64,000 bases of DNA from an uncultured Gammaproteobacteria bacterium (lineage in GTDB: Bacteria; Patescibacteriota; Microgenomatia; UBA8517), in NCBI GenBank assembly GCA_965231135.1, contig OZ246419.1:81028-145027 (forward strand). The letters are read 5' to 3'. Numbering within the stretch: the stretch's first letter is position 1; the number at the start of each line of letters is the position of its first letter. The notes beneath the pieces are model-generated. The model saw only the letters and a program-made list of their open reading frames with translations. It ran no database searches and was not told the origin of the DNA. Of this stretch, positions 1 through 64,000 are shown piece by piece. The translations under genes and the position numbers were made by a program.

Positions 1-216
1 AGCAACTAAAGGGTACATACAAATTCGCTGATACCAACATAAAATACAGGGAGGAAATTTTCTTATTTCACTAAAATATAAACTGCCAGCCATAGCAACG
101 ATTGCCTGAATCCAGGAGATATAAAATAAATATTTTTTATCAAATTTCTTAAGCATCTAACTTATTTTAGCAAACTGATAGTTTAAAAACACCTGAATCT
201 TAAAGCAAGTTTTCAG

Positions 217-945
217 TTGACTACCCTGTATAATGATAGGATGCAGAATAATTATCAAGTTTTTAATCCATTCAAACAGGAACAACAAGTACAATTTCAA
301 CCTCCGCAAAAAGAAAAGTTTATTAATAAACTTAAAAATAAGCTTAGTAATTCAAACAAAACAGTAATCGCATTTGGAATAGTAATTATTTTTTCAGGAG
401 TTATGGTTGGAATGGGGCTAAGAATTAGAGCAATGAACGCCAATTCGACAAACACGACAACCGGGCAAGTTGAAGGAGACCTGACCCAGGCAACACCTAT
501 AGATACTATATCTCCAACTGATACACCATACCCTACCGCCGATCCTAATCAAATTGCTGAAACTCCAGTTCCCGCAACCGATGAAACATCTGAAGGATAT
601 ATTCCAACCAATCCTCCTGTAGCAACTGTTTCACCAACAGACACTCCGTCTCCAACACCGACTCCAAGCCCAACTCCAGTTCCTGATAATTATAATGCAA
701 GCATAACTAATGTAACAATTGGAACCCCGGCAACGATAACAGTAAATGTTACAAAAAATAATAATAATGATTGCGGGGAAAGCGTTTCTTTGGTTTCGGA
801 TCCAACCGGCGTAAATTTTACATCAAATAACGATTGCTCTAACGGAAATACTACTTTTAGTGCAACTGCTGCAAGCGGAACATATCATGTTACACCTCAA
901 GTTTATGGAGCTCCCTACGGAAGCGGAACTGACATTACTTTTTAA
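217..945 (+). CDS. Pro/Thr-rich secreted or membrane-anchored hypothetical protein
   Basis: Single N-terminal hydrophobic segment followed by low-complexity P/T/S-rich repeats (PTPTPSPTP); no recognisable catalytic motif. Confidence 0.4.
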   Translation: MTTLYNDRMQNNYQVFNPFKQEQQVQFQPPQKEKFINKLKNKLSNSNKTVIAFGIVIIFSGVMVGMGLRIRAMNANSTNTTTGQVEGDLTQATPIDTISPTDTPYPTADPNQIAETPVPATDETSEGYIPTNPPVATVSPTDTPSPTPTPSPTPVPDNYNASITNVTIGTPATITVNVTKNNNNDCGESVSLVSDPTGVNFTSNNDCSNGNTTFSATAASGTYHVTPQVYGAPYGSGTDITF

Positions 946-1538
946 TGATCGATTTAAAAAAATTAAAGCAAGAACAATTAGGTTTACAAAAACAAATAAA
1001 ACTAAATAAACTGCCGAAAATAAATTTAATTGCAGGATGCGATAGTTCATTAATCGGAAGCTATAGAAATTATACTCAAATTTTTAGTGTGTTTGTTGTT
1101 TTTACATATCCAGAACTTCAGGAAATTGAAGTACAAACTAATATTTCGCCGCTTACTTTTCCTTATATTCCAGGATTTTTATCATTTCGAGAAATTCCAA
1201 ATTTATTAAAGGTTTATAAAAAAATTGAAAATAAGCCTGATTTAATAATGGTTGACGGATCAGGACTAATTCATCCAAGACACATGGGAATTGCTAAGAA
1301 AAAACTTTATGGAAATATTGTTAGTGACAAGATAATTGACCCTAAAACAAATGAACAATTGGGTTTTAGCGTAAAAACAAAAGCAAGAGCTAATCCAATT
1401 TTTGTTAGTCCTGGGACGTTTTGTGATTTGGAAAGCAGTTTATCAATAACTCTTTCTTGCCTTAAAGGTTATAAATTACCAGAACCAACGAGAATTGCTG
1501 ATTTGTATTCTAAAAAACTAAAGAATGTGCAAAAATAA
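945..1538 (+). CDS. nfi: Endonuclease V (deoxyinosine 3' endonuclease)
   Basis: Motifs LIAGCDSS and YIPGFLSFREIP and DGSGLIHPR align closely with E. coli Nfi (YIPGFLSFREYP, VDGHGISHPR); length 197 aa fits. Confidence 0.85.
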   Translation: MIDLKKLKQEQLGLQKQIKLNKLPKINLIAGCDSSLIGSYRNYTQIFSVFVVFTYPELQEIEVQTNISPLTFPYIPGFLSFREIPNLLKVYKKIENKPDLIMVDGSGLIHPRHMGIAKKKLYGNIVSDKIIDPKTNEQLGFSVKTKARANPIFVSPGTFCDLESSLSITLSCLKGYKLPEPTRIADLYSKKLKNVQK

Positions 1539-1541
1539 TGT

Positions 1542-2099
1542 ATGGATACATTATTTAATAATTTAAGCTGGATGGTTTGGAATGTGGTGTTAGCAGTTTT
1601 ACCAGTTGTTTTTATAATTTTATTTACAAAATCAAAAATAAATTTAGAAAAAATTATCTTTTTTGTCTTCTGGTTTTTATTTCTACCAAACAGTATTTAT
1701 TTAATAACAGATATTCAATATTTGCCAGGACAAATAAATGGAGAATTTTATCGTGATTTGCTGCTTATTTTTGAATATTTGATTTTAGTATCACTTGGAA
1801 TAGTCACCTATTTTTATGCATTGGATCCGTTTATTAAATTTTTAAAGAAAAGATATAAGAAACATAATTTAAATTATTTTATTTTTGTTTTTAATTTTTT
1901 AATTTCTTTTGGAGTGGTACTTGGAAAAATACAGCGAGCTGAAAGCTGGGATGTTTTTATTCATCCTTTACAAATTCTTAGCAACGTAAATGCATTAATT
2001 ATTAAACAAAATGAGTTAGTTTTTGTAATTTTTTTTGGAATAATTATAAATGTTATTTATTTTGTCAGGACGAGTATAATTGATCAGTTTGTCAGCTGA
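1542..2099 (+). CDS. Polytopic integral membrane protein, unknown function
   Basis: About five hydrophobic helices, aromatic-rich, no catalytic motif recognised. Confidence 0.4.
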   Translation: MDTLFNNLSWMVWNVVLAVLPVVFIILFTKSKINLEKIIFFVFWFLFLPNSIYLITDIQYLPGQINGEFYRDLLLIFEYLILVSLGIVTYFYALDPFIKFLKKRYKKHNLNYFIFVFNFLISFGVVLGKIQRAESWDVFIHPLQILSNVNALIIKQNELVFVIFFGIIINVIYFVRTSIIDQFVS

Positions 2100-3195
2100 A
2101 CAAAAAAATTCGGGAGTATCAAGAAGAGAGATTTTAAAAGCAGGAGGGTTGTTTTTGAGCGTGTTTACTCTTCAGAAAATTGCTGAAGTTGGTAGTGAAT
2201 TTTACAAACAAGCTGTTATCGAGAATAGATCTGCAAGATTGCCAACTACTTTTTATACACCTCAAGATGGTTCTATTGCACTAGGCTTTTCGCCACAAAC
2301 TAATTTTACAAGTGAAGGTTTGAGAGTTGCTACTGCTCTAAAAACCTCTCCTCAGTGTTTTAACTTTTTTATTGATGAGCGCTATATGCCTTTTATTTAC
2401 GATCAAATTAAATTAGCAACTGATCATGGGATAATTCCCGTTCTTGCTTTGGGATACCAATTTGGTTTAACAACTAATTTTGAGGAGTTTAGTAAATTTT
2501 TGGGAGGGATTACTAAAAAAATGGATAGTTTTGGTAAACCATATTTTTTGAGACCATTTTGGGAACCTTTTACTCCCTGGACGAAAGATGCTTTTGGAGA
2601 TATGAGTTATAGAGATTTTGATAGCGGTTGGAGAAAAATGTATAAACAGGTCGTAAATTCGAGTAATCTGGCGAAAGTGATTTATTGTGTAAATTCGAGT
2701 ATTTATACTGATCCTTTCAATAGTGAGCCATTTACTAAAGGCTTTCCTGGAGAAAATTTTATGCATGTCTTTGCTGTTGATACTTATAATAAATATTCTC
2801 CAAGCAGTATAGATTTGGAACATTATATCGATCCTGATTATTCTTACAAAATTTCTTTGGGCCCAGATATTCTACATATGCATAAATTAGCACCCAATAC
2901 TCCAATTGCTGTTACAGAATTTAATTCTTATAACAATGGCAATAAAGTTAATTTTTTATCTGGAGGAGCTAATTACCTAACTGAGCTTGATGTGCGATTA
3001 ATTTCAAGTTTTGATTGGGATAAAAATGGTTTTGGAGAAGCATTCTGGAATATATTGCATTATCCGCAATTAATTGCTGCATATATTCAAGAGTTTGAAA
3101 GAAGTTGTTATATTACTAATGATGTTGATTTACGGAGTAAGCCAGAATTGGTAATGGATAAAATCCTCTCTAAACCAACTCACTTTTTCCACTGA
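2080..3195 (+). CDS. Secreted glycoside hydrolase, clan GH-A (GH26/GH5-like), Tat-type signal
   Basis: N-terminal SRREILKAGGLFLSV twin-arginine-like signal; FWEPFTPW resembles the acid/base region; IAVTEFNS resembles the nucleophile TE motif of (beta/alpha)8 mannanase-like hydrolases. Confidence 0.45.
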   Translation: MISLSAEQKNSGVSRREILKAGGLFLSVFTLQKIAEVGSEFYKQAVIENRSARLPTTFYTPQDGSIALGFSPQTNFTSEGLRVATALKTSPQCFNFFIDERYMPFIYDQIKLATDHGIIPVLALGYQFGLTTNFEEFSKFLGGITKKMDSFGKPYFLRPFWEPFTPWTKDAFGDMSYRDFDSGWRKMYKQVVNSSNLAKVIYCVNSSIYTDPFNSEPFTKGFPGENFMHVFAVDTYNKYSPSSIDLEHYIDPDYSYKISLGPDILHMHKLAPNTPIAVTEFNSYNNGNKVNFLSGGANYLTELDVRLISSFDWDKNGFGEAFWNILHYPQLIAAYIQEFERSCYITNDVDLRSKPELVMDKILSKPTHFFH

Positions 3196-3488
3196 GATTC
3201 TTCAAGGTCGACTTTATTTCCTTTAAACTCTACGCCTTCTTTAATGAGCATTTTTCTTTTGCCTTCTACTCCACCGACACCTGAGTAACCCGTTAAACTT
3301 CCGTCTGCGGCGACAACTCTATGACAAGGAACAATCGGAGCATTGGGATTATTTTTCATTGCTAATCCAACAGCGCGAGAAGCGAGCGGACTTCCGGCAA
3401 GTTTTGCAACTTGACCATAAGTTGCCACTTTGCCTTTTGGAATTTTACTAACTATTTTGTAAACTTTATCAGTAAAGCCCATGCGCAA
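3180..3488 (-). CDS. MGMT-family protein (methylated-DNA-protein-cysteine methyltransferase DNA-binding domain)
   Basis: Conserved PCHRVV active-site motif and YGQVA helix-turn-helix region of the Ogt/Ada C-terminal domain; 102 aa short stand-alone form. Confidence 0.8.
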   Translation of the reverse strand: MRMGFTDKVYKIVSKIPKGKVATYGQVAKLAGSPLASRAVGLAMKNNPNAPIVPCHRVVAADGSLTGYSGVGGVEGKRKMLIKEGVEFKGNKVDLEESQWKK

Positions 3489-4464
3489 AAACTATGATAC
3501 CACAATTGATGTTTTGAGATTAATTTCAATTTTTGCAGTTGTCCTTATTCACACGACAACACGAGAACTGGAAGTAACTCATTATGATTTAATTAATAAT
3601 CAAATTAGTTTATTTTTAAATCAGGCTGCAAGATTTGCAGTACCTTTATTTTTTTTGATATCAGGATTTGTTTTGGAATTATCATATCGAGAAAATGAAA
3701 ATTATTTTAATTATTTAAAAAGAAGGTTATCGAAAATATTATTGCCATATCTGATTTGGAGTTTAATATATTATTTTTTTATCTACACAAATCATAGTGA
3801 AGATTTGATACATGCATTAATTGATGGGAGCTCTTCTTATCAACTTTATTTTATCCCTTCTTTATTTATTTTTTATTTAATTTTTCCAATATTGCATAAA
3901 ATTAAATTAAAAAAATATATCTTGATTGTTTTATTTGTAATACAAATTTTAATTTTAAATTATGTTTATAAATATTTTACTTTTCCTCTACCTTATCCAA
4001 TTGCTGTAGCAGTTTTTAATTTTTTTGTTTTTATACTGGGAATTTATTTAGTGAGAAATATTAATGATTTTAAAAAAATACTTAATAAAATATGGGTTTT
4101 ACTAATTCCTGTAACAATTTATTTAGCTTATTTTATTTTCAAAGAAGGATTTAACAGATATTATCAAACATGGAATGTTGCAGCATTTTACATACAATTT
4201 CGACCTTCTATTTTAATTTATACAATTTTTGTTTTTGGAATTTTGTATTTTATTTTTAGCAAAATTAAAATTAATTTTTTGTCAGAACTTTCTAGACTCT
4301 CTTTCTTTGTTTTCTTTATTCACGTAATTATTTTAGAAAATGTTTGGAAATATTTATCGCCGAAAAATGATTTGGTATTTTTTGGAATAGTTTCTATAAT
4401 TTCTTTTTCTGTTGCTTATTTAATCCATCGCTTTTTGCCAATCGCCAGCAAATGTCTGGGATAA
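3481..4464 (+). CDS. Acyltransferase family 3 (OafA-like) membrane protein
   Basis: N-terminal IDVLRLISIFAVVLIHT motif typical of acyltransferase_3, about ten hydrophobic helices, 327 aa. Confidence 0.55.
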   Translation: MRKNYDTTIDVLRLISIFAVVLIHTTTRELEVTHYDLINNQISLFLNQAARFAVPLFFLISGFVLELSYRENENYFNYLKRRLSKILLPYLIWSLIYYFFIYTNHSEDLIHALIDGSSSYQLYFIPSLFIFYLIFPILHKIKLKKYILIVLFVIQILILNYVYKYFTFPLPYPIAVAVFNFFVFILGIYLVRNINDFKKILNKIWVLLIPVTIYLAYFIFKEGFNRYYQTWNVAAFYIQFRPSILIYTIFVFGILYFIFSKIKINFLSELSRLSFFVFFIHVIILENVWKYLSPKNDLVFFGIVSIISFSVAYLIHRFLPIASKCLG

Positions 4465-5409
4465 AGTTTCTATAATATCGGACTGATTTAAAATAATTCC
4501 CAATTCTCTATTTTCATCAATGCTTTGAGTTGAAAAATTAATAGAGCCAACATAAGCTTTTTGATTATCTATTAAAATTAATTTGCCGTGAATATATGGC
4601 GAAGATAATGTTTTAATATTTACTTTAGAGTTTTTTAATTCATCAAAAGCTTTTTTATTTGAACTAACTTGTTTAAGAGTTGGTGTTAACAAATTAACTA
4701 TTTCGCCCTGAGATTTTTGCGATAATAAACTTAATATTGATGGATCATCAATGTCTTCTACTTCTATATCAATTTCTTTATTTGCACTTTCAATTAATGA
4801 AGTTAATAACGGACGAGACGTGTTTGGACTAATTACTAAATCAGTTTGAGATGGATTAAAAGTTGTTCTATTCCAATCGTTTGAAAAAATATTTTTAACT
4901 TCGTTTACATCATTTTGATTAGTATCCTCGATATCGTATTCTCTGTTTTTGGTAAAACTACTAGTTGTTAAATTTTGACTTAAAATAAATAATTCTTTGT
5001 CATCTATAATTAGAGACTTTTCGTGAGTTAATGCAAAACTAGAGCTTGTCCATTCAAATTTTATGTTATGAGATTCTAAATCAGTTTTGGTTTTAGGATT
5101 TAAACCGCTGCCGCCAAAAGGATGCTCTTCAAGCAAAACTTGCACATCAACACCGCGAGATTTGGCATTTTCAATAGATGTAATTGTGTCTTTGTCTGAT
5201 AACAAATAATCTTCTACTAGAATATCTTTTGAAGCACTATTGATTGCGTCAATTAAGAATTTATTTCCAGAATCCGGCTCGATAAAAAGCTGCAAATTAT
5301 TTTCGGCTGGACTAACTTTTACAGAAACTGGTTTTGATTTGGTGTAAAAAAGAAGATACCAGGCAGTTACAAAAAGGATTAAGATAATTATGGTTAGAAA
5401 CTTTTTCAT
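4420..5409 (-). CDS. Phospholipase D-family protein with two HKD motifs, N-terminal membrane anchor
   Basis: Two HxKxxxxD motifs seen directly: THEKSLIIDD and IHGKLILID; N-terminal TM helix. Confidence 0.8.
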   Translation of the reverse strand: MKKFLTIIILILFVTAWYLLFYTKSKPVSVKVSPAENNLQLFIEPDSGNKFLIDAINSASKDILVEDYLLSDKDTITSIENAKSRGVDVQVLLEEHPFGGSGLNPKTKTDLESHNIKFEWTSSSFALTHEKSLIIDDKELFILSQNLTTSSFTKNREYDIEDTNQNDVNEVKNIFSNDWNRTTFNPSQTDLVISPNTSRPLLTSLIESANKEIDIEVEDIDDPSILSLLSQKSQGEIVNLLTPTLKQVSSNKKAFDELKNSKVNIKTLSSPYIHGKLILIDNQKAYVGSINFSTQSIDENRELGIILNQSDIIETLSQTFAGDWQKAMD

Positions 5410-5418
5410 ATACAGATT

Positions 5419-5580
5419 ATGTCACAAAAAACACTGGTTTATATTGGAGCATTTATTGGAGGGACAATTGGAAGTTTGATTCCAAATCTTTGGGGTGCAG
5501 GATTTTTATCTTTTTCATCTGTGATACTTGGAGGGATTGGAGGGTTGATTGGAATTTTTATTGTTTTAAAATTTCTTTAA
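5419..5580 (+). CDS. Small glycine-zipper membrane peptide (53 aa)
   Basis: Unannotated short ORF MSQKTLVYIGAFIGGTIGSLIPNLWGAGF...GGIGGLIGIFIVLKFL in an otherwise empty 167-nt gap; GxxxG repeats; no homology anchor. Confidence 0.3.
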   Translation: MSQKTLVYIGAFIGGTIGSLIPNLWGAGFLSFSSVILGGIGGLIGIFIVLKFL

Positions 5581-6260
5581 AACTTTGGGTAATTTGGAAA
5601 CCAATCGCCTTTTATATTTTCTTCTTTTATTCCTATTTCTTTTAACATTTTTATTAAATCTTCAACCATTAGTTCAGGACCGGAAACATAGATTATTTTG
5701 TTTTGAAAGCTTACAATTTGTTTGATTTTATTTTCATCAATATGTTCTGGTGAAAATATGTAAGTAATTTTAAAATTGGGATTTCTCTTTGAGATTTCTT
5801 CTAATTCCTTTTTGAAAACAATATTTTGATCGTGATTTGCATAAAGCAAATCTACATTTATTGGTAATTTGTCGTGATCTAATTGTTTGATTATGCTTCT
5901 AAATGGAGTAATTCCAATCCCGCCTGCAAGAAAAATATATTTCTTATTTGGATCAGTAACAATAAAATCACCTTCGAGATAGGAATTTTCAATGCTCTTG
6001 CCGATTTCTAAACTGAATAATTTATTTTTAAAAGAACTTGATCTTTCTTTATTAAATCTGGTTGTAATATGGATTTCTTTTTCAAAAGGAGCGGACGAAA
6101 TCGTAAACCAACGGTCAGATCCCCTGTCGTCAGTTGGTTCATGGTGTAAAACCCAGTGGAGATATTGGCCTGCAATCCATTTTATTTTTTCTTGTGGCTC
6201 AAAAATAAAAGTGGTTACGTCTAGGATTTCTTGGCGTTTGGAAACTAATTTAAGCTTCAT
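5577..6260 (-). CDS. FAD/NAD(P)-binding oxidoreductase, ferredoxin-reductase type
   Basis: RWFTISSAP (RxYS-type FAD-binding motif) and LAGGIGITPF (NAD-binding GGxGxxP motif). Confidence 0.65.
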   Translation of the reverse strand: MKLKLVSKRQEILDVTTFIFEPQEKIKWIAGQYLHWVLHHEPTDDRGSDRWFTISSAPFEKEIHITTRFNKERSSSFKNKLFSLEIGKSIENSYLEGDFIVTDPNKKYIFLAGGIGITPFRSIIKQLDHDKLPINVDLLYANHDQNIVFKKELEEISKRNPNFKITYIFSPEHIDENKIKQIVSFQNKIIYVSGPELMVEDLIKMLKEIGIKEENIKGDWFPNYPKF

Positions 6261-6268
6261 AATTTATT

Positions 6269-8053
6269 TTATCGTAATTCGTATTCACTAAGAAGTTTTT
6301 TATTTCCTTCGATTTGATAATTGAGAAGTTCTGAATATAATCCTTTTTTCTTTGCTAATTCCTTCGGTTTACCTTCATCAACGATCGTTCCAGCATCAAG
6401 AACTACAATTCGATCAACATTTTGAATGGTTGAAAATCTGTGAGCAATAATAATTACTAATCTATTTTTAAATAATTTTTCTAATGCATCCTGGACTAAA
6501 CTTTCAGAGCGAGAATCAAGAGAAGAAGTTGCTTCATCTAAAATTAAAATTGGTTTATCATGAAGAATTGCCCGCGCTATTTGAATTCTTTGTTTTTGGC
6601 CGCCAGAGAGCTTTACTCCCCGCTCTCCAATTTTGGCATCAAGGCCGTCTTTAAATTTCATAACAAATTCATAAGCATTTGCGTCTTTTAGGGCTTTTAT
6701 AATTTCTTTATCAGTTGCATGTTCTGCGCCATATGCAACATTTTCTCTTATTGTTGATGAAAACAATTCATTATCTTGAAAAACTAAGGCCATGTGTTCG
6801 CGAACCCAAGCATGGCTAACTTCTTTGTAGTTTTTATTACCAATGGTTATTTCACCTGAAGTTGGATCATAAAGGTCTAATATTAGATTAACTAAAGTGG
6901 TTTTACCCGCACCGCTATGACCAACAAAAGCAACTTTTTCTGGATTATTTAAATGCAAATTAATATTATTTAAAACTTTCCCTCCTTCAGAATATGCAAA
7001 ATCAACATTTGATAAATTAATTTCAGGTTTACTTAAAAGTTTTGGTAATTTTTTATCCTGGAACTTTTCTGTACCCTCCAAATCTAAAACTGCGAAAAAT
7101 TCTTTAGAATCTGCCTCAGCTCTTTGTACTTGCTCTAAAATAAAACTCATTCCAAAAAGTGGCCATCTTAATTGATTTAAGATTTGAATAATTAAAACCA
7201 TTTCTCCGAGAGTTAAGCTGCGATTAAAAGTTTTAGTAAAAATAATATAAAGGATAAAAACAAAAGCGATTTCTAGGCCAAATTCACGGAAGAAATTTAA
7301 GACATGATATTGAGTAGACTGCTTGTCATATAAATCATTAAGGGTCTGATATTCATCCCTTACATAATCCCATTCTCTTTTTTGTGTGTTATATGTTTTT
7401 ACTAATTTAATATTTCCGATAACTTCACCAATGCGGCCGCGAGAAGCGTCTTCATGAATATTTTTCTTTGCTTGCATCTCTCCCCATTTTTTGGTTGAGT
7501 AACTGGAAATTAAAATATAAACTGGAAAAACAGCAATTGCTAAAAGAGCAATTAATTTGTCAAAATATGCAAGAACTATAATTCCAAAAATTGCCTGCAA
7601 AATTCCTGGCAAAATAAAATTGCTGGCATTTCCAATAAAATCACGGATAGAAATAATTCCTCTATTTAATTCGTTGACAATTTTTCCAGACAATTCACTA
7701 TCAAAATAAACTTGAGGAAGAGTAAAGATTTTTTTGTAGAAAACCTCTGTAAGATACTTTCCAAGACGACTTGCAATATGATCCCCCAATCTTTGATTGA
7801 CTACATTAATAATTACCAAGCCGACATTAACTGCAAAAATTAAGGCGAAAAGAAGAGTTAATTCCTGATAATTGCCTTTTCCAGTTGTTATTTGAGTAGT
7901 TAAATCGTTTACGACATACATCAAAATAATTGGAGTTGCCTGCTGCAAAACAGATTGAACAACAATTAATAGACAGTCAACAATAATCCATTTATGCTGA
8001 GGTTTACTTAATTTTATGATTTTTAAAATATTTTGCATTTGAATCAGCTTCAA
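6269..8053 (-). CDS. ABC transporter, fused permease/ATP-binding exporter (MsbA-like)
   Basis: Six N-terminal TM helices; Walker A GHSGAGKTT, signature LSGGQKQR, Walker B ILILDEATSSLD. Confidence 0.9.
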   Translation of the reverse strand: MKLIQMQNILKIIKLSKPQHKWIIVDCLLIVVQSVLQQATPIILMYVVNDLTTQITTGKGNYQELTLLFALIFAVNVGLVIINVVNQRLGDHIASRLGKYLTEVFYKKIFTLPQVYFDSELSGKIVNELNRGIISIRDFIGNASNFILPGILQAIFGIIVLAYFDKLIALLAIAVFPVYILISSYSTKKWGEMQAKKNIHEDASRGRIGEVIGNIKLVKTYNTQKREWDYVRDEYQTLNDLYDKQSTQYHVLNFFREFGLEIAFVFILYIIFTKTFNRSLTLGEMVLIIQILNQLRWPLFGMSFILEQVQRAEADSKEFFAVLDLEGTEKFQDKKLPKLLSKPEINLSNVDFAYSEGGKVLNNINLHLNNPEKVAFVGHSGAGKTTLVNLILDLYDPTSGEITIGNKNYKEVSHAWVREHMALVFQDNELFSSTIRENVAYGAEHATDKEIIKALKDANAYEFVMKFKDGLDAKIGERGVKLSGGQKQRIQIARAILHDKPILILDEATSSLDSRSESLVQDALEKLFKNRLVIIIAHRFSTIQNVDRIVVLDAGTIVDEGKPKELAKKKGLYSELLNYQIEGNKKLLSEYELR

Positions 8054-8096
8054 TTATATCAGTTGACAAGGACTTTTACTTGTTGGAATATGAACT

Positions 8097-8411
8097 ATGA
8101 CTACTGAGAGCCAAGAACAAACAAAAAGAAATCCATTAGATATCATGCTTGAGATACAAAGAGAGGTTTATCCTCTACCTCAACCACCTGAAAATGCCCC
8201 CTGGTTAAATAAATTAAGTGAAGAATTAACTGATACTGATAAAAAGGCCAGGTGGAATTTTGTAATGGAAGTTCAGACGGCAATTGCCAATACTCCAATG
8301 TGGATACCCAGTGATCATCCTAGATATTATGAATATGAATCTGCAAGAAGAGATTATGAAAGCTGGTTTAGATTATCTCCAAAAGATTTATTAATAGAAT
8401 TTAATATTTAA
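8097..8411 (+). CDS. Hypothetical protein
   Basis: Clean ORF with plausible spacing; no recognisable motif. Confidence 0.4.
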   Translation: MTTESQEQTKRNPLDIMLEIQREVYPLPQPPENAPWLNKLSEELTDTDKKARWNFVMEVQTAIANTPMWIPSDHPRYYEYESARRDYESWFRLSPKDLLIEFNI

Positions 8412-8540
8412 TTACATTCCTTTTGGTTGAAGCAAGCTCATTTTATTTAGATCTTCGACTGCAATTACAAAAGAAGTTATTGGATTTTTACTCATAAAGA
8501 GATTTTAACATATTATTTTTGAATCTGTTATAATAGCCTT

Positions 8541-8879
8541 ATGGCATTTGACGGAGACAGAAAAAGATCTTCATTTGGAGATCGTAATCGCGGGCGAGGA
8601 GGCTTCTCTAGAGGCAGATCTTTTGGCAATGATCGAGGACCTCGAGAGATGTTCAAAGCAACATGCGATAACTGTGGAAAAGAATGCGAAGTTCCATTTA
8701 AACCAACTGAAGGTAAACCAGTGTACTGCAGTGATTGTTTTGAAAAAATGGGAGGACGCAATTCAGACCGAGGAAATCGAAGAAATGACAGGCCAAGTTT
8801 TAGATCTGCTCCAACACAAGACTTTGGTGAATTAAATGCAAAATTAGATAAAATAATCTCGCTTCTTGAAACTAAATAA
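8541..8879 (+). CDS. RG-rich CxxC zinc-ribbon protein
   Basis: N-terminal DR/RG-rich low-complexity region then CDNCGKECEVPFKPTEGKPVYCSDCF (CxxC-x17-CxxC); preferred over the overlapping 8548..8835 frame. Confidence 0.55.
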   Translation: MAFDGDRKRSSFGDRNRGRGGFSRGRSFGNDRGPREMFKATCDNCGKECEVPFKPTEGKPVYCSDCFEKMGGRNSDRGNRRNDRPSFRSAPTQDFGELNAKLDKIISLLETK

Positions 8880-8885
8880 ATTTAT

Positions 8886-9254
8886 TTAACCTTCCCAAGG
8901 AGAAATTAGCTGAAAATAATTTCCATCTGGATCTGCAAGAGTTGCAATCCAATAATTATTATCTTCTCCCATTGAATATGGTTCTTTGATAATTTTTACG
9001 CCTTCAATTTCTTTTATTCTTTCAAATTCTTCCTTAACGTCTTTGCTTTCAAAATTAAATAAGATCCTGTCAGGATTGGTATTTTTACCGCGGATCTTGT
9101 CGTGCGCGCCAATGCTAAAGAAACAACTACCAACTAAAAAACCAGTATAACCTTTATCTTCCATCGTTGGTTTCATGTCAAAAACTTTGATATAAAATTC
9201 TGCAAGCTTTTTGTGATTTTCTGTTGAAAGAAGAATGGAATTAAAATTTAACAC
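8886..9254 (-). CDS. VOC/glyoxalase-family protein
   Basis: Size and beta-alpha-beta-beta-beta-like pattern (HKKLAEFY...GFLVG...DPDGNYFQL) typical of glyoxalase/bleomycin-resistance fold. Confidence 0.5.
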   Translation of the reverse strand: MLNFNSILLSTENHKKLAEFYIKVFDMKPTMEDKGYTGFLVGSCFFSIGAHDKIRGKNTNPDRILFNFESKDVKEEFERIKEIEGVKIIKEPYSMGEDNNYWIATLADPDGNYFQLISPWEG

Positions 9255-9271
9255 AGATTAATTATAACACT

Positions 9272-9574
9272 CTAAGCAATTTTACGTTTGCTAAGAACAT
9301 ACTTAACTGACTTACTAAGAGGTTTATCTTTTCTATGAATACAACCAAGCCAACAACACGGACGGCGCATACCATCTTTTAATTCACTCACTACTCTTCT
9401 GACGTGATCATTTCTTGTTTCCTGCTTTTTAACTAGAGTTGTCCAACAAATCCATTCATTTCTGGCAAGAGGAGTTAAAGTTTCCCAAATTAAAAGAGCT
9501 TTGGCGTCTTTTGATAAAGCATCATGCAAATCTTTTGGTAAGGTGTGGACTGTACCTCCTGAAATTTGAGTCAT
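9272..9574 (-). CDS. YdeI/OmpD-associated family protein
   Basis: LPKDLHDAL...ARNEWICWTTLVKKQETRNDHVRRVVSELKDG matches the conserved OmdA/YdeI motif pattern (KK.ETR..R). Confidence 0.55.
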   Translation of the reverse strand: MTQISGGTVHTLPKDLHDALSKDAKALLIWETLTPLARNEWICWTTLVKKQETRNDHVRRVVSELKDGMRRPCCWLGCIHRKDKPLSKSVKYVLSKRKIA

Positions 9575-9600
9575 AAATATATTTTATCAAAGATGACAAG

Positions 9601-9930
9601 TTATTTATTTGTTTGTTGGAGTTTAATAATTTCTCTACGATGCTCACCCTGCTGAGTTATATATGCTGCAATAATAGGAGCCAATTCATCAGAATAATTT
9701 AGTCTGAAAGTAAGTTTGTGAATTCCTAATGAGTATGCACTTGCTATTTTATTATGAACCTCTTCTGGTGTTCCTTGTGTTTGTGATCCTGCTGAAATTG
9801 CATTATTAACTAATCGAATAATTTCCACAGTTGAGCTGCCCAGTTTTTCATTTAATTCTTCTAATTCTTGCATAAATTTATTATAACTTTCTTCTGCAGA
9901 TAATTTTGGTTTGTTGTTTTGTTCTACCAT
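9601..9930 (-). CDS. Hypothetical protein
   Basis: ORF only. Confidence 0.4.
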   Translation of the reverse strand: MVEQNNKPKLSAEESYNKFMQELEELNEKLGSSTVEIIRLVNNAISAGSQTQGTPEEVHNKIASAYSLGIHKLTFRLNYSDELAPIIAAYITQQGEHRREIIKLQQTNK

Positions 9931-9953
9931 ATAGTATTAAGAATACTAGAAAA

Positions 9954-11222
9954 TTAATTAACAAAAGTCAAAGCTGTGCCTTTTTTGTCTGCGCGACCAG
10001 TTCTTCCAATTCTATGGATATAATCTTCATAACTTTCTGGTAATTCGTAATTTATGACGTGAGTGACATCTGGAATATCAAGACCACGAGAAGCAACATC
10101 TGTTGCAAGTAATATTTTTACATACCCATCTTTAAATTCGCTTAATGCTCTTTGCCTTTGATTTTGGCTTTTATTTCCATGAATGGAAGCAGCTTTAAAT
10201 CCTCTATCAATCAATTCTCTAGAGAGTTTCTCTACTCCAAACTTTGTGCGGCCAAAAATTAATACTTTTTCAAAACCAGGACTGATAAGTAATTCATGTA
10301 AAACTTCTATTTTTGATTTGCCGTTTGTTTTTACAATTTGCTGACTAACATTTGCTGTAGGGGCATTTGATTCAATTTTTATTGTCACCGGATTTTTAAG
10401 AAACTTTTTCATAACTCTCTCGACACCGTCCGTTATCGTTGCTGAGAAAAATAAAGACTGACGGGCGTATGGAAGTTTATTAATGATGTAATCTACATCC
10501 TGGATAAAGCCCATATCAAGCATGTGGTCGACTTCGTCAAGAACGATATTTCTATAATTATTAAAATTTATTTGGTGTTGATCTTCAAGATCTTTTAAGC
10601 GGCCAGGAGTACCAATAACAAATTGAGGATTTCTTCGTAAAATTTTAATCTGGCCGTGCATACTAACTCCTCCAATACAAAGAACACTTTGTAAATTTGT
10701 ATTGTAAGTAAATTCACGAAGTTCATCTCTGATTTGGACTGCAAGCTCACGAGTGGGAGCTAAAATTAAAACTTTTTGATCAGGATTTCTTAAAACTTTG
10801 TTAATTAAAGGAATAAGAAAAGCTGCAGTTTTACCTGAACCGGTTTTGGCAATACCGACTAAATCATGGCCTCTTAAAAGTTCTGGGATAGCAGCATCTT
10901 GAATAGGAGTTGGATTTATATAATTTTTATTAATAATATTTGTTTCCAGGCGCCTATCTAACTTAAAATCTGAAAATTTATTTTTGGCAATAAATTCTTT
11001 TACAACAACTTCTTCCTGGGGCATGCTATTAAGATTATTAATCATGTTTGTTGGGTCAAAATTTTTGGCACGAAAACGAGCGCGAGCGCCTCCGCGAGAC
11101 CTAAAATGATTATTATTCCTAAAGTTTCTATTTCCTCCACGGAAACTGTCTTTATGATTTCTGTTTTTGTTGTACATAATTTGCTGCCTAATATGAAAAT
11201 AAAATCTGAAGAAAAGATACAA
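9954..11222 (-). CDS. DEAD-box ATP-dependent RNA helicase (true start probably the internal Met near 11177)
   Basis: Q-motif region, Walker A AKTGSGKTAAF, PTRELA, DEVD (DEAD variant), SAT, HRIGRTGRA; RGG-rich N-terminal tail. Confidence 0.9.
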   Translation of the reverse strand: MYLFFRFYFHIRQQIMYNKNRNHKDSFRGGNRNFRNNNHFRSRGGARARFRAKNFDPTNMINNLNSMPQEEVVVKEFIAKNKFSDFKLDRRLETNIINKNYINPTPIQDAAIPELLRGHDLVGIAKTGSGKTAAFLIPLINKVLRNPDQKVLILAPTRELAVQIRDELREFTYNTNLQSVLCIGGVSMHGQIKILRRNPQFVIGTPGRLKDLEDQHQINFNNYRNIVLDEVDHMLDMGFIQDVDYIINKLPYARQSLFFSATITDGVERVMKKFLKNPVTIKIESNAPTANVSQQIVKTNGKSKIEVLHELLISPGFEKVLIFGRTKFGVEKLSRELIDRGFKAASIHGNKSQNQRQRALSEFKDGYVKILLATDVASRGLDIPDVTHVINYELPESYEDYIHRIGRTGRADKKGTALTFVN

Positions 11223-11357
11223 AAAATAAAAATTGGGGTACCTTATCTTACAAACTCAAATTAGCTTAATTATTAAGCAGTGAGAGTATTATAACAGAAA
11301 TTGGGAATATTTACAAACTATAGGAAGTTCCTTTCTTATTGGCATGGTTTTAAAATA

Positions 11358-12215
11358 TTACACAAACAACAGTCTTGATTCTTTTTTAGAATAAATTTTA
11401 TAACCGCACTCATTTCTAATATTTTGATCTTTATAACCTAATTTTTGAAGATTTTTCTTGCCAACAACAAACGCTTTATTAATTTCATCTTGAAGCAAGT
11501 TTCTTTCTGGAATATTTGTATGCATAGTATCGCTAGCGAACATTAAAATACCTCCTTCTTCCAAATTTTCTGCCAACGTAGGTAGGTCTGTATCCGGTAT
11601 ACTTCCGTGAGTTAAAGCCATTTTTTCGTGGATTAAAGCTAAATGATTATTCAAGGAAATTACGTTTCCATTTGGAAGCATAATTTTTATTCCTGATAAT
11701 TCATTTGCGTCACATTGTATAAAGTTAACTAAATGTCGATATTTATTAACGGCATCAATAGTTCCTTCATTAAATGATTCAGAATCAGGCAGACTTAATT
11801 TTGGGTTAAGTTGTATGTTACTTACCACAAAACAAACTTTTCCATCTTCGACTTCGTTTTTAAATTTATTAGCTAACCTCCCCCATGTTGTTCCCCACAT
11901 TCCTCCAAAATCTAAAAATATGGCAGGGTCGGCTACTTTATCATGAGTTCGTCTATCAATTATTTTTTTCATCGCTTCATATAATGTAATTTCTGTTCCT
12001 AATAATTCAGAAGTGTCTTTTCTCGGAGGAAAAACTAATTTTTGTTTATCTGAGAAAGGTGAAAAATAATCTCCAACACCAATAGACCAATCTTCAGGTC
12101 TTTCATCTTTTCTAATTTCAGCAATATGAATTCTATCTGCTTGCCGTCTTTCCAAAAATTTAGGAGCTGTTTCATATTTTTGTTGTAGAAATTCTCCTGA
12201 ATTGTTTGCAGTCAT
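11358..12215 (-). CDS. Hypothetical protein, possible Rossmann/SAM-methyltransferase-like fold
   Basis: FLDFGGMWG resembles methyltransferase motif I, but weak. Confidence 0.4.
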   Translation of the reverse strand: MTANNSGEFLQQKYETAPKFLERRQADRIHIAEIRKDERPEDWSIGVGDYFSPFSDKQKLVFPPRKDTSELLGTEITLYEAMKKIIDRRTHDKVADPAIFLDFGGMWGTTWGRLANKFKNEVEDGKVCFVVSNIQLNPKLSLPDSESFNEGTIDAVNKYRHLVNFIQCDANELSGIKIMLPNGNVISLNNHLALIHEKMALTHGSIPDTDLPTLAENLEEGGILMFASDTMHTNIPERNLLQDEINKAFVVGKKNLQKLGYKDQNIRNECGYKIYSKKESRLLFV

Positions 12216-12330
12216 TTGTAATTTGATTATATCAAAGGAGCTCTAAAATCGTACTATTTCTAGTGCTGTTAGGATGCTTGCTCGCTTACTGGGATGATTT
12301 TAGAAAAGTTACTGCATAATTTTGCAATAT

Positions 12331-12975
12331 TCATCTGCTTAAAAATTTTGAATTTTTATCAAAAAATCTCCAAAGCTGCTCTATAGCCGCTCTTCCTTCT
12401 TCTGGAGTTGCACCATGAATACCTAAATTAATTCGCTTGCCTGTTGCTACTTCAGCCGTGTAATTTTTGTCTTTATAAATTTTGACTTTAGAATCGTTAT
12501 TGTAAACAAGAAGACCGTTATCGTCTTTATTTAATCCAAGTGCAACAGATAGCATTCCTGGCCCTGATGCTAAACGTTTTATATCTTCTGAAATATATTT
12601 TCTTCTTTCTTTCATTTTTTCTACACCGGAAAGAGGCTCAATGGAACGAATAAATACAACATCGGCATTATTTTCTTCGCCAACAACTATGGATGTCATA
12701 AAGTGAAGACCCATGATTTGATACATGTACAACCGTCCTCCTTGTGCAAATTGTATTTCTGTTCTTGGGGTACGTTTTCCTTTGAACGCATGAGAAGCTG
12801 CATCGTGTGATGGATAAGCTTCTGTTTCTGTAATTTTACCAGAAGTTACCAGTCCATCTTTATTGGTTTCAATTACGCAGCCAATTAATGCAGGTGCGAC
12901 TGTAAGTGATTCTTTAATAAAAAAATCTTGAGACAACAATTGAAGATGCTCCGCCATAGGTTTTCTCTCTGACAT
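12331..12975 (-). CDS. DNA-3-methyladenine glycosylase (AAG/Mpg family)
   Basis: LIGCVIET...GKITETEAY...DAASHAFKGKRTPRTEIQF..GGRLYMYQIMGLHFM matches the conserved Mpg core. Confidence 0.85.
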   Translation of the reverse strand: MSERKPMAEHLQLLSQDFFIKESLTVAPALIGCVIETNKDGLVTSGKITETEAYPSHDAASHAFKGKRTPRTEIQFAQGGRLYMYQIMGLHFMTSIVVGEENNADVVFIRSIEPLSGVEKMKERRKYISEDIKRLASGPGMLSVALGLNKDDNGLLVYNNDSKVKIYKDKNYTAEVATGKRINLGIHGATPEEGRAAIEQLWRFFDKNSKFLSR

Positions 12976-12977
12976 TA

Positions 12978-14267
12978 TCAGAGATCAAACTCTGCTGGCA
13001 AGGTGTTAAGCATAAACTCTTCTGGTTTTTCTGCAAAAATTACTCTTTTACCTAATGATTGAGCGTATCCGATTTCTATTAAAGCTGATGCGCCGACATA
13101 ACCTTCTGGATCACAAATAATTAATGCATCACTTTTTTCAATAGAATCCAAATGATGTCTTTCCAATTCAAGAGGTGTCATCTTTTCTTCTCCTGAAAAT
13201 ACCACAAATTCTTCTCCAGGATTTTTGGGTTCTGTAAACCTCGGACTTAATACCTCTACATTATTTTCTACGAGTTCTTTCCTAATTTTTAGAATATAAT
13301 CTAAGTGTTTTCGAAAACTTCCACTTAAGGTAACATTTCTAAATTCTTGTCTTGCGGCACCGTTTATAAGATTTGAATTAGAAGGAATTATAGTTTCTAT
13401 TCCGTATTTTTCGCATATTGTTTGAGCTATTGCACTACAAGCTCTAGCTCCATGCATCCAGCTTGGATTGTCTGGCATAAGGTCTTCTAATTCTTTTAAT
13501 GTTATTTTTTCGAATACTTCTTCATTTTTTGAAGAGAAATCTTTAGTAGATATAAGAGACGGATGGTCTTCGTCGTTAAATAGATTATTTTTCTGCAAAT
13601 TATATTTTGCCAATTGCATGTAATTTAATTCTCCACCTGAATAGAGTCCAATTTTGACTTTATTGTTTAGTGTCGGTAATTTTTCAGAAACAAAAGCTTT
13701 TACTTTTTCAAGAGATGCAGCAGCTTTTTGTTCATTTATATTTTCAAATTCTGTTAATATTGTTCCTACTCCTAAGTCAACATTTTTAGTTTCTATTTCT
13801 TTATTATCTTTAATAACAACAAGTTCTGTTGAACCTCCACCGATATTTATAAGTAAAACTGGATCGTTGGTTTGATATTTACCAACTAATGCCACTTGGA
13901 GATAAAAACTTTCTAATTCTTGTGGAATTATATTGAAAAATAAACCAGTCGTGAGAAAGAACTCATCTACAAATTCCCTTTTTGTTTTTGGTTCAAGTTT
14001 TCTATATAAAGCAGTTGCAAATATTTTTATAGTAGTCTCTGGATATTTATTTTTTATCTCTTCGATAATTCCATATAATTCTTTTTTGTTATTATCAGAG
14101 ATACCCTTTATTGGATCGAAGTCCGTTTTAAATGGAATTGATTTTGTTAAAAATAAGTTAAGAGAGTCGCCTGCCTTTTCGTAAGCTTTAACTGTTGAAG
14201 AGCCTATATCAATGAATATGTATTTTTTCATTAAGTAGAATATAGTACTGCTTAAAACTATTGTCAA
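12978..14267 (-). CDS. Ppx/GppA-family phosphatase with extra C-terminal domain
   Basis: N-terminal IFIDIGSSTVKAYE actin-like ATPase motif of Ppx/GppA; C-terminal ~100 aa unassigned. Confidence 0.65.
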   Translation of the reverse strand: MTIVLSSTIFYLMKKYIFIDIGSSTVKAYEKAGDSLNLFLTKSIPFKTDFDPIKGISDNNKKELYGIIEEIKNKYPETTIKIFATALYRKLEPKTKREFVDEFFLTTGLFFNIIPQELESFYLQVALVGKYQTNDPVLLINIGGGSTELVVIKDNKEIETKNVDLGVGTILTEFENINEQKAAASLEKVKAFVSEKLPTLNNKVKIGLYSGGELNYMQLAKYNLQKNNLFNDEDHPSLISTKDFSSKNEEVFEKITLKELEDLMPDNPSWMHGARACSAIAQTICEKYGIETIIPSNSNLINGAARQEFRNVTLSGSFRKHLDYILKIRKELVENNVEVLSPRFTEPKNPGEEFVVFSGEEKMTPLELERHHLDSIEKSDALIICDPEGYVGASALIEIGYAQSLGKRVIFAEKPEEFMLNTLPAEFDL

Positions 14268-14314
14268 TAGGTAAATACTACTGTGAATAGATATTAGAAT
14301 GGTATAATATACAA

Positions 14315-14596
14315 ATGCACGGTAACTTATTGGGCAAGAAAATTAAGACAGCTAGAGTTTTGGTGGGATTATCGCAAAAAGAATTAGCAGAAAAACTTAA
14401 TTTATCTGAGAAGACAATTAGTGCATATGAGAAGGGCAGAGCAACGCCGCCTTCCCCTACTTTACAAAGAATCGCTAACGCGACTAATCAATACCTTCAA
14501 TTCTTTTCTGAAAATGAAGGAAAGGATAAGACTGATGAAATTTTAGAAAAACTTGATATCATCATTCAAGAACTTAAAAGGATTAACAATGGATGA
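14315..14596 (+). CDS. XRE-family helix-turn-helix transcriptional regulator
   Basis: LSQKELAEKLNLSEKTISAYEKGRATP canonical HTH_3. Confidence 0.8.
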   Translation: MHGNLLGKKIKTARVLVGLSQKELAEKLNLSEKTISAYEKGRATPPSPTLQRIANATNQYLQFFSENEGKDKTDEILEKLDIIIQELKRINNG

Positions 14597-15149
14597 AGAT
14601 TTAATAAAAACCATTCTTACAACAGGGATTTTAAAAAGAATTGACAGGACAGGTTGGGTAAAAAAGGGAGTTAAAAATCCAGAATCTGTTTCTGATCACT
14701 CTTACCGTGTCGCTGTTATTGCAATGCTTGTTGCACCACTACTCGATTTAGATCAGGCCAAGTTGATAAAAATGGCTTTACTACACGACTTAGGAGAAGC
14801 AGTTATTGGAGATGTTATTTGGGAAAAAGGTAAAAAGATAATTGGTTCTCAAAGCGAAAAACACAAAGACGAAGGCGAAGCTGTCAAACAAATTTTTGAT
14901 AAAACAAATAACAAAGAATATGTTGAACTTTGGGAAGAATTTGAATTGCAAACTTCTAAAGAGGCGCAGGTTCTAAAACAAATAGATAAATTAGAGATGG
15001 CAATTCAAGCTTATGAATATGAGAGAGAAGGAAATCCTTCTGAAAAATTAAATGAGTTTTGGGAGAATGCTGAGAAATATTTACAAGATAAAGAACTGGG
15101 GCCATTATTTAATTTATTGGTAAAAATGAGGTCTTCAAATGAAAGTTAA
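14590..15149 (+). CDS. HD-domain phosphohydrolase (YfbR/HDDC2-like 5'-deoxynucleotidase family)
   Basis: HSYRVAVIAM (H..R) and LLHDLGEAVIGD (HD) motifs; start ATG overlaps the XRE stop in ATGA (translational coupling), so the track start 14553 is likely too early. Confidence 0.75.
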
Positions 15150-15211
15150 TTTCTAAAATCGTCCTGTCTGGACTAGACTAAGCTCTCTCTGGTCGAAAAT
15201 GTAAGAACTTA

Positions 15212-16105
15212 TTACAAAGATATATCTTCAATCATTATTTCCACATCTTTGATCGCCTGATCATTTACAACCAACTTCCACTCATCTGTGTCAATAGAAG
15301 GACTTATTCCTATACAACCTCTGATTCTTTTTATAATATTGTTCACTTCTACACGTCTGGTAGTTGTGTTTTGCGGTAACTTAGATATTGCCCGATTTAA
15401 TCTTTGAGTTACTTGCCCTATCGTCGCTTGAGAGTCAGGTACAAGATCCTGTAAATTAGCGGCGCTTTTATCGCTCCATCTGTTTAAGTATCCACTAAGT
15501 TTTTCGGTAACATTTACGGGTTCGTTGTCTCTTTGTGGTTTAGTTTGAATATATTCTTCTACTTTTTGACCGGCTTTATGTAGAGACCCCAACAGAATGT
15601 CGTGAGATTTAATATCAGCTATTACATCTTCATGCTGTTGTTGCACAAAGTCATCTTCTTCGCCTGTTTTTGGCTCTTCTAGATAGAGAACAACTTCGGT
15701 AACTTGATAGACATCGTACAACAAACCTTCTAGTTGTTCATAATCAAATAGTTCGAGTTCTTCTTCGTCTGTCAATTTGTCTGTGAGCTTATCACCTAGT
15801 TCATAAGTCATCTTGTTAGATTGTATTGCGTCTGTAAGTTCTTGAGATAAGCTTTGGGGGGATGACACGTCAAGCGAGTTTAATCTATGATTGAGTGCCA
15901 TTGGAGAGCCTAATGCTTTCCCATCATGGATGCTAAATTCTATACCATACTCTTTTGACAATCTATCTAAGACATCTCTAATTACTTGTCGTTCATTTTT
16001 TGGCTCTTCAATCCCTTCCATATCTACATCATGTAACGCATCTTCAAAAGCTGACAGATTTGGTTCATTGTCTTGTGGAATTGGAAGGTTCTTATCTTCT
16101 GACAT
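15212..16105 (-). CDS. Acidic hypothetical protein
   Basis: Highly D/E-rich 297-aa ORF, no motif. Confidence 0.4.
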   Translation of the reverse strand: MSEDKNLPIPQDNEPNLSAFEDALHDVDMEGIEEPKNERQVIRDVLDRLSKEYGIEFSIHDGKALGSPMALNHRLNSLDVSSPQSLSQELTDAIQSNKMTYELGDKLTDKLTDEEELELFDYEQLEGLLYDVYQVTEVVLYLEEPKTGEEDDFVQQQHEDVIADIKSHDILLGSLHKAGQKVEEYIQTKPQRDNEPVNVTEKLSGYLNRWSDKSAANLQDLVPDSQATIGQVTQRLNRAISKLPQNTTTRRVEVNNIIKRIRGCIGISPSIDTDEWKLVVNDQAIKDVEIMIEDISL

Positions 16106-16166
16106 TACAATAATTATAGACTAAAAAAGATAAAAATGTTCAAGTCCTGTTGTAAGTTGATATATT

Positions 16167-16706
16167 TTAATTATTTTTAATTCGTTTGTTAATTAAGGGT
16201 GAAAAGTGATTTTTGTATTTTTCTTGAAGTTCTGATAATCGCCAGTCTTTGCCTGTAACTTTGTGTCTACAACTTTTTGAGCCACAATTACAATCCCATT
16301 TTGAGATATAATTTTCATCTGCTTCCCAAATTGCATAATCGGCAGTAAGTTCTTCATCTTTTGAAATATCACGCATAGCTACTAGGGCATAAGCACCTTG
16401 CATATATAAGTTAGGTTCACAAGAATGGTTTACGAAGTAGCCAGATCCTTCCCCTCTATCTTCAATACTAAAAAGATCATCGTCCCATTGCATAACCAAC
16501 TTACCACTCCTTTCGGCTTTATTAGCTTGTTTTGAGTTGACATATTCTCCACCCCAAACCACAACTAAATCTCCTTTTTTAATTGGTTTTACTGCATAAA
16601 GACCTTTCCCACCAATTTTAGATTGTCTTATTTCTGTGTCTGGGTTAATCCAATCTTCATCATTGAGGCTTTTTCTAATTTTCTTAATTATTTCTTCGGT
16701 ATTCAT
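16167..16706 (-). CDS. SET-domain protein methyltransferase with post-SET Cys cluster
   Basis: GKGLYA, NHSCEPN and ELTADY core SET motifs plus C-terminal CNCGSKSCRH post-SET zinc motif. Confidence 0.8.
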   Translation of the reverse strand: MNTEEIIKKIRKSLNDEDWINPDTEIRQSKIGGKGLYAVKPIKKGDLVVVWGGEYVNSKQANKAERSGKLVMQWDDDLFSIEDRGEGSGYFVNHSCEPNLYMQGAYALVAMRDISKDEELTADYAIWEADENYISKWDCNCGSKSCRHKVTGKDWRLSELQEKYKNHFSPLINKRIKNN

Positions 16707-16752
16707 ATCTGAAGTATACCAAAGTTCTAATTACTTGCCCCTTTTTTTGTAT

Positions 16753-17337
16753 TTAATATTTAAAAATTAGACCAATCTTGCCAAGAGATGTCTTTATTTT
16801 TAGATCCATTGGTTTAACAAATTTGTTAATTACAAAATATATCTCGATATTGAATGGATTCTTGTCAATTTTGCAGAATAGACATTTTTCTTTTGGATAC
16901 TTTTTTTCACTTTTCAAGTTTATTTTTCTGCCACCCAAATGGCGTTCTTCTGTATCTCCAAGAGGTAAGACATTATTCAAATAATACCTGGTGTGTTTAT
17001 CTGGGTCTAAATTAAGTTTTTCAGCGATTGTTTTTATCTCTTCATCCCATATGCTTGGAGATTTATCTAAGTCAAAACTCGTGAAGACTATCGGAGTTCT
17101 TCCAGTAAAAGTTTTTGGGTACTCTTCTTCTTCGTTGTGCATATTTAGCAAGAATTTTGTTTCTCTGTCTTCAATTATTTTTGCTTCATGGAAAGAATAG
17201 TGATGATGAGTACCGATGAACGATAGTCTTATATCTTTGCGTCCGTCAGTTAGGATTGATGTTTGTATTTTTATAAAAGGATATTCATGGTTTTGAAAAA
17301 TGGCTATTATGTATATCTCTGTTTGAAATTTGGACAT
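16753..17337 (-). CDS. Hypothetical protein (operon partner of OLD nuclease)
   Basis: 3-nt gap to upstream gene, 47-nt gap to SET gene; contains CLFC pair; no assignable domain. Confidence 0.45.
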   Translation of the reverse strand: MSKFQTEIYIIAIFQNHEYPFIKIQTSILTDGRKDIRLSFIGTHHHYSFHEAKIIEDRETKFLLNMHNEEEEYPKTFTGRTPIVFTSFDLDKSPSIWDEEIKTIAEKLNLDPDKHTRYYLNNVLPLGDTEERHLGGRKINLKSEKKYPKEKCLFCKIDKNPFNIEIYFVINKFVKPMDLKIKTSLGKIGLIFKY

Positions 17338-17339
17338 AT

Positions 17340-17918
17340 CTAAAAAGGTTTTCTTTTATGATAAAACCTGTGTTTTCCTTGTAATTGGTGTGTGTATTGT
17401 GTTGTGTAGTTATCTGTTAAGGAAACACCAGATATATTTTTAAGGGTACTTATTACTTGTGATATTAGGATTACTGATGCGGCGATAAGTATTATCCACC
17501 AAACAACAATCCATACTTTATATCTCAACCAAGTATTCTTCAGGAAATTTGTTTCTACTAGAATACGACCCGCCAAGACTCCGTTTCTATTTATTTTTAC
17601 CGACTGGTTAGAATTTGGGTCTTCATCACCAAAACCATACACTGGCAAGCTTTGCAGGATATGGGAACAACTATTTACTAACCGGTTCCTCTCGTCTTCG
17701 GAAATAAATTTTTCATCTCTACAATAATCCAAAGCAGATTTTACATGATTTGGACCTATATACGAGCCTAGATGTTGATGGTGTACACTAGCAGCCCAAA
17801 TTAGGACTGCTTTTACGCCATTCCACAAAGATTTCTCCTTTTTATGGCTTTCGTATTCCATCAACTGTTGTAGTATGTCCAACTTACGAAATGATGCAGG
17901 GGTAAAGGGAATATTCAT
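17340..17918 (-). CDS. Hypothetical protein with C-terminal transmembrane helix
   Basis: Soluble N-domain then WIVVWWIILIAASVILISQVI hydrophobic helix; 13 nt downstream of OLD gene. Confidence 0.45.
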   Translation of the reverse strand: MNIPFTPASFRKLDILQQLMEYESHKKEKSLWNGVKAVLIWAASVHHQHLGSYIGPNHVKSALDYCRDEKFISEDERNRLVNSCSHILQSLPVYGFGDEDPNSNQSVKINRNGVLAGRILVETNFLKNTWLRYKVWIVVWWIILIAASVILISQVISTLKNISGVSLTDNYTTQYTHQLQGKHRFYHKRKPF

Positions 17919-17930
17919 ACCTTATAAAAA

Positions 17931-19592
17931 TTATTCGTTAGCTATATCCACTGATTTGTTAATAATGTTTTTGATGGTAGTTGGAACTTCTTCTTTCGCG
18001 ATTGTTTCTGCTAAGTATTTAGCCGCAAAAGGCTTTGATTTTATTAAGAAATGCCTAACTTTTTCCTCCAAACTCTTATTTATAATTCTGGGGTGGTTTT
18101 TATAATTTGTGTAGCTGATGCCATAAGCTTGGTTCAGTAAAACATCTGTCTTTTGTAATCCAATGTCTTTTACAAGAACTGCTTCAAAATCTACATCCAT
18201 TGGAAACTTTGGCGCTTGTATCAAGTTTATTGTTTCATTTAACCCAGAACCGGGATCGTCGACGTCATAGACCACAACATGTGGAATTTTGAAACTTGTA
18301 AGATAGTCTGAATAGTTTTTTATATTTGGTTTACCGTTTACTTCAACCAAAACTACTCCCTTTTTAGATAAGTCTACGTTCAACTTATTAGCAAAGGTGG
18401 GAAGTGATAGATACTCTGTTGGTCCTTCCACTAAAATTACAGAGTTGGCAAAAAAAAGAAGGTTTCTTTGAGCATCAATATCGCGTTCAATTTTATTTTC
18501 CCCTGCGGGAGTTAACCAGTGAGATTCTTCGGGGAGCTGGACAACGTCGGTTTCGCCATTTTTTCTAAACACCCGTGCTATGTTTTTAGGTCTTGTTACG
18601 TTCACTAGAAATGGAGAATGAGAGGAAAAAACCACTTGGTTAGTTTTACTGCGATTTTGCATTGCTGTATTAAGTACGTATAATGCCAGCGGATGTAAAA
18701 ACAACTCTGGTTCTTCGAGACAAATTACTAGATTATTTTCCTGTTTAGCAACCAGTAATACCAGCGCTATTACTGCCAAACTTTTTATTCCGTCACCTTT
18801 TGTGTTTAGTTCACTTAAAAATCCATCATCGAGGTTTAGATGAACAGTTTTCATTATATCTCCTGGATTTACAGGCAATAATGATATATGAGTTGATGTG
18901 TAATCGTCTGTTAAAAATTCTAAGATTTGTTTTCTTATTTCTTCGTTAAGATTTACAAAGTCGCTACTTCCAGCAACTTTTATTGTTAGCTCTTCAAGGA
19001 TAGATTTTATATCTATATTCTTATTCGCATTTGATCTTAGTTTATTTAATAGTTTTCCCCAATCGTATTTTTGAGAATCAGAAAAGTATTTATCTGCATC
19101 TCTCTGTCCTGGTATAAGTATTAACTGCGGGAACAGTTCTCTTGCGTCGTTTTTAACAACTATCTCATTTCCGCCTACTGAATATCTTAATGGTTCAAGA
19201 TCGTCACCTAGATAATAAAATTTACCAGGTTCACCATAAGGCAACTCAAGGCAGACATTAAGCTTTGTTGAATAATTTCCTCTAACAGGCTCTGATCCCC
19301 TGACACGTAGATAGCCTCTTGCCTTTGATCTAAAAAATTTTAAGTCGTCTTCTGATAACTGATCGAGTGTTAATATAATCTTAACTGGTAATTTGGTATT
19401 GTTTCTGTGGTAATCGCCAATTTCTAGGTTTGTATAAGTAGGGTACGATTTGCCTAGTATTATAGATAAAGCTTTTATAATATTTGACTTACCAACGTTA
19501 TTGGGACCAACTAAGGCTAATAAATCACTGAAGCTGACTTCTGTTTTCTTTATACTTCTATAATTTTCTATAATTATTCTTTTAATCTTCAT
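17931..19592 (-). CDS. OLD-family ATP-dependent endonuclease (ABC ATPase + Toprim)
   Basis: N-terminal IKRIIIENYRSIK...LVGPNNVGKSNIIKAL (AAA_15/ABC Walker A), C-terminal Toprim ILVEGPTE ... VVYDVDD. Confidence 0.8.
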   Translation of the reverse strand: MKIKRIIIENYRSIKKTEVSFSDLLALVGPNNVGKSNIIKALSIILGKSYPTYTNLEIGDYHRNNTKLPVKIILTLDQLSEDDLKFFRSKARGYLRVRGSEPVRGNYSTKLNVCLELPYGEPGKFYYLGDDLEPLRYSVGGNEIVVKNDARELFPQLILIPGQRDADKYFSDSQKYDWGKLLNKLRSNANKNIDIKSILEELTIKVAGSSDFVNLNEEIRKQILEFLTDDYTSTHISLLPVNPGDIMKTVHLNLDDGFLSELNTKGDGIKSLAVIALVLLVAKQENNLVICLEEPELFLHPLALYVLNTAMQNRSKTNQVVFSSHSPFLVNVTRPKNIARVFRKNGETDVVQLPEESHWLTPAGENKIERDIDAQRNLLFFANSVILVEGPTEYLSLPTFANKLNVDLSKKGVVLVEVNGKPNIKNYSDYLTSFKIPHVVVYDVDDPGSGLNETINLIQAPKFPMDVDFEAVLVKDIGLQKTDVLLNQAYGISYTNYKNHPRIINKSLEEKVRHFLIKSKPFAAKYLAETIAKEEVPTTIKNIINKSVDIANE

Positions 19593-19701
19593 CTTAAAAC
19601 GAGCCTCGTCCTTATTAAAATTTTGTTATTAAAAAGACACACAGATTATACACCAGTAAAGAAAGACTTGTTCTTTTGTAACTCGCTTGGTCGATTTGAA
19701 G

Positions 19702-19911
19702 CTAAAATGGCATCAATTTTCCACCTGTAATTTTCAATGCTTTCGCTAGTTTATGTAAATTTATAAGTGATGGGTTTCTTATTCCCCGCTCGATTTGCCC
19801 TATATAGGTAAAATGTAAACCTGCTCGATCCCCCAACTCTTCTTGAGTTAAATCTCTTTCTTCTCGAAGTTTTCTTAAATGCTTTCCAAAAATTATCCTT
19901 ATGTCTGACAT
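19702..19911 (-). CDS. Cro/XRE-type HTH regulator
   Basis: LTQEELGDRAGLHFTYIGQIERGIRNPS HTH_3; immediately upstream of and co-oriented with the OLD operon. Confidence 0.75.
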   Translation of the reverse strand: MSDIRIIFGKHLRKLREERDLTQEELGDRAGLHFTYIGQIERGIRNPSLINLHKLAKALKITGGKLMPF

Positions 19912-19937
19912 AAAGTAAGCATGAAGAAAAGAAGACT

Positions 19938-20369
19938 ATGTATCCAGAGACGATAAGTCTTATTTATGCTATAATATATTTAATGAAAAACAGTGTTCCT
20001 ATTTACGAAAATAATTATATGGGTTTTTGGATAAAGGTTTATCCGACAAGAGTGGAATTTAAGAGTGGACCAGGCATGGAAACAGTCGCAATAAACCAAA
20101 TAGCAAGTGTGCAACTTGGAATGTTCATGTATATGCAGATAATTATTGAAACGACAGGTGGGCGAAAATACAAAATTCCTTGTGGAGACAAAGAAGGAGT
20201 AAGAAATGCAATTTATGCGGCTCAAGACGCTTTCAACGATAAGAAGGATAATGGCGGAAATACTATGAGTGTTGCTGATGAAATAACTAAGTTAAACGAA
20301 TTAAAAGAAAAAGGCATTATTACTCAAAAAGAATTTGATACTAAAAAAAAGAAATTACTCGATTCATAA
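19938..20369 (+). CDS. SHOCT-domain protein
   Basis: C-terminal ITKLNELKEKGIITQKEFDTKKKKLL short C-terminal oligomerisation (SHOCT) motif; true start may be the internal Met near 19983. Confidence 0.5.
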   Translation: MYPETISLIYAIIYLMKNSVPIYENNYMGFWIKVYPTRVEFKSGPGMETVAINQIASVQLGMFMYMQIIIETTGGRKYKIPCGDKEGVRNAIYAAQDAFNDKKDNGGNTMSVADEITKLNELKEKGIITQKEFDTKKKKLLDS

Positions 20370-20399
20370 CTTCTATCCTAGCTGTATAATCTTATATAT

Positions 20400-20811
20400 G
20401 GATCCGACTACAAAACAAGACGGTAAGGCGGAAAAAGATTTCACCGCTGATGGCAGGTTTGCTTTCGGTAACAAGGCTAACAAAACTGGACGTGGTGGTT
20501 TTGCAGATCACCCAGAGAATAGAAATCCCGGTGGAAGACCAAAGAATCTTGAGTCTTTTAAATACTGGCTTGATTATTTCAAAAAAATGTCAGTAGATGA
20601 ATTTTTGTGTTGGCAGAAAGAAATCTCAAACAAAGACAGAACAGTAGCTGCCGAATTAGCTTTTCTGATGATTGTTTCAGCCAGAAATAATCTGAAAAGT
20701 TTCAAAGAAATTGCTGATATAACAGAAGGGAAACCGAGATTTGCAACTGAAAATGCTGAAAATAAAATATCAAAGGTTAGGGTTGAAATTATAGAAAACA
20801 GAAAACAATAA
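20400..20811 (+). CDS. Hypothetical protein (mobile-element cargo)
   Basis: Start moved to MDPTTKQ to avoid overlap; basic N-terminus with GGRPK motif; no firm assignment. Confidence 0.4.
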
Positions 20812-20848
20812 AAAAATAGGTCTGTCTTATAATATAATTGCCGAATAT

Positions 20849-21613
20849 ATGAATATGAAGATTGAACCAATCAAGGTTACTGTTAAAAATTCCCACCTGC
20901 TAAGTGTGCTTCTCTCCTTTGTTGACAGAGACGACTTCTTAAATGATATTAGCCATATTAGAGAAGAAAAACTAGGAATGTCTAAATTATATAAAAGGAA
21001 ATTGGTTGAAGAACTATATAAATATTATACTGGTTTCAAAATTGGAGCCATTCGCAAAGACGATTTCAAGGGCGTACTCGATAGATTGTCAAAACGATAC
21101 CATATTTTGGACAATTCAGTTCCCCTAGATGAAACAGTCAAAAAAGCGATCGAAGAATCAGTGCAACTGATGCGAAAATATAACAAGAGTGTTTGTTTTA
21201 TGAAAGCCATTATGGTTGCGATGCTTTGTGGTGAAATTGGTAGTAAGGATTACTCAAGCAACACTTACTCCCTTGCACTCAATCCTTATACCTTACGTAG
21301 TGAATTATTTGAGGGATCTTACGATTACACGGCTATAATCATCAGTAGAGAATCAACAATAGAAGAGGTGGAAAATGTGTTTAAACAAATTTATAAGGAG
21401 CATTTTAAGCGTAAGAGGCCAATTAAATTATCAAAGAGCGAGCGATTTAAACCCGTTGTTGATGTTTATAGCAACATAGTCGAATTTCGAAAATGGTACT
21501 GGATGCACAAAGATGTGGGTTATCGCAAAATAGCAAAGGCAACTGCAATACCACTTGAAACTATTATAAGTGGGATTAGGACATATTCTTCTCTAATTAA
21601 AGCCTCTAAATAG
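20849..21613 (+). CDS. Hypothetical protein
   Basis: ORF only. Confidence 0.45.
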   Translation: MNMKIEPIKVTVKNSHLLSVLLSFVDRDDFLNDISHIREEKLGMSKLYKRKLVEELYKYYTGFKIGAIRKDDFKGVLDRLSKRYHILDNSVPLDETVKKAIEESVQLMRKYNKSVCFMKAIMVAMLCGEIGSKDYSSNTYSLALNPYTLRSELFEGSYDYTAIIISRESTIEEVENVFKQIYKEHFKRKRPIKLSKSERFKPVVDVYSNIVEFRKWYWMHKDVGYRKIAKATAIPLETIISGIRTYSSLIKASK

Positions 21614-21844
21614 TGTGGTTTTGAAGATTCTTTAAATCAACAACTCATATTCAAAAGCGATTCTTTTTATCATTTCCTTATATGAAAATGAACAGTTGGC
21701 TTACAGAAGAATTGAAAAGTGAGATTAAAAAGGTTTTTGAGCCTCGTTATAACAGAAAACTATCTAAACAAGAAATTTTACAAATTGCATTTGGTTTGAC
21801 TTCATATATTGAGAATGCTTCAAAGTTTAGATGGAGAGTAGAAA

Positions 21845-22078
21845 ATGCAAACTGAATACAAAACAAAGGATTTAGCAGAAGCGGCGGCGTTAATTGTAGA
21901 AGGTCAATCGTTATTATTTCTTAAAAGAGAGGGTCGAACTTGTTGGTTTGTATTTTCCAACTTCTCATCTTCTAAACAAATTTCAGATAAATTTTTCTTT
22001 GGTGACCTTTTGGTTAACGCAAGAAAATACAAGGAAGCAATCGATTTACTAAAAAGTAGAATTTTTGCAAGAGAATAA
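21845..22078 (+). CDS. Hypothetical protein
   Basis: ORF only. Confidence 0.35.
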   Translation: MQTEYKTKDLAEAAALIVEGQSLLFLKREGRTCWFVFSNFSSSKQISDKFFFGDLLVNARKYKEAIDLLKSRIFARE

Positions 22079-22080
22079 AT

Positions 22081-22437
22081 ATGTCATACCAAGATGAAGA
22101 TGTAAAAATAACAATTTTGTGGAAAGATAAAGGAAATTTGATTGCGAATGCAAATATATCTATCGAGACAGTTTCCTTTGGTTTTATAACAATAAAGGGG
22201 TTTCAAATTTGGAAAAGTGAAGTCCAAAATTCAAGATTGCAAGAATCCATAAATATCACACCTCCATCTAAACCAATGTATGGACATTATTTCAAAATAG
22301 TTTTTTTAGAAAACGAGAAGAGTTGGTTTGAATTAGAGAGAAGACTTTACGGAAAATTTTTGGAAAAGCGTATTAAAATACAGGAAAACGAGAAGATTGA
22401 CTTAGATGAGGTTGACGCTGATTTTAATAACCAGTAA
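22081..22437 (+). CDS. Hypothetical protein
   Basis: ORF only, 2-nt gap to upstream gene. Confidence 0.35.
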   Translation: MSYQDEDVKITILWKDKGNLIANANISIETVSFGFITIKGFQIWKSEVQNSRLQESINITPPSKPMYGHYFKIVFLENEKSWFELERRLYGKFLEKRIKIQENEKIDLDEVDADFNNQ

Positions 22438-22504
22438 TTATATAGTTATAGTTAATATATAGTAACTATACGATTACTTATAAGTGTGAGGTTAATTTGT
22501 TAAT

Positions 22505-24004
22505 ATGAACATGAATAATAAGCTAAAATATATAAGATATTCGCGAAAATCATCTGAAGCGAAAGAAAAACAAGCTCTTTCGATTTCAGATCAGAACTTG
22601 GAATGCGAAAATTACGCGCTACGAGAGCATTTGAATGTTGTATTAAAGCTAGAAGAGAGTCATTCTGCTTATAAGCCAAGTAATCGACCAGAGTTCGATA
22701 AAATGGTTAAATTGATTGAAGCTGGTGAGATTGATGCAATTTTAACTTGGCATGCAAATAGATTGTGTCGTAACCCGAAAGAGGGTGGAATGTTACTTCA
22801 ACTGCTACAAGATGGGGTTTTGAAAGAGATAAGAACAACTGCTGGCGATATTTATACTTCTGAAAGCGATCAGCTTATATTGCAGATTCACTTTGGAATC
22901 GCTAATCAATATTCAAGGGATATAAGCAGAAATGTTAGAAGAAGTCTGTTGCACAAAAGTGAACGCGGTGAATTTCCGAGACAAGCAATTTTGGGTTATG
23001 AAGGAGAAGGTGTGCGTGGAAAAAGAAATATGGTTCCCCACTCTTTTGAAGCGCCTTTAATAAAAGAGGCTTATGAATTGGTTGCTTATAAAGCGTGTTC
23101 TCTTGGATATTTATCGGAATACTTTCATAAAAAAGGGCTTACCACTAAACGAGGGAAGAAAATCAGCAAAAGTCATTGGTATGCGATATTAACAAATCCT
23201 GCTTATTACGGTTATTTTTATTACAGGGAAGAGATTTACAAAGGTATTTATACCCCGATCGTATCTAAAACGCTTTATGACGCAGTACAAACAGCCTTGA
23301 GCGGTCGGTCGAGACCGAAGACTAAGATTTGGAATGCTACTTATAACGGAATTTTTAAGTGTAAAAATTGTGGTTGTTTTATTACTACGACTTTCAAGAC
23401 AAAAAATTACAAAAGGACTCAAAGAACAGTCGATTATGTTTATATGCACTGTACACACAGAAAAGGAAGTTGTACTCAAAAACCTATTACCCTCAAGAGC
23501 TTTGAAAAACAGCTTTTAGATCGAATCTCAAAAATATCCATAGACGAAGAGGTGTGGTCTCTTGGAATTAAATTACTCAAAGCCAAACATAGTCACGAAA
23601 TCGAACAAAATACCAGCCAAAGATTGCAATATCAAACAAAATATAATGCGTACCAGGACAGACTTAACCGGTTAATAAGCATGAGATCAGAAGAAGAAAT
23701 TACAAAACAAGAATTTATAACACAAAAAGAGCTTTTGTTAGGAGAACAAGCACGAGTCAAAAGCTTACTAAATGACACTGAAAGTTCAGAACATACTTGG
23801 TTAGAACTTGCTGAAGATTTCTTAAATACTGCTTTTTACGCACGAGACTTGATAACAAGTGGAAAACCAGACGAAAAACGGAATTTGATTATGACTGTGG
23901 GTGAGAACTTCTTTTTGGAAGATGAAAGGCTTGATTTTAGCTTCAAAAAACCTTATGACATACTACTCATCCCTGACTGCCGTACTAACATGCTCCCCCG
24001 GTAG
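22505..24004 (+). CDS. Large serine recombinase (site-specific integrase)
   Basis: N-terminal resolvase domain YIRYSRKSSE...LSISDQ (catalytic Ser in R.S context), ~500 aa with Cys-rich recombinase/zinc-ribbon region (CKNCGC...CTHRKGSC); 3' end overlaps tRNA-Asn. Confidence 0.85.
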   Translation: MNMNNKLKYIRYSRKSSEAKEKQALSISDQNLECENYALREHLNVVLKLEESHSAYKPSNRPEFDKMVKLIEAGEIDAILTWHANRLCRNPKEGGMLLQLLQDGVLKEIRTTAGDIYTSESDQLILQIHFGIANQYSRDISRNVRRSLLHKSERGEFPRQAILGYEGEGVRGKRNMVPHSFEAPLIKEAYELVAYKACSLGYLSEYFHKKGLTTKRGKKISKSHWYAILTNPAYYGYFYYREEIYKGIYTPIVSKTLYDAVQTALSGRSRPKTKIWNATYNGIFKCKNCGCFITTTFKTKNYKRTQRTVDYVYMHCTHRKGSCTQKPITLKSFEKQLLDRISKISIDEEVWSLGIKLLKAKHSHEIEQNTSQRLQYQTKYNAYQDRLNRLISMRSEEEITKQEFITQKELLLGEQARVKSLLNDTESSEHTWLELAEDFLNTAFYARDLITSGKPDEKRNLIMTVGENFFLEDERLDFSFKKPYDILLIPDCRTNMLPR

Positions 24005-24064
24005 GATTCGAACCTACGACCTTGTTCTTAACAGGAACCCGCTCTACCGCTGAGCTACAGGGGA
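23993..24064 (-). tRNA. tRNA-Asn (GUU)
   Basis: 72-nt cloverleaf folded by hand: acceptor TCCCCTG/CGGGGGA, D-arm GCTC AGCGGTA GAGC, anticodon loop CTGTTAA, T-loop TTCGAAT; no encoded CCA. Confidence 0.85.
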
Positions 24065-24093
24065 ATAATTCAAGAACATGGCTATTATATCAC

Positions 24094-25185
24094 CTAATTT
24101 AGATAATCTCTAAGGTTAATTCTCTTGCTTGGATGGCGGAGTTTTCTTAATGCTTTAGCTTCAATTTGCCTGATTCTTTCTCTTGTGACGCCGAAAATTT
24201 TACCAACTTCTTCAAGGGTTTTTGCTTCTCCCTCTTCGCCTTCACCGTCAAGATTAATTCCAAAACGAAGAGCCAAAACTTTGGCTTCTCGTTCTTGAAG
24301 ATTTCCCAAAACATTTCGCAAATGATCTTTTAACAATTCGCGGGAAGCTGCGTCAACTGGAGACATTTGAGATTCATCTTCAATAAAGTCGCCTAAGATT
24401 GATTCTTCATCTTCTCCGACAGGAGTCTGAAGAGATGTAGTTTCTTGGGATAATTTGAAAATTTCTCTAACTCTGTCGCCTGTTAAATCTAATTCTTCTC
24501 CAATTTCTTCAGGAGTTGGCTCTCTTCCTAATTGTTGCATTAATCGTTGAGAGGTTCGATAAATTTTATTTATCGTTTCGACCATGTGGACTGGAATACG
24601 AATAGTACGAGCTTGATCTGCAATTGCTCTGGTTATTGCCTGCCTGATCCACCAAGTTGCATAAGTACTAAACTTAAATCCTCTTCTCCAATCATATTTT
24701 TCAACCGCTCTGATTAAACCCTGATTACCTTCCTGAATTAAATCAAGCAAAGACAATCCGCGACCGATATATTTTTTTGCAATTGAGACAACCAAACGAA
24801 GATTGCTTTCTGTAAGCTTGTCTTTGGCTTTTTTATCAGCTTTTTCAAACCTTTTGGCGAGCTCTATTTCGTCTTCTGCTTCAAGCAAAGGATATTTACC
24901 AATTTCTCTTAAATATTGTCTTACTGGATCAGTTGATTCTGAACCGTCAATTTTTGAAAGTAACTGAATTTCTTTTTCTAGATCTAAACTTTCTTCTTCT
25001 TCGCCTTCTTCAGGAGCAACTGACTCAAAGACATCAATTCCTTCTTCAAGAAGTAAAGCATACAAATTATCTAATTCATCTAAATGTTTTTCTGCGTCTG
25101 GAAAGCTTTCCAAGATTTCATCCTGGGTAATAAAGCCCTGATCTTTGGCCTTTTTAATTAAATCAAGAGTGGTTTTTCTGAGCAT
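24094..25185 (-). CDS. rpoD: RNA polymerase sigma-70 factor
   Basis: Region 2 [36 protein letters not shown], region 4 HTH; downstream of dnaG as in the conserved dnaG-rpoD operon. Confidence 0.9.
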
Positions 25186-25197
25186 TGGAGAATATTC

Positions 25198-26898
25198 CTA
25201 ATGTATTATACGCTCAAAAGCTCCGGATTCAAAGTCTTTGTATTGTTTTTGATAAAGTAACGCTTTTTCTTTATCAGATTCTTCTTTGTATTTCTTTTTT
25301 AAGATATCCAGATTTAAAAGCTTATATAAATTATTTATTTCTTTTTTGATTGCAGAATCGCTGTCAGAACTCTCTTTTAAAGTTAGCTCTCCATATTTTT
25401 CAAATAATTCTTGTGGCAAATCTTTTGGATTGCCCGTAAACTCTCTAATTAATTTTTTTAAGACAGGAGTTTGAACAAGATCAAGAATCTCTTTATTTTT
25501 TAAAATTTCCGGGTTTACTTTTAAGATAAGACTGATTAAGTTTTCTTCTCTTAATTCTGTAAGAGATTTGGGGAGAATTTGATTTAATGATTCGGAAACT
25601 GGCGCAACACTCTCTGGAACAACTTTTTCCACTTCTTCTGTGACTGCTTCATCTGAAGAATCCAAGATGCGAGCTAATTTGTGGATATAATGTTCCTGGA
25701 CAATTTTATTTTTAATATTTGCCATTAACGGAGTTAGCTCTTTACTTATTTTTGCCTTGCCAGAAGCAGTATTTTTATCAAATTCATTAACAACTGAATC
25801 AATTATAAAATCCCAGACTGGAATTGCTTTATTTATTTTTTCTTTAAGAAATTCAGGGTTCGCTTTTGCTGCCTCATCTGGATCTTTATAAATTCCTAAT
25901 GTCACAACATTTACTTCAAAATCTTCATCTTCAAGAATTTTAATTCCTCGAATCGAAGCTTTAATTCCTGCAAAATCGCTATCAAGACATAAAACAATTT
26001 CTTTGGTGAATCTTCCTAAAAACTTGGCCTGGTCAATTGTAAAAGCAGAGCCTTTAATCGCAACAATATTTTTTATATCAATTTGAAAACTACTTATTAA
26101 ATCTATTTCCCCTTCAACAACGATAGCTTTATTTTCTTTTTTGATAAAATCTTTGGTGAGATTTAATCCATAGAGACTTGAACTCTTATTGTAAATTTCT
26201 GTTTGCGGTGAATTAATATATTTACCTGTATTTGGATCGGCTGGAGGGATTTGGCGGCCAGCTAACGCAATTACATTTCCGCGGTGATCACTAATTGGAA
26301 AGATTATTCGACCAGCAAAACGATCATAAATATTACCTCCCTTTGAAATGAAAACTACTCCTGCTTTTTGTAAATCTTCTTTTTTATAACCTTTCTTCTT
26401 AATTAGATAATCTGATAAATAATTTTTTTTGTGAGGAGCAAAACCAATATTAAAAGTTTTAATAGAATCTGAATTTATTTTTCGCTCTTCTTTAAGATAA
26501 TTTAAAGCAACTTTTCCTACAGGATGAGAAGTTAATAAAAAATTATAAAACTTAGCAGATAAATTATTTATTTCGTACAAGACATCTTTGTTTGATGAAA
26601 CAAAATTATTTTGATTAGTTAATTTAATACCAACCTTGTCGGCTAAATATTTGAGAGCTTCGGGAAATTCCATGCCTTCATATTTTTCAAGAAAAGTAAA
26701 AACATCTCCTCCTTCACCACAGCCGAAACATTTATAAATTTGTAAGTCTGACGAAACCATAAACGAAGGAGATTTTTCCTGATGAAAAGGACAAAGACCT
26801 TTGTAATTACTGCCTGATTTATTAAGCTTTACATGCTCACCAATAATATCAACAATATTAATTTTAGATTTAACTTCTTCTACCTGGGAGTCTGGCAT
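25198..26898 (-). CDS. dnaG: DNA primase
   Basis: CHC2 zinc finger CPFHQEKSPSFMVS...CFGCGEGGD; Toprim EGEIDLIS...DSD. Confidence 0.9.
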   Translation of the reverse strand: MPDSQVEEVKSKINIVDIIGEHVKLNKSGSNYKGLCPFHQEKSPSFMVSSDLQIYKCFGCGEGGDVFTFLEKYEGMEFPEALKYLADKVGIKLTNQNNFVSSNKDVLYEINNLSAKFYNFLLTSHPVGKVALNYLKEERKINSDSIKTFNIGFAPHKKNYLSDYLIKKKGYKKEDLQKAGVVFISKGGNIYDRFAGRIIFPISDHRGNVIALAGRQIPPADPNTGKYINSPQTEIYNKSSSLYGLNLTKDFIKKENKAIVVEGEIDLISSFQIDIKNIVAIKGSAFTIDQAKFLGRFTKEIVLCLDSDFAGIKASIRGIKILEDEDFEVNVVTLGIYKDPDEAAKANPEFLKEKINKAIPVWDFIIDSVVNEFDKNTASGKAKISKELTPLMANIKNKIVQEHYIHKLARILDSSDEAVTEEVEKVVPESVAPVSESLNQILPKSLTELREENLISLILKVNPEILKNKEILDLVQTPVLKKLIREFTGNPKDLPQELFEKYGELTLKESSDSDSAIKKEINNLYKLLNLDILKKKYKEESDKEKALLYQKQYKDFESGAFERIIH

Positions 26899-26921
26899 GA
26901 AGCCAGTTTAACACAAACTTA

Positions 26922-27188
26922 TTATTTATTTTTCTTTGGTCTACCCGCTTTTGCAACTTCTATGTTATTGCGGTGTAATACATCAAGAATTGTACTTGGA
27001 TGATGCCCTGTTTCTCTTCCAATTTCTTTTGAATGTTTTCCTGATGTATATTTTTCTATAATTATTTTTTCTTCATCTAAACTGACTTTTGGCCGAGGAA
27101 TTGGTAAATGATCTTGAAGGATTTCTGTAAAACGAATTGCTAAACCGAGTCCTCCGAATTTATTGCTATGGTTTTCGTTTTCTAGCAT
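26922..27188 (-). CDS. Small putative HTH DNA-binding protein
   Basis: SKEIGRETGHHPSTILDVL resembles a resolvase/sigma4-type HTH; basic C-terminus. Confidence 0.4.
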   Translation of the reverse strand: MLENENHSNKFGGLGLAIRFTEILQDHLPIPRPKVSLDEEKIIIEKYTSGKHSKEIGRETGHHPSTILDVLHRNNIEVAKAGRPKKNK

Positions 27189-27197
27189 TATTTTTTT

Positions 27198-27285
27198 TGG
27201 CGGAGGCGGTGAGATTCGAACTCACGAGACTCTTACGAGTCCAAGTTTTCCAAACTTGTGCCATAGGCCACTAGGCGACGCCTCC
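27198..27285 (-). tRNA. tRNA-Ser (GGA), class II with long variable arm, CCA encoded
   Basis: Reverse complement GGAGGCGTCGCCTAGTGG...anticodon loop TTGGAAA...long variable arm...GTGAGTTCGAATCTCACCGCCTCCGCCA. Confidence 0.85.
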
Positions 27286-27289
27286 AGAA

Positions 27290-27730
27290 TTATTTTTTCT
27301 TAGCCTTTTTCTTTTTGTCTAATTCTTTAAGGAGGTCGCGAGCCGACTTTAGCATTGCCAAATCTTTTTTATTTTTAATTTTTTTTGCAGCCTTTGTGTA
27401 GTCAAGCCATTCGAAATCTAAAAATGCCAAGACTTCTTTTGCTTCTTTGCAAATCATTAAATAGTAGAGAGTTCTTTGAGGAATAGTATTACCACCAACA
27501 AGAGCTGCTCCATTAACCCGGCCGACTTCTTCTTGGACTTTAACATTCATTGCGGCTTGCTCACCCATCATACGAATAACTGCACGAACTGAAGATTCAC
27601 CACGCCTGGCATTTGTTTTTGGAATTTCCCAATCTCCGTCTTCTTTTTGTTTCACTACAAACCAAACTGGCTTATCTTTAACTTTTTTGTAGACAACTGC
27701 ACCACCAACAAGAATTAATTTTTGTTTCAT
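27290..27730 (-). CDS. Hypothetical protein, weak Nudix-like features
   Basis: GESSVRAVIRMMGEQAA loosely resembles a Nudix box; lysine-rich C-terminal tail. Confidence 0.4.
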   Translation of the reverse strand: MKQKLILVGGAVVYKKVKDKPVWFVVKQKEDGDWEIPKTNARRGESSVRAVIRMMGEQAAMNVKVQEEVGRVNGAALVGGNTIPQRTLYYLMICKEAKEVLAFLDFEWLDYTKAAKKIKNKKDLAMLKSARDLLKELDKKKKAKKK

Positions 27731-27784
27731 TGTGCTTGAATTATATCACGAATTCACCCATTCGGCTTCGCTCAGGGCTGTAGG

Positions 27785-27869
27785 CGGCGGGTGCAGGATT
27801 TGAACCTGCGTAAGGATTGCTCCTTTCGGTTTTCGAAACCGATGCAATTGGCCGCTATGCGAACCCGCC
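27785..27869 (-). tRNA. tRNA-Ser (CGA), class II
   Basis: Acceptor GGCGGGT/ACCCGCC, anticodon stem TCGGT/ACCGA with loop TTCGAAA, long variable arm, T-loop TTCAAAT. Confidence 0.8.
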
Positions 27870-27882
27870 AATAAATAACTTG

Positions 27883-27954
27883 TGTACTCGCTGAGAATCG
27901 AACTCAGATCAAAGGATCCGCAATCCCTTATTCTGTCCATTGAACTACGAGTAC
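27883..27954 (-). tRNA. tRNA-Arg (GCG), isotype tentative
   Basis: 72-nt cloverleaf: acceptor GTACTCG/CGAGTAC, anticodon stem AGGGA/TCCTT, loop TTGCGGA (G37 consistent with a CGN reader), T-loop TTCGATT. Confidence 0.7.
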
Positions 27955-28034
27955 TCTTCGACTACGCTCAGAGCTATAGCTTACTCGAATTATATCAAAT
28001 TGAAGCTTTTTTATCGTGAAGCGACAAGCTTTGC

Positions 28035-28547
28035 TTATTTTAAACCGGGCATTTTATTACTAAACCAGTTGGTTGCACGATCTAAACCTGAAGCTGGGAC
28101 TTCTTCATGAACAAGATATTCGCTTAAAGCTTTTTGAATTTGATCTTTTAATTCCGGTTTTGTTACTAATTCCAAACGCCCTGGCAAAACTCTTGTTTCG
28201 ATTATTAATAGTTCGTTATCAAGACGCTTTGCAAACCAAAATCTATTCATAATATTCCAATCAGTTAGGCGCCCCGCAATTTTGATTCCTTTATTTGTAA
28301 TTTTATATTCAATATTTTCAGGCTCAATTGTTGACATAACATACACTAAAAAAACAATAGAAATAATTAAAATTACTGGAAGAAAACCGTCAATTAAAAA
28401 TGCGACTAAACCTGTAACTGCAGCGATTGCAATAATATTTATATAAAATTCACGATTTCGCCTTTTGAAGGGACGAGAAGGTGCAGACCATACAATTAAA
28501 TCTTTTTCCGGAACGTTTTGTTGTACTGTTGTTACTACTTCGGGCAT
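28035..28547 (-). CDS. Membrane protein, unknown function
   Basis: Two central TM helices; no motif. Confidence 0.45.
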   Translation of the reverse strand: MPEVVTTVQQNVPEKDLIVWSAPSRPFKRRNREFYINIIAIAAVTGLVAFLIDGFLPVILIISIVFLVYVMSTIEPENIEYKITNKGIKIAGRLTDWNIMNRFWFAKRLDNELLIIETRVLPGRLELVTKPELKDQIQKALSEYLVHEEVPASGLDRATNWFSNKMPGLK

Positions 28548-28592
28548 CAGGAATATTATACGTCAATTTGATATAATGCGGTAGGTTTGAAA

Positions 28593-28679
28593 GGAGGCGT
28601 CGCCTAGTGGCCTATGGCAGAAGTTTGCTAAACTTCGACCCCTAATCGGGTCTCGTGAGTTCGAATCTCACCGCCTCCG
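28593..28679 (+). tRNA. tRNA-Ser (GCU), class II
   Basis: GGAGGCGTCGCCTAGTGGCCTATGGCA...anticodon loop TTGCTAA...variable arm...GTGAGTTCGAATCTCACCGCCTCCG; acceptor, D- and T-arm near-identical to the inverted Ser(GGA) gene. Confidence 0.85.
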
Positions 28680-28733
28680 CCCAAGGTGTTCGGTCGCATA
28701 AGCGAAGCTTGTGGCGACCCACCTCGCAAGCTC

Positions 28734-28821
28734 GGTGAGGTCGCATAGTGGCCTAGTGCGTTGGTCTTGAAAACCAATATAGGGAATTTCCCTATCGAGA
28801 GTTCGAATCTCTCCCTCACCG
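28734..28821 (+). tRNA. tRNA-Ser (UGA), class II
   Basis: Acceptor GGTGAGG/CCTCACC, anticodon stem TTGGT/ACCAA with loop CTTGAAA, long variable arm TATAGGGAATTTCCCTATC, T-loop TTCGAAT. Confidence 0.8.
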
Positions 28822-28828
28822 CTTAGTT

Positions 28829-29407
28829 ATGGCAAAAACTGAAGAAGAAAGAATTCAAGAAGAGTTAGATAAATTACAAGTTACAAAGAAAGTGATTCGA
28901 GATAGTATTGGAGGTTTAAGTCCTTTTTTTATGGGTTTAGCGGCAGAAAGTCTAGGATTAGAAAAAACTTCCGAAGGAGATTGGACAGAAGAAGAATATT
29001 TTGAAGCTTTGGAGGATTTCGATACCGAGAAAGCCGGAGAAAGAGCGCAAAAAGTGGGAATGATGATTAATTCTCTTGGCGAAGAATTATCAGAGGAGGA
29101 TCAACAAATTCCTGAATGGCAATTATTATTTGCGGCTTTTAATGAAATCAATGATAAATTGGTGAAGTTTCCTCAAATTGTTGATGATTTATTTTCTGAA
29201 AGAATGCCGATATTCTTATCTGTAGATTTATGGAGAAAAGCGTCTTTTTTAAGTCATATGGCATGGAGATACCAAGAACAGCAGCAAGCTACTAAACAAC
29301 CGATTGAGTGGTTGAGAAGTAAAGATATCGAAATCGCGTGGAATGAAAATCATGATATTGGAATAAGCGAACTCTATCAAAAATTCATGGATGGATATTA
29401 TGATTAG
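28829..29407 (+). CDS. Acidic hypothetical protein
   Basis: ORF only. Confidence 0.45.
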   Translation: MAKTEEERIQEELDKLQVTKKVIRDSIGGLSPFFMGLAAESLGLEKTSEGDWTEEEYFEALEDFDTEKAGERAQKVGMMINSLGEELSEEDQQIPEWQLLFAAFNEINDKLVKFPQIVDDLFSERMPIFLSVDLWRKASFLSHMAWRYQEQQQATKQPIEWLRSKDIEIAWNENHDIGISELYQKFMDGYYD

Positions 29408-29408
29408 T

Positions 29409-30071
29409 TTATCTTGCAATAGTTAAGCCAAAGACTTTTTGAGCCCCACTTTTCTTTAAAATTCTTATTGCTTCCTGGATAGTTGAGCCGGTTGTTGCGA
29501 CGTCATCAAAAACTATGAAAGTTGGATCAGATCCTTCGACTGCGCTCAGGATGGCTCGCAGAGCCTCGTCATTTACCGCAAATTTTCCGCGAATATTCCG
29601 TACCCGTTCAATTGACTTTAAACCAACTTGGGTTTTGCCTTGTGAGGTTCTTGTTAAAATATTATTATCAAATCCCCAATTTAGCTTCTCTGATAACAAT
29701 TTTCCTACTATTTCTGATTGATTAAAGCCACGCCAATTCTCACGGGATTTGTGCAATGGAATTGGCAATAAAACACACTTTTGAGGAAAAGAATGTTTAA
29801 AATTTTCAACTGTCAAATCTGCTAACTCTTTTCCCAAATCAAAGGCGAATTTATATTTTAGTTTTATTATTCCCTTTTGAATTATTCCATCATAGGCAAA
29901 AACTGAAAAAGTTTTAGTTGCCGGATCAAATCTATTTAAAATATGGACTTTGGAAACGCAATCTTCACAGAAATATTTTCCAGATTTATTACAATTAAGA
30001 CAAGTTTTAGGGAAAACAAGATCTAAAAGATCCATCCTGATATATAATAAGGTCATGAAAGTTGAAAACAA
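29409..30071 (-). CDS. ComF-family phosphoribosyltransferase-domain protein
   Basis: N-terminal zinc-finger CLNCNKSGKYFCEDC; C-terminal PRTase motif FIVFDDVATTGST. Confidence 0.8.
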   Translation of the reverse strand: MFSTFMTLLYIRMDLLDLVFPKTCLNCNKSGKYFCEDCVSKVHILNRFDPATKTFSVFAYDGIIQKGIIKLKYKFAFDLGKELADLTVENFKHSFPQKCVLLPIPLHKSRENWRGFNQSEIVGKLLSEKLNWGFDNNILTRTSQGKTQVGLKSIERVRNIRGKFAVNDEALRAILSAVEGSDPTFIVFDDVATTGSTIQEAIRILKKSGAQKVFGLTIAR

Positions 30072-30480
30072 AAGAGCATTTTTTAATTATTTTATCGAAG
30101 AAAGAATCGAAGCCGGAGTTGTACTTACCGGAGGCGAAGCGCGTGCAATTCGCGAAGGACACATAAATTTGAGCAATGCTTATGCCAAAATACTTTCTAA
30201 TGAAGTTTATTTAGTGAATGCAGTTGTACCTATAACTGGCGCCAAAAATTATAACCAATCAAGAAGCCGTAAATTATTACTGAAGAGAAGCGAAATAATA
30301 GCTTTGGAAACAAAAATGAAGCAAAAAAAGCTAACTTTAGTGCCTACAAAAGTTTATACAAAACAAAGATTGGTGAAAGTTGAACTTGGGCTTGCTAAGG
30401 CAAAACATGAATATGAAAAGAAGGAAAGCTTGAAACAAAAAGATATTGAACGAGATATTGAAATGAACCTGAAAAATTGA
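30055..30480 (+). CDS. smpB: SsrA-binding protein
   Basis: NKRAFFNYFIEERIEAGVVLTGGE...KLTLVPTKVYTKQRLVKVELGLAKAKHEYEKKESLKQKD matches the SmpB core; start placed at the internal Met, not track start 29950. Confidence 0.85.
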   Translation: MKVENKRAFFNYFIEERIEAGVVLTGGEARAIREGHINLSNAYAKILSNEVYLVNAVVPITGAKNYNQSRSRKLLLKRSEIIALETKMKQKKLTLVPTKVYTKQRLVKVELGLAKAKHEYEKKESLKQKDIERDIEMNLKN

Positions 30481-30505
30481 CTTTTAGGTTCAAAAAACAT
30501 ATAAT
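30477..30505 (+). promoter_or_regulatory. Sigma-70-type promoter for ssrA
   Basis: TTGACT, 17-nt spacer, TATAAT, ending 9 nt before the tmRNA 5' GGGG. Confidence 0.6.
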
Positions 30506-30514
30506 ATTTGCATT

Positions 30515-30928
30515 GGGGACGATCGGTTTCGACGTTTTAAGTACTTTGAAAATTAGCAAGCAGACATTGAATCTAAGTCTTAACCTAGATTCAAAAAACA
30601 AAAGCTAAATCTAACGATCAAGCTTCTGAAGTAAATCCTTTAATGGCTTTACTTGGTGTTGGTTCTAACCAATCAGCACTTGCTTTTGCTTAATACTAAG
30701 CAAAGCGCGGCATTCTTTTAATTGATCTCGACCATTTAAAAAGAGTGTAAGAAAGAACGAGATAGATATTAATCTTCGATTTAGGATTAAATATCGAAAA
30801 ATTAAATCTTACTTTAAATTTATTTGGTTATTTTAATATTTAGAGGACATTTTTAAACAACATAAGCTTGTAGAACTAATTTCAAAAAACTTTTACGGAC
30901 GAGGGTTCAATTCCCTCCGTCTCCACCA
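30515..30928 (+). ncRNA. ssrA: Transfer-messenger RNA (tmRNA)
   Basis: 5' GGGGACGATCGGTTTCGACG and 3' GGACGAGGGTTCAATTCCCTCCGTCTCCACCA (tRNA-Ala-like T-arm and acceptor with encoded CCA); internal tag ORF ends ...SNQSALAFA-TAA at 30691-30693; adjacent to smpB. Confidence 0.85.
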
Positions 30929-30929
30929 A

Positions 30930-32774
30930 TTAGAGGTTTTTAACGTCTAGGGAATATAATTTGCTTCCTTCAAGAAGAATTATTTTTTTGTCGGTTTCTG
31001 AAACAACTAATTTTGTAGCGTTTTTGATATTGTCATTTAAATATTCACCTTTATAATTACCATCTTTATCTACGACCAATACCCTACTATTTCCAGGATC
31101 AAGAATATATAAATAGTTTGAGTCTTGGGTGGTAAAGATATCTGTAGCTTTAAGGGGTTCGTCAGGATTTTTAAGAGAAAAATCAATTGGGTTACCGCCT
31201 GAAAATCTTAAAATATTTCCATCGCTTGAAAGCAACCAAATATTTCCGTCTATCGTCCAAGCAATTACATTTGATAAATCGGGCTTCACGCCGTCTCCAA
31301 ACCAATTTGTTTTAGCATCGAAATTTCCACCATCACCTGCATAACGCCAGACTGCACTATTGTTTTTATCGAGTAAATATAAATTTCCTGTGTAGGCATA
31401 AATTAAATTATTATTTCCAACACTTGTGTCTGGAGGAATAATATTTGTTGCGCTTTCAACTTCTATATCCCAAATGCCGCCACTACTTGTGACAAAATTG
31501 CGGTCTGAATAAGCTGCAACCATATTTGCATCTGGCATAACATCAGGCCCTGCCACAGGAGTTGCCTGAGATGTTCCGATCACTATACTTTCAAGAATTT
31601 TCTTATTTTTATCCAGGACAACCATTCTGTCATCTGAAGCTGCAATATCATCACCATGAAAATTACTGCTTAACAATGTCAAATCCAGATACATATTTGG
31701 TGTATCTTCATAAATTCCTGCGATTTGGCCAAGGGCACTATTAATATTATTTGAAAGAGATGAAATTTCCGGATCTTTAATATTTTTTGCAATCAATCCA
31801 TCAACCTGGGTCTTTGCTTGCAGAATTAAATCACGAGCTTGACCATTATTTACACTTGCAATACTTTGAGCCTCATCAAGGTCGTGTTGAGCTGAACTTA
31901 AAATTGGCTGGTACTGTGCTTGAAGGCTTAATTTGCTTTGTTGTTTTTTGCCAAAAATAATACTTATAAATAAAAGTAAAAGAAGAATTGCTCCTGCTCC
32001 TGTTGCTATTTTTCTTTTTTTATAACTGACGGGATTGTTTAAATCGCTTTTAACATAAACTTCTTTATTTGGAAACGGAAGAATAGTTAAAATCCTGTCT
32101 ATAATTCCTGCCAAGGCAAGGCGGACTGGACTAATTGGCTTTTTAATATTCTCTTTTGGAATTGGTGCGATCTTGGGGACTGGAATATCAGGCAAATCTT
32201 CCTGAACAGGCGCTGTTGTTGATTCTTCTTTTATAGATTCAAATTTTAGAGAAATTAAACAATCAGAATTTTGCAAAGTTTTATCATTTAACTCGTAAGT
32301 GTTTTTGGTAAAGACGGAAGCGGTTCCAAGGAAAAATTCATCACCATTTAAAATATTTCCTGAAATTGCAGTAATTTCATTCGGATTATCAATAAGCTTT
32401 GAAACAGATTCTCCTCTTTTTACCCAGCCTTCAATATTACCAGCACCTGCAAGAATAATTTTTTCTCCAATAACTGCTGCAGATATGATTTGTAAAGAAT
32501 CTGAAGGAGTTGAAAATGTTTTTAAGATTTCTTCTACAGAATTTTTGAAGTGATTAAAAATATCTCCACTATTACTATTTATGTAAATTTCTTCCAAGCG
32601 AGTGGTAATTTCTTTCCCAAGCTCTGGATGAGAATTATTCATCGAGACAACTGTGAATATGCGGCCTTTAGTGTTAAATAATTCTTCGCTTATTGGCGTG
32701 AAGTCAGCAGAATATACCCAACCGGAAGGGTCAGGATTTCCAGCAAACTTACCGCGGATAATTTTAAAATTCAC
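30930..32774 (-). CDS. Large membrane-anchored hypothetical protein (614 aa)
   Basis: Central TM helix (AILLLLLFISIIF), predicted beta-rich extracytoplasmic C-terminal half; no catalytic motif. Confidence 0.5.
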   Translation of the reverse strand: MNFKIIRGKFAGNPDPSGWVYSADFTPISEELFNTKGRIFTVVSMNNSHPELGKEITTRLEEIYINSNSGDIFNHFKNSVEEILKTFSTPSDSLQIISAAVIGEKIILAGAGNIEGWVKRGESVSKLIDNPNEITAISGNILNGDEFFLGTASVFTKNTYELNDKTLQNSDCLISLKFESIKEESTTAPVQEDLPDIPVPKIAPIPKENIKKPISPVRLALAGIIDRILTILPFPNKEVYVKSDLNNPVSYKKRKIATGAGAILLLLLFISIIFGKKQQSKLSLQAQYQPILSSAQHDLDEAQSIASVNNGQARDLILQAKTQVDGLIAKNIKDPEISSLSNNINSALGQIAGIYEDTPNMYLDLTLLSSNFHGDDIAASDDRMVVLDKNKKILESIVIGTSQATPVAGPDVMPDANMVAAYSDRNFVTSSGGIWDIEVESATNIIPPDTSVGNNNLIYAYTGNLYLLDKNNSAVWRYAGDGGNFDAKTNWFGDGVKPDLSNVIAWTIDGNIWLLSSDGNILRFSGGNPIDFSLKNPDEPLKATDIFTTQDSNYLYILDPGNSRVLVVDKDGNYKGEYLNDNIKNATKLVVSETDKKIILLEGSKLYSLDVKNL

Positions 32775-33001
32775 AGAGTAAAGGCAAAAATGAGCAGTGA
32801 AACTGCAAAAATTAAATGAACAATTCCTAAGATTTTGATTGGTAATTCAAAAGTTAAATTTACTGTCTCACTCATGATTTCAATCTGACGAACAACAACT
32901 AGAGCAAAAACGGAATATACGGAAAGACCGATAATGAAAAATATTTTTAAAATACTATCAATATTTACTGCTGCTGGTATTGCTATGGTTGTTACTGGCA
33001 T
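32771..33001 (-). CDS. Small two-helix membrane protein
   Basis: 76-aa hydrophobic ORF, 4-nt overlap with downstream gene. Confidence 0.4.
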   Translation of the reverse strand: MPVTTIAIPAAVNIDSILKIFFIIGLSVYSVFALVVVRQIEIMSETVNLTFELPIKILGIVHLIFAVSLLIFAFTL

Positions 33002-33002
33002 T

Positions 33003-33659
33003 TTAAGGATGACTTTCTAATCTTAAGTCTGATAAAAGTTTATCAATTTTATCCGGGTGAGGAACAGCCCAAAATTCTACTTCCGGAACTTCAGCTGCTG
33101 TTTGAATAAGAACATCACCATAATCAAAAAGAGTTCTAATAACAGAGCCCATTTTTACAGTTGCATCTTCAATATGATCAAGCTTGGCATCGGTTACTTT
33201 TCTGTAGATTAAATTATCAAAATCGATATCAATTACACGAAGGTTTGTGACAATGTTAACTGTAAAAAACCAACTTAAAAAACCTTGAATTGCGATTGCA
33301 AGAGTTAAAAGATACCAGAAAAGAACTGCAAGGGTTTGAAATTTTAAAGGAAGAAATCCAAGTAAAGGGAAATAATTTAAGATAGCAGGAGCTACAAGCA
33401 TTATAATGACAAGCGTTATCCAGCCTAAATTAGTAATTACATGGCGCCTTACCAAGAGAATAATTTTTTCGTCTGGCTCTTTATTTATAAAGCCAACACC
33501 ATGGGGAAAGTAACAATAAGCACTTAGAGGATTATGGGTGTGATTTGGCAAGTCTTCGACATTACTAGGATTAATATTAAATTTTTGAGTTTCTCCTGAT
33601 GATGGGTTTACGACTGGATCTGTATCTGGCGCATTTACAAAGACATCTGGCATATTCAA
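33003..33659 (-). CDS. Polytopic membrane protein
   Basis: Four hydrophobic helices; no motif. Confidence 0.45.
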   Translation of the reverse strand: MNMPDVFVNAPDTDPVVNPSSGETQKFNINPSNVEDLPNHTHNPLSAYCYFPHGVGFINKEPDEKIILLVRRHVITNLGWITLVIIMLVAPAILNYFPLLGFLPLKFQTLAVLFWYLLTLAIAIQGFLSWFFTVNIVTNLRVIDIDFDNLIYRKVTDAKLDHIEDATVKMGSVIRTLFDYGDVLIQTAAEVPEVEFWAVPHPDKIDKLLSDLRLESHP

Positions 33660-33665
33660 AGTATA

Positions 33666-35450
33666 TCAGTCGTGCTCTATATTATAAAGAGGGCCAACAA
33701 TCTGGATATTTGCAGGGGCACGAAGATTAAAATAATTTTTGAAATCATCACCGTTTACAGTCTCATTTCCTGCATCACCTGATGCTGTAATGCTTGTTGT
33801 GCGGCCAGTTGAAAAATCTACATTTACAGAAATATTACTAATATTATTAAAAGGCGTTACTCCTCTACTTTGGAGCTGACTTCTAACCTGGTCAGGACTC
33901 CATGTGTCAGTTCCTTCAGGATTTGGTTTATCAATCTGGTAAAGATGAGACTCGGTGCTATTGTCCTTTTCAGCAAGAAGAGCAGAATTTACAATGTCTG
34001 CTAATTCTGATGGACGAAGCCAGGCTGTGTGGTTGTTTTCAGCGCGCGACCCCCAATCGCAATAAAAAACAGGAGAAGATTTGTCATATGCGTTGTTATT
34101 TAAATCTGAAAAACTATTTACACTTCCGCTTGCGTCAACAAGACGCTTTGTCCAGGGAGTTGACGACCAACCGATGTCACTTGATGTAAATTCAAAACCG
34201 CCATGAGTTGCAGAGAACCAAGCTTTAATAGGATTTCCTCCATTTGTCATAACAATCCCTTTGGTAGCGTCAACTGCTTGCTGCCAGGCATCGTTATTTA
34301 ATTCCTGTTTTACAACCTGACACGATTGTGACGGACAAATGCTTCCTGAACCATTATTGGTATAAGCTAACGCAAAACTTCTTGCCGCTATTGCTTGAGC
34401 TTTAAGAGCTTCAGCAGGCCAATTAGTCGGCATTTCATAAAGGTGTTTCAGATAATCATCAATATTCCAAGTGGTGTCAAAACTTTGGCCAAATTCATTG
34501 GTACCGACAACATGAATATTAATTCCATCATTATAATTTGTTGTGTAATCGGCATTATAGTAAGCTTGTAAAATAGTTTGAGCATTCTGGCCAGCATTTG
34601 CACGGCCTAAAGCTCCATATTGATTTAGGCCAACACGATTTGGAACTCCATAACTAAAAAATGCAAAAGCAGGACTAAAGCCTGGCGATTTAATTGTTGG
34701 AGAAATATCACTACTACATCCTCCATTCAAATCATATGCACTTCGAGAAATACCAAGACTTGCAAGTTTTGCTGCAATAAAAGCTTGTTGCCTTGCTGAG
34801 ATACTTGCAAGATATGCATTTGCTTTAGCAACTTCACCCGCTAAAAATGTTGCCTGACTTGTTACCTGTTTTTGAACTGTACTAAGAGCATCTTGGCTTT
34901 TTTTGAGAGTATCCTGCTCGTTTTTCAAATCATTAATTTGATTTGCGTAAGAAATAATACTATTAGTATCTGCGCTTTGAACCTTTTGTTCTAAAATTAA
35001 TTGCTGAAAAGCCTGATAGGCATTATTTGATAAAAGAATTAAAAAAAGCGGATCACTATTTGTCCTTAACCTTGTGTAATTATCAACAGTTTTTTGATTA
35101 AGAATTGTTTGAGTAAAACCCAAATCACTTTGTTTACTTGCAATAGTTTGAGAATAAATCTTCAATTGATCTGACATTGCAGAAAGACGAGAGTTTATAC
35201 TATTTAATTGGGATTGAAGAGAGCTTAGGTTTTTTTGATTAGTTTGATTTGCTGCAGAAATACTTGAGGCAATTCCACTTAAAATTTGAGTGCATTGATC
35301 AGTTTTTCCTTCAGCAACAATTTGGGCTGGATCTTCGTTTTGACAATCACTATTAATATCTGCCTTTACAACTCGTACTTTTTCTTCTAAAGAAAAAGTT
35401 ACGGCAAAGAAAAGAAAAACAACAAGAATAAATTTTAAAAATTTGGGCAT
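33666..35450 (-). CDS. Secreted coiled-coil protein with SpoIID/LytB-like domain
   Basis: Signal peptide, Q/S-rich coiled coil, then GVPNRVGLNQYGALGRANAGQNAQTILQAYY resembling the SpoIID/LytB conserved core. Confidence 0.5.
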   Translation of the reverse strand: MPKFLKFILVVFLFFAVTFSLEEKVRVVKADINSDCQNEDPAQIVAEGKTDQCTQILSGIASSISAANQTNQKNLSSLQSQLNSINSRLSAMSDQLKIYSQTIASKQSDLGFTQTILNQKTVDNYTRLRTNSDPLFLILLSNNAYQAFQQLILEQKVQSADTNSIISYANQINDLKNEQDTLKKSQDALSTVQKQVTSQATFLAGEVAKANAYLASISARQQAFIAAKLASLGISRSAYDLNGGCSSDISPTIKSPGFSPAFAFFSYGVPNRVGLNQYGALGRANAGQNAQTILQAYYNADYTTNYNDGINIHVVGTNEFGQSFDTTWNIDDYLKHLYEMPTNWPAEALKAQAIAARSFALAYTNNGSGSICPSQSCQVVKQELNNDAWQQAVDATKGIVMTNGGNPIKAWFSATHGGFEFTSSDIGWSSTPWTKRLVDASGSVNSFSDLNNNAYDKSSPVFYCDWGSRAENNHTAWLRPSELADIVNSALLAEKDNSTESHLYQIDKPNPEGTDTWSPDQVRSQLQSRGVTPFNNISNISVNVDFSTGRTTSITASGDAGNETVNGDDFKNYFNLRAPANIQIVGPLYNIEHD

Positions 35451-35515
35451 GATTTATGATAGCTTACCAAGCTATGCTTATTATACAGGACAGTTGTATG
35501 CTAAAATTGGGGTAA

Positions 35516-36283
35516 ATGTTGAAGAAAATAGTCGGCTTATTTATATTTTTGTTTTTAGGATTATTTTTAAAACCTGGGTTGGTTAATGCCGAAACAATGA
35601 CGTGTAGCGAGACCAGCTTTGATTCTTCTAGAAATTTGCAGATTTGTTTAGGAGGTTTCACGAATGCAAATGAAATAAATAAAGTTAGTTTCAGTGCTTC
35701 TTGTACAGGCTCTGGGGCTGGAATTGTTAACGGTACTACTGTTCAGTGTTCATTTTCCCAACAAGATGCTAATTTATCTGGTATTAGTGCCGTTCCAGAT
35801 AATTCAAATCCTGGAACTTATTATGGATGTTTTACATTACCAACCATAAATCCTGAAGTAAAATCGGCTCGTCTTACTTTTATTGATGGATCTTCTTCTT
35901 GTACTTTAAATGCAGACACATCCACAAATGCGAGCGGTGATGTTTTCCCCGGGCAGAATTCTGGTCCTGGAATTACCCCTACTTGTGTAGTAAATGGAGG
36001 TGGAACTGGTATAAATACAGCTGTTGGTTGTATTCCAATTGATAATCAAAGTGATTTGATTGGCTTTTTCTTACGCTGGGCAATTGGAATTGGCGGAGGA
36101 ATTGCGTTTTTGTTAATTCTTTTTGCAGGATTTCAGATTATGACTTCAAGAGGAGATCCAAACAGACTTAAAGCTGGGCAAGAGCTTATGACTTCTGCTA
36201 TTGCAGGACTTTTACTGTTAATTTTTTCAGTAATAATTCTTCGAATCATTGGAGTTGATATACTACAAATAAAAGGACTTTAA
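35516..36283 (+). CDS. Secreted Cys-rich protein fused to a C-terminal pilin-like two-helix module
   Basis: Sec signal (VNA-ET), ~180-aa Cys-rich domain, then LIGFFLRWAIGIGGGIAFLLILFAGFQIMTSRGDPNRLKAGQELMTSAIAGLLLLIF matching the consensus of the seven downstream paralogs. Confidence 0.55.
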   Translation: MLKKIVGLFIFLFLGLFLKPGLVNAETMTCSETSFDSSRNLQICLGGFTNANEINKVSFSASCTGSGAGIVNGTTVQCSFSQQDANLSGISAVPDNSNPGTYYGCFTLPTINPEVKSARLTFIDGSSSCTLNADTSTNASGDVFPGQNSGPGITPTCVVNGGGTGINTAVGCIPIDNQSDLIGFFLRWAIGIGGGIAFLLILFAGFQIMTSRGDPNRLKAGQELMTSAIAGLLLLIFSVIILRIIGVDILQIKGL

Positions 36284-36285
36284 AA

Positions 36286-36621
36286 ATGAATTTACTTGCA
36301 CAATCACCTATTGATTTTAATGGTATTCAAAGTAAAGGTGAGCCTGATGCAACTTTTTCTGCCAGTACCAAAATTGGAGATATATTAGCAGCTGCTATCC
36401 CCTGGATATTTACAATTGCCGGCATGGTTCTGCTTGTTTATTTAATTTTTGGAGGAATTCAATTAATGTTATCTCGCGGCGATCCGAAAGCTGCCGGAGC
36501 TGCTAAAGCACACATTACAAATGCGTTAGTTGGATTTATAATTATTTTTATTGCTTATTGGGTTGTACAACTTATTGGAATTGTGTTTTATTTACCGGGG
36601 ATAACAAATATATTTAAATAA
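36286..36621 (+). CDS. Pilin-like two-helix membrane protein, paralog 1
   Basis: N-terminal MNLLAQ motif; TM - GGIQLMLSRGDPKAAGAAKAHITNALVG - TM architecture shared across the array. Confidence 0.55.
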   Translation: MNLLAQSPIDFNGIQSKGEPDATFSASTKIGDILAAAIPWIFTIAGMVLLVYLIFGGIQLMLSRGDPKAAGAAKAHITNALVGFIIIFIAYWVVQLIGIVFYLPGITNIFK

Positions 36622-36623
36622 TT

Positions 36624-36938
36624 ATGAAATTAATAGCTCAAGGAGTTGATATTGGTTCACAGTTTAACTCTCCATATGGAGAGACAGCTACGCTTGGTAA
36701 TTTAGTATCTTTAATAGTAAAAATTGGATTTGTAGTTTCGGGAGTTTTAATTTTATTTTTTTTAGTATTTGCAGGATTTTCAATTATTCAAGGAGCTGGA
36801 AGCAATAATCCAGATGCCGCTAAGCGCGGGCAGCAGGCAGCAAGTGCCGCTGTAATTGGTTTCGTTGTTGTTTTTGCAGCCTACTGGATAGTTAGACTGA
36901 TTGAGGTTATAATTAAAGTACCTATTATTTCACAATAA
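36624..36938 (+). CDS. Pilin-like two-helix membrane protein, paralog 2
   Basis: MKLIAQ N-terminus; AGFSIIQGAGSNNPDAAKRGQQAASAAVIG loop between two TM helices. Confidence 0.55.
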   Translation: MKLIAQGVDIGSQFNSPYGETATLGNLVSLIVKIGFVVSGVLILFFLVFAGFSIIQGAGSNNPDAAKRGQQAASAAVIGFVVVFAAYWIVRLIEVIIKVPIISQ

Positions 36939-37298
36939 ATGAGAAACTTAATCGCTCAAGCAACAGCACCAGATATAGGACATGTTCCCCTTCCTACAGC
37001 ACTAAGCAATTTTGGTGATGTGAGCGGTGGCGGAATTGGGAAGTTTTTAAATTTAGTTCTTAAATTACTAATTGTTGGCGGCGGAATTTATGCTCTTTTT
37101 AATTTAGTTTTAGCTGGATATGCATTTTTGTCTGCAGGAGATGACCCGAAAAAAGTTGAGGGTGCGTGGGCAAGAATCTGGCAGACTGCAATAGGATTAC
37201 TGTTTATGGCAGGAGCTTTCGTACTTGCGGCGATATTTGGGAAACTTATATTTAACGACTGGACATTCATTCTTAATCCACAAATTCCAATTATATGA
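36939..37298 (+). CDS. Pilin-like two-helix membrane protein, paralog 3
   Basis: MRNLIAQ N-terminus; AGYAFLSAGDDPKKVEGAWARIWQTAIG loop. Confidence 0.55.
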   Translation: MRNLIAQATAPDIGHVPLPTALSNFGDVSGGGIGKFLNLVLKLLIVGGGIYALFNLVLAGYAFLSAGDDPKKVEGAWARIWQTAIGLLFMAGAFVLAAIFGKLIFNDWTFILNPQIPII

Positions 37299-37654
37299 AA
37301 AATTTAATTGCTGACATACCATTAGGACCAGGGTTTCAAGGAGTGGGACCTTTAGGGACAGGACAAGCATCAGATGCTGGAACAACCTTTAATAGCGCAC
37401 TTTCAAAAGTAATTGGAGTTATGACTGTGGTTGCCTTTATTTGGTTTACTTTTCAAATGGTAATTGGCGCTATTCGCATACTTGCATCTGGCGGAGATAA
37501 AGGGGCAGTTGAAGCAGCACGCAAACAAATTACAACTGGAATTATTGGAGTTGTGATTGTTGTTGCTGCAATCTTTATAGTGAGCTTACTTGGGACAATA
37601 CTTGGGTTGCATAATATTTTGAACCCCATTTGTATAATAAATAATAATTGTTAA
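37295..37654 (+). CDS. Pilin-like two-helix membrane protein, paralog 4
   Basis: MKNLIAD N-terminus; ILASGGDKGAVEAARKQITTGIIG loop; 4-nt overlap with previous gene. Confidence 0.55.
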   Translation: MKNLIADIPLGPGFQGVGPLGTGQASDAGTTFNSALSKVIGVMTVVAFIWFTFQMVIGAIRILASGGDKGAVEAARKQITTGIIGVVIVVAAIFIVSLLGTILGLHNILNPICIINNNC

Positions 37655-38037
37655 TTATGTATAAAAATTTAATAGCACAAGCACAAGGAGGTAGTGGAGG
37701 TTCTGGAGTTAGTAATGGCGGGATAACTAATCCTGCAATTGGGAGTTTAAATAACAATACTGGAGTAGGTTTTGTACAAGAGCTTATCCCCTCTTTGATT
37801 AGTCTTGCATTTCTTGCCGGTGCAATTTTATTTTTCTTTATGTTACTTATCGGAGGTATTCAGTGGGTGACAAGCGGCGGAGATAAAGGAGCAGTTGAGG
37901 CAGCACGGGGAAGAATTGCACAAGCTTTGGTAGGAATAGTTGTACTTTTTAGTGTTTTTGCTATAATAAAACTCATTGAAGGGTTTTTCGGAATTAATAT
38001 TTTAACTCTTGACATTAACCCTTTAATAATTAAATAA
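37648..38037 (+). CDS. Pilin-like two-helix membrane protein, paralog 5
   Basis: MYKNLIAQAQ N-terminus; GGIQWVTSGGDKGAVEAARGRIAQALVG loop. Confidence 0.55.
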   Translation: MLIMYKNLIAQAQGGSGGSGVSNGGITNPAIGSLNNNTGVGFVQELIPSLISLAFLAGAILFFFMLLIGGIQWVTSGGDKGAVEAARGRIAQALVGIVVLFSVFAIIKLIEGFFGINILTLDINPLIIK

Positions 38038-38047
38038 TAAAATACAA

Positions 38048-38425
38048 ATGATGAATTTACTCGCACAAGCACAAAGTGGAACAGGCGGAACAACAGGTGA
38101 ACAAACAATTAATTTACAGCCACAAGCTGGTTTAGTTCCCAGTGTTAGCGGTATAACAATAAGTAGTCTTCTGGGTGGTGCAATTAATTTAATTTTGGTA
38201 GCTGCTGCTTTGATCTTTTTTATAATGCTTGTGATTGGTGGAGTTCAGTGGATCCTTTCTGGAGGAGACAAAGGACAAACTGAAGCTGCAAGAGGAAGGA
38301 TTACAGCTGCTTTAATTGGTTTGGTAATAGTATTTGCCGCTTGGGCAATTGCAAGTTTGGTTGGAAGTTTGTTTGGAATTAATATATTTAGTTTGCAGAT
38401 AACTCCAATATCTAGTTTTAAGTAA
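38048..38425 (+). CDS. Pilin-like two-helix membrane protein, paralog 6
   Basis: MMNLLAQAQ N-terminus; GGVQWILSGGDKGQTEAARGRITAALIG loop. Confidence 0.55.
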   Translation: MMNLLAQAQSGTGGTTGEQTINLQPQAGLVPSVSGITISSLLGGAINLILVAAALIFFIMLVIGGVQWILSGGDKGQTEAARGRITAALIGLVIVFAAWAIASLVGSLFGINIFSLQITPISSFK

Positions 38426-38478
38426 TTTGATTTATTTCTTGCCTATTCCTTGTTTAATTCTTCTTTTTCATTTACAAT

Positions 38479-38772
38479 TTGATTATGAACCCACCAGAAC
38501 CTTTGACTGGACTACAAAATATCTTTAGCAATATTGTTTCAATTGCTATTGGGCTTGCTGGAATTGGTTTTTTTGTGATGTTTGTTGTAGGAGGATTTAA
38601 TTACTTAACAGCAGGCGGTGATGAGCGAAAAGTACAAGGAGCAAGACAAACGCTTACATATGCAATTGGTGGACTTGTTTTAATAGCACTTGCTTATTTA
38701 ATATTAAAACTTATTTCGGATTTCACTGGAATAACGGGAATATTAAATTTCCAAATCCAACAAAATCCATAA
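38479..38772 (+). CDS. Pilin-like two-helix membrane protein, paralog 7 (divergent, lacks NLIAQ)
   Basis: GGFNYLTAGGDERKVQGARQTLTYAIGG loop between two TM helices. Confidence 0.5.
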   Translation: MIMNPPEPLTGLQNIFSNIVSIAIGLAGIGFFVMFVVGGFNYLTAGGDERKVQGARQTLTYAIGGLVLIALAYLILKLISDFTGITGILNFQIQQNP

Positions 38773-38794
38773 GAGAGACTCTTTTACTTCCCTA

Positions 38795-41700
38795 TTGTAT
38801 AATTCAAGTATATTTATGAAATTGAAGTTAGTTGTTTTGTTGTCTTTAATTTTAGGAAGTTTGTCACTTCTTTTTATTAATAAAAATGTTTTTGCCAGAG
38901 ACGGCGGACCTGCTGCGAGCGACCCTGATATAAACATAACCTTAAGAAATTGGAAACCTGCTAATTTTCCGAACCAATTAATAGACCATCCGCAAAATAC
39001 AGATTTAACCGGGGCGCCACAGCTCTTGTATACTTTTGGGTCTCCAAACTTTACAAATTTTTATCAAATTAATGCCGTCGGGAGCAATAGCCCGGACTCT
39101 TCAAATGTTAATTCACCTGGAGCTGCAACGATTTCGTTTCAATCAGGAGATGACATAAAAGCACCAGTAGTGGGGAGAAGCATTGGGAGCGGATTTAATT
39201 ACACAATTTTATATGCCACTTCAACTGATATTGTGATTCATAACGGACTGGAAGATAGTGTTGCTAGCGGCTACACAATTCATTTTTTAAATATTAATGT
39301 TAACCCCACTCTACTTCAGATGTATAACGATAATGAAGCAAAAGGGCGAACACAACTTGTTGCCATTCCCTGTGGCTACGTGATAGGAACTGCAAGCGGA
39401 GATCCGTTTGTATCTATTCGAGATACGGGAAGCTTTATGGACCCCAGATTTAAAGACTGGTGGAGTTCTGATTCACCTGGGGTTTGTAATGATGTGCCGC
39501 CTGGATATGTAACTGCTGGAAGCAGTACTCAACCGGCGACAAACACCGAGCCTTACGACCTGTCCACAAATGTACCATGCAATGAAACCAATTATGATAT
39601 TTATAAAAGTACGGGAGGAACCGGAGCAGCTACCGAATTTCATTCTCTCAGGCCATATCCTGCAAGCCCATGTTACAAACAAACTCCTCCAAGTGAAATG
39701 GCAGCTCTTTGTTCAAATGATTTGGTTGTCATTAAACAAACTTCACCTAACTCTGCGTATCAGACAGGTTGCACTACTCCTGCTGCCGATGGGTCATATT
39801 CATGTAACTACGCAAATGTTCCAGAAAGCGCACAAGTTTCAATTGATTTAACTGGAGCACAATTGCCAATTCTCGGGAACACGCAAGATGTGCCGAATGG
39901 GACTTGGACAAGCCCAAACACGAGCGCTAATAATTTAGATGCTGCTCAGCGGGTAAATAATTATGTGAGCTGGTATTTAAACGGAGTTGTTGATAAAGCG
40001 GAAAACGATTTTTCAAGCAGCGATCCAAACTATTTAGTTAATTACTCTGGGCCACTTAATAAATTATTGCCTTTTGTCGGGCAAATACTTTCAAGAGAAA
40101 ATATTATAACTAGAGCAGCTAATTCTGTAGCTGGACCTGCAACTTCTACTGATGAACAGGGGCTTCACAATAAAATAGTTGAATGCGATTTCCCTGAGCA
40201 AGCTGGAAGCATGCCATGTTATTTATATACAATAACCAGATTTATAAGTTTTCTTCAGGCAGTAAGCCCTAACAATACAATGACTCAAGGGCAAGGGGAT
40301 GCTATTGCTAATTTGTCTACTATAAGAAGAATTACTGATTGGGTAGGCCACACCCCTCCACTTGAACAAGATTTTTCAACTGTAAGCGGATGGCTGCAAG
40401 CTTATTCACAATGGCTTGGGAATATTTGTATAACACCAATTTTTGGCTGCCCAACAACTCCCTCAACATGGTGGGCAAAGTTTTTTGCCTTTGTTCCTTT
40501 TTCTACAAACGAAGACAGAGTCGGTACTATTGGAACCAACCAAATAGCAAACACAACGCCAGCAAATAATTCTTGTAGAACGACAGGGGCTCCTTGTTCA
40601 ACTACTTGCGCTAACGGGAAAACTTTTAGCGACAGCTGCCCTGGGAACGGATCGTTTGATTCATGCAGCCAGTGGGCGCAACAAGCGTGCGGTACGGTAA
40701 ACAGCACTCCTCTATCAAATAACGGAGATACTACAAGCTTTGGGCAAACTAATCCTGGAGATGTGACTTTTACACCAAGTAATGGGACAAATAATATACA
40801 TAATTTATATTTTGCTCATGCACAAGAAGATACAGAGCTTGCAACACAATTGCAAAACACTTTTAAGTCAATTGATGCAACAAGCAGCCATGATACCAAT
40901 ACTGCGCCTCAAATCGGGCCTGGATGTACGATTTTAAACACTAGAACAAATCCTGGAGATAATTTATATGGAGATATCGATAGAACAAAAGCACAAGGAT
41001 ATGCGCAAGACGATCAAAAAATATCGGGAACAGTAAATTTTACCGGAAGCTATACTTGTACTTTTAAACCAATTGTTAGTGTCTCAGGCAGCACGTTTGA
41101 AAACGGAGGAGGAATTAGCGGAAACTTAACATATACATGTACATCAGCGACTGCAAATCTTTCAATTTATACGCAGAGCCCGGAAGTCGGAAACATCTGG
41201 GATCAGCTTGTCGGCGGATCACAATCAATTTTTAAAAGATTTTTCCCACAAACCGGAGCCAACTCTCCAGTTACTCAAATCACAGAAACACCAGCACAAA
41301 CGAATATTACTTATCAAGCTGGAGGAGATGATGAAGTAACTGCCGGAAATAGCGGCGGGGGCGGAGCGACAGCAACTGCAAATTTATATATTCCATATGT
41401 GGGCGGGATAAAAGATTATTTTTTAGATGCAATACAAACAGCTCTTAGGCCTCAGGGAATGGGAACATCCCCTGCATTAACAGCCTCCTCTAATTCGTCG
41501 AGTTCCAGTTCCGGGCCAATTTCCTGTACACCTGATGATTTTGCAGCAGCTTTTGGAGACCAAGCTAAAAATGCATCATGCATTGCCAATGCAGAAAGCA
41601 GATGTATACCTGATAACCATAATTTATCCTGTTTAAAAATTGGCGGTACACAGGATTATAGTTATGGACTTTTTGGAATAAATTTACTTGCTCATCCTGC

Positions 41701-41989
41701 TATTCAAGCTTTGACTCCTCCTGATCTTAAACAGCAATTTGATTCAATTGCACAGAGTGAAGGAAAACCTGCTGGATATTATTGGACCTGCAAACAAGGA
41801 TTTACAACAATTGGAATAGCTGATGCTAGCGGACACATGATTAGCCCTTGTGTTATTGGAGATCAGGCGATTGTTGATAAATGTGTGCAATATTATTCTA
41901 ATGCACAAAATAATATGAATTATGCAGCTGCGTTTGAACAAAGATTTGGTTGGAAATATTGGGGTACTGCTCCTCAATGTGGGCTTTAA
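38795..41989 (+). CDS. Giant Cys-rich surface protein (1064 aa) with C-terminal lysozyme-like/lytic-transglycosylase-like domain
   Basis: N-terminal signal anchor, many Cys, T/S/N-rich, C-terminal ...CIANAESRCIPDNHNLSC...DYSYGLFGINLLAHP resembling the catalytic Glu-Ser and GLMQI-type motifs of the SLT/GH23 fold. Confidence 0.5.
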   Translation: MYNSSIFMKLKLVVLLSLILGSLSLLFINKNVFARDGGPAASDPDINITLRNWKPANFPNQLIDHPQNTDLTGAPQLLYTFGSPNFTNFYQINAVGSNSPDSSNVNSPGAATISFQSGDDIKAPVVGRSIGSGFNYTILYATSTDIVIHNGLEDSVASGYTIHFLNINVNPTLLQMYNDNEAKGRTQLVAIPCGYVIGTASGDPFVSIRDTGSFMDPRFKDWWSSDSPGVCNDVPPGYVTAGSSTQPATNTEPYDLSTNVPCNETNYDIYKSTGGTGAATEFHSLRPYPASPCYKQTPPSEMAALCSNDLVVIKQTSPNSAYQTGCTTPAADGSYSCNYANVPESAQVSIDLTGAQLPILGNTQDVPNGTWTSPNTSANNLDAAQRVNNYVSWYLNGVVDKAENDFSSSDPNYLVNYSGPLNKLLPFVGQILSRENIITRAANSVAGPATSTDEQGLHNKIVECDFPEQAGSMPCYLYTITRFISFLQAVSPNNTMTQGQGDAIANLSTIRRITDWVGHTPPLEQDFSTVSGWLQAYSQWLGNICITPIFGCPTTPSTWWAKFFAFVPFSTNEDRVGTIGTNQIANTTPANNSCRTTGAPCSTTCANGKTFSDSCPGNGSFDSCSQWAQQACGTVNSTPLSNNGDTTSFGQTNPGDVTFTPSNGTNNIHNLYFAHAQEDTELATQLQNTFKSIDATSSHDTNTAPQIGPGCTILNTRTNPGDNLYGDIDRTKAQGYAQDDQKISGTVNFTGSYTCTFKPIVSVSGSTFENGGGISGNLTYTCTSATANLSIYTQSPEVGNIWDQLVGGSQSIFKRFFPQTGANSPVTQITETPAQTNITYQAGGDDEVTAGNSGGGGATATANLYIPYVGGIKDYFLDAIQTALRPQGMGTSPALTASSNSSSSSSGPISCTPDDFAAAFGDQAKNASCIANAESRCIPDNHNLSCLKIGGTQDYSYGLFGINLLAHPAIQALTPPDLKQQFDSIAQSEGKPAGYYWTCKQGFTTIGIADASGHMISPCVIGDQAIVDKCVQYYSNAQNNMNYAAAFEQRFGWKYWGTAPQCGL

Positions 41990-42003
41990 GATATAATTTA
42001 TTT

Positions 42004-42459
42004 ATGAAGGAATTTATATTTAAATATAGAAAAATTTTAATTTTAATATTGGGGATTTTTATTGTAATTATTTTTGTTTTTATTTATTTAAATTCACGAG
42101 GACAAAATGTTTCGACAGATCAAAATAATTTTAAAGCCCCAACAGGTGTAAAAGTTAATGTTAACAACCAGACAGTAAATAATTTTTACAAAAGCGATAC
42201 TTTTACCTATCCTACTGGAAATGCTGTGATTGACGAAAACCCTTATTACCAAATTGCATATACTTCAAATAATCAAGAATTTTTAATAACAATTTTATCT
42301 TCAGACCCTAATTCACAAAACCTGGCAGAGCAAGATTTTGTGAGTAAGCTTTCGATATCGCAAAGTACTGCATGTAAATTAAATGTGGAAGTAAGAAGTT
42401 ATTCAAATCTAAACATTACAAGCAGTCCAAATCTTTCTAAGCTTAGTTTCTGTAAGTAA
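42004..42459 (+). CDS. Small secreted/membrane-anchored hypothetical protein
   Basis: Start moved to MKEFIFKYRK to avoid overlap with upstream gene; single N-terminal TM helix. Confidence 0.4.
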   Translation: MKEFIFKYRKILILILGIFIVIIFVFIYLNSRGQNVSTDQNNFKAPTGVKVNVNNQTVNNFYKSDTFTYPTGNAVIDENPYYQIAYTSNNQEFLITILSSDPNSQNLAEQDFVSKLSISQSTACKLNVEVRSYSNLNITSSPNLSKLSFCK

Positions 42460-42494
42460 TTTTTTATTGTATAATTGTTGTGAACCTTTAATAA

Positions 42495-44156
42495 ATGACT
42501 AAATTAATTTCAAAATTTTTAATTTCTATAATTACAAGTTTGGTTTTGGTTTTCAGCATTGTTCCTGCTGCAATGGCACAAACACCAAATCCAGCACAGG
42601 TGGGAACACAAGGAGTAGGACAAGCACTGCAAGGAGCAGCACCAGAATCTTCTACCAATACTACGTCTGCAACTCCAGGGCCATGGTATAACCAGAACTT
42701 TGGACAGTGGTCTGCAAAAGTTTTTGACTCTTCTAACCCAAATGAGATATTTGGAGAAAGATACACATACGCACAGGTTAACTGGATTATTAATTCATTA
42801 ATTGCGGTGATTATTGGATCTGATATTAGTAGCTGCATTTCTTCTGGCTCAAACGGAAACGTCTCGTCGATAGGTACTTGTGCAGCAAAATTATTACCAA
42901 GCAACCAAACAAGTAATAATACTGGAATGAAAGGTGGAACTTTTACCGCTTTATCTTATTTAGGTGGAACATTAATGAATTTTAAACCTGCATCTGGAGT
43001 AAATTATACCAAGCAAATCGCTTCTAATTTACATGTAATATCTCCAGCTTATGCTCAAAGCACAAGCGCTGGTTTTGCAACGCTTTCTCCTGTTCAATCT
43101 TTGTGGCAAGTAGTGAGGGATATTTCTTATTCTTTAATGGTTGTAATAATAATTATTGCTGCCTTTGCAATAATGTTTAGATTAAAATTGTCTCCTCAGC
43201 TTACAGCTTCTATTCAATCAATATTACCACGTATTGCCGTTGCATTAATTTTAATCACTTTTTCTTATGCAATCGCTGGTTTTTTGATTGATTTAATGTA
43301 TGTAGTTATTGGAGCGTTTGCTGTTATGGTAAAAATAGGAGGTTCTACCTTAAGTACAGGTTCGGTTCTATATCTTTTTGGTCAGCTTAATTCTATTAAC
43401 GGACTAACAAGCCTTTTTATCGGGATGTTAATTTTTATCGTGCTATTAGTAGGCGGCGGAGCTTTATTAACGTTAGGAGCAATAAGTGCTGGTGTGATTT
43501 CTGGTGGTATAAGTGTATTAGGTATACCAGTTGGTATTATTATTGTATTGGTTGGAGTTATTTTTGTAGGGTGGATTATTTTGCGTTTAATTTGGCTTTT
43601 GGTTAAAACCTCTGTTATTACTGTTCTTTTAATTATTGCTTCTCCGTTTATGATTTTAGGTGACACTTTAGATATTGGTGGTGGATTTATAAGTTGGTTT
43701 AGAACACTTGCTGCTAATTTAGCCGTTTATCCAACTGTAACAATCATGATTTTTTTGGCTCACTATTTCTTTTGGGGATGGGCAGCTGGTGCACTTACAC
43801 AGATTTTTCCTACCAATAATCCTTTTAATACTTATGCCATTTCTGCTCTTAATATAAATGGGACGTCTGGTGTGATTAATTTACCTGGCATGCCTATTGG
43901 TACATCTATAATTGGTTTTTTTGCAGCTTTTATAATTGTATTTTTAATTCCAAAAGCTGCAGATGTAGTTGAAGGAATAATTAAAGGTAAAGGTGTGGAT
44001 GTTGGAGGTGCTGTTAAAGAATCTCACGGTCCAGTTCGAGCTCTACTCGCATCTCGTGCTGCAAGTTATGAAACTTATAAGAGATCGTTGCCAGGAGGCG
44101 ATCCAAAATATGTTGATCCAGTCGCACAATTCCTTCGATCAACTGGCATTATGTAA
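42495..44156 (+). CDS. VirB6/TrbL-like polytopic T4SS channel protein with N-terminal extracytoplasmic domain
   Basis: Signal peptide, ~190-aa exposed domain, then six or more long hydrophobic helices with Gly-rich segments; size and topology typical of VirB6/TcpH/ConG-like proteins; the call rests on architecture and locus context. Confidence 0.5.
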   Translation: MTKLISKFLISIITSLVLVFSIVPAAMAQTPNPAQVGTQGVGQALQGAAPESSTNTTSATPGPWYNQNFGQWSAKVFDSSNPNEIFGERYTYAQVNWIINSLIAVIIGSDISSCISSGSNGNVSSIGTCAAKLLPSNQTSNNTGMKGGTFTALSYLGGTLMNFKPASGVNYTKQIASNLHVISPAYAQSTSAGFATLSPVQSLWQVVRDISYSLMVVIIIIAAFAIMFRLKLSPQLTASIQSILPRIAVALILITFSYAIAGFLIDLMYVVIGAFAVMVKIGGSTLSTGSVLYLFGQLNSINGLTSLFIGMLIFIVLLVGGGALLTLGAISAGVISGGISVLGIPVGIIIVLVGVIFVGWIILRLIWLLVKTSVITVLLIIASPFMILGDTLDIGGGFISWFRTLAANLAVYPTVTIMIFLAHYFFWGWAAGALTQIFPTNNPFNTYAISALNINGTSGVINLPGMPIGTSIIGFFAAFIIVFLIPKAADVVEGIIKGKGVDVGGAVKESHGPVRALLASRAASYETYKRSLPGGDPKYVDPVAQFLRSTGIM

Positions 44157-44164
44157 AAGATTGA

Positions 44165-46171
44165 TTATTTAAAATAATCGCGGTGTTGAGATGTAAAGGC
44201 AGATTTAGCTTGCATCCAGTTAAGCCCAAATGCGTCGTTTTGAATGAAGTTAAAACCTTTTGATTTGTTTTTAATTCCAAACCACAGCTTAAGGATATTT
44301 TCTCTAATAGAGTTATCTAATTTTAGTTTTTTGACAACGTTGCTTAACTCTTGTCCGTTTATCCCTGATCCTTGTCCTTTCATAATAACGTCGTATAATT
44401 TTTTTGCGGAGCCAAGATCTTCTAAATAATATCCTGAAAACGGAGTATTCCCAACTTCTTTCCAAGGAATATTGTTTGCTGAGACCGAAGCTGAGCCATT
44501 ACTCCAAATTTCTCTTCCTACATGTTGTAGAACTTCAAACAGATTTACTTTTCCGTCTTTGTCTTTAGTTATTCCATATGCATCAATTTCAGAAGTTGGT
44601 TTGAATGTTATAGCTTTTAAAGCGTTTCCAATAGTTTTTCGAGGGAGAACTACAGGAAATTTATCGATATTTTTAACATTTTTATATTGTAATGACCATT
44701 CACCTGCTTGCCCCATAGCTTCAGGGGTACCACCAGTCGCTTTGGCAAAAAGCCTTTCTTGTGGATGCATAACCATCCACATTGCTGGACTTTTAAAATG
44801 ACTTGGTGCTGCATTTGGAATTGGTTTATTTCGATCATTTCTTTTTACAACGTGGCCTTCATTATCGTAGTTATATACACTATCATATTCTTCAAGAACA
44901 CTTGTAGCATATATAAGGTTCCAAGCGACAGCTTCTGCTTTTTTAGCATCTTCTTCGTTCACTCCTGTTTTATCCATTAGGAATTGCCACATACCCTTTC
45001 TAAAAGAGTCAAACTGTTCGTTTGTTTTAATATCAAAAACACTCCTTATTTCGCCAGGGTTATTCATGTCATTATTTGGAATATGTATAAATCTGATACT
45101 CTTATCATCTGAGATGACTGTGGAGTATAGTGCCGCTGCGTTAAATACTCCATTTATTTTCATTCCATTTTCTAATGTCGAATTCTCTAGCTGATATCCT
45201 AGTTGGTTGTCTGTTAGTTTATCGTATGAAACTGCTGCTCTTTTATAAGCTGCAAAAGACCATATAGAGGCACGAGCTTTCCATTCTTTAGTTATTATTT
45301 CTCTTTCTTTCGGATTATTATGTCCAATAAGTAAAAATGCTGGAACTTTTAATGTCATATCTACTGGGGCATATGCACCTCTTTCTACTGTTTCATATAT
45401 TTCAAGTTGTTGTTCCGGCGAACCTTCTCCAGAGGCCATGGCAAAGCCACGAGCAATATCTTCGGCTGTAAGCCCTGTCGCTCCACCTTGCTGCAACATT
45501 TGTATATAAGCAATCATTTGTTGCATTAATTGTTCTTGAGTATCTGGTTTCGGAGGTTGTTGTTTTTTAAGTTCTTCATTAAGATATGATTTTGCCTGAC
45601 TTTCTAATGCTTGTGGTGGCAAACCCCAACCTCTAACGCCGATTTCTCTTTTTAAAGGTGCTATTTTGGGGCTGTTTTCTGGTGCTCCTCCTGCTCTTCC
45701 AAGAGCTAATGCCATATTTAAAACAGCAACATCTCTATATTCACTTAGAATCCCATCATAAGCGTCATTCCAGCCTTCTACTCCTTTTTCAAAGTCTTCT
45801 AATTCTTCAACATTGAGTGCGTTTATTTTCCCGTATGCAGTTTTATAGTCATTATTCAGTTGGATATCTATTAATGCGTTTTTAAGTTGTTTAAAGACGC
45901 CTTGTTCTTGTGCAGAACGAATAATACGAGCTCTTTCTGTTTTTAATGTTTTTTCTTTTTGTGGATCAGGATTGTTAATTAAAGTTTTTAATTCATTTTG
46001 GACTTCGCTAAAAGGGCGAGGAAATTCTTGTTTAGATTCTGCTCCACTTCCGCCTCTTTCAAAAACATGATGACCACTGGGCCTTGGCATTTCAGGCCTT
46101 TTTCCAAAATCAGGATTGAAACCCATATTTTCTGGTGTCATGTTTGTATCTGGAGAAACTCCATCGGGCAT
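44165..46171 (-). CDS. Large hypothetical protein (668 aa) of unknown function
   Basis: Long clean ORF on opposite strand within the T4SS-like locus; no signal peptide, no nucleotide-binding motif found. Confidence 0.45.
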   Translation of the reverse strand: MPDGVSPDTNMTPENMGFNPDFGKRPEMPRPSGHHVFERGGSGAESKQEFPRPFSEVQNELKTLINNPDPQKEKTLKTERARIIRSAQEQGVFKQLKNALIDIQLNNDYKTAYGKINALNVEELEDFEKGVEGWNDAYDGILSEYRDVAVLNMALALGRAGGAPENSPKIAPLKREIGVRGWGLPPQALESQAKSYLNEELKKQQPPKPDTQEQLMQQMIAYIQMLQQGGATGLTAEDIARGFAMASGEGSPEQQLEIYETVERGAYAPVDMTLKVPAFLLIGHNNPKEREIITKEWKARASIWSFAAYKRAAVSYDKLTDNQLGYQLENSTLENGMKINGVFNAAALYSTVISDDKSIRFIHIPNNDMNNPGEIRSVFDIKTNEQFDSFRKGMWQFLMDKTGVNEEDAKKAEAVAWNLIYATSVLEEYDSVYNYDNEGHVVKRNDRNKPIPNAAPSHFKSPAMWMVMHPQERLFAKATGGTPEAMGQAGEWSLQYKNVKNIDKFPVVLPRKTIGNALKAITFKPTSEIDAYGITKDKDGKVNLFEVLQHVGREIWSNGSASVSANNIPWKEVGNTPFSGYYLEDLGSAKKLYDVIMKGQGSGINGQELSNVVKKLKLDNSIRENILKLWFGIKNKSKGFNFIQNDAFGLNWMQAKSAFTSQHRDYFK

Positions 46172-46235
46172 AAGTGTATTTTACCATTTTTGGCAAAAAT
46201 TGACTAGTTTTTATTATGGGATTATAATTCTGATC

Positions 46236-46889
46236 ATGAGATTTATAGAAAGACTTTTTGGAAAGAAACCAAAAGATAATATCAAACAAAAAAGTAATAT
46301 AGATACACCAGACTGGTTACAACAAGTTGCTGAACTAAAGACTTTAAACAAAACTTCTTCAGAAAATGCTAAATCGAAAGAAAAGGATATGTTTAGAGGA
46401 GAAATTGAAGCAAAATACTCTTTAACTAAAAGACTAAATATATTAAGAGAGCGATGCCAAATTCTTGGTGTAAATAATTTATTACACGAACTGAAAGATG
46501 TTTTTCCGGACGCTGACAGTGTTTCTGATGTTGAATTCGGGATTGCTTTTAATAGAGACTATATAATTACAAGCGCAGGGTATAAATTGTTTAGTCCACA
46601 CAGAGACTATATTAAAATTAAGGAGTTTTTGGAAAATTATACACTTGATTCGTTAAGAAAGACGACATATTTGGAAGTTTTTGCAATGCAAAAACTTACT
46701 AAGCGCATAACAACTACAACAGGAACAGGTATTAATGACAGTTGGGATGAAAATATAGATGTCGACGTGTTTAATCTAAGGTTGTTTGAAAACAAAATTG
46801 AATTTAACGGAACAACTGTAAGTTTTCCGGAGAGTGGTACAAAGCAGAATCTTCAGCAAAGTTTAGTTAATTTTCTATCTTACCGTTAA
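46236..46889 (+). CDS. Hypothetical protein
   Basis: Start placed at MRFIERLFGKK (track start 46116 would overlap the convergent gene). Confidence 0.4.
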   Translation: MRFIERLFGKKPKDNIKQKSNIDTPDWLQQVAELKTLNKTSSENAKSKEKDMFRGEIEAKYSLTKRLNILRERCQILGVNNLLHELKDVFPDADSVSDVEFGIAFNRDYIITSAGYKLFSPHRDYIKIKEFLENYTLDSLRKTTYLEVFAMQKLTKRITTTTGTGINDSWDENIDVDVFNLRLFENKIEFNGTTVSFPESGTKQNLQQSLVNFLSYR

Positions 46890-46892
46890 AAT

Positions 46893-47885
46893 TTAACATA
46901 CACCTTCAAAGACCTGGCCACAGGAACATTGATACCCTGGCTCAATCTTTTTTTCAATAACTTTGTGACAATATGGGCATTCTTTGACGTATTTGGCTTT
47001 TTTCTCGCCTAAATTTGCTTGTCTAAAATTGCCCATGCCGTCCATGACATAATTTCCAAAGCGAAACTCAAGCTCCTGATTTAGCGAACCTGGGCAAGCA
47101 TAAGTGTTTATTTTCCAGCCTTTTTCCTGCATTAACCTTTCTGCTGCCGCCCCGGAGCGGATATAATCTCTTTCGTGAACTGCAAATTCCAATTCAATAC
47201 TCATTTGCTTTGCAATTGGCAAGGCATCCCATACTGCCCTACTTTTAATTTTTCTTGGGGCGCCTTTTTTTATTTCTTCTAACGCTTTCGAATCAAGATC
47301 TAAAAAATCTAAATTGGAGGTTAAAAAGGCAGCTTGGCGCAAATCATCCGGATTAAAAATCAAATCTTTACCTTCTTTAATTAATAATTTATCAGCAAGT
47401 AATAATAAATCCTGGGGAGACAATTTCGAAGGGATTCCGTAACACTCCAGCACTTTCATACCCAAAAGATGTCTTACTTTAGCAATATTAATTCTTGATT
47501 CTTTATAGGGAGAATTACCTCCTGAAGGACTAAAAGAAATAATAAATTCATTTTCTTTTGCTTGCTTAGCTTTTTGATAATAAAAATCTATTGCGCCTGC
47601 AGTCTCGGCAGATGATAATTCATTGTTGTTACCAAAATTGACAGCTACTTCTTCGCGAGAGGTTAGATTAATAATTTTACCTTCTTGAGTGATAGCAATA
47701 TACCAAGGATTAATTCTTTCTTCTAAGTTTCTGTCTCCTGCTTCAATGACAAGGCCGGCAAGATCGTGGGCAATAACCCAGCTGCGTTTTTTTAAAGAAT
47801 ATTTTTTATAGATTGCAGTATCAAATACTTTTTTTGTTTCTGTGAAGTCAAATTGAGAATTTATTTTTTCTTGACGATCTACCAT
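46893..47885 (-). CDS. Hypothetical protein with C-terminal CxxC...CxC zinc ribbon
   Basis: C-terminal ECPYCHKVIEKKIEPGYQCSCGQVFEGVC. Confidence 0.45.
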   Translation of the reverse strand: MVDRQEKINSQFDFTETKKVFDTAIYKKYSLKKRSWVIAHDLAGLVIEAGDRNLEERINPWYIAITQEGKIINLTSREEVAVNFGNNNELSSAETAGAIDFYYQKAKQAKENEFIISFSPSGGNSPYKESRINIAKVRHLLGMKVLECYGIPSKLSPQDLLLLADKLLIKEGKDLIFNPDDLRQAAFLTSNLDFLDLDSKALEEIKKGAPRKIKSRAVWDALPIAKQMSIELEFAVHERDYIRSGAAAERLMQEKGWKINTYACPGSLNQELEFRFGNYVMDGMGNFRQANLGEKKAKYVKECPYCHKVIEKKIEPGYQCSCGQVFEGVC

Positions 47886-48095
47886 ATCTGCTCGGAATTA
47901 AACCCTTGTTAGTTTTCCGACTATACGGTAGCGGCACTGCGAGGGAATTACACCCTACTTCCTTAAACACAAAGATAATTTTCATATTAAACTTTCATTC
48001 TTTAAAAACAAGGAGTGTTTTGTGCGTGAAAATGCTATAATGGTTGCTTAAACTGCTTCACAGAGTAAAGTTAAAGTAAGGCATAGTTTTTTAAA

Positions 48096-49316
48096 ATGGA
48101 ACAGCATCCAGTACCACAAAATATTAGTAGCTATCAGTTTCACCTTGTGGGGGACATGACGCTGAAGCAGTTTTTGGAAATTGGAGGAGGAGTCTTGGTT
48201 GCAGTTTTATTTTATGCAACTGGGCTTCCAGGGATAATTAAACTTCCATTAATTTTAATATCTTGCGGACTTGGCGCCGCACTTGCTTTTGTACCACTTG
48301 AGGAACGTCCACTTGAACAATGGATATTTGCCTTTTTTAGATCTGTATACTCGCCTACTCAATTTCATTGGGATAAAAAACAGGACGTTAAATATTTTGC
48401 AGATGAGAGCGCGACTGAAAATACTGGAGCATCAACCCAAAATACAAAAACAAACCCTGTTTCAAATATTCCATTTTTGAATAAACTCGATTCATCTGAG
48501 AGCTCGTATCTATCTAAACTTGCGGGGGTTTTTAATCCAACTGTTTCACAAACCGCTACTCCAGCTATAGAAACAAAACAAGAAATACAAACACATAACG
48601 AAACAGTGATCAATCACCCAAGCTTTAATCCTAACCCTATTAATTCTGCTTCGCAGAGCGATTCAACACAAACACAAACTACAAACACGCAAACAATTCC
48701 ACAGATAAACGCAAACACTGACAATTCAAGAATAAATGTCACAGCAAGCTTTAACACAAATAGCTCAGGAGATATTTTGACAGAACACATTCAAGGCGGA
48801 GAAACTCCAATACAAGCTACGCCGTCCGTACAACAACCCAAGGAAGTTGTTGTTCCAACAAGCGGACCAATATCTGTTGAACCAACAATTGAAGAGAGAC
48901 CAAAAATTGTAGTACAAGAAATTAAAAGACCTGTTGAAAAGATTGATATCACTCAAACTGCTGTAAACCCAACACTTATTGGGGGTGCAGTTGGCGATGC
49001 ACAACAAGCTAGCTTTTCAGTGAACGCTGCACCACCTTCTTTGCCTACAATCCCTAATACAATTTCTGGTCAAGTGATGGATTCAACAAGTCATATAATT
49101 GAAGGGGCTATACTTGAAATAAAGGATGCTGAAGGACGAGCTGTACGAGCACTTCGCACAAATAAGGCAGGACACTTTTTGATTGTTACACCGCTAATTA
49201 ACGGAAAATATAATATCGTACTTGAAAAAGAAGGATATAATTTTGAACCGATTGAATTTGAAGTAAACGGAGGTATTATTCAGCCAATTGCTATTCGAGC
49301 AAAAGCAATAAATTAA
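48096..49316 (+). CDS. Membrane protein with N-terminal two-TM module, Thr/Gln-rich linker and C-terminal carboxypeptidase-regulatory-like beta domain
   Basis: Two TM helices in first 90 aa (possible VirB3/PrgI-like module); C-terminal ISGQVMDSTSHIIEGAILEIKDAEGRAV...TNKAGHFLI...GKYNIVLEKEGY matches the CarboxypepD_reg pattern. Confidence 0.5.
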   Translation: MEQHPVPQNISSYQFHLVGDMTLKQFLEIGGGVLVAVLFYATGLPGIIKLPLILISCGLGAALAFVPLEERPLEQWIFAFFRSVYSPTQFHWDKKQDVKYFADESATENTGASTQNTKTNPVSNIPFLNKLDSSESSYLSKLAGVFNPTVSQTATPAIETKQEIQTHNETVINHPSFNPNPINSASQSDSTQTQTTNTQTIPQINANTDNSRINVTASFNTNSSGDILTEHIQGGETPIQATPSVQQPKEVVVPTSGPISVEPTIEERPKIVVQEIKRPVEKIDITQTAVNPTLIGGAVGDAQQASFSVNAAPPSLPTIPNTISGQVMDSTSHIIEGAILEIKDAEGRAVRALRTNKAGHFLIVTPLINGKYNIVLEKEGYNFEPIEFEVNGGIIQPIAIRAKAIN

Positions 49317-49317
49317 A

Positions 49318-50058
49318 ATGCAAAACAACAATCAACAAAATCAGTCTCAACCAATACAAAAAACTCCCAACAAAACAGTTGATAATGCAAAAAACATGAT
49401 TGGAAAGATTCCTTTTTTGAATCTTCCTGATTTACCGCTTATTTCTACAACACAGGATGAACTTCCAATTGCTGATATAACTGACGATTTAGTTTTATTT
49501 AAAGATGGAGGAGCAGCTTTGGTCATGGAAACTACTTCACTTAACTTTGGATTGTTATCTGAAAAAGAACAACAAGCCGTAGTTTATTCATATGCTGCAC
49601 TTCTTAATTCACTTTCTTTTTCAATACAAATACTTGTTAGATCTCAGCGAAAAGATATAAGCAATTATTTAACTTATTTAGCTGAAGCTGCTAACAAGAT
49701 TTCCAATCCTAAACTACAGGTTGTTATGAACTCTTATAGGACTTTTATTGCTGAGATTGTTAAAAAGAAAAATGTTTTAGGAAAGCGATTTTTTATCGTT
49801 GTACCATTTTCTCCACTGGAACTTGGAGCTAAACAATCTTTTTCGACAGTCACAAAACGAGGGCCACTTCCCTTTCCTAAAAGTTATATTTTGAAAAAAG
49901 CACAAGTGGCGCTTTATCCAAAACGAGATCATTTAACAAGACAGGCTGGAAGACTTTCTATAAAATTAACACAATTAAATACAAACCAATTAATAGAATT
50001 ATTTTATGAATTTTATAATCCGACGCCGCCAGCAATTACTGATAAAGGAATCAAATGA
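49318..50058 (+). CDS. VirB4/TrbE N-terminal domain encoded as a separate ORF
   Basis: LPIADITDDLVLFKDGGAALVMETTSLNFGLLSEKEQQAVVYSYAALLNSLSFSIQILVRSQR matches the CagE_TrbE_VirB N-terminal signature; stop overlaps downstream start in ATGA. Confidence 0.55.
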   Translation: MQNNNQQNQSQPIQKTPNKTVDNAKNMIGKIPFLNLPDLPLISTTQDELPIADITDDLVLFKDGGAALVMETTSLNFGLLSEKEQQAVVYSYAALLNSLSFSIQILVRSQRKDISNYLTYLAEAANKISNPKLQVVMNSYRTFIAEIVKKKNVLGKRFFIVVPFSPLELGAKQSFSTVTKRGPLPFPKSYILKKAQVALYPKRDHLTRQAGRLSIKLTQLNTNQLIELFYEFYNPTPPAITDKGIK

Positions 50059-51809
50059 AAAACTCTAAACCACAGATTTCGAATCCATTAATTGAATATG
50101 CAAAAGGTGAAATGAGCGTTCAAGATATTATTGCTCCAAAAGAATTTGAGATTGATTTTGATTATGTAAAAATTGGAGACACTTATCTTCGAACTCTTTT
50201 TGTGGGAGGGTATCCGAGATTTGTAACTCCAGGATGGCTTGAACCTGTTATTAATTTTAATCATTCAATGGATATTTCTTTTTATATTTATCCAGTTGAA
50301 GGCAAAGATGTACTTGATGATTTGAAAAGAAAAATTACAGAAATGGAAGCTGAAATATCAACTGATATACAGCGCGGGAAAATAGTTAATCCATCAACTG
50401 AGGCAAAACTAGAAGATGCGCGAGCGCTTCAGGAGCAGCTTGTGAAAGGAGCTGAAAGATTTTTTGAGTTTTCATTTTATATAACTATTCCTGCTGCAAC
50501 CTTGGAAGAACTTAACCATGTAACAAAACAAGTAGAATCAACGCTTGGATCACTTTTGATTGTAGGCAAAAAAGCTTCTCTTGATATGGAGAGAGGGTTT
50601 TTGTCTACAGGACCGATTGGATTTGACAGACTTTCAATAACGAGAAACATGGATACAACTTCTCTTGCCACAACATTTCCTTTTACATCTGCAGAATTGT
50701 CTTCTGATACAGGAATTCTTTATGGAATAAATCCTCAAAATGAATCATTTATTATTTTTGATCGCTTTAGTTTGGAAAATTATAATATGACAATCTTTGC
50801 TACTTCTGGAGCTGGAAAATCTTTCTTTGTGAAACTTGAAAGTGTACGATCTTTAATGCTTGGAAGCGAAATAATCATTATTGACCCTGAGGCGGAATAT
50901 AAACCTTTAACTGATGCAGTGGGCGGAGAATATATTTCTTTTTCTTTTAATAGTCCTGCTAAAATTAATCCTTTTGATTTGTCGCAGATTTATGAAGAGG
51001 GAGAAAACCAACTTGGACTTAAAATACTTTCGCTGCATTCACTTTTCAGAGTTATTATGGGAGAACTAAATGCAACACAGGATGCCATGCTTGACCGCGC
51101 TCTTGTAATGACATACCGCTCTAAAGGGATTACACAAGACCCTGGGACACAAACTAAAGAGCCGCCGCTTATTGAGGATCTTTATAAAACATTGATTGGA
51201 ATGGAAGTACCTGAAGCACTTGACCTTGCTGCACGAATTGAAAAATATGTAAAAGGATCATTTGTTGGAATTTTTGATCAACAAACAAATATTGATATTA
51301 CAAACCCTTTTACTGTATTTTCTATTCAAGACCTTCAGGAAGTACTTCGACCGATTGCAATGTTTATAATATTAGACTTTATATGGACAAAAGTGAAAAA
51401 AGATAAAAAGAAACGCTTATTAATTGTTGATGAAGCCTGGATTATGATGAGATATCCAGATACGGCACAGTTTTTATGGAGCGTTGTGAAGCGGGCACGT
51501 AAATATTTTTTGGGGCTTACTACAATAACTCAAGATGTGGAAGATTTTTTGGGACAAGATATTGGAAAAGCTATTGTTACAAATTCATCGCTTCGTGTTT
51601 TATTGAAACAATCCCCTGCTGCAATTGATAAAGTTGGAGATTTGTTTTATCTTTCACAAGGAGAAAGGCAACTTCTCATGGCAGCAAACGTTGGCGAAGG
51701 AATATTTTTTGCAGGACCACACCATGCACCAATTCGCGTGGTTGCATCACCTGAAGAATATAAACTTATAACTACAAAGCCGAGCGAAGTAATAGACAAG
51801 AAGGTATAA
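50055..51809 (+). CDS. VirB4/TraC/TrbE-family T4SS ATPase (central and C-terminal domains)
   Basis: YLRTLFVGGYPRFVTPGWLEPVIN region, Walker A FATSGAGKSFFVK, Walker B LLIVDEAW, conserved GxTQ and R-finger regions. Confidence 0.85.
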   Translation: MKNSKPQISNPLIEYAKGEMSVQDIIAPKEFEIDFDYVKIGDTYLRTLFVGGYPRFVTPGWLEPVINFNHSMDISFYIYPVEGKDVLDDLKRKITEMEAEISTDIQRGKIVNPSTEAKLEDARALQEQLVKGAERFFEFSFYITIPAATLEELNHVTKQVESTLGSLLIVGKKASLDMERGFLSTGPIGFDRLSITRNMDTTSLATTFPFTSAELSSDTGILYGINPQNESFIIFDRFSLENYNMTIFATSGAGKSFFVKLESVRSLMLGSEIIIIDPEAEYKPLTDAVGGEYISFSFNSPAKINPFDLSQIYEEGENQLGLKILSLHSLFRVIMGELNATQDAMLDRALVMTYRSKGITQDPGTQTKEPPLIEDLYKTLIGMEVPEALDLAARIEKYVKGSFVGIFDQQTNIDITNPFTVFSIQDLQEVLRPIAMFIILDFIWTKVKKDKKKRLLIVDEAWIMMRYPDTAQFLWSVVKRARKYFLGLTTITQDVEDFLGQDIGKAIVTNSSLRVLLKQSPAAIDKVGDLFYLSQGERQLLMAANVGEGIFFAGPHHAPIRVVASPEEYKLITTKPSEVIDKKV

Positions 51810-51815
51810 TATGGT

Positions 51816-54800
51816 ATGGTTCCGCTTGAACTTATTAATTCAGAGAATTTAGGACTTGCTTTAGAATCTTTTTCATACTTTACACAACATCCTCAAGAAA
51901 TATCTTATGGGAAGATAAAAAAAGATGAACTTATTGATTTTATCTTAGATGTAACCAATCAAGAAGATATTAATAAAGCAATTTCTGTATTAAATAAGCT
52001 TTATAGAGAAAAACTTGCTGAAGAAAATAAACCTGTAGCTCCTCCCCCGCAACCAAGCGTAACAGTTCCACTTAATTCAAAAGATTTGGTTGCAGCTCTT
52101 GATAAATATATTGCTGACAAAAAAGAACAAGCGAGACTTTACGATGAGTTTGTTGGCAGCTTTGAAAGACAAGAGGAAGCAAAAGCTTACCAAATGAAGC
52201 TTGAAGATGAAGCACAAATCAGACAAATGATCCGTCAAGATGATCAAAGGTTTATTCAGGAAACTGTAAAGCGAACTGCAAAACAACAAAAAATAACTAA
52301 TGAACAAGCAAAAGAGTTAGTTCAACAAAGAATTAATAATTTAAATAAGACAACTCCTCAATTTAAAACAAGAGTTGCAGAAGAACTGCGAAAAAGTATT
52401 GCAGTAAAAAATGAAGTGCTTCCTGCAGAGACAGAAGAAAGAATCACACAAGCTGTAAATGATTACACTGATCGCGGAATTGTTCCTGATTTAAGAAAAA
52501 TAAAAGCTTTTGAAGATCAACCTAAATCAAAAGAAGAAGTAAGAGAGGAAATAATTCAGGCTGTTACTAGTTCTGCAAGCGAAAAATTAACAGCAGAAGC
52601 TCAAGAAAAAGTAGATAAATTAGTTGATGAAGTTATTAAGGAGGGAAGAAAAATTGATAACGATGAGGTAGTCGCAAGAGTAAGGCTTGCTGAGCCAATT
52701 ATTGTAGCGCCAGAACAAAAAACTGTGCCTGTTGTTTTAAATAAAGAAGAAGTAAGAATTTTAGATAACGATCTTCAAGAATTACAAACTAGCAGAGAAC
52801 AATTTATTGAAGATAAGGCAACTAAAATTGCGAGTAACTTAAGAAATTCAGGGCTGGTAAAAAATTTGACTCCCAAACAAGTTAATCAGATTTCAACAGA
52901 AATTTCTCGCGACAATGCAGAAAAATTAGAACCTTTAGCAAAGCAGGTTGAAGGAAAAACAATAGAAGACAGACAAGTATTGCTTTCACAAATACAAAAA
53001 CCAGCTAACCCAGTTGCCATATTAGGACCTGCAACCGACCCTAAATCGTCTATCTATCAAAATATTCCAGATGCACAAATTATAGCTGCGAAAATGGAGA
53101 AATTAAGAATAAGAGCTGCTACTGAAGAAGATTTTATTGAAAATGGATTGTCAGCAGAATATGACAAAAACATAATAACTGCTTTGAGAGGAGATCCTCT
53201 TGAAAAATTTCAAGAAGTTGAAGAAGAAGAAAATAAAAAAGGTTATGAGTTTGATTTTAATAAAGCATATGATTTATATCAAAAGTTTTTTAGGAACCAA
53301 GAAACTATTATTACTTCTGCTGAAACTGCAATACAACTAGCGCAGCCTGAAATTATTCCTTTTATTTTTGATGCAAGTATTGGATCTTATGCAGGATTTA
53401 CAATTGCATCGTCAATTGTAGCTGAAGCAAGTAGTAATGCAATAGCAACACAAGTTTTTAATCCCCGACTTCTGCAAATCTCAAACGCAATGCTTCCATC
53501 AACTAGTTTTGCATTACCTGGTGCAACAGGAGTAACGATAAGCGAAGGAGTTGTAGGACAACTTGCTGGGTACATATCACTTGGAGGGGCGCAAGGGGTA
53601 CCTGTTTTTATTATTACAGGAGGACAGGCTGGAGCAACACTTCTTGCTGAAGGAGCAACAACTTTTTATTTGGGAGCTCCTCAAGCAGTTGCAGCTCTCG
53701 CTGAAAGTGGTGTAGCAGAGCTTGGAACGGGAATTTTTGCTGAAGGATTAACAACTGCAGCAAGCCTTGGAGCAGAAGGTGGAGTAGTTGCTGCTACGGC
53801 AGTTGGCGGAACAGAACTAGCAGTTGCAGGAACTGGAGCTGCAGCCGCTACCGCAACCACTGCAGCTGGGGCTGCTACAGCTGCCACCGGAGCATTAGGC
53901 GCACTTGCCGGATTTATTGCAACACCTCTTGGAGCTTTAATTACAGGATTTTTGGTTAGTAAAATTCTACCTTTAATTAAGAAATATATTGTTCCTATTT
54001 TTGCCGGAATTGGTGCATTAGTTGGAGGAGTTGTTTTTGGAGGATTCGGAGTTTTGGGAGGGGCAGTAGTTGGGGCAGGACTTGCAGGAGGATTAACAGC
54101 TGGAACAATAGAAGGAGCTGTAGCGACAGTTACTGGAGGAATTGCAGCACTTGGAACAGCGTTTGCGACGGCAATTATTGGGCCATTTATTGCTGCTTTA
54201 ATTGGAATTCCAGTTATTGTTGCTTTAATTTTATTTATTATAAATAGCGGAGCCTATGTGGTACCTCAAGGGACTGGTTTTTCGCTAGGAACAGGCGGAG
54301 GAGTTAATATTAGTGAGCCATGCGATACTGCTTCTATTCCAGGAAATCCAGCTGCTGCTGCAGTTTGTATAGTTGATGCCCTGATTCAATCTAATTTAAA
54401 TCCTCTAAATTCGACTATGTTTACATCCACAAATTGGAGCGGTTTTGTAAGTTCATTACCAGCTCCTGTAGTAAAACCAATTCACGATGTTACTGCAAAT
54501 AATTTTAATCTTCAATGTACAGCTCTGGTTGCAGCAAGCGCCGCTTATGCTTATAGTCAAAACTTTTTACTTAATCACCCAAAAGCTTGCGGTTATCTTT
54601 ATACACCACCAAGCGGTTATACAGCAATACACGGAACCGCAGGAATTGCTGCAGGAGATTTTTTTATAATTGATGGAACTCCAAATTGCAGTTCTGGAAC
54701 AGCAGGGCATATTGGCGTGGTAGAATCAGTTGACGGAGCATTAATTAGCTGTGCTGATGCTAATTATATTGGACCTGGAGCGGTGAGAGTTGCTCATGGA

Positions 54801-54845
54801 TGTTTTGCGTTATCACAAATTACTGGATATTTAAGAAAACAATAG
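51816..54845 (+). CDS. Giant membrane protein (1009 aa) with coiled-coil N-terminus, Gly/Ala-rich multi-TM core and C-terminal CHAP-domain peptidoglycan hydrolase
   Basis: C-terminal ...LQCTALVAASAAYAYSQ...GDFFIIDG...GHIGVVESVDGALISCADANY matches CHAP catalytic Cys and His; central AAGAATAATGALGALAGF low-complexity hydrophobic region. Confidence 0.6.
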   Translation: MVPLELINSENLGLALESFSYFTQHPQEISYGKIKKDELIDFILDVTNQEDINKAISVLNKLYREKLAEENKPVAPPPQPSVTVPLNSKDLVAALDKYIADKKEQARLYDEFVGSFERQEEAKAYQMKLEDEAQIRQMIRQDDQRFIQETVKRTAKQQKITNEQAKELVQQRINNLNKTTPQFKTRVAEELRKSIAVKNEVLPAETEERITQAVNDYTDRGIVPDLRKIKAFEDQPKSKEEVREEIIQAVTSSASEKLTAEAQEKVDKLVDEVIKEGRKIDNDEVVARVRLAEPIIVAPEQKTVPVVLNKEEVRILDNDLQELQTSREQFIEDKATKIASNLRNSGLVKNLTPKQVNQISTEISRDNAEKLEPLAKQVEGKTIEDRQVLLSQIQKPANPVAILGPATDPKSSIYQNIPDAQIIAAKMEKLRIRAATEEDFIENGLSAEYDKNIITALRGDPLEKFQEVEEEENKKGYEFDFNKAYDLYQKFFRNQETIITSAETAIQLAQPEIIPFIFDASIGSYAGFTIASSIVAEASSNAIATQVFNPRLLQISNAMLPSTSFALPGATGVTISEGVVGQLAGYISLGGAQGVPVFIITGGQAGATLLAEGATTFYLGAPQAVAALAESGVAELGTGIFAEGLTTAASLGAEGGVVAATAVGGTELAVAGTGAAAATATTAAGAATAATGALGALAGFIATPLGALITGFLVSKILPLIKKYIVPIFAGIGALVGGVVFGGFGVLGGAVVGAGLAGGLTAGTIEGAVATVTGGIAALGTAFATAIIGPFIAALIGIPVIVALILFIINSGAYVVPQGTGFSLGTGGGVNISEPCDTASIPGNPAAAAVCIVDALIQSNLNPLNSTMFTSTNWSGFVSSLPAPVVKPIHDVTANNFNLQCTALVAASAAYAYSQNFLLNHPKACGYLYTPPSGYTAIHGTAGIAAGDFFIIDGTPNCSSGTAGHIGVVESVDGALISCADANYIGPGAVRVAHGCFALSQITGYLRKQ

Positions 54846-54848
54846 AAT

Positions 54849-55463
54849 ATGAGTAGAAAATGGAAAATAATAATTGCTGGAGTTGTAATTTTTATAGTTA
54901 TTATAATTATTTCTTTTCTGACTTCAACTCAAAAAAACCAAATTCAAGGACCGCTTACTATAACAAGCTCAGTACCTTCCAACCAAGCAAGTAATGTTAA
55001 TGTTTTTGATCCAATTACAATAACTTTTAATCAAAATATAAATCCTGCTTTGATTGGTGTTACATCAACTCCAAACGAAAACTGGAGTATTTCTCAAAAT
55101 TCACCAGCCACAATTACAATTAACCATACACTTTATCTTCAAGAAAACACATCATATCAACTCTCAATTAATCAAAGCGGAGTCTCTATTGGAATATTAA
55201 ATTTTAAAACAGCTCAAGACCAAAACGATCCGCGGCAATTACAACAATTACAGTCAGATCTTAATAAAGATTATCCCCTTGCATCACTTACACCTTACGA
55301 AACTGCTGATTTTAAAGTAGTTTACAGTGCACCACTTACACTGGAAATAGATCTTAAAAGTGCTATTAGTTCACAAGATGCAATTTCGCAAGTAAAAACA
55401 TGGGTAAGCACAAACGGAGTTGACCCTTCAACACATACTTACAGGGTAGTTCCTAGTAAATAA
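54849..55463 (+). CDS. Membrane-anchored hypothetical protein with Ig-like beta domain
   Basis: N-terminal TM helix; S/T/N-rich extracytoplasmic part. Confidence 0.4.
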   Translation: MSRKWKIIIAGVVIFIVIIIISFLTSTQKNQIQGPLTITSSVPSNQASNVNVFDPITITFNQNINPALIGVTSTPNENWSISQNSPATITINHTLYLQENTSYQLSINQSGVSIGILNFKTAQDQNDPRQLQQLQSDLNKDYPLASLTPYETADFKVVYSAPLTLEIDLKSAISSQDAISQVKTWVSTNGVDPSTHTYRVVPSK

Positions 55464-55467
55464 ATTA

Positions 55468-56598
55468 TTAGCTTTGGACTCTAACTGGCATAATTAAATG
55501 AAGAAAGTTTTCGTTTTTACTGTCTACAAAAATTACAGGAGAAACTGCATCTGTTAATTTCATTTCAACACTATCCCCTTCTGCATTATTCAGGAAATCT
55601 TCTACAAATTTATAATTAAACAAGACTTCAAGCGACGGGCCTTTTATCTCTGCTTCAATACTCCCTTTTTCATTGCCAGCCTTTCCTTCGCTTGTTACTG
55701 TGAGAGACCCTTCGACTCCATCAGAATTTCGCTCAGGATGACCTATGGTCATTTTGATTAAATTGCCAACGTCTTTAGCAAAAATACTTGCTAGCTTTAC
55801 ACTTTTAATAAGATCATTTTTATCAACACTTACAAGAGTAGTTGATGAAACGGGAATAATTTTTCCAAAATCAGGAAAGTTACCATCAATTAAACGGGTC
55901 GTAAAAAAGACATCGTTTATTTTTATAACAAGCTGATTTTCTGTTTCTTTAGATTCAATTAAAATCTCTTTGGCATTGTTTCCTATTTTTAAAAGCTCAA
56001 GAAGAGAGTTTTTGGGAATTATAACCGGCTTTAGGGATATTTCCTTGGATAAATTGACTGTGGTTTTTGATAAACGGAAGCCATCTGATGCTACTAGAGT
56101 TAATTTCGAACTTTCAAATATAAATAACACACCAGTTAGAACTGGGCGAGCAACATCCGCTCCAACTGCAAAAAGAATTTTAGTTAAGGCAGCTTTTAAT
56201 TCATCAAAAACTAAAGTAAAACTTTTTTTATCATCTATTTCATTTGGGATTTTAGGAAAATCGTTTGAAGGTGTTACTGGTAAATTAATTTCTGAATTTT
56301 GGGAAACTATTTCCATTTTTTCATTTTGTGCAATTAAATCTATTTGGCCTTTATTTAAATTAGAAATGATTTCCTCAAAATATTTTGCCGGAATTGTAAT
56401 ATTTCCTTCCTCTTCGACTTTAGCGCCAATCGAAGTTGAAATTGACATTTCAAGATTGGTTGCTGAGATTTTTAGTTTTGTTTTATCTGTTTCTAATAAG
56501 AAATTACTAAGAATTGGGAGAGTTGTACGTGACGCTATAAATCGTATTGCTGTTTGTAAGTTATTATTCAGATCTTCCTGAAGTACTTGGACTTTCAT
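55468..56598 (-). CDS. dnaN: DNA polymerase III beta sliding clamp
   Basis: N-terminal MKVQVLQEDLNNNLQTAIRFIASRTTLPILSNFLLETDKTKLKISATNLEMSI is the classic DnaN start; 376 aa; sits next to dnaA. Confidence 0.9.
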   Translation of the reverse strand: MKVQVLQEDLNNNLQTAIRFIASRTTLPILSNFLLETDKTKLKISATNLEMSISTSIGAKVEEEGNITIPAKYFEEIISNLNKGQIDLIAQNEKMEIVSQNSEINLPVTPSNDFPKIPNEIDDKKSFTLVFDELKAALTKILFAVGADVARPVLTGVLFIFESSKLTLVASDGFRLSKTTVNLSKEISLKPVIIPKNSLLELLKIGNNAKEILIESKETENQLVIKINDVFFTTRLIDGNFPDFGKIIPVSSTTLVSVDKNDLIKSVKLASIFAKDVGNLIKMTIGHPERNSDGVEGSLTVTSEGKAGNEKGSIEAEIKGPSLEVLFNYKFVEDFLNNAEGDSVEMKLTDAVSPVIFVDSKNENFLHLIMPVRVQS

Positions 56599-56802
56599 TT
56601 AATCCACATAATAGCAATTTATAAGTTTTAGTCAATAAAGTGTTAGTTTATATAATTAAATAGTAGAAGCAGTAGTAGTAATGTGGGTATGTGGATAATA
56701 GCTTTGAGGTGAATTTCGGGTGAGGTGTGGATAGTTTTGTGGATAACGCAGTTTTCATGGTGGATAAGTGGATAATTGTTGGCGTTTGTCCACAGGACAA
56801 CC
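56599..56802. promoter_or_regulatory. oriC-type DnaA-box cluster between dnaN and dnaA
   Basis: At least five TGTGGATAA/TGTGGATAG/TTGTCCACA boxes at about 56690, 56726, 56738, 56760-56777 and 56786. Confidence 0.7.
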
Positions 56803-58182
56803 TCAAAGGATCTGTTTTATCCCCATGATATCCTCACGAGTTTTGGCATCGCTTGAAGCTAGAGAAGTTACTTTTTCCACAGCGTGCATGACAGTGCTAT
56901 GATCGCGGCCGCCAATTGTTTGGCCGATTTCATCAAAAGGCAAACCTAATTCAATCCTGAGAAGATACATTAATATTTGCCTTGGACGCGCGACTGATTG
57001 AGAACGGACATGACTTAATAAAGCTTTCTTGCTTACAGAAAAATGAGTTGAGACTGCATCAAAAACTTTTTCTGGGCTTACTTTTTCTTTTGGAGTTAAA
57101 TTTTCTATACCATCCCCTCCTTTACTTAATAATGATTTTACGAGATTTTCGTCGATGGGAATATTTTTTATCTTACTTTCTGAAAAGAGGCGAGTCAGAA
57201 AACCTTGAATTTGTCTTGCCCCTTCGATATTGCCTGCAATAATACTTACAAGTTCTATTGGTAGTTCAATTCCCTTTTCTTTTCCTTTAATTTGAATGAT
57301 GGCACATTTTAATTCGAAGTCAGCTTTTCCTATATCAACAGTTAAGCCCGCTTCAAATCTGCTTTTTAATCTGTCTTCGAGATTTTTAATTTTTGAAGGT
57401 TCTGTATCTGAAGTTAATATAATTTGCCCACCAGAACCGACTACAGCATTAAAGGTGTGGAAGAACTCTTCCTGGACACCTTCTTTGCCGCTTATAAACT
57501 GAATATCGTCAACAAACAAGCCTTGAAGCTTTCTGTATTTATCTCTTACTGCTTGCGTTGTTTTATTTCTAATTCCCTGCACTACTTCATTTGTGAATTC
57601 TTCTGCAGAACACAATAATACTTTTGCATTTGGATTTGATTTAATCATTTTAAATCCAACTGCTTGCATTAAATGGGTTTTGCCTACTCCAACTCCTCCC
57701 CAAATAAAAAGCGGGTTGTATGCAATACCAGGAGTTGCTGCAATGCTTTGGGCTGCGGCGTAGGCCATTTGATTGCTTCCTGAGACAGCGAAGTTTTCGA
57801 AAGTGAAACCTAAACGAATATTACTTGAAACTAGTTTTTGAGTTAGATCTTCATCTTTGTCATCTTCGGCAAAAAGAGGCGCGATTGGAATTTCTTTTTT
57901 TGGAGCGACTGAGGCGACTGCTCCAACTGTGAATTCTAAATCGACTGGTGCATCAACTGCTTTCATTAGAGAGTCTTGAAGAAGGCCGAAATATCTTTCC
58001 TGAATTGTTTGCTTAACAAAATAAGAATTACAAACTATTGTTGCAAGATAACGAGTGTCATTTACTTTTTTTAAACTGCCTAATTCAGTTTGAGAGATCC
58101 AAGTTGAAAAGATTGCAGCGGAGACTGAAACTTTTACAGATTCTAAAACATCATGCCAGATTTGAACTTTATCCTGCTTCAT
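56803..58182 (-). CDS. dnaA: Chromosomal replication initiator protein
   Basis: AAA+ Walker A GGVGVGKTHLMQAVG; C-terminal DNA-binding domain ...IGGRDHSTVMHAVEKV; perfect TTATCCACA box upstream at 58207-58215. Confidence 0.9.
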   Translation of the reverse strand: MKQDKVQIWHDVLESVKVSVSAAIFSTWISQTELGSLKKVNDTRYLATIVCNSYFVKQTIQERYFGLLQDSLMKAVDAPVDLEFTVGAVASVAPKKEIPIAPLFAEDDKDEDLTQKLVSSNIRLGFTFENFAVSGSNQMAYAAAQSIAATPGIAYNPLFIWGGVGVGKTHLMQAVGFKMIKSNPNAKVLLCSAEEFTNEVVQGIRNKTTQAVRDKYRKLQGLFVDDIQFISGKEGVQEEFFHTFNAVVGSGGQIILTSDTEPSKIKNLEDRLKSRFEAGLTVDIGKADFELKCAIIQIKGKEKGIELPIELVSIIAGNIEGARQIQGFLTRLFSESKIKNIPIDENLVKSLLSKGGDGIENLTPKEKVSPEKVFDAVSTHFSVSKKALLSHVRSQSVARPRQILMYLLRIELGLPFDEIGQTIGGRDHSTVMHAVEKVTSLASSDAKTREDIMGIKQIL

Positions 58183-58272
58183 ACTTGTCCACTTCTTTTA
58201 ACGAGTTATCCACAAATGGTCAAGGGGGAAATTATATTAGCAAAAAGAGAAATATTTTGATATAATTTTCGT

Positions 58273-58413
58273 ATGGCAACGAAGAGAACATATCAACCAA
58301 GCAAAATTCACAGGAAACGCGTTCATGGATTTAGGGCTCGCAATAAAACTAAAAGCGGACGCCAAGTAATTAAGCGCAGAACTTCTATTGGGCGCAAAAG
58401 AATTACTATTTAA
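58273..58413 (+). CDS. rpmH: 50S ribosomal protein L34
   Basis: Translates to [46 protein letters not shown] (46 aa, absent from ORF track because under 60 aa); canonical position upstream of rnpA. Confidence 0.85.
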
Positions 58414-58416
58414 TTA

Positions 58417-58722
58417 ATGAACAAAAAGGACTTTGATGTTGTCCGATCGCAAGGAAATTTTCGTACATTCCCCTACTTTACAATTAATTTTTTGAATAGA
58501 CTCGACGAGGAAGAAGCAAGAATTGGAGTAATTGTTAGTAAAAAAATATCTACAAAAGCAGTAACCCGTAATAAAATAAGAAGACAGATAAAAGAAGCGG
58601 TTCGTATTAATAAACTGATGGAGAAATCGTATGACTATGTAATTATTGTCAAGCCCAGCATAACTAGACTTAATTATGGTAGAATAGAGGCTGAGTTGAA
58701 AAATGCTTTTAGATTTTTATAA
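58417..58722 (+). CDS. rnpA: Ribonuclease P protein component
   Basis: Basic RNR-type motif region [14 protein letters not shown]; conserved rpmH-rnpA synteny. Confidence 0.85.
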
Positions 58723-58906
58723 AAAATATATATCCCCTATTTTTGTGGTTTATTTTGGACATGCATGCCGATTTACACCAACTTGCAGCGAATATGCTGC
58801 ACAGGCAATACAGAAATATGGAATAGTTAAAGGAGGGTTTATGAGTGCTTGGAGAATTTTGAGGTGTAATCCCCTTTCTAAAGCTGGTTATGATCCGGTA
58901 ATTTAA
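58703..58906 (+). CDS. yidD: Membrane protein insertion efficiency factor
   Basis: [32 protein letters not shown] matches the conserved YidD core. Confidence 0.85.
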
Positions 58907-58911
58907 AATAT

Positions 58912-59760
58912 ATGAATATTTTTACTACATACTTAATACAACCTTTGGCAAACGGGCTTGTTATCTTCTATCGCTTACTTGGAAATAACATGGGACTTGC
59001 TATTATTGGCTTTTCTATTGCACTTGCACTTCTTATTAGACCCTTTACTAAAAAATCATTGGAGTCGATGAAAAAAATGCGCGAAATACAACCTCAACTG
59101 GATAAGTTAAAAAAGAAATATAAAAACGATAGAATGAAATTAACCCAAGCTCAAAGCGAGCTCTATAAACAATATGGAGTCAACCCTGGACTTGGAGGAT
59201 GTTTGCCTATTATTCTGCAGCTGGTTGTGTTTTATGGACTTGTTGAAGTTTTTATTCAATACCTTTCAAATGCAAGCGTTACAAAATTTAATACGATTCT
59301 CTACTCACCTCTTAAATTTGACGCACACGAAATGATTAATACAAAATTTTTATATTTAGATTTAACTAAGCCTGATACATTTAATATTCATGGAATTCCT
59401 TTTGCAATTCCGGGACTTTTTCTAATTCTTGCCGGCGTTTCACAGATGATATCTGCAAAAATTGCCAGCCCTTATATTGAAAAAGAAGAACAAATTGCAA
59501 AAAAGACTAAAGGCGAAATGGATGATGCTATGGTTGCTATGCAATCTTCAATGATTTATACCCTACCTCTTATGACACTTTTGGTTGGAGGACGTTTTCC
59601 TTCTGGCGTTGCCATTTATTGGGTAACATTTTCGATTTATCAGGCGTTTCAACAATACAGAACAACTGGGCTTGGAGGCCTAAAATCTTGGATTAAAGCG
59701 CTTCGTGTGATACAATCGGGGAATGGAAACGCAAAAGGAAATACAAAATCTTCTAAGTGA
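58912..59760 (+). CDS. yidC: Membrane protein insertase YidC/Oxa1 family (short form)
   Basis: Five TM helices, GGCLPIILQLVVFYGL conserved insertase motif; synteny. Confidence 0.8.
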   Translation: MNIFTTYLIQPLANGLVIFYRLLGNNMGLAIIGFSIALALLIRPFTKKSLESMKKMREIQPQLDKLKKKYKNDRMKLTQAQSELYKQYGVNPGLGGCLPIILQLVVFYGLVEVFIQYLSNASVTKFNTILYSPLKFDAHEMINTKFLYLDLTKPDTFNIHGIPFAIPGLFLILAGVSQMISAKIASPYIEKEEQIAKKTKGEMDDAMVAMQSSMIYTLPLMTLLVGGRFPSGVAIYWVTFSIYQAFQQYRTTGLGGLKSWIKALRVIQSGNGNAKGNTKSSK

Positions 59761-60196
59761 GTTATTTAAACTTATTGGTATTGAGGTAAAAGCTGAAATC
59801 ACAGAGGAAAAACAGGAAGAAGGAACTCTTTACAAAATAGAACTTGACCCAGGAGAGAGTACAGGACTTCTTATTGGTGCACACGGAATGACTTTGTCAT
59901 CTATTCAATCATTTTTGACTATAGCTATGAAACAAAAAACAGGGGATTGGGTAAAGATATCTTTAGATGTTGCTCACTGGAGCGAAAAACAAAATGAAAG
60001 ACTTGTTGAACTTGCAAAACAAACCGCAGAGCGCGCACGACAAACTGGAGAAGAAAAACTTTATAACTTGAATGCAAACAGTAGAAGAATTATTCATATG
60101 ACTTTAGCTGAAGAAAAAGATATTGAGACAGTTTCTGAGGGAGAAGGAATTGACCGCTACTTAGTTGTAAGGCATAACACGAAGTTAAAGAAATAA
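59723..60196 (+). CDS. jag: Jag/KhpB RNA-binding protein (KH + R3H)
   Basis: C-terminal R3H motif RRIIHMTLAEEKDIETVSEGEG; synteny after yidC. Confidence 0.75.
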   Translation: METQKEIQNLLSELFKLIGIEVKAEITEEKQEEGTLYKIELDPGESTGLLIGAHGMTLSSIQSFLTIAMKQKTGDWVKISLDVAHWSEKQNERLVELAKQTAERARQTGEEKLYNLNANSRRIIHMTLAEEKDIETVSEGEGIDRYLVVRHNTKLKK

Positions 60197-60197
60197 A

Positions 60198-60641
60198 GTG
60201 GAGAACTCTTCAAGAATAGTTATTTTTTCAGATGGAGGGAGCAGGGGAAACCCAGGACCTGCTGCATGTGCATATATAATTCATATTGGTCAGGAAATTG
60301 TAAAAAAAGATTCTGAATATCTTGGAATAACTACTAATAATGTTGCTGAGTATAATGGTGTAGTACTTGCACTTGAAGCATTGATTAAAATGCCCCTCGA
60401 CTTCGCTCGGGATTGCGAAATAGAATTTCGCTTAGATAGTGAACTAGTTGTCAAACAGCTAAAGGGGGAATACAAAATCAAGGATGTTAACATGATAACA
60501 CTAGCAATGGAAGTTAAAAAAATAATTGCTGATAATAAATTAAAAATAACTTTTCTTCATGTTCCACGAAAAGAGAATTCGATTGCGGATAAAATGGTAA
60601 ATGTGAAGTTGGACGAAATTTCACGTCGCGGAGCCAACTAG
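60198..60641 (+). CDS. rnhA: Ribonuclease H (type 1)
   Basis: DGGSRGNPGPAACAY, TNNVAEYNGVVLAL, LDSELVVKQLKGEYKIK, NSIADKM catalytic D-E-D-D context. Confidence 0.8.
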   Translation: MENSSRIVIFSDGGSRGNPGPAACAYIIHIGQEIVKKDSEYLGITTNNVAEYNGVVLALEALIKMPLDFARDCEIEFRLDSELVVKQLKGEYKIKDVNMITLAMEVKKIIADNKLKITFLHVPRKENSIADKMVNVKLDEISRRGAN

Positions 60642-60740
60642 AACGGGAAAACTTAGACAGACGCGCGTGTATAATATTTCAAAACCACAAGCTGCTTGCG
60701 GATATAATTTTCAGGCTCTAATATGATATAAGAGCCCACC

Positions 60741-62642
60741 ATGAAAGATGATTTACAACTCGCGTTAATTATTTCAGATTATAAAGATTTACAAGAAAAA
60801 CTTTCTGAAAATCTTTCCCGCAAACACTTACACACCTCTTATAAGCAGAGCTTGTCACTTCGTGATGAAAACTTAAATAATATTGTTTATCTTTTTTTAA
60901 TTGTTGGTTTTAGAGATGGTTCGACTTCGCTCACCATGACACGCTTACGTGCCATTTTTGAAGATGTCCAAAATTTGAAGCCAAAGTCGGTGCTTATTTT
61001 ACCGTATGGAATTGAAAATGAATTGATAAATTTTGCAAAAGAGAACGCAAGAAACTTAAAAATTAAAATAATTTATTTAGGAGAAGCAGAAATTAACGAT
61101 GCATTGATTGAAAAAATATTGCATAGTTTTTTTGGATATAACGGAGAAAACGAAACTGTAATTGGAGAAAATAGATTTAAATTAGTTGAGAAAATTGAGG
61201 AAATTAAAGAAAAATTAATTGAAGCACAACCCGATATCGTTATAAGAAAAATTTTGATTCCTGAGAATAAACCAATTAAAGTTCAAAGGAAAAGAAGAAA
61301 GCAAAATAAGATTAGATCTTTCGGAATATTAATAATAATTATTTTGTGGATTATAGCTACGCCATTTTTATCTTTGTTTATATCATCTTTCTTATTAAAG
61401 AACGGTGTTAATGAAATTAATAATAAGGACTTAAACGGAGCAAATATTTATTTTGAAACTTCGAAGGTGTTTGCAAATATTGCTGGTGTTGGTTTTACGT
61501 TTTCAAATAACGGAAAACAGATTGCTAGCGATATTTTGAAATATGACGAAATTGGAATACAAGCTTATAAAACAATTTTATTAGGACAGAGGATTTTTAA
61601 TGAAGTAAACGGAAATAACGATTATGATTTAAAGACACAAGCAAACCAGTTTTATTTAAATATTGATAGTCTTTATAGCGAAACTGCATTTTTATCTGCC
61701 TCCAGTAATTCTAAAGATTTTTTACCTGATACAAACCTTACGAATATTAGTTTTTATTTACAGAGTTTGCGTAAACTTGCAAAAGATTTACCAAACATAC
61801 TTGGTATAAACGGACAGAAAAATTATTTGGTTATTGTGCAAGATCCAAATAAATTGCGACCAACTGGAGGATATATAACTAATTTGATAGTTTATAGTTT
61901 TAATAATGGGAGACTAATAAACAAAAATGCAATTAATGTCGATGATGTTGATTCACAACTACGTGGATTTGTAACTCCACCTGATGCATTAAAAAATTAT
62001 GCAGGACTTGCTTCCTGGAACCTTGCAAATTCAAATTGGGATCCTGATTTTTCGCAAGCGTCCGCAAAAGCAGAATGGTTTTTTAATAAAGAAACAAATC
62101 AAAATATTGATGGAGTGATAGGAATAACAACGGATATTAATAATATTAATTTTGATAATATTATTTCTCTTTTAGATAGCAAAAATGTACAAGTATTTAT
62201 GAATAAAACGGACGATGAAACAACACTAGTAGAACTTAATTGGGACGGGGGAATTTTGGCAAATTCTTTTGGAATAATTGATGCTAATGTAGGAAACGCA
62301 GGAAATAACCAGATTAAAGAGAATGCGGTACTAAATATTAAAACAAATACTAATAGTAATAATTACAGTTTGGAGATTGATTATACAAACCTTTCAAAAG
62401 ATTTAGTTTATAAAGATGATGTCAGAATAATTGAAGGAAATAATATACAAGAGAAATATTTTCAATTAAATCCTGGAAAGAATACAAAATTGAGTTTCAG
62501 CTGGAGTTTGCCTAAAAATAATAATTTAAATTTGAGGAAACAGCCTGGAGTTGATAACTTTCCTATCCAGGTTGTAATTAATAATACTACAAGGTATAAT
62601 ATATTCTTACAACATGACAAAAATATCTCTTTCGGCAACTAA
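60741..62642 (+). CDS. Hypothetical membrane-anchored protein (633 aa)
   Basis: One TM helix near residue 190 (FGILIIIILWIIATPFLSLFISSFLL); Asn-rich C-terminal half. Confidence 0.45.
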   Translation: MKDDLQLALIISDYKDLQEKLSENLSRKHLHTSYKQSLSLRDENLNNIVYLFLIVGFRDGSTSLTMTRLRAIFEDVQNLKPKSVLILPYGIENELINFAKENARNLKIKIIYLGEAEINDALIEKILHSFFGYNGENETVIGENRFKLVEKIEEIKEKLIEAQPDIVIRKILIPENKPIKVQRKRRKQNKIRSFGILIIIILWIIATPFLSLFISSFLLKNGVNEINNKDLNGANIYFETSKVFANIAGVGFTFSNNGKQIASDILKYDEIGIQAYKTILLGQRIFNEVNGNNDYDLKTQANQFYLNIDSLYSETAFLSASSNSKDFLPDTNLTNISFYLQSLRKLAKDLPNILGINGQKNYLVIVQDPNKLRPTGGYITNLIVYSFNNGRLINKNAINVDDVDSQLRGFVTPPDALKNYAGLASWNLANSNWDPDFSQASAKAEWFFNKETNQNIDGVIGITTDINNINFDNIISLLDSKNVQVFMNKTDDETTLVELNWDGGILANSFGIIDANVGNAGNNQIKENAVLNIKTNTNSNNYSLEIDYTNLSKDLVYKDDVRIIEGNNIQEKYFQLNPGKNTKLSFSWSLPKNNNLNLRKQPGVDNFPIQVVINNTTRYNIFLQHDKNISFGN

Positions 62643-63288
62643 GCGAAAAGAACTTGGCCGAAAAGCCAGAAACCTTCGAAAGTCGGGAAAAGTTCCAGCA
62701 AACATCTACGGAAAGGACGTAAAAAGCGTTTCTATCACAGTTGATGAGAAGGAATTTAGAGAAACATTTAAAAAAGCAGGAGAAACTGCGATTGTTTATT
62801 TGATGGTCGAAAAGGATGAAAGACCAGTTTTGGTTTCAAATATTCAAACACATCCTGCAACCGGAGATATTCTTCATATCGATTTTAAGCAAGTTAATTT
62901 GAAAGAAAAAGTTACTGCACAAATTCCAGTTGAAGTTACTGGTGAATCCCCAGTTGAAAAGAGCGGAGAGGGAACAGTAGTTCTTCTTTTGCAGGAACTT
63001 GAAGTTGAAGCACTTCCAACTGACCTTCCAGAGAAATTTGAAATCAAAGCTGAAGAGTTGACTCAAGTTGACCAAGTTGTAAAAGTTTCAGGTCTTAAAA
63101 TTGATGGCACAAAAGTTGAAGTTAAAGAAGATCCTGAGGCAATGGTTGTTAAAGTAGAACCACCACAGAAAGAAGAGGTAATTGAAACACCAGTTGCAGA
63201 AACTCCAGCCGAAGGAGAAACTCCAGTAGCGGCCGAAGGTGAAGCGGCTCCTGCAGAGGAAACTAAACCAGAAGAATCAAAGGCTTAA
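62614..63288 (+). CDS. rplY: 50S ribosomal protein L25 / general stress protein Ctc
   Basis: N-terminal KRKELGRKARNLRKSGKVPANIYGK is the conserved L25 5S-binding motif; acidic/Pro-rich C-terminal tail. Confidence 0.85.
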   Translation: MTKISLSATKRKELGRKARNLRKSGKVPANIYGKDVKSVSITVDEKEFRETFKKAGETAIVYLMVEKDERPVLVSNIQTHPATGDILHIDFKQVNLKEKVTAQIPVEVTGESPVEKSGEGTVVLLLQELEVEALPTDLPEKFEIKAEELTQVDQVVKVSGLKIDGTKVEVKEDPEAMVVKVEPPQKEEVIETPVAETPAEGETPVAAEGEAAPAEETKPEESKA

Positions 63289-63651
63289 TGCTTTTATAAC
63301 CTCAGGAATTTTAGTGGAATTTGGATCTAATTCGAGAGCTTTTTGAATGTAAAGATAGGCTTCTTTTTTGTTTGACATTTCAACATCAACTTTGGCAATT
63401 TGCAAATAACCATCAACATATGAAGGATTTTGGTGAATTAAATTTTCCCAATAGTTTTTTTCGTTTTGAAGTGGTGTAACATCAACTGATGCTCCAAGAA
63501 CTTTTTGATCATTTAAAAAATTATTAATATTAAATCCTGCTACTAAAAGTAAAACAATAATTATTAGACAATAGCTATAGTGAATAAAATAGATTTTGTA
63601 ATTTACTTTTTTGCTTTTTTTACTTTTAACTTTAGTTTTTTTGGCGGGCAT
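63277..63651 (-). CDS. Membrane-anchored TPR-like protein
   Basis: Basic N-terminus, TM helix, YLYIQKALELDPNS TPR-like repeat. Confidence 0.45.
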   Translation of the reverse strand: MPAKKTKVKSKKSKKVNYKIYFIHYSYCLIIIVLLLVAGFNINNFLNDQKVLGASVDVTPLQNEKNYWENLIHQNPSYVDGYLQIAKVDVEMSNKKEAYLYIQKALELDPNSTKIPEVIKALSL

Positions 63652-63702
63652 TTGTATTTACCAATTTAGCGGGCATGAAAAATAAATGCAAGAGGGGATT
63701 AG

Positions 63703-63936
63703 TTGTATAATACGAAAATGGTTGAAAGAATTATCTCAGATAACAAATATTTACCAATTCAAGGAACTACTGAAAAATTGTGTAAAGGTTGGTATTTTGA
63801 TGAGTTTAATGGTGTTAAAGTTTGGGGGACATACAATAGAAATTCTTCGGGACAAAATTTATTTGTACCGGATGGAATAGAGAAGAATCTAAATAGATTA
63901 GATCTTGTTTATTTAAAATTATTTAGGCCAATTTGA
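63703..63936 (+). CDS. Hypothetical protein
   Basis: ORF only. Confidence 0.3.
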   Translation: MYNTKMVERIISDNKYLPIQGTTEKLCKGWYFDEFNGVKVWGTYNRNSSGQNLFVPDGIEKNLNRLDLVYLKLFRPI

Positions 63937-64000
63937 GGTTATAAGTAAATCTTTCTTGCCTTTTGAAAAAAGCTCCTGATAAATACTTTCTGTAACAAAT

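Follow-up and report, generated by a model that had tools for sequence, protein, structure and literature searches.

Large serine recombinases (LSRs) recombine attP with attB by a 2-bp crossover, require no more than a very short identical core for this reaction, and require a directionality factor for excision. The LSRs of phiC31, Bxb1, TP901-1, A118, TnpX/TndX and CcrAB use protein-coding or intergenic target sites. In Mx8, whose Int is a tyrosine recombinase, attP lies inside the integrase gene and integration alters the 3' end of that gene. Islands that integrate into tRNA genes (Islander/TIGER type) have been given a general definition (PMC4383910), and an LSR has been reported in 27/937 of the tycheposons of Prochlorococcus (bioRxiv 10.1101/2020.12.28.424599). 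In this study, an LSR gene that reads into a tRNA gene was investigated in a 64-kb stretch of DNA from a Patescibacteria (CPR) genome, hereafter the window (Table 1). The island in the window is a tRNA-targeting serine-integrase element of CPR bacteria, located at the 3' end of tRNA-Asn, and the original prediction for this locus was partly supported. With a probability of roughly 0.7, the region from ~15.2 or 19.6 kb to 24.0 kb is an integrated, non-conjugative and non-viral element whose own LSR placed it at the 3' end of the host's tRNA-Asn.

Table 1. Features of the island and its left side, in window coordinates
Feature	Coordinates	Strand	Basis or remark
XRE1 + HD_3 (YfbR-like) pair, probably host	14315..15149	+	Resemblance to Ppx neighbourhoods of relatives
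XRE1	14315-14596	+	Pfam
HD_3	14553-15149	+	Pfam
OLD-SET co-directional run, probable cargo	15212..19592	-	Pfam, PADLOC; membership by analogy
SET-domain protein	16167..16706	-	Pfam
OLD-type nuclease, AAA_15+TOPRIM	17931..19592	-	PADLOC Old 4e-54
XRE2, 69-aa XRE/C-protein-like repressor	19702..19911	-	HTH_3 1.3e-17; PADLOC control protein 7e-23
SHOCT-domain protein	19938..20369	+	Pfam SHOCT 2e-08; PHROG unknown-function families
137-aa orphan (158 aa from upstream TTG)	20398..20811	+	Not conserved in related loci
254-aa orphan	20849..21613	+	Similar-size protein with similar N-terminus at same place in related elements
57-aa two-helix protein	21682..21855	+	Homologs in 54 loci; widest conservation of any accessory gene
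77-aa DUF5659 protein, core accessory gene of LSR module	21845..22078	+	Homologs in 42 loci
118-aa protein, family unassigned	22081..22437	+	Directly upstream of LSR; kept in 12 loci
Five TATAGTTAC/GTAACTATA copies, imperfect palindrome	22434..22472		33 nt upstream of LSR start
LSR (serine integrase), 499 aa	22505..24004	+	Pfam, PHROG, alignment, PDB profile matches
tRNA-Asn(GUU), intact; host target, right junction (attR side)	23992..24064	-	ARAGORN

The integrase gene and its junction with tRNA-Asn

The LSR matched the Pfam families Resolvase (PF00239, 1.7e-17) and Recombinase (PF07508, 2.9e-14, residues 182-268). Zn_ribbon_recom (PF13408) scored 22 bits, under the 25.3 cutoff; this domain is present in most homologs, and C286, C289, C316 and C323 are invariant in a 40-sequence alignment. 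Residues Y12, R14, S16, R61, R86 and R89 are likewise invariant in the 40 homologs. PHROG assigned the protein to integrase (2.1e-62), and the LSR profile matched catalytic-domain structures of LSRs in the PDB (3g13, 1.5e-11; 3guv; 3bvp). Identity with any LSR among 50,697 phage and 72,556 plasmid records was below 28%, and no relative was found in IMG/VR.

The LSR stop codon TAG lies at 24002-24004 and creates a 13-nt overlap with the convergent tRNA-Asn 3' end, so that the last four LSR codons and the stop are antisense to the acceptor stem. This confirms the predicted reading of the gene into the opposite-strand tRNA. The junction was also correctly taken as a signature of integration, and it is a property of the whole LSR clade: at all homologous LSR loci with a called tRNA (33/33), the tRNA 3' end begins one codon past the conserved C-terminal motif PEYRTN. 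Because of this recurrence, the geometry is more than chance. The tRNAs at the 33 loci belong to four species (Asn, Gln, Trp and Asp); at greater distance (28-36% identity), LSRs show the same arrangement at tRNAs for Gln, Met, Lys and Asn, so that these clades add Met and Lys. By our own tally, the LSR end coincides with a tRNA in ~44/52 loci, counting intron-containing tRNAs and those truncated by the contig end. The LSR belongs to a widespread CPR family whose genes read into tRNA genes.

The tRNA-Asn gene is host DNA rather than part of the element, because the rpoD-tRNA-Asn linkage exists without any LSR in five loci of more distant Patescibacteria (57-63% RpoD identity). A sixth locus, L014, carries a different, split LSR at the same rpoD-tRNA-Asn site, beside an intron-containing tRNA. 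For the empty tRNA-Asn site that the original prediction proposed to look for, these LSR-free loci are distant relatives, and no close relative with such a site was found. The closest Ppx relatives, at 70-79% identity, no longer share synteny with the window. Other contigs encoding identical proteins all bear the same island, which appears in three samples of one study.

In the proposed mechanism, the LSR would integrate its own element into the 3' end of the host tRNA-Asn gene and leave the tRNA intact. The recombination chemistry would be that of a serine integrase, and the crossover would fall within the terminal ~10-30 nt of the tRNA 3' end. Throughout this CPR-wide clade, the attachment site is predicted to overlap the final codons of the LSR gene itself, and in the integrated state the conserved LSR C-terminus (...PDCRTN) would run directly into the antisense tRNA acceptor stem. 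The LSR tail varies with the junction, from 4-20 antisense-tRNA codons at tRNAs to long forms of 525-565 aa at non-tRNA junctions, presumably because attachment site and ORF 3' end overlap. One further locus, L126, holds a lone LSR accompanied by no more than the 3' fragment of a tRNA. Neither an excised nor a circular form of the element was seen, and the window copy may still be able to excise.

The accessory module and the repeat cluster before the integrase

The genes claimed for this region, namely XRE regulators, an OLD-SET operon, a SHOCT protein, an XRE-HD pair and several orphans, were recovered with Pfam and PADLOC, as were the core flanks (Pfam), with Ppx/GppA and Mpg to the left and rpoD-dnaG to the right. 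Across loci, conservation together with the recombinase is limited to the part from XRE2 to the LSR (19.6-24.0 kb). XRE2 also heads the minus-strand run into OLD; its homologs occur in ~22 further loci at 1.7-5 kb before the LSR start, and L114 has one copy downstream of its LSR. The SHOCT protein had no tblastn match in LSR loci, indicating that it is not conserved with the LSR elsewhere, and the 137-aa orphan matched nothing in Pfam or PHROG. For the 254-aa orphan, a protein database search returned only the protein itself; tblastn matched five related loci (L137, at 44%, L114, L150, L145 and L098), and N-termini judged similar by eye were found in L092, L108, L129 and L116.

Three small genes precede the LSR. 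The 57-aa protein matched no Pfam family. PF18903 was matched by 21 of 25 members of the DUF5659 protein family (best 3.3e-10). The 118-aa protein shares 40-58% identity with its counterparts in 12 loci (tblastn) and had no match in Pfam or PHROG. All three are candidate recombination directionality factors (RDFs) and may act as regulators or directionality factors; the DUF5659 protein in particular is a candidate for either role.

The imperfect palindrome predicted at ~22445-22478 is real and forms part of a five-copy cluster of TATAGTTAC/GTAACTATA; its coordinates needed a shift of a few bases to the left, to 22441-22471. This cluster is the sole clustering of TATAGTTAC-like copies in the whole window, and it overlaps weak promoter-like hexamers. 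Its motif is repeated upstream of the homologous LSR genes in L092, L094, L122, L125 and L131, which supports this part of the original prediction. The arrangement is operator-like, and the cluster is most likely an operator over the LSR promoter.

As had been claimed, no capsid, terminase or conjugation genes were matched in Pfam or PHROGs. A prophage was rejected: capsid, terminase, portal, tail and lysis genes were absent by Pfam and PHROG from every ORF of 14.3-24.0 kb, and the LSR had no IMG/VR relative. An ICE or IME was rejected as well, as Pfam found no relaxase, coupling protein or T4SS gene in the element. A PICI-like satellite or tycheposon would account for the integrase and the repressor, but no replication initiator or TerS was recognisable in the window copy with Pfam and PHROG. 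These searches recognised no RDF either.

Extent of the element

The island is smaller than the ~10 kb first proposed. The limit at 14315 is probably wrong, and the annotation is corrected to a mobile core at 19.6-24.0 kb, the OLD-SET operon as probable cargo, and XRE-HD as probable host DNA. The core consists of the XRE repressor, the ~250-aa orphan, the 57-aa protein, the DUF5659 protein, the 118-aa protein and the LSR. A cargo slot would extend from the XRE gene to the distal junction; here it is most likely occupied by the OLD-SET operon, which would make an island of ~8.8 kb with its left boundary at the end of that operon.

Related loci provide a modest direct-repeat signal for such ends. 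Repeats of 9-15 nt, counted if they are anchored to the tRNA 3' end at offset -1/0, occur in 7/28 related loci on the plus strand, versus 1/28 in the minus-strand control, and sit 4.1-11.2 kb upstream. In L129, they bound an element of 4.1 kb, and its left end directly adjoins the XRE gene. In L108 and L091, minus-strand genes downstream of the XRE gene extend up to the tRNA-end repeat (in L091 a 9-nt repeat at offset -5, outside the seven). Since cargo fills the interval from the far repeat to the XRE gene at these two loci, the OLD-SET operon (15.2-19.6 kb) is, by analogy, plausibly cargo of the window element. From XRE2, its order is OLD, a 192-aa protein, a 194-aa protein, SET and a 297-aa protein. 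Gabija was considered for the OLD gene and set aside: the protein fits Old and also GajA (4.2e-51), but the adjacent genes include no helicase and have no PADLOC match.

The region may instead have arisen from two independent acquisitions, a ~4.4-kb LSR element (19.6-24.0 kb) integrated at tRNA-Asn and a separate OLD-SET defence cassette (15.2-19.6 kb) that entered the same hot spot and is not mobilised by the LSR. This reading, which we consider unlikely but worth retaining, draws on the limitation of conservation to XRE2-LSR, on the L129 element ending at XRE, and on the Ppx side, which is variable in all relatives and elsewhere carries an IS element, R-M genes or a tyrosine-integrase island. 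In that last case (L167), the tyrosine integrase lies at tRNA-Val and the island includes an XRE-AAA_15 pair. Against it, XRE2, OLD, the 192- and 194-aa proteins, SET and the 297-aa protein are co-directional with short gaps, as in the repeat-delimited L108 and L091, and the spacer between OLD and XRE2 (19593-19701) holds no att-like sequence above chance (p~0.05-0.2). Weak homologs also occur upstream of three other LSRs (192-aa-like in L116, SET in L004 and OLD-like in L150), and the one in L116 falls inside a repeat-delimited element.

Alternatively, the island could be a grounded remnant of an old integration, with a decayed or deleted distal junction and an LSR that is now fixed and possibly domesticated. 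The repeat of the tRNA-Asn 3' end suggested near 14.3 or 19.6 kb was found neither there nor elsewhere in the 64 kb, whether by exact k-mers, anchored 6-8-mers or a 3-mismatch search; a T-arm scan of the window detected no orphan T-arm or displaced tRNA fragment, and in local alignments against the right junction, with controls, no intergenic region rose above background. The suggested compositional shift over 14-24 kb did not materialise either: GC of the island is 0.30-0.36, the same as the flanks, and the z-score of tetranucleotide distance stays between -0.4 and +0.5 across 13-24 kb. These tests from the original prediction failed in the window, and their outcome also counts against the preferred reading of an integrated element. 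A grounded remnant is also consistent with the occurrence of the identical island in the three samples, where no alternative allele was found, and with relics in the LSR family (the solo LSR of L126 with its tRNA fragment and the split LSR of L014). However, the LSR ORF is full length with every invariant catalytic and zinc-binding residue kept, and the accessory module is wholly intact. The missing repeat is weak evidence because serine integrases require only a very short identical core, and 21/28 relatives also have no repeat of at least 9 nt. We regard a grounded remnant as unlikely, to about the same degree as two acquisitions, and retain the integrated element with OLD-SET cargo.

On the Ppx side, the HTH of an HTH-NUDIX protein encoded divergently from Ppx in L171 shares 60% identity with XRE1; in L172 and L173, the figure is 36%. 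The Ppx neighbour in relatives is always a nucleotide-metabolism enzyme (NUDIX, NTPase_I-T, NDK or ADK), a hydrolase in most and a kinase in two; therefore, the XRE1-HD pair (14.3-15.1 kb) looks like host DNA and probably consists of host genes outside the element. A single ~10-kb element at 14315-24064 that includes this pair, as in the original prediction, would fit the block between conserved Ppx-Mpg and rpoD-dnaG and the 4-11 kb size range of relatives, but it is very doubtful given the XRE1-type genes beside Ppx in these LSR-free relatives, an HD hydrolase suited to that neighbourhood, and no att-like sequence at 14268-14314.

Significance and comparison with known systems

Patescibacteria have tiny genomes, and their gene exchange and defence acquisition are little understood. 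A family of compact elements with tRNA-targeting serine integrases, found at six tRNA species in many CPR lineages, would be a concrete vehicle for such exchange and a source of new serine integrases specific for tRNA genes, whose short, predictable attachment sites make them of practical interest for genome engineering. Taken jointly, and at somewhat less than even odds, the data may point to an undescribed Patescibacteria-wide LSR clade that targets the 3' ends of Asn, Gln, Trp and Asp tRNAs (Met and Lys in distant branches). Integration would trade a longer native extension of the integrase for an antisense-tRNA tail. The 4-11-kb elements would carry defence genes as cargo, some with a satellite-like DnaD/TerS gene set, and a subset would have an unannotated, pseudoknotted, structured leader of ~95 nt ahead of the integrase gene.

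The window LSR has the same order of resolvase, recombinase, putative zinc ribbon and predicted long helical region as the characterised LSRs of phiC31, Bxb1, TP901-1, A118, TnpX/TndX and CcrAB, and its gene likewise sits at the extreme end of the element, beside the attachment site. Unlike these, it targets the 3' end of a tRNA gene with its ORF antisense into the tRNA, and its carrier belongs to 4-11-kb elements with no virion or transfer genes. As in Islander/TIGER-type islands, the integrase lies by an intact tRNA, the island is 3' of the tRNA and probably contains cargo and defence genes, and short tRNA-end repeats mark the distal end in some relatives; here, however, the recombinase is a serine rather than a tyrosine enzyme, the window has no displaced tRNA fragment, and the repeats of relatives are just 9-15 nt.

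Tycheposons and PICI-like satellites are also small and tRNA-adjacent, with a site-specific integrase, a regulator, cargo and, optionally, replication and terS genes. Related CPR elements encode DnaD-like initiators (L116, 2.3e-5; L108, 5.6e-7) and TerS-like proteins (L116, 2.7e-7; L004). The window copy differs from tycheposons in having no recognisable replication initiator, primase or TerS and in belonging to a different phylum, and its accessory module of 57-aa and DUF5659 proteins is not described for them. In the overlap of the attachment site with the 3' end of the integrase ORF, the window element would resemble Mx8, with a serine recombinase as its enzyme.

Recombinase gene and tRNA junction

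The recombinase protein matched the Pfam domains Resolvase (1.7e-17) and Recombinase (2.9e-14), with a zinc ribbon below threshold, and was assigned to integrases by PHROGs (2.1e-62). In an alignment of 40 related sequences, R14, S16, R61, R86, R89 and four cysteines are invariant, and the profile from this alignment matches the catalytic domains of the solved enzymes 3g13, 3guv and TP901-1 3bvp. Judged from its sequence, the protein fits the definition of a large serine recombinase (LSR), apart from the sub-threshold zinc-ribbon score. The source is a Patescibacteria (CPR) metagenome-assembled genome, and identical copies of the protein occur in an NCBI entry (810-kb contig) and a Logan contig (101 kb). 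As originally predicted, the ORF reads into the 3' end of tRNA-Asn on the opposite strand. The overlap with the ARAGORN-called tRNA is 13 nt, and the last codons of the LSR, ATG CTC CCC CGG TAG, read as the acceptor stem in reverse complement. The attachment region is located at the end of the ORF and the tRNA 3' terminus, and the tRNA remains intact. Pfam and PADLOC annotation also bore out the remaining predicted gene content.

LSR homologs number in the hundreds at 50-67% identity, and the named ones belong to CPR lineages (Microgenomates, WWE3, Curtissbacteria, Pacebacteria), except for one entry labelled "archaeon". We compared 80 metagenomic LSR loci from an alignment-based scan and several obtained by exact look-up (L-numbers denote loci fetched by LSR, RpoD or Ppx). 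Wherever a tRNA was called (33 loci), its 3' end starts one codon past the conserved C-terminal motif ...KKPYDxLLxPEYRTN, beyond which the ORFs cross the tRNA antisense for 4-20 codons; this antisense reading accounts for recurrent tails such as ...DSN... (derived from the T-loop) and MLPR. These loci carry Asn, Gln (CTG and TTG), Trp or Asp tRNAs, and distant LSRs (28-36% identity) have the same placement at Gln, Met, Lys and Asn tRNAs. By our own tally, a tRNA is present at the LSR end in about 44 of 52 loci, and most apparent exceptions are explained by tRNAs split by a group I intron or cut by the contig end. Intron-split tRNAs next to the LSR were identified by Rfam in L096 and L099; in L089, where Rfam found no intron, it was assigned by sequence similarity to L099 only. 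The LSR-tRNA junction is a property of the family and not a coincidence.

The tRNA-Asn gene belongs to host DNA. In several Patescibacteria relatives, distant at 57-63% RpoD identity, the RpoD scan found it following rpoD. No LSR accompanies it in L009, L016, L019, L024 and L033, whereas in L014 rpoD is followed by an intron-containing tRNA and a different LSR (26-28% identity), split in two ORFs and convergent on the tRNA; the site has thus been used repeatedly and is empty in other relatives. Group I introns (RF00028, 60-107 bits) were found in the tRNA beside the LSR or rpoD in L096, L099 and L014, which is why ARAGORN missed these tRNAs. They agree with the tRNA-Asn/Asp introns at position 35/36 already published for Patescibacteria (PMC13011429). 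L096 and L097, 99.3% identical over 6.5 kb with differing tRNA 5' halves, were considered as one element in two hosts. This was rejected: a host signal-peptidase gene lies in the left part that they have in common, and what differs is an allele of a group I intron.

In curated phage and plasmid collections, no LSR reaches 28% identity to that of the window. Neither a single-protein scan nor an alignment scan of viral contigs found a relative in IMG/VR, a single-protein scan of metagenome contigs returned nothing, and CPR serine-integrase elements at tRNA genes were not described in the literature that we searched. The family is distinctive and apparently undescribed.

Several variants were observed among its members. 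About one-tenth of those among the listed homologs are 525-565 aa long; in L004, L117 and L114 the ORF extends beyond RTN into non-tRNA sequence, and L114 and L115 have a common conserved coding stretch downstream (...WNQI...KLGFTY.NG...). The C-terminus of the integrase may vary with the junction state. In the two loci without a tRNA after the LSR, L004 and L117, a LOOT RNA lies about 3.6-4.3 kb past the LSR, within a neighbouring element with DUF3892 and a repressor; L117 and L175 also carry a Prim-Pol/D5 primase and a second LSR. Two different same-strand LSR genes 6-10 kb apart in L175, L003 and L092 suggest that serine-integrase elements occur in tandem arrays.

Coordinates of features in the window and in related loci
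Feature	Position	Strand	Remarks
Ppx/GppA-like gene	12978-14267	-	
XRE1	14315-14596		
HD_3	14553-15149	+	
OLD-SET operon	15212-19592	-	
XRE2	19702-19911	-	homologs in 23 loci, 1.7-5 kb upstream of LSR start, either orientation (tblastn); further copy downstream of LSR in L114
57-aa protein			homologs in 54 loci (tblastn)
77-aa protein			homologs in 42 loci (tblastn)
118-aa protein			homologs in 12 loci (tblastn)
254-aa protein			homologs in 5 loci (tblastn)
TATAGTTAC/GTAACTATA cluster	22434-22470		five copies
LSR ORF, 499 aa	22505-24004	+	stop TAG at 24002-24004; 3' end ...CGTACTAACATGCTCC
tRNA-Asn(gtt)	23992-24064	-	ARAGORN
14-nt inverted match	19695-19708 / 23934-23947		TTTGAAGCTAAAAT / ATTTTAGCTTCAAA
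tRNA cluster	27198-30928		five genes, four Ser and one Arg
tmRNA	30515-30928		unusually long 28-residue tag (AKSNDQASEVNPLMALLGVGSNQSALAFA)
Junction repeat, L163			15 nt
Junction repeat, L108			10 nt and degenerate T-loop
Junction repeat, L129			10 nt
Junction repeat, L116			16/20 nt
Group I introns	L096:6523-6718; L099:11535-11746; L014:11220-11440		
LOOT RNA (RF03000)	L004:15182-15295; L117:15748-15862		80 and 71 bits
Paired LSR genes	L175:10001-21581; L003:833-2419 and 10001-11497; L092:3837-5498 and ~10000-11509		L175, WWE3 bacterium
Structured leader	L003:9895-10003; L004:9895-10003; L128:7355-7465		examples from 13 loci
SET gene region, L004	L004:974-4869		
tRNA-Val island, L167	L167:488-4592		

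Conserved module and element ends in relatives

A tblastn search of all window proteins against the fetched loci showed that the stretch from XRE2 to the LSR (~19.6-24.0 kb) is the conserved core. The 77-aa protein is a DUF5659 protein (21 of 25 members match, best 3.3e-10). A homolog search with the 254-aa protein returned only itself, and positional analogues with similar N-termini are present in more loci than the five with homologs. The other window proteins were far less represented: one counterpart each was found for SET (L004/L090, 36% identity), OLD (L150, 24%) and the 192-aa protein (L116, 21%), and none in the fetched loci for the SHOCT, 137/158-aa, HD, 297-aa and 194-aa proteins. 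The SET-domain protein lies in an operon with the OLD nuclease and three orphans. Its counterpart in L004 has different partners and is found upstream of XRE at a related LSR element; none of the partners matches a PADLOC model. L167, the closest Ppx relative, has an island at tRNA-Val with a tyrosine integrase, in which an XRE gene precedes a 625-aa AAA_15 ATPase; this XRE-then-OLD-like order is that of the window (39% identity to XRE2, 37% to the OLD N-terminus).

The palindrome predicted upstream of the LSR is real but is positioned at 22441-22471. It falls in the only site of the 64-kb window where copies of TATAGTTAC cluster, overlapping weak promoter-like hexamers; the motif occupies the same position before the LSR in L092, L094, L122, L125 and L131. 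An operator would be the most economical reading of this cluster. In 13 related loci, a structured element of about 95 nt ends 5-15 nt before the LSR start codon. RNAalifold predicted 21 pairs, 15 with compensatory double changes, and by eye there appear to be three helices, one crossing the others as a putative pseudoknot. In Rfam 15, nothing reached the gathering score and nothing meaningful matched at E<=10. This leader is absent from the window, where the TATAGTTAC cluster occupies its position.

Repeats of the junction sequence were sought upstream of each LSR, up to ~12 kb or as far as the locus extends. In 7 of 28 loci, a same-strand exact repeat of 9-15 nt begins at offset -1 or 0 relative to the tRNA 3' end, compared with 1 of 28 on the opposite strand and about one match at each other offset. 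The distance of these repeats from the tRNA is 4.1-11.2 kb, several can be followed into the T-arm with mismatches, and the shared core starts at the tRNA 3' end wherever repeats exist. In L129 the repeat abuts the XRE genes, so that the element is 4.1 kb. In L116 it falls within an intergenic gap adjoining host-like genes; the 8.6-kb element holds the 192-aa-like protein, a TerS-like protein (phrog_1206, 2.7e-7) and a DnaD-like initiator. L091, outside the seven, has a 9-nt repeat starting at offset -5. Similar to the window, L108 and L091 have XRE on the minus strand, and the minus-strand genes downstream of it reach to 35-80 nt from the repeat. These repeat-delimited relatives indicate a layout of distal junction, cargo, XRE, small genes, LSR and tRNA, for which statistical support is moderate, not overwhelming. 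A left breakpoint between L175 and L178 was rejected as an att site; identity there fades gradually within a homologous gene.

Left boundary in the window

The predicted direct repeat of the tRNA-Asn 3' end was not found in the window. Exact 10-14-mers of the tRNA 3' end, a general repeat search, 24-nt windows compared in both orientations (17 or more matches), anchored 6-8-mers and an 11-mer with up to 3 mismatches gave nothing above background in the window, which also contains no orphan T-arm. By local alignment against control distributions, no intergenic region matched the right junction better than control DNA. Individual candidates were also rejected. The matches at 11878 (CTCCCCC) and 12946 (ATGCTCCGCC) were attributed to chance, because they lie inside a 285-aa ORF and the Mpg coding sequence, to the left of the pair Ppx-Mpg, which is conserved. 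In the spacer at 19593-19701, pieces resembling tRNA (CGAGCCT-CGTCCTTATT, TTGTTATTAAAAAGA, CTTGTTCTT) were not significant (p=0.048 for a single segment, p~0.19-0.23 chained), and a gapped likeness at 15176-15197 (ACTAA-GCTCTCTCTGGT-CGAA) needs three gaps and is not claimed. The exact 14-nt inverted match that links the stop region of XRE2 to 3' coding sequence of the LSR is probably chance; as P/P' arms it was rejected, being absent from the left ends of other loci and ~45 nt off the junction. The end of contig L182 at 24020, which would imply a branch at 23991 if Logan assemblies use k=31, as we assume, was dismissed as junction evidence, since any organism with the same tRNA sequence gives it.

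Nor did the predicted compositional shift appear: GC and tetranucleotide distance over 13-24 kb are indistinguishable from those elsewhere in the window. Deviant tetranucleotide composition was seen only at 1-7000 (z up to 2.4, GC 0.29), 37000-42000 (z up to 2.8, GC 0.41) and 52000-55000 (z 1.65, GC 0.38). The search for an empty tRNA-Asn site in related genomes was not positive: the LSR-free loci are distant, and contigs with identical Ppx or RpoD carry the same island. Ppx relatives yielded no empty site, synteny being lost at 70-79% identity; in these closest genomes Ppx and Mpg are kept together and nothing is common on the other side of Ppx, beyond which relatives have other islands (the tyrosine integrase at tRNA-Val with its XRE-AAA_15 pair, an IS element, R-M genes).

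Two observations do bear on the left end. XRE2, OLD, 192, 194, SET and 297 form a single co-directional run with gaps of 2-109 nt, ending at 15212, and this run mirrors the repeat-delimited relatives. An extent of 15.2-24.0 kb is our preferred reading, with a probability of roughly 0.55. An element confined to the conserved core, 19.6-24.0 kb, is a less probable alternative; the tblastn counts across loci fit it, and the XRE2-to-297 run fits the longer extent. The extent of 14.3-24.0 kb in the original prediction is improbable, as the XRE1-HD pair looks like host DNA: XRE1 shares 60% identity with the HTH portion of an HTH-NUDIX protein encoded divergently from Ppx in L171, and 36% with its equivalent in L172/L173; next to Ppx, every relative has a nucleotide-metabolism enzyme (NUDIX, NTPase_I-T, NDK or ADK), and the window has the 5'-deoxynucleotidase-like HD_3 at this position. 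Including the HD protein of the window, this association of Ppx was observed in L167, L169, L171, L172/L173 and L174. The Ppx/GppA-like protein itself is conserved in many CPR genomes (63-79% identity) and has a weak nucleoside 2-deoxyribosyltransferase-like C-terminal region (E=0.0069).

Integration and comparison with known elements

LSRs make a 2-bp staggered cut to recombine attP with attB; little sequence identity is needed, and reversal requires a directionality factor. The terminal portion of the tRNA would come from the element. The conserved T-arm is a candidate B' half-site, which would explain why switching among tRNA species is easy. XRE2, the small proteins or both may act on the TATAGTTAC cluster, and one of the 57-aa, DUF5659 and 118-aa proteins is a candidate directionality factor. 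The window copy has no replication, packaging or transfer gene, and we found no evidence of its continued mobility. DnaD-like and TerS-like genes in some relatives suggest phage-satellite behaviour in part of the family.

In sum, the window carries a real integrated element of a distinctive LSR family. The observation behind the ~10-kb element predicted at tRNA-Asn is confirmed and its interpretation partly supported: the conserved core is smaller and the left boundary unproven. The element is neither a prophage nor an ICE or IME, and it is not recognisable as a satellite. It resembles tRNA islands in having an integrase beside an intact tRNA, but differs from them in lacking a displaced tRNA fragment and compositional deviation. 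The closest known case is found among Prochlorococcus tycheposons, a minority of which carry an LSR (bioRxiv 10.1101/2020.12.28.424599).

Follow-up and report, generated by a model that had tools for sequence, protein, structure and literature searches.

A small stand-alone SET-domain protein in a variable island of a Patescibacteria genome, and its prokaryotic family

Known SET enzymes and the 179-residue protein

In SET enzymes, SAM and the acceptor are bound on opposite faces, and a tyrosine aligns and desolvates the nucleophile. The KMT2 (MLL/Set1) enzymes are large, multidomain proteins that are activated by WDR5, RbBP5, and Ash2L and have histone H3 as their substrate; SET proteins of free-living prokaryotes have been known for approximately 20 years. 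Among the small ones, BurB of Burkholderia thailandensis (PDB 9l4t/9l4v), a stand-alone bacterial SET enzyme of 172 residues, is a methionine S-methyltransferase with proven activity on free methionine (PMC12542666). The archaeal Go1-SET (AAM32541) is likewise a small, stand-alone prokaryotic SET protein, with an endogenous DNA-binding target, and is used here as a functional model, compared by description. The secreted bacterial effectors LegAS4/RomA (Legionella), NUE (Chlamydia), BtSET (Burkholderia), and BaSET (Bacillus anthracis) have the SET catalytic core in common with the protein described below, and PBCV-1 vSET and the SET proteins of giant viruses and phages have in common with it their minimal size and the SET fold.

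This protein of 179 residues is encoded in a stretch of 64,000 nucleotides (the window, meaning the whole stretch of DNA that was analysed), which comes from a Patescibacteria MAG, in agreement with the episymbiont-like host proposed in a first-pass annotation. The gene and its motifs are given below; invariance and conservation refer to an alignment of 30 homologues (A1).

16167..16706 (stop codon included), minus strand: SET-domain methyltransferase gene, 179 residues, open reading frame from ATG to stop
16602..16610, minus strand: GxG SAM-binding motif, G33-K34-G35; G35 invariant, G33 at least 90% conserved; aligns with MLL1 "GRG"
16410..16430, minus strand: NHSCEPN motif, residues 93-99, SAM pocket and pseudoknot; N93, H94, C96, and N99 invariant; codons read in the DNA
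16335..16352, minus strand: ELTADY motif, residues 119-124, with Tyr124 as the catalytic Tyr; E119, T121, D123, and Y124 invariant, A122 at least 90% conserved; aligns with MLL1 ELT-Y3942-DY
16269..16292, minus strand: post-SET Cys cluster C139-x-C141-x4-C146; all three Cys invariant; aligns with MLL1 CNCGAKKC and BurB CHCGAPNC
16179..16259, minus strand: conserved C-terminal tail, residues 150-176, consensus ITGKDWRL..LQ.RYKGHFSPLINKRI; family-specific, with two predicted helices

Pfam SET matches residues 33-124 (E=4.5e-15, 56.4 bits, gathering cut-off 22.4), covering profile positions 1-104 of 105 (PF00856 / COG2940), and SET is the sole domain found in the Pfam scan. An identical NCBI entry, encoded on an 810-kb contig, is named [quoted passage not shown]. 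The AlphaFold2 model (pLDDT 92) has the beta-rich pseudoknot SET fold. Residues Y90-F-V-N-H-S-C-E-P-N99 conform to (R/Y)F(I/V)NHxCxPN, and E119-L-T-A-D-Y124 conforms to ELx(F/Y)DY with Ala at the F/Y position. The Zn(Cys)4 cysteines C96, C139, C141, and C146 are all invariant and align with those of the MLL1 post-SET, and Cys96 would be the fourth ligand of the zinc site. The first-pass annotation had described a complete SET core with a post-SET Cys cluster, and this is borne out, with all motif residues present and the key ones invariant in the 30 homologues. Neither the catalytic Tyr nor the NH(S/C)xxPN residues have been lost, since Y124, N93, H94, C96, and N99 are all present and invariant. 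All of the features that define the SET superfamily and the post-SET zinc cluster and that can be tested computationally are present in the protein, and it is, judged by its motifs, apparently catalytically competent.

The closest solved relatives belong to KMT2/Trithorax-Set1 (human MLL1/KMT2A, PDB 2w5z and 6pwv), with approximately 30% identity to MLL1. The protein had been called eukaryote-like, and this is accurate in so far as the nearest solved structures are those of eukaryotic KMT2 enzymes; otherwise, only prokaryotic homologues were retrieved, in a protein search and from a genome collection made up of prokaryotes. In comparison to MLL1, the 179-residue protein is stand-alone and has no WRAD-binding or N-SET regions, the insert after NHSCEPN, ahead of the last strand, is smaller by 7 residues, it has Ala in place of Tyr3942, and it continues into a conserved tail of approximately 30 residues where MLL1 ends after the post-SET. 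It thus resembles the KMT2 class but is not a member of it, because it is single-domain, prokaryotic, and only approximately 30% identical. BurB aligns significantly over residues 94-153 only. Its C-terminal half aligns without the 7-residue insert that MLL1 needs, but its N-terminal half, with the Gln37-Ala44 gating loop, has no recognisable counterpart in the 179-residue protein. Additionally, BurB lacks the remainder of the family tail, and the gene described here lacks a bur-type cluster, having ORFans and an OLD-family gene as neighbours. The protein is not demonstrably a member of the BurB group.

The tail includes the invariant residues G152, D154, W155, Y164, H167, F168, and I176 in the alignment of 30 homologues. 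It is modelled by AlphaFold2 at pLDDT 93-97, with predicted helices at residues 158-163 and 170-178, and none of the solved structures that were compared aligns past residue ~153-157. Ala122 occupies the position aligned with MLL1 Tyr3942, the Phe/Tyr switch, and is kept in at least 90% of family members. Ala appears to be tolerated at this position, because yeast Set1 with Y1052A, V, or F at the switch is still active, with its product shifted toward H3K4me3 (PMC3585878). By analogy, a multiply methylating enzyme would be the likeliest reading if the acceptor is lysine.

A large family of solitary SET proteins

Such proteins had been taken in the first-pass annotation to be uncommon in bacteria. 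This does not hold, because the family is large and surveys report SET genes to be common in free-living prokaryotes (PMC9018016, PMC3980110); in one published survey, SET proteins occur in 41 of 105 bacterial species (PMC9018016). A word-indexed protein search retrieved 313 proteins at E<=1e-5, and among the 120 of these that were listed (the query aside) identity is 55-78% and length is mostly 165-180 residues. When 1.84 billion cluster representatives were scanned exhaustively with HMMER, 89 clusters (50% identity) were matched at E<=1e-30 and 1,537 clusters at E<=1e-10, with 6,541 SET proteins of any kind at E<=1e-3. Similarly, at least 576 species genomes have a confirmed relative in a scan of one genome per species, in a collection made up of prokaryotes only. 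No papers on SET proteins in Patescibacteria were found in the literature.

The bacterial hosts include many classes of Patescibacteria, Chloroflexota (including the cultured Longilinea arvoryzae KOME-1), Myxococcus (among them Myxococcus sp. RHSTA-1-4), Acidobacteriota, Zixibacteria, KSB1, and Sumerlaeota, and the archaeal hosts include Heimdallarchaeota, Bathyarchaeota, Thermoplasmatota, Woesearchaeota, Nanoarchaeota, and Methanosarcinales (L040). The family is a large set of stand-alone SET proteins of approximately 170 residues, with a patchy distribution across Patescibacteria, Chloroflexota, other bacteria, and many archaeal phyla, and has evidently spread by horizontal transfer. Because the family is found in hundreds of bacterial and archaeal species, the gene in the window is an ordinary accessory gene, correctly annotated in NCBI, and not a rare eukaryote-like effector. 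Plasmid matches are all at or below 36% identity and are located on megaplasmids, the 36% member being on a Streptomyces megaplasmid. One further match, 32% identical over residues 33-177, lies on a megaplasmid of Paraburkholderia phenoliruptrix (H3, NC_018696.1, 385545..385994) under a gene annotated as "HAD-IA family hydrolase" alone, which suggests either a HAD-SET fusion or an overlooked SET gene.

The surroundings of the gene are not conserved. When approximately 1,085 flanking ORFs from 85 fetched loci were clustered by BLAST, no neighbour family extended beyond a few loci, and among the 130 genes adjoining the SET gene no Pfam family was shared by more than two. A conserved operon partner was thus rejected, since nothing is recurrent in either comparison. 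The commonest neighbour within 6 kb is NUDIX, present at nine loci, four of them from one lineage; it was considered as a partner and rejected, as by a rough estimate its frequency is not above chance. Biosynthetic clusters of the bur or DMSP type were not present around the SET gene at any of 80 loci. The closest homologue (P0003) is surrounded by APH kinase, GNAT, NUDIX, and RibD_C genes, and another homologue (P0011) by radical-SAM and methyltransferase genes. Because no neighbour is recurrent and the closest homologues have differing surroundings, the SET gene is a solitary, self-contained unit that has moved among very different genomes.

Some members of the family are fused to other domains. 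The long members (n=83) include fusions to NUDIX, SDR, GNAT, SnoaL, cupin, AdoMet decarboxylase, and ATP-grasp domains, each type being seen only once or twice, and one lineage has a DinB/ClbS-like fusion domain with weak, sub-threshold matches to DUF1706 and DinB_2. A domain of approximately 125 residues with the motif W.LLDGLHRL is repeatedly fused to the SET family at either end: it is C-terminal in P0022 and P0047 and N-terminal in P0023, P0096, and P0102, and further fusions are present at L007 (4412..5416), L028 (5608..6483), and L068 (5911..6915). This domain has no Pfam match. Its motif resembles ParB/Srx, with a weak match to SbnI (E=0.13) as the sole supporting one in the PDB, and in the AlphaFold2 model of the fusion it has low confidence (pLDDT 40-65). 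Many representatives, 340-400 residues in length, have two SET units in tandem (P0132, P0133, P0135, P0140, and others). Additionally, the giant proteins P0185 (1415 residues), P0246 (1449 residues), and P0174 (2151 residues) have six to seven matched stretches, the best-scoring of which corresponds to the half from NHSC to the tail, residues 87-172.

Probable chemistry and substrate

The 179-residue protein is probably a small, soluble, cytoplasmic protein-lysine methyltransferase with an endogenous target. It would adopt the canonical SET pseudoknot fold, with a Zn(Cys)4 post-SET lid formed by Cys96, Cys139, Cys141, and Cys146. SAM would be bound on one face, between the GxG and NH motifs and the post-SET lid, and the acceptor amine would enter through a narrow channel from the other face, where it would be deprotonated, desolvated, and aligned beside the invariant Tyr124 for direct methyl transfer. 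The likeliest substrate is a lysine epsilon-amino group in some abundant, broadly conserved endogenous protein, for example a nucleoid-associated or ribosomal one. Given that the family moves between bacterial and archaeal genomes with no partner gene, such a target protein would have to be near-universal and abundant.

A protein lysine is favoured for two reasons. Firstly, over the whole domain the best alignment is to KMT2-class enzymes (profile E=1.6e-18), which are protein-lysine methyltransferases, and it takes in the N-terminal half (SET-N and SET-I), by which the substrate site is shaped. Secondly, in archaea, the one SET protein to have been characterised has an endogenous substrate, the chromatin protein MC1-alpha (PMC3980110). 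The fold, the motifs, the distribution of the family, and the lack of conserved neighbours are shown directly, whereas enzymatic activity, lysine as acceptor, the endogenous nature of the target, and how far methylation proceeds are inferred. Against this reading, the sequence gives no means of telling a lysine in a protein apart from other nucleophiles, housekeeping modifications are not usually distributed so patchily, and the strongly conserved C-terminal tail is unaccounted for. Furthermore, the rare fusion partners are mostly small-molecule enzymes, and the C-terminal half resembles that of BurB, with compact spacing and CxCGxxxCRxxITG common to both.

The last two points also bear on the main rival explanation, which is possible but not likely, namely that the protein works on small molecules in the manner of BurB, its acceptor being some metabolite or xenobiotic, such as an amine or thioether, in place of a protein. 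BurB is of similar size, and its alignment to residues 94-153 (E=1.1e-7) includes a short NHSC-to-ELTxDY spacing that is common to both proteins. The switch residue is non-aromatic in both (Met in BurB, Ala in the 179-residue protein), and the "CR..ITG" continuation of the post-SET is present in both and absent from MLL1. Nearly all domains fused to family members belong to small-molecule enzymes, and one lineage has the DinB/ClbS-like domain with its weak matches; the genes around the closest homologue (APH kinases, GNAT, NUDIX, and RibD_C) are also counted on this side, and the solitary, patchy spread across both domains fits a substrate that is not encoded by the genome. However, BurB matches the C-terminal half only, whereas the SET-N/SET-I half aligns with MLL1 and not with BurB; any one fusion type occurs just once or twice among the 83 long proteins; and none of the 80 loci has a biosynthetic cluster.

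The same explanation could be extended to the whole family of approximately 170 residues, as defined by the ITGKDW...GHFSPLINKRI tail and the Ala switch, which would then consist of BurB-like enzymes for free metabolites or xenobiotics and not of protein-lysine methyltransferases. In that form it is doubtful. The family, partnerless as it spreads through CPR bacteria, Chloroflexota, and DPANN, Asgard, and Bathyarchaeota archaea, would have a pocket enlarged by Ala122 for an acceptor other than lysine. If true, a large part of what prokaryotes do with the SET fold would be small-molecule chemistry, and this would have been overlooked.

The finding has little consequence for this locus, where the gene is correctly annotated by NCBI and of a kind long known. 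The wider value lies in a large and very conserved SET subfamily that is present in both prokaryotic domains and has no member with a known substrate. Its tail, Ala switch, and BurB-like C-terminal half hint at chemistry unlike that of the textbook histone enzymes, and knowing the substrate of the subfamily would reveal whether proteins or metabolites are the main targets of small SET enzymes in prokaryotes.

The island around the gene

The SET gene is located within a variable island of roughly 15.2-24.0 kb, the other features of which are as follows.

15212..16105, minus strand: ORFan of 297 residues, downstream of the SET gene; no Pfam, PADLOC, or PHROG match; GC3 raised
16753..17337, minus strand: ORFan of 194 residues; no Pfam, PADLOC, or PHROG match
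17340..17918, minus strand: ORFan of 192 residues; no Pfam, PADLOC, or PHROG match
17931..19592, minus strand: OLD-family ATPase/TOPRIM nuclease (Old/GajA-like); Pfam AAA_15 and OLD-like_TOPRIM; PADLOC Old E=4e-54, GajA E=4e-51
22505..24004, plus strand: large serine recombinase at the island edge; Pfam Resolvase, Recombinase, and Zn_ribbon_recom; PHROG integrase E=2e-62
23992..24064, minus strand: tRNA-Asn(GTT) (ARAGORN, Rfam), the likely right-hand boundary of the island, followed by the core genes rpoD and dnaG (Pfam)

On the minus strand, the OLD nuclease gene and two tightly packed ORFans (192 and 194 residues) are upstream of the SET gene and the 297-residue ORFan is downstream, with successive gaps of 12, 2, 46, and 61 bp. 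No GajB helicase partner of the OLD gene is present in the window, and the two homologues that the 194-residue ORFan has are located in different contexts, neither of them shown beside an OLD gene. Together, the OLD gene and the two ORFans may constitute a three-gene OLD variant not yet described; alternatively, the OLD gene may be of class 1 and its neighbours simply unrelated to it. To the right of the OLD gene are a SHOCT protein and three ORFans, and then the large serine recombinase. The last 13 nt of the recombinase ORF overlap the 3' end of the tRNA-Asn gene on the opposite strand, which suggests integration at or into this gene, and an integrase at a boundary beside a tRNA is characteristic of an integrated element. 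No convincing direct repeats that could represent att sites were found at the island; for serine recombinases, a few bases suffice for att.

The nearest relative found comes from a metagenome scan with the neighbouring Ppx-GppA gene. The contig Ga0265297_10001150 (1..9895; L086) has a Ppx-GppA that is 78% identical and, beside Ppx-MPG, a different cargo: a serine recombinase, EcoRII endonuclease and Dcm methylase, SpoVG, a SMODS nucleotidyltransferase, DUF6602, and a fragment of a type I specificity (S) subunit. Only Ppx-MPG is syntenic, with no rpoD or tRNA within reach on that contig. Because this relative holds entirely different cargo at the same position, the locus is a variable, mobile-element-prone hot spot for integration and defence genes.

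Base composition sets the SET gene apart from the rest of the island. Mean GC3 is 0.296 in the nine other genes between 15212 and 24004, versus 0.221 +/- 0.033 in 54 genes outside (Mann-Whitney p=3.7e-6), and the GC3 of the SET gene, 0.233, is genome-like, the exception within the island; for a single gene of 179 codons this offset is marginal, amounting to only about two sampling standard deviations. Even so, it speaks against a common origin of the SET gene and its neighbours. Whole-gene GC has no anomaly across the island. The HD_3 gene just left of the island (14553..15149) is also genome-like, with a GC3 of 0.241. Since its GC3 is genome-typical, unlike that of the nine island genes, membership of the SET gene in the element is uncertain, and its status as cargo of one integrated element is unproven. 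The mobile element named in the first-pass annotation is thus supported as a strain-variable segment beside a large serine recombinase and tRNA-Asn, but whether it includes the SET gene is uncertain. A more general link to mobile elements or phages is not supported, as no relatives occur in IMG/VR or in 50,697 phage records and the neighbours differ in every genome. The position in the island is incidental to the function of the SET protein, and nothing links that function to the OLD nuclease or the recombinase. A scan for promoters and terminators was uninformative, because the counts match the shuffled expectation.

The first-pass annotation had also proposed that the protein could act on host or phage proteins. 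On this explanation it would be an effector, encoded on an integrated element, that leaves the episymbiont and methylates proteins of the bacterial host or of an infecting phage. This is distinctly unlikely. The gene does lie between the serine recombinase/tRNA-Asn and core genes, near the OLD nuclease and ORFans, at a spot where the relative with the 78%-identical Ppx has other cargo (serine recombinase, EcoRII restriction-modification, SMODS), nine island genes have raised GC3, and secreted SET effectors are known from Legionella, Chlamydia, and Burkholderia (PMC3980110). However, the protein has no signal peptide, a hydrophilic N-terminus, and no ankyrin or other extra domain, and it is not a member of the secreted-effector family, because it scores just 15.1 bits against the AnkI/LegAS4 effector model (NCBIfam NF043024), the cut-off of which is 550. 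Additionally, the family is also present in free-living Chloroflexota, Myxococcus, and archaea; it has no relatives in IMG/VR viral contigs or in the INPHARED phage records; its plasmid relatives are of low identity and on megaplasmids only; the SET gene's GC3 fits the genome and not the island; and att repeats were not found. A phage or viral origin was considered separately and rejected, as PHROGs, IMG/VR, INPHARED, and BFVD gave no relatives or only distant ones.

A role as an anti-phage component with the adjacent OLD nuclease, either as a methylation-based sensor or as immunity for the nuclease, is highly improbable and close to refuted because there is no co-occurrence with OLD: the five genes are co-stranded with short gaps and the PADLOC models Old and GajA both recognise the OLD protein, but the SET protein has no PADLOC match, recurrent neighbours of the OLD or ATPase kind are absent from 80 other loci, the 194-residue neighbour is found elsewhere without OLD or SET, and the GC3 of the SET gene is unlike that of its neighbours. 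No literature linking SET to anti-phage defence was found.

Several other features of the window were observed. The Ppx/GppA-family phosphatase (12978..14267, minus strand) has a C-terminal region that weakly matches nucleoside 2-deoxyribosyltransferase (E=0.007), and several metagenome contigs encode the same 429-residue architecture (60-78% identity), with a methylpurine-DNA glycosylase following in every case. An AdoCbl-II (cobalamin) riboswitch aptamer (47903..47975, minus strand; 40.6 bits, gathering score 36.5) is located just upstream of a gene of 330 residues (46893..47885), which is unusual for a reduced Patescibacteria genome. Four tRNA-Ser genes (GGA, CGA, GCT, and TGA) are clustered with tRNA-Arg(GCG) at 27198..28822, and near this cluster is a tmRNA of 414 nt (30515..30928), the predicted tag of which is long, at 29 residues (AKSNDQASEVNPLMALLGVGSNQSALAFA).

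What the first reader, a model, noticed from the sequence alone, without database searches (positions are those of the whole stretch)
35516..55463. Chromosomal type IV secretion-like envelope machine with no visible coupling protein or relaxase
A ~20-kb locus just upstream of dnaN/dnaA encodes a Gram-positive/CPR-style T4SS core. It has a VirB4 ATPase with clear Walker A/B motifs, a VirB6/TrbL-like polytopic protein, eight VirB2-like two-helix pilin-like modules, and two giant proteins ending in peptidoglycan-hydrolase folds (lysozyme/SLT-like and CHAP). Small membrane proteins are interspersed. No VirD4-type coupling ATPase, relaxase, oriT-like structure or integrase is visible in or near the locus. 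This argues against a classical conjugative element and for a dedicated pilus, DNA-uptake or host-contact apparatus of the kind inferred for episymbiotic reduced-genome bacteria. Three unrelated genes on the opposite strand (44165..47885) sit in the middle and could be cargo or effectors.
Basis: partly seen in the sequence, partly recalled or inferred. Interest (0 to 1): 0.8.

Follow-up and report, generated by a model that had tools for sequence, protein, structure and literature searches.

The report
Patescibacteria type IV secretion locus
This is the chromosomal type IV secretion system already described for ultra-small Patescibacteria, so the main finding is not new, but a vitamin B12 riboswitch that heads a small operon inside the locus appears not to have been reported.

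Summary
Window 35516-55463 holds eight T4SS_pilin paralogues, a PrgI/VirB3-like protein, a TrsD-like protein, a VirB4 ATPase and two giant envelope proteins with weak SLT_3 and CHAP matches. It also holds a 553-aa polytopic protein and sits directly beside dnaN and dnaA. No coupling ATPase or relaxase lies in the 64 kb.

The host is a Microgenomates-type Patescibacterium. The gene order recurs in dozens of related genomes, so the locus is inherited vertically and is not a mobile element. All of this is already published (Wang 2023, Cell; Quiñonero-Coronel 2025, Microb Genom). The finding is a new member of a known kind.

Three corrections apply:
- The 553-aa "VirB6" matches no T4SS model, so the call rests on topology and position.
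- The middle genes are not three unrelated minus-strand genes.
- A serine recombinase lies 11.5 kb away, behind core genes.

The unexpected part is in the middle. A covariation-supported AdoCbl-II cobalamin riboswitch (47903-47975, minus strand) heads the 330-aa gene. In relatives, that gene and the hypervariable large protein (668 aa here) form one operon, divergent from PrgI-TrsD-VirB4. I found no report of this. Its link to secretion is only inferred.

The parts
35516..36283 (+). 255-aa protein with a signal peptide, a Cys-rich outside domain of about 150 aa and a C-terminal two-helix pilin module. Candidate minor or tip pilin.
   Evidence: PF18895 T4SS_pilin E 9.8e-6, 26.0 bits (gathering score 26.6), residues 185-244. 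Hydrophobic helices at 190-208 and 229-247. The family HMM recovers 43 pilins in relatives.
36286..38772 (+). Seven tandem VirB2-like pilin paralogues of 97-129 aa: 36286-36621, 36624-36938, 36939-37298, 37295-37654, 37648-38037, 38048-38425 and 38479-38772. Each has two hydrophobic helices flanking a conserved G-G-D-x-x-K loop.
   Evidence: PF18895 scores of 40.8, 29.6, 17.1, 29.1, 29.3, 39.9 and 42.1 bits. A repeated 45-nt motif with a period of 353-386 nt. Orthologous arrays in L004, L008, L009 and others.
38795..41989 (+). 1064-aa secreted or anchored giant protein with one N-terminal hydrophobic helix, a Cys-rich body and a C-terminal lysozyme-like (SLT_3) domain. Candidate VirB1-type wall-lytic or surface component.
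   Evidence: SLT_3 E 2.7e-4 to 9.7e-4, below the gathering score. 4 of 15 orthologues hit SLT_3, the best at 1.4e-9. Orthologues lie in 14 loci at the same position.
41950..42459 (+). Small single-pass membrane protein. The maximal ORF is 169 aa; the public gene call is 160 aa from 41977.
   Evidence: One hydrophobic helix at 29-47. No family hit. Homologues in 5 related loci. Gene call in L001.
42495..44156 (+). 553-aa polytopic membrane protein, the positional VirB6 candidate. Homology to VirB6 was not demonstrated.
   Evidence: Signal-like N-terminus plus seven or more hydrophobic helices. Conserved in 27 related loci between the giant protein and the minus-strand gene. No Pfam, NCBIfam, PDB or plasmid hit. 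1 of 20 family members hits TrbL at E 0.0015. hhalign against pCF10 PrgH was negative.
44165..46171 (-). 668-aa soluble protein with no transmembrane helix or signal peptide. It fills a conserved slot convergent with the 553-aa gene, and its sequence is hypervariable between genomes. Candidate T4SS-associated factor or substrate.
   Evidence: No TM helix and no family or PDB hit. Only 4 homologues among 5.8 billion clusters. A large minus-strand gene of 379-1365 aa sits in this slot in 26 of 27 loci with the 553-aa family. Only 6 are alignable with it. The L087 homologue (E 3e-66) lies directly downstream of the riboswitch-led gene. The AF2 model failed with pLDDT 42.
46236..46889 (+). 217-aa ORF on the + strand, lying between the 668-aa and 330-aa genes. 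It is strain-specific and probably a recent insertion that split the minus-strand operon.
   Evidence: Gene call in L001. No homologue in 83 related loci. No family hit. A near-consensus promoter-like site, TTGACT-17-TATAAT, at 46200-46228 abuts its ATG.
46893..47885 (-). 330-aa cytoplasmic protein from an uncharacterised family of about 320 aa. It has a conserved S-P-x-G-G motif, a C-G-x-x-N motif and a C-terminal CxxC...CxC zinc ribbon. It is the first gene behind the cobalamin riboswitch.
47895..47980 (-). AdoCbl-II class cobalamin riboswitch aptamer (Rfam core 47903-47975). Its 3' end lies 17 nt upstream of the 330-aa start codon.
   Evidence: RF01689 at 40.6 bits (gathering score 36.5), E 3e-6 over the whole window. 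A syntenic copy in L003. In a 7-sequence alignment 97.4% of cells are paired, 12 of 19 pairs show compensatory changes and 0 of 500 shuffles reach this.
48096..49316 (+). 406-aa PrgI/VirB3-like membrane protein with a C-terminal Ig-like (CarboxypepD_reg) outside domain.
   Evidence: PF12666 PrgI at 29.1 bits (gathering score 27), residues 5-87. PF13620 E 2.2e-7. Present in 73 of 83 related loci directly before TrsD-VirB4.
49318..50058 (+). 246-aa TrsD-like protein, resembling the N-terminal domain of VirB4.
   Evidence: NCBIfam TrsD E 4.5e-7 and VirB4_plasma 3.3e-5, both below cut-off. PF26593 TraC-like, weak. Present in 77 of 83 loci, 60-70% identical in three close relatives.
50055..51809 (+). 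584-aa VirB4 ATPase, the signature T4SS motor.
   Evidence: P-loop_TraG 4.5e-32, AAA_10 2.2e-10, DUF87 1.2e-8. Walker A at residue 249. PDB 4AG5 E 2.1e-48. Thousands of Patescibacteria homologues at about 80% identity.
51816..54845 (+). 1009-aa protein in the position of pCF10 PrgK. It has a cytoplasmic coiled-coil N-terminal half, a Gly/Ala-rich polytopic segment and a C-terminal CHAP-type peptidoglycan hydrolase.
   Evidence: CHAP E 1.7e-5 to 6.7e-5, just under the gathering score. Orthologues in 52 loci. Their C-terminal domains are M23 in 29, CHAP in 6, NAGPA in 4 and GDSL in 1 of 49. pCF10 order PrgI-PrgJ-PrgK.
54849..55463 (+). 204-aa single-pass membrane protein with a Big_5 Ig-like outside domain, in the position of pCF10 PrgL.
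   Evidence: PF13205 Big_5 at 39.2 bits (gathering score 23.6). Homologues in 19 loci.
55468..58182 (-). dnaN (55468-56598) and dnaA (56803-58182), the conserved chromosomal neighbours marking the origin region.
   Evidence: Pfam annotation of the same genes in L001. The same neighbours appear in L003-L005 and in most of the 83 loci.

Best explanation
[quoted passage not shown] It derives from the monoderm (MPF-FATA) conjugation machinery, here in a Microgenomates/Woesebacteria-like genome.

What is shown:
- PrgI/VirB3, TrsD and VirB4 form the conserved membrane-associated motor.
- The next gene encodes a large membrane protein whose outside end is a swappable cell-wall hydrolase (CHAP here). 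A second giant protein ends in a lysozyme-like domain.
- Eight divergent VirB2-like pilins are encoded at the head of the locus.
- No relaxase or coupling ATPase lies in the 64 kb.

What is inferred:
- The motor, with a polytopic channel candidate (the 553-aa protein), assembles a pilus or envelope conduit from the pilins. The two hydrolases open the wall.
- The machine serves contact with, or transfer to or from, a host cell rather than self-transfer of DNA. This follows the essentiality of the homologous system for epibiotic growth of Southlakia epibionticum. The transported substrate is unknown.

An operon on the opposite strand is embedded in the locus. In relatives it reads cobalamin riboswitch, then an S-P-x-G-G/zinc-ribbon protein, then a large hypervariable soluble protein. 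In this window a 217-aa + strand gene has split it. I infer from the usual behaviour of cobalamin riboswitches that the first gene, at least, is repressed when B12 is plentiful. A functional link to secretion is a hypothesis only.
For: - Component identities.
- Organism and depth of conservation: the 120 best of several thousand VirB4 matches are 77-93% identical, and those with source names are labelled Patescibacteria, Microgenomates or Woesebacteria. The window's own protein lies on an 810,692-bp NCBI contig.
- Synteny: the order pilins, giant protein, 553-aa family, minus-strand gene, PrgI, TrsD, VirB4, giant hydrolase, Big_5, dnaN, dnaA recurs in L003-L027 and, in part, in most of 83 loci.
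- No P-loop ATPase other than VirB4 and housekeeping or defence proteins. No relaxase or T4CP family hit in ten large flank ORFs scanned; the other flank ORFs were read by eye only. No flanking direct repeats. GC content like the flanks.
- No tblastn match of the 553-aa or 668-aa proteins in 72,556 plasmids.
- The order matches pCF10 PrgI-PrgJ(VirB4)-PrgK(hydrolase)-PrgL.
- Literature: essentiality and lack of relaxase or T4CP in Southlakia (PMC10633639). Phylum-wide survey covering the VirB4 clade, TrsD, PrgI, pilin arrays of 2-11 genes and proximity to dnaA (PMC12102498). Review (PMC12857230).
- Riboswitch operon.
Against: - No function was tested, and nothing here shows what is transported or that a pilus is made.
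- The VirB6 assignment failed all homology tests. No VirB8-like protein was identified.
- A coupling protein may be encoded elsewhere in the 0.81-Mb genome, which I could not search. The 2025 survey found VirD4 homologues in most Patescibacteria genomes, away from virB4.
- In this window the riboswitch-led gene and the 668-aa gene are separated by a + strand gene. Promoter-like sites precede the 668-aa gene, so B12 control of the 668-aa gene here is doubtful.
- Only about 6-8 of 83 VirB4 loci carry the riboswitch.
Confidence: 0.85

Rival explanations
1. It is an integrated conjugative element or its decayed remnant. The T4SS once moved DNA, or still does, using a relaxase and coupling protein encoded elsewhere.
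For: The core genes descend from monoderm conjugation systems: order as in pCF10 and VirB4 nearest to 4AG5. A large serine recombinase next to tRNA-Asn lies in the same window. A T4CP elsewhere in the genome cannot be excluded, since VirD4 homologues are common in the phylum.
Against: - The locus sits at the same chromosomal place beside dnaN-dnaA in dozens of species-level genomes, with VirB4 at 57-87% identity. That indicates vertical descent under strong constraint.
- There are no flanking repeats, no compositional break, and no relaxase or T4CP in 64 kb.
- The recombinase is separated from the locus by rpoD, dnaG, tRNAs, tmRNA and smpB.
- The 553-aa and 668-aa proteins have no plasmid matches.
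- Only 109 relaxases were found in the phylum-wide survey, and only 15 of them lay close to virB4.
Confidence: 0.04
2. It is a DNA- or macromolecule-import machine, of the ComB or Ced type. It pulls host DNA, nucleotides or other large molecules into the epibiont.
For: The system lacks a relaxase or T4CP nearby, as import systems do. The organism presumably cannot make nucleotides. The 2025 paper favours import as a hypothesis. In ABY1-class genomes the locus is linked to comF, recG and radA.
Against: No DNA-binding or translocase component was identified here. In Southlakia, comEC-dependent uptake exists separately and is dispensable while the T4SS is essential. That shows the T4SS is not needed for competence, but it does not rule out import of something else. 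comF in this window (29409-30071) is 5.4 kb from the locus, behind unrelated genes.
Confidence: 0.2
3. It is mainly an adhesion organelle. The VirB4 motor builds a variable VirB2-type pilus for host recognition, and nothing is translocated.
For: There are eight divergent pilin paralogues plus a pilin fused to a Cys-rich outside domain. Pilin arrays are common and variable in the class. Several Ig-like outside domains are present (CarboxypepD_reg, Big_5).
Against: Patescibacteria already use type IV pili for adhesion. The locus keeps a channel candidate and two wall hydrolases, which would not all be needed for a pilus alone. No data exist either way.
Confidence: 0.15
4. The riboswitch-led genes have nothing to do with secretion. 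They are an independent B12-responsive metabolic or salvage module that happens to sit in a variable slot of the locus.
For: - Six or seven of ten metagenome loci holding a 330-family gene show no T4SS genes nearby (L088-L090, L092, L093 and L095; L094 stops inside the gene).
- Most VirB4 loci lack the riboswitch.
- The slot between the minus-strand gene and PrgI also holds unrelated cargo in other genomes, for example a PycTM gene in L005.
- Cobalamin riboswitches normally control B12 transport, salvage or B12-independent isoenzymes (established knowledge).
Against: The same arrangement recurs in Woesebacteria-like and Daviesbacteria-like loci, with first genes so diverged that only transitive matches link them. 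That arrangement is a riboswitch and first gene divergent from PrgI, followed by the large hypervariable protein convergent with the 553-aa family. It would not be expected from chance insertion.
Confidence: 0.5

Closest known systems
Patescibacteria-clade T4SS (Southlakia epibionticum SEML1_0006-0019; survey of Quiñonero-Coronel et al. 2025)
   Same: It has VirB4, TrsD and PrgI/VirB3, an array of divergent VirB2-like pilins, and peptidase or lysozyme genes next to virB4. There is no adjacent relaxase or T4CP. It is chromosomal and close to dnaA/dnaN, as reported for Microgenomatia and Paceibacteria.
   Different: This genome is not one of the described examples. The polytopic 553-aa protein is not recognisable as VirB6, in line with the survey's remark that VirB6 is scarce in Microgenomatia. 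The cobalamin riboswitch, the S-P-x-G-G/zinc-ribbon gene and the conserved slot for a hypervariable minus-strand protein are not mentioned in that paper.
Gram-positive conjugative T4SS of pCF10 (PrgH-PrgI-PrgJ-PrgK-PrgL, PcfC, PcfG), MPF-FATA class
   Same: The order VirB3-like, VirB4, large membrane-anchored cell-wall hydrolase with CHAP, then a small single-pass protein is the same. It has a monoderm architecture with no outer-membrane core.
   Different: pCF10 has a VirD4 (PcfC), a relaxase (PcfG), MobC and surface adhesins, and no VirB2 pilins. Here there are eight pilins and no T4CP or relaxase in 64 kb. There is no detectable similarity of the 553-aa family to PrgH and no significant BLASTP match of the 1009-aa protein to PrgK (best E 0.14).
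Class-II (AdoCbl-II, env8-type) cobalamin riboswitches, Rfam RF01689
   Same: It scores above Rfam's gathering threshold, all four helices are supported by covariation, and it sits immediately upstream of a start codon.
   Different: The controlled gene is not a known B12 transport, salvage or B12-independent enzyme gene. It belongs to an uncharacterised family with no close solved-structure relative, and in several genomes it lies inside a T4SS locus.
T4CP-less effector or toxin T4SSs (Bordetella Ptl, Brucella VirB) and DNA-uptake T4SS (Helicobacter ComB)
   Same: They work without a relaxase, and Ptl and Brucella VirB also without a coupling protein. They are chromosomal and dedicated to a non-conjugative task (established knowledge).
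   Different: Those are diderm MPF-T systems with VirB7/9/10 outer-membrane cores. None of those components is present here.

Membership tests
Type IV secretion system (any class) | VirB4-family ATPase with intact Walker A and B motifs | tested here: met
   P-loop_TraG 4.5e-32 and AAA_10 2.2e-10. PDB VirB4 4AG5 at 2.1e-48. ATSGAGKS and LLIVDEAW seen in the sequence.
Type IV secretion system (any class) | VirB3-like small membrane partner encoded next to VirB4 | tested here: met
   PF12666 PrgI at 29.1 bits against a gathering score of 27, N-terminal 87 residues of the 406-aa protein. Conserved in 73 of 83 loci.
Type IV secretion system (any class) | VirB6-family polytopic channel protein | tested here: inconclusive
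   The 553-aa protein has the right topology and neighbourhood. It has no Pfam, NCBIfam, PDB or plasmid hit. 1 of 20 family members hits TrbL at E 0.0015. hhalign against PrgH gave probability 0.2%. No structure model could be made with an alignment.
Type IV secretion system (any class) | VirB8-like bitopic protein | not tested
   The candidates by position are the 169-aa and 204-aa single-pass proteins. Neither hits a VirB8, PrgL or TcpC model. No structure prediction was available for them.
Patescibacteria-clade T4SS (MPF-FATA-derived) | TrsD-like protein adjacent to VirB4 | tested here: met
   NCBIfam TrsD 4.5e-7, below the curated cut-off. PF26593 TraC-like, weak. Present in 77 of 83 related loci.
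Patescibacteria-clade T4SS (MPF-FATA-derived) | Array of VirB2-like pilins (PF18895) in the cluster | tested here: met
   Eight ORFs, six above the gathering score. All eight retrieve the same family.
Patescibacteria-clade T4SS (MPF-FATA-derived) | VirB4 falls in the monophyletic Patescibacteria VirB4 clade | not tested
   No tree was built. Indirect evidence: the best 120 of several thousand hits are 77-93% identical, and every source name given is Patescibacteria, Microgenomates, Woesebacteria or Saccharimonadales.
Patescibacteria-clade T4SS (MPF-FATA-derived) | Chromosomal location near dnaA/dnaN (Microgenomatia, Paceibacteria) | tested here: met
   dnaN starts 5 nt after the last gene of the locus, and dnaA follows. 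The same holds in L003-L005 and most loci.
Conjugative element (ICE or plasmid) | Relaxase (MOB family) with oriT | tested here: not met
   No relaxase family hit in the locus proteins or in the ten large flank ORFs scanned; the remaining flank ORFs were read by eye only. Tested for the 64-kb window only; the rest of the genome was not available. oriT cannot be recognised without a relaxase family.
Conjugative element (ICE or plasmid) | VirD4/TcpA-type coupling ATPase | tested here: not met
   The only Walker-A ORFs in the window are an ABC transporter, a DEAD helicase, an OLD-family ATPase, VirB4 and DnaA, plus one chance motif in a coiled coil. Window only.
Conjugative element (ICE or plasmid) | Integrase and attachment repeats bounding the element; patchy distribution | tested here: not met
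   No flanking repeats. The serine recombinase at 22505-24004 is separated from the locus by core genes. The locus is syntenic across many species.
Cobalamin riboswitch (Rfam clan CL00101, RF01689) | Score at or above Rfam's gathering threshold, with the consensus helices supported by covariation | tested here: met
   40.6 bits against 36.5. 12 of 19 pairs show compensatory changes, 97.4% of cells are paired and 0 of 500 shuffles reach this.
Cobalamin riboswitch (Rfam clan CL00101, RF01689) | Binds a cobalamin and changes expression of the downstream gene | not testable with these tools
   Needs in-line probing, ITC or a reporter assay.

The most novel reading that the evidence does not exclude
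In a subset of Microgenomates the T4SS locus contains a cobalamin-sensing operon. A class-II B12 riboswitch controls an S-P-x-G-G/zinc-ribbon protein of unknown fold. In relatives it also controls the large, soluble, hypervariable protein that occupies a conserved slot between the channel candidate and PrgI. Under this reading the pair are T4SS clients, an adaptor and an effector or substrate. They would be made when host-derived B12 runs low, which would tie secretion-system output to the nutritional state of an organism presumed unable to make B12.
Probability: 0.2. Interest if true: 0.75.

Novelty: new member of a known kind. Interest (0 to 1): 0.35.

Why it matters
The main claim adds one more example to a system that is already described. 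In one cultivated species that system is known to be essential for epibiotic growth. It therefore changes nothing by itself.

Two by-products could matter.

The first is the riboswitch. Its aptamer is conserved and shows covariation, and its presumed ligand is a cofactor the cell probably has to obtain from outside. It heads an operon embedded in the secretion locus in several lineages. That gives a concrete, testable handle on when part of this locus is expressed and on which soluble proteins might be its clients. The substrate of the Patescibacteria T4SS is the main open question about it.

The second is a set of structural observations on the locus. The slot after the channel candidate always holds a large, fast-evolving, signal-less protein. 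The hydrolase domain after VirB4 is swapped between M23, CHAP, NAGPA and GDSL types. These are the kind of variation expected of host-specific interaction genes.

Tried and rejected
- AlphaFold model of the 668-aa protein with the only four homologues available: pLDDT 42 and pTM 0.31, so it was not used for fold search.
- A profile search with an 8-sequence alignment of the 668-aa family found only one more protein. An iterated local HMM did not spread from the six alignable proteins to the other 20 positional analogues. Pfam on eight large analogues and a PDB profile search gave nothing.
- VirB6 tests on the 553-aa protein all failed or were marginal. These were Pfam, NCBIfam, single-sequence and profile searches against PDB sequences, per-member Pfam, tblastn on plasmids and hhalign against pCF10 PrgH.
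- hhalign of the 330-aa family against the L003 403-aa protein was not significant. The relationship is supported only by transitive BLAST and HMM links.
- I considered whether the 217-aa + strand ORF matches the 219-aa + strand ORF of L003. It does not.
- I considered an ICE bounded by the serine recombinase and rejected it, because core genes lie in between.
- Repeat search found no att-like or oriT-like structure, only pilin paralogue motifs.
An 8-sequence alignment worked.

Full report
**What is in the sequence**

The stretch 35516-55463 is a tight run of 16 + strand genes, interrupted at 44165-47980. Pfam and NCBIfam identify the following components.
- Eight consecutive T4SS_pilin (PF18895) proteins lie at 35516-38772. 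Six score above the curated threshold, one is at 26.0 against 26.6 bits, and one is weak.
- A PrgI/VirB3-like protein carries an Ig-like outside domain (48096-49316).
- A TrsD-like protein lies at 49318-50058.
- A VirB4 ATPase lies at 50055-51809. It matches P-loop_TraG at 4.5e-32 and has Walker A ATSGAGKS and Walker B LLIVDEAW. Its only solved relative by sequence is the VirB4 of the Gram-positive Thermoanaerobacter, 4AG5, at E 2e-48.
- A 204-aa Big_5 membrane protein closes the locus.

The two giant proteins end in sub-threshold SLT_3 and CHAP matches. These become credible in context. SLT_3 reaches 1.4e-9 in orthologues. The C-terminal slot of the post-VirB4 giant protein is a peptidoglycan hydrolase in 39 of 49 relatives: M23 in 29, CHAP in 6 and NAGPA in 4. 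In one relative it is a GDSL lipase. dnaN begins 5 nt after the locus and dnaA follows.

**Where it comes from and whether it is mobile**

The VirB4 is identical to a protein on an 810,692-bp NCBI contig labelled Patescibacteria group bacterium. It has several thousand matches. The best 120 are 77-93% identical, and those with source names are labelled Microgenomates, Woesebacteria or Patescibacteria.

I fetched 83 related loci and searched them with iterated local HMMs.
- PrgI, TrsD and VirB4 are present in 73, 77 and 83 loci respectively.
- The post-VirB4 giant protein is present in 52 loci and the 553-aa family in 27.
- In Woesebacteria-like genomes the whole order is kept: pilins, giant protein, 553-aa family, a minus-strand gene, PrgI-TrsD-VirB4, giant hydrolase, Big_5 and dnaN-dnaA.

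There are no flanking repeats and no compositional break. The only Walker-A ORFs in the 64 kb are an ABC transporter, a DEAD helicase, an OLD-family ATPase, VirB4 and DnaA. The 553-aa and 668-aa proteins have no match in 72,556 plasmids. A large serine recombinase next to tRNA-Asn (22505-24064) and an OLD nuclease form a separate small island. That island is cut off from the locus by rpoD, dnaG, tRNAs, tmRNA and smpB. The locus is a vertically inherited chromosomal system and not an ICE.

**It is already known**

- Wang et al. 2023 (PMC10633639) showed that the homologous cluster of Southlakia epibionticum is essential for epibiotic growth. They also showed that it resembles Gram-positive conjugative T4SSs, carries an essential pilin array, and lacks recognisable coupling and relaxase proteins.
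- Quiñonero-Coronel et al. 2025 (PMC12102498) surveyed the phylum. They report a distinct VirB4 clade allied to MPF-FATA, widespread TrsD and PrgI/VirB3, VirB2 arrays of 2-11 genes especially in Microgenomatia and Saccharimonadia, rare relaxases, T4CP homologues mostly far from virB4, scarce VirB6 in Microgenomatia, and proximity to dnaA and dnaN.
- A 2025 review repeats this (PMC12857230).

The order also mirrors pCF10 PrgI-PrgJ(VirB4)-PrgK(hydrolase)-PrgL, without that plasmid's PcfC (VirD4) and PcfG (relaxase).

1. The 553-aa protein is polytopic and well placed. It fails every homology test for VirB6, apart from one family member at E 0.0015 against TrbL. The assignment is an inference.
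2. Absence of a coupling protein is shown for the window only.
3. The middle of the locus is not three unrelated opposite-strand genes, as set out below.

**The middle of the locus**

Rfam finds one AdoCbl-II cobalamin riboswitch at 47903-47975 on the minus strand. Its 3' end lies 17 nt upstream of the 330-aa ORF. The closest genome, L003, has one at the syntenic position.

The 330-aa protein has 99 representative relatives of constant length. They share conserved S-P-x-G-G and C-G-x-x-N motifs and a C-terminal zinc ribbon. Of ten metagenome loci encoding a relative, seven carry an Rfam-threshold cobalamin riboswitch directly upstream. Two more are found by a model I built.

On a seven-sequence alignment the four helices are 97.4% paired. 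Twelve of 19 pairs show compensatory changes, no shuffle of 500 reaches this, and slid controls give 33-49% pairing. The riboswitch is real.

Its context in relatives is as follows.
- In L087 the order is riboswitch, 330-like gene, then a 668-aa homologue (E 3e-66), then the convergent 553-aa family gene and giant protein. PrgI-TrsD-VirB4 diverge on the other side.
- L091, L003 and L007 show the same plan.
- L086 shows the divergent PrgI-TrsD-VirB4 side, but the contig ends inside the 330-like gene.
- The model also hits L070 and L072. L074 is confirmed by Rfam. L077 and L082 are hit weakly.
- In these loci the first gene differs so much that only transitive matches link the versions.
- In the window a 217-aa + strand ORF, with a near-consensus promoter-like site at its start, separates the 330-aa and 668-aa genes. 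It has no homologue in relatives, so the operon looks split here.

**The two proteins of that operon**

The 668-aa protein has no transmembrane helix, no signal peptide and no domain. It has only four relatives in 5.8 billion clusters. A large soluble gene of 379-1365 aa fills the same slot in 26 of the 27 loci that have the 553-aa family. Only six of these are alignable with it. These proteins share acidic Pro/Gly-rich N-termini, and a few have a C-terminal hydrophobic tail. Its structure could not be modelled.

**How it most likely works**

Shown:
- the identities of VirB4, TrsD, PrgI and the pilins;
- the hydrolase ends of the two giant proteins;
- vertical inheritance beside the origin region;
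- the absence of a T4CP or relaxase in 64 kb;
- a genuine cobalamin aptamer in the 5' leader of the 330-aa gene.

Inferred:
- VirB4, TrsD and PrgI, with a polytopic channel candidate, assemble a pilus or conduit from the eight pilins through a wall opened by the two hydrolases.
- The system serves host contact or transfer rather than conjugation. This is by analogy with Southlakia.
- The riboswitch represses its operon when B12 is plentiful, which is the usual direction for this class.

Speculative: the 330-like and 668-like proteins are clients of the machine. The alternative is at least as likely. Under it they form an independent B12-responsive module lodged in a variable slot. Many 330-family genes lie away from T4SS genes, and most VirB4 loci lack the riboswitch.

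**Verdict**

The finding is correct and well observed, but it is already in the literature. It is a new member of a known kind, and I score its interest at 0.35. The residual interest is the B12 riboswitch operon inside the locus. I found it in neither the 2025 survey nor full-text searches combining riboswitch or cobalamin terms with Patescibacteria or Microgenomates.

Noticed in passing
window 47895-47980 (-); also L003:7347-7432, L007:7918-8004, L072:5762-5841, L074:3192-3416, L070:564-706, L086:3593-3677, L087:5882-5966, L091:73-158: A cobalamin riboswitch (AdoCbl-II, or RF00174 in some loci) heads an operon on the strand opposite PrgI-TrsD-VirB4 inside the T4SS locus of several Microgenomates. 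Covariation is strong: 12 of 19 pairs are compensatory. The 2025 T4SS survey does not mention it.
   Followed up: yes
window 46893-47885 (-): The riboswitch-controlled 330-aa protein belongs to an uncharacterised family of about 320 aa, with 99 representative clusters. It has a confident AlphaFold model (pLDDT 91) that matches no solved structure beyond a PAS-like sub-domain. Conserved features are S-P-x-G-G, C-G-x-x-N and a C-terminal zinc ribbon.
   Followed up: yes
window 44165-46171 (-) and the equivalent slot in 26 related loci (e.g. L004:6330-8258, L010:5286-8057, L075:3740-7753): The slot immediately after the 553-aa membrane protein always holds a large soluble minus-strand gene of 379-1365 aa. 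Its sequence is almost unalignable between genera, although the neighbouring VirB4 is 57-87% identical. Many versions share acidic Pro/Gly-rich N-termini, and a few have a C-terminal hydrophobic tail.
   Followed up: partly
window 53643-54845 (+) and orthologues in 49 loci: The C-terminal enzymatic domain of the giant protein after VirB4 is exchanged between genomes: Peptidase_M23 in 29, CHAP in 6, NAGPA in 4 and GDSL lipase in 1 (L003). The membrane segment is the only part conserved.
   Followed up: partly
window 46200-46236 (+): A near-consensus sigma-70-like promoter (TTGACT-17-TATAAT, 11 of 12) ends 8 nt before the ATG of the strain-specific 217-aa ORF. This suggests a leaderless or very short-leader transcript for an inserted gene.
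   Followed up: no
window about 15200-24064: A probable small integrated island. A large serine recombinase (22505-24004) overlaps the end of tRNA-Asn (23992-24064, minus strand). The island also holds an OLD-family AAA_15/TOPRIM nuclease (17931-19592) and several orphan ORFs. A homologue of the recombinase sits next to a tRNA and a 330-family gene in L092.
   Followed up: partly
L005:7550-8074 (-): In one relative the variable slot between the minus-strand gene and PrgI holds a gene with a PycTM (Pycsar effector) domain. The slot therefore also collects defence-type cargo.
   Followed up: no
L089:7871-8102 (+): A group I intron (Rfam, 115 bits) lies about 0.9 kb downstream of a riboswitch-led 330-family gene in a metagenome contig.
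   Followed up: no
window 35516-55463 relative to dnaA at 56803-58182 (-): If the origin lies between dnaA and rnpA, as is usual, the + strand T4SS genes are transcribed head-on to the leftward replication fork. The riboswitch-led minus-strand genes would then be co-directional with it.
   Followed up: no
window 33666-35450 (-): The gene immediately upstream of the locus encodes a 594-aa secreted protein with a coiled-coil region and a SpoIID domain, another cell-wall remodelling protein. I did not examine whether it is linked to the T4SS in relatives.
   Followed up: no
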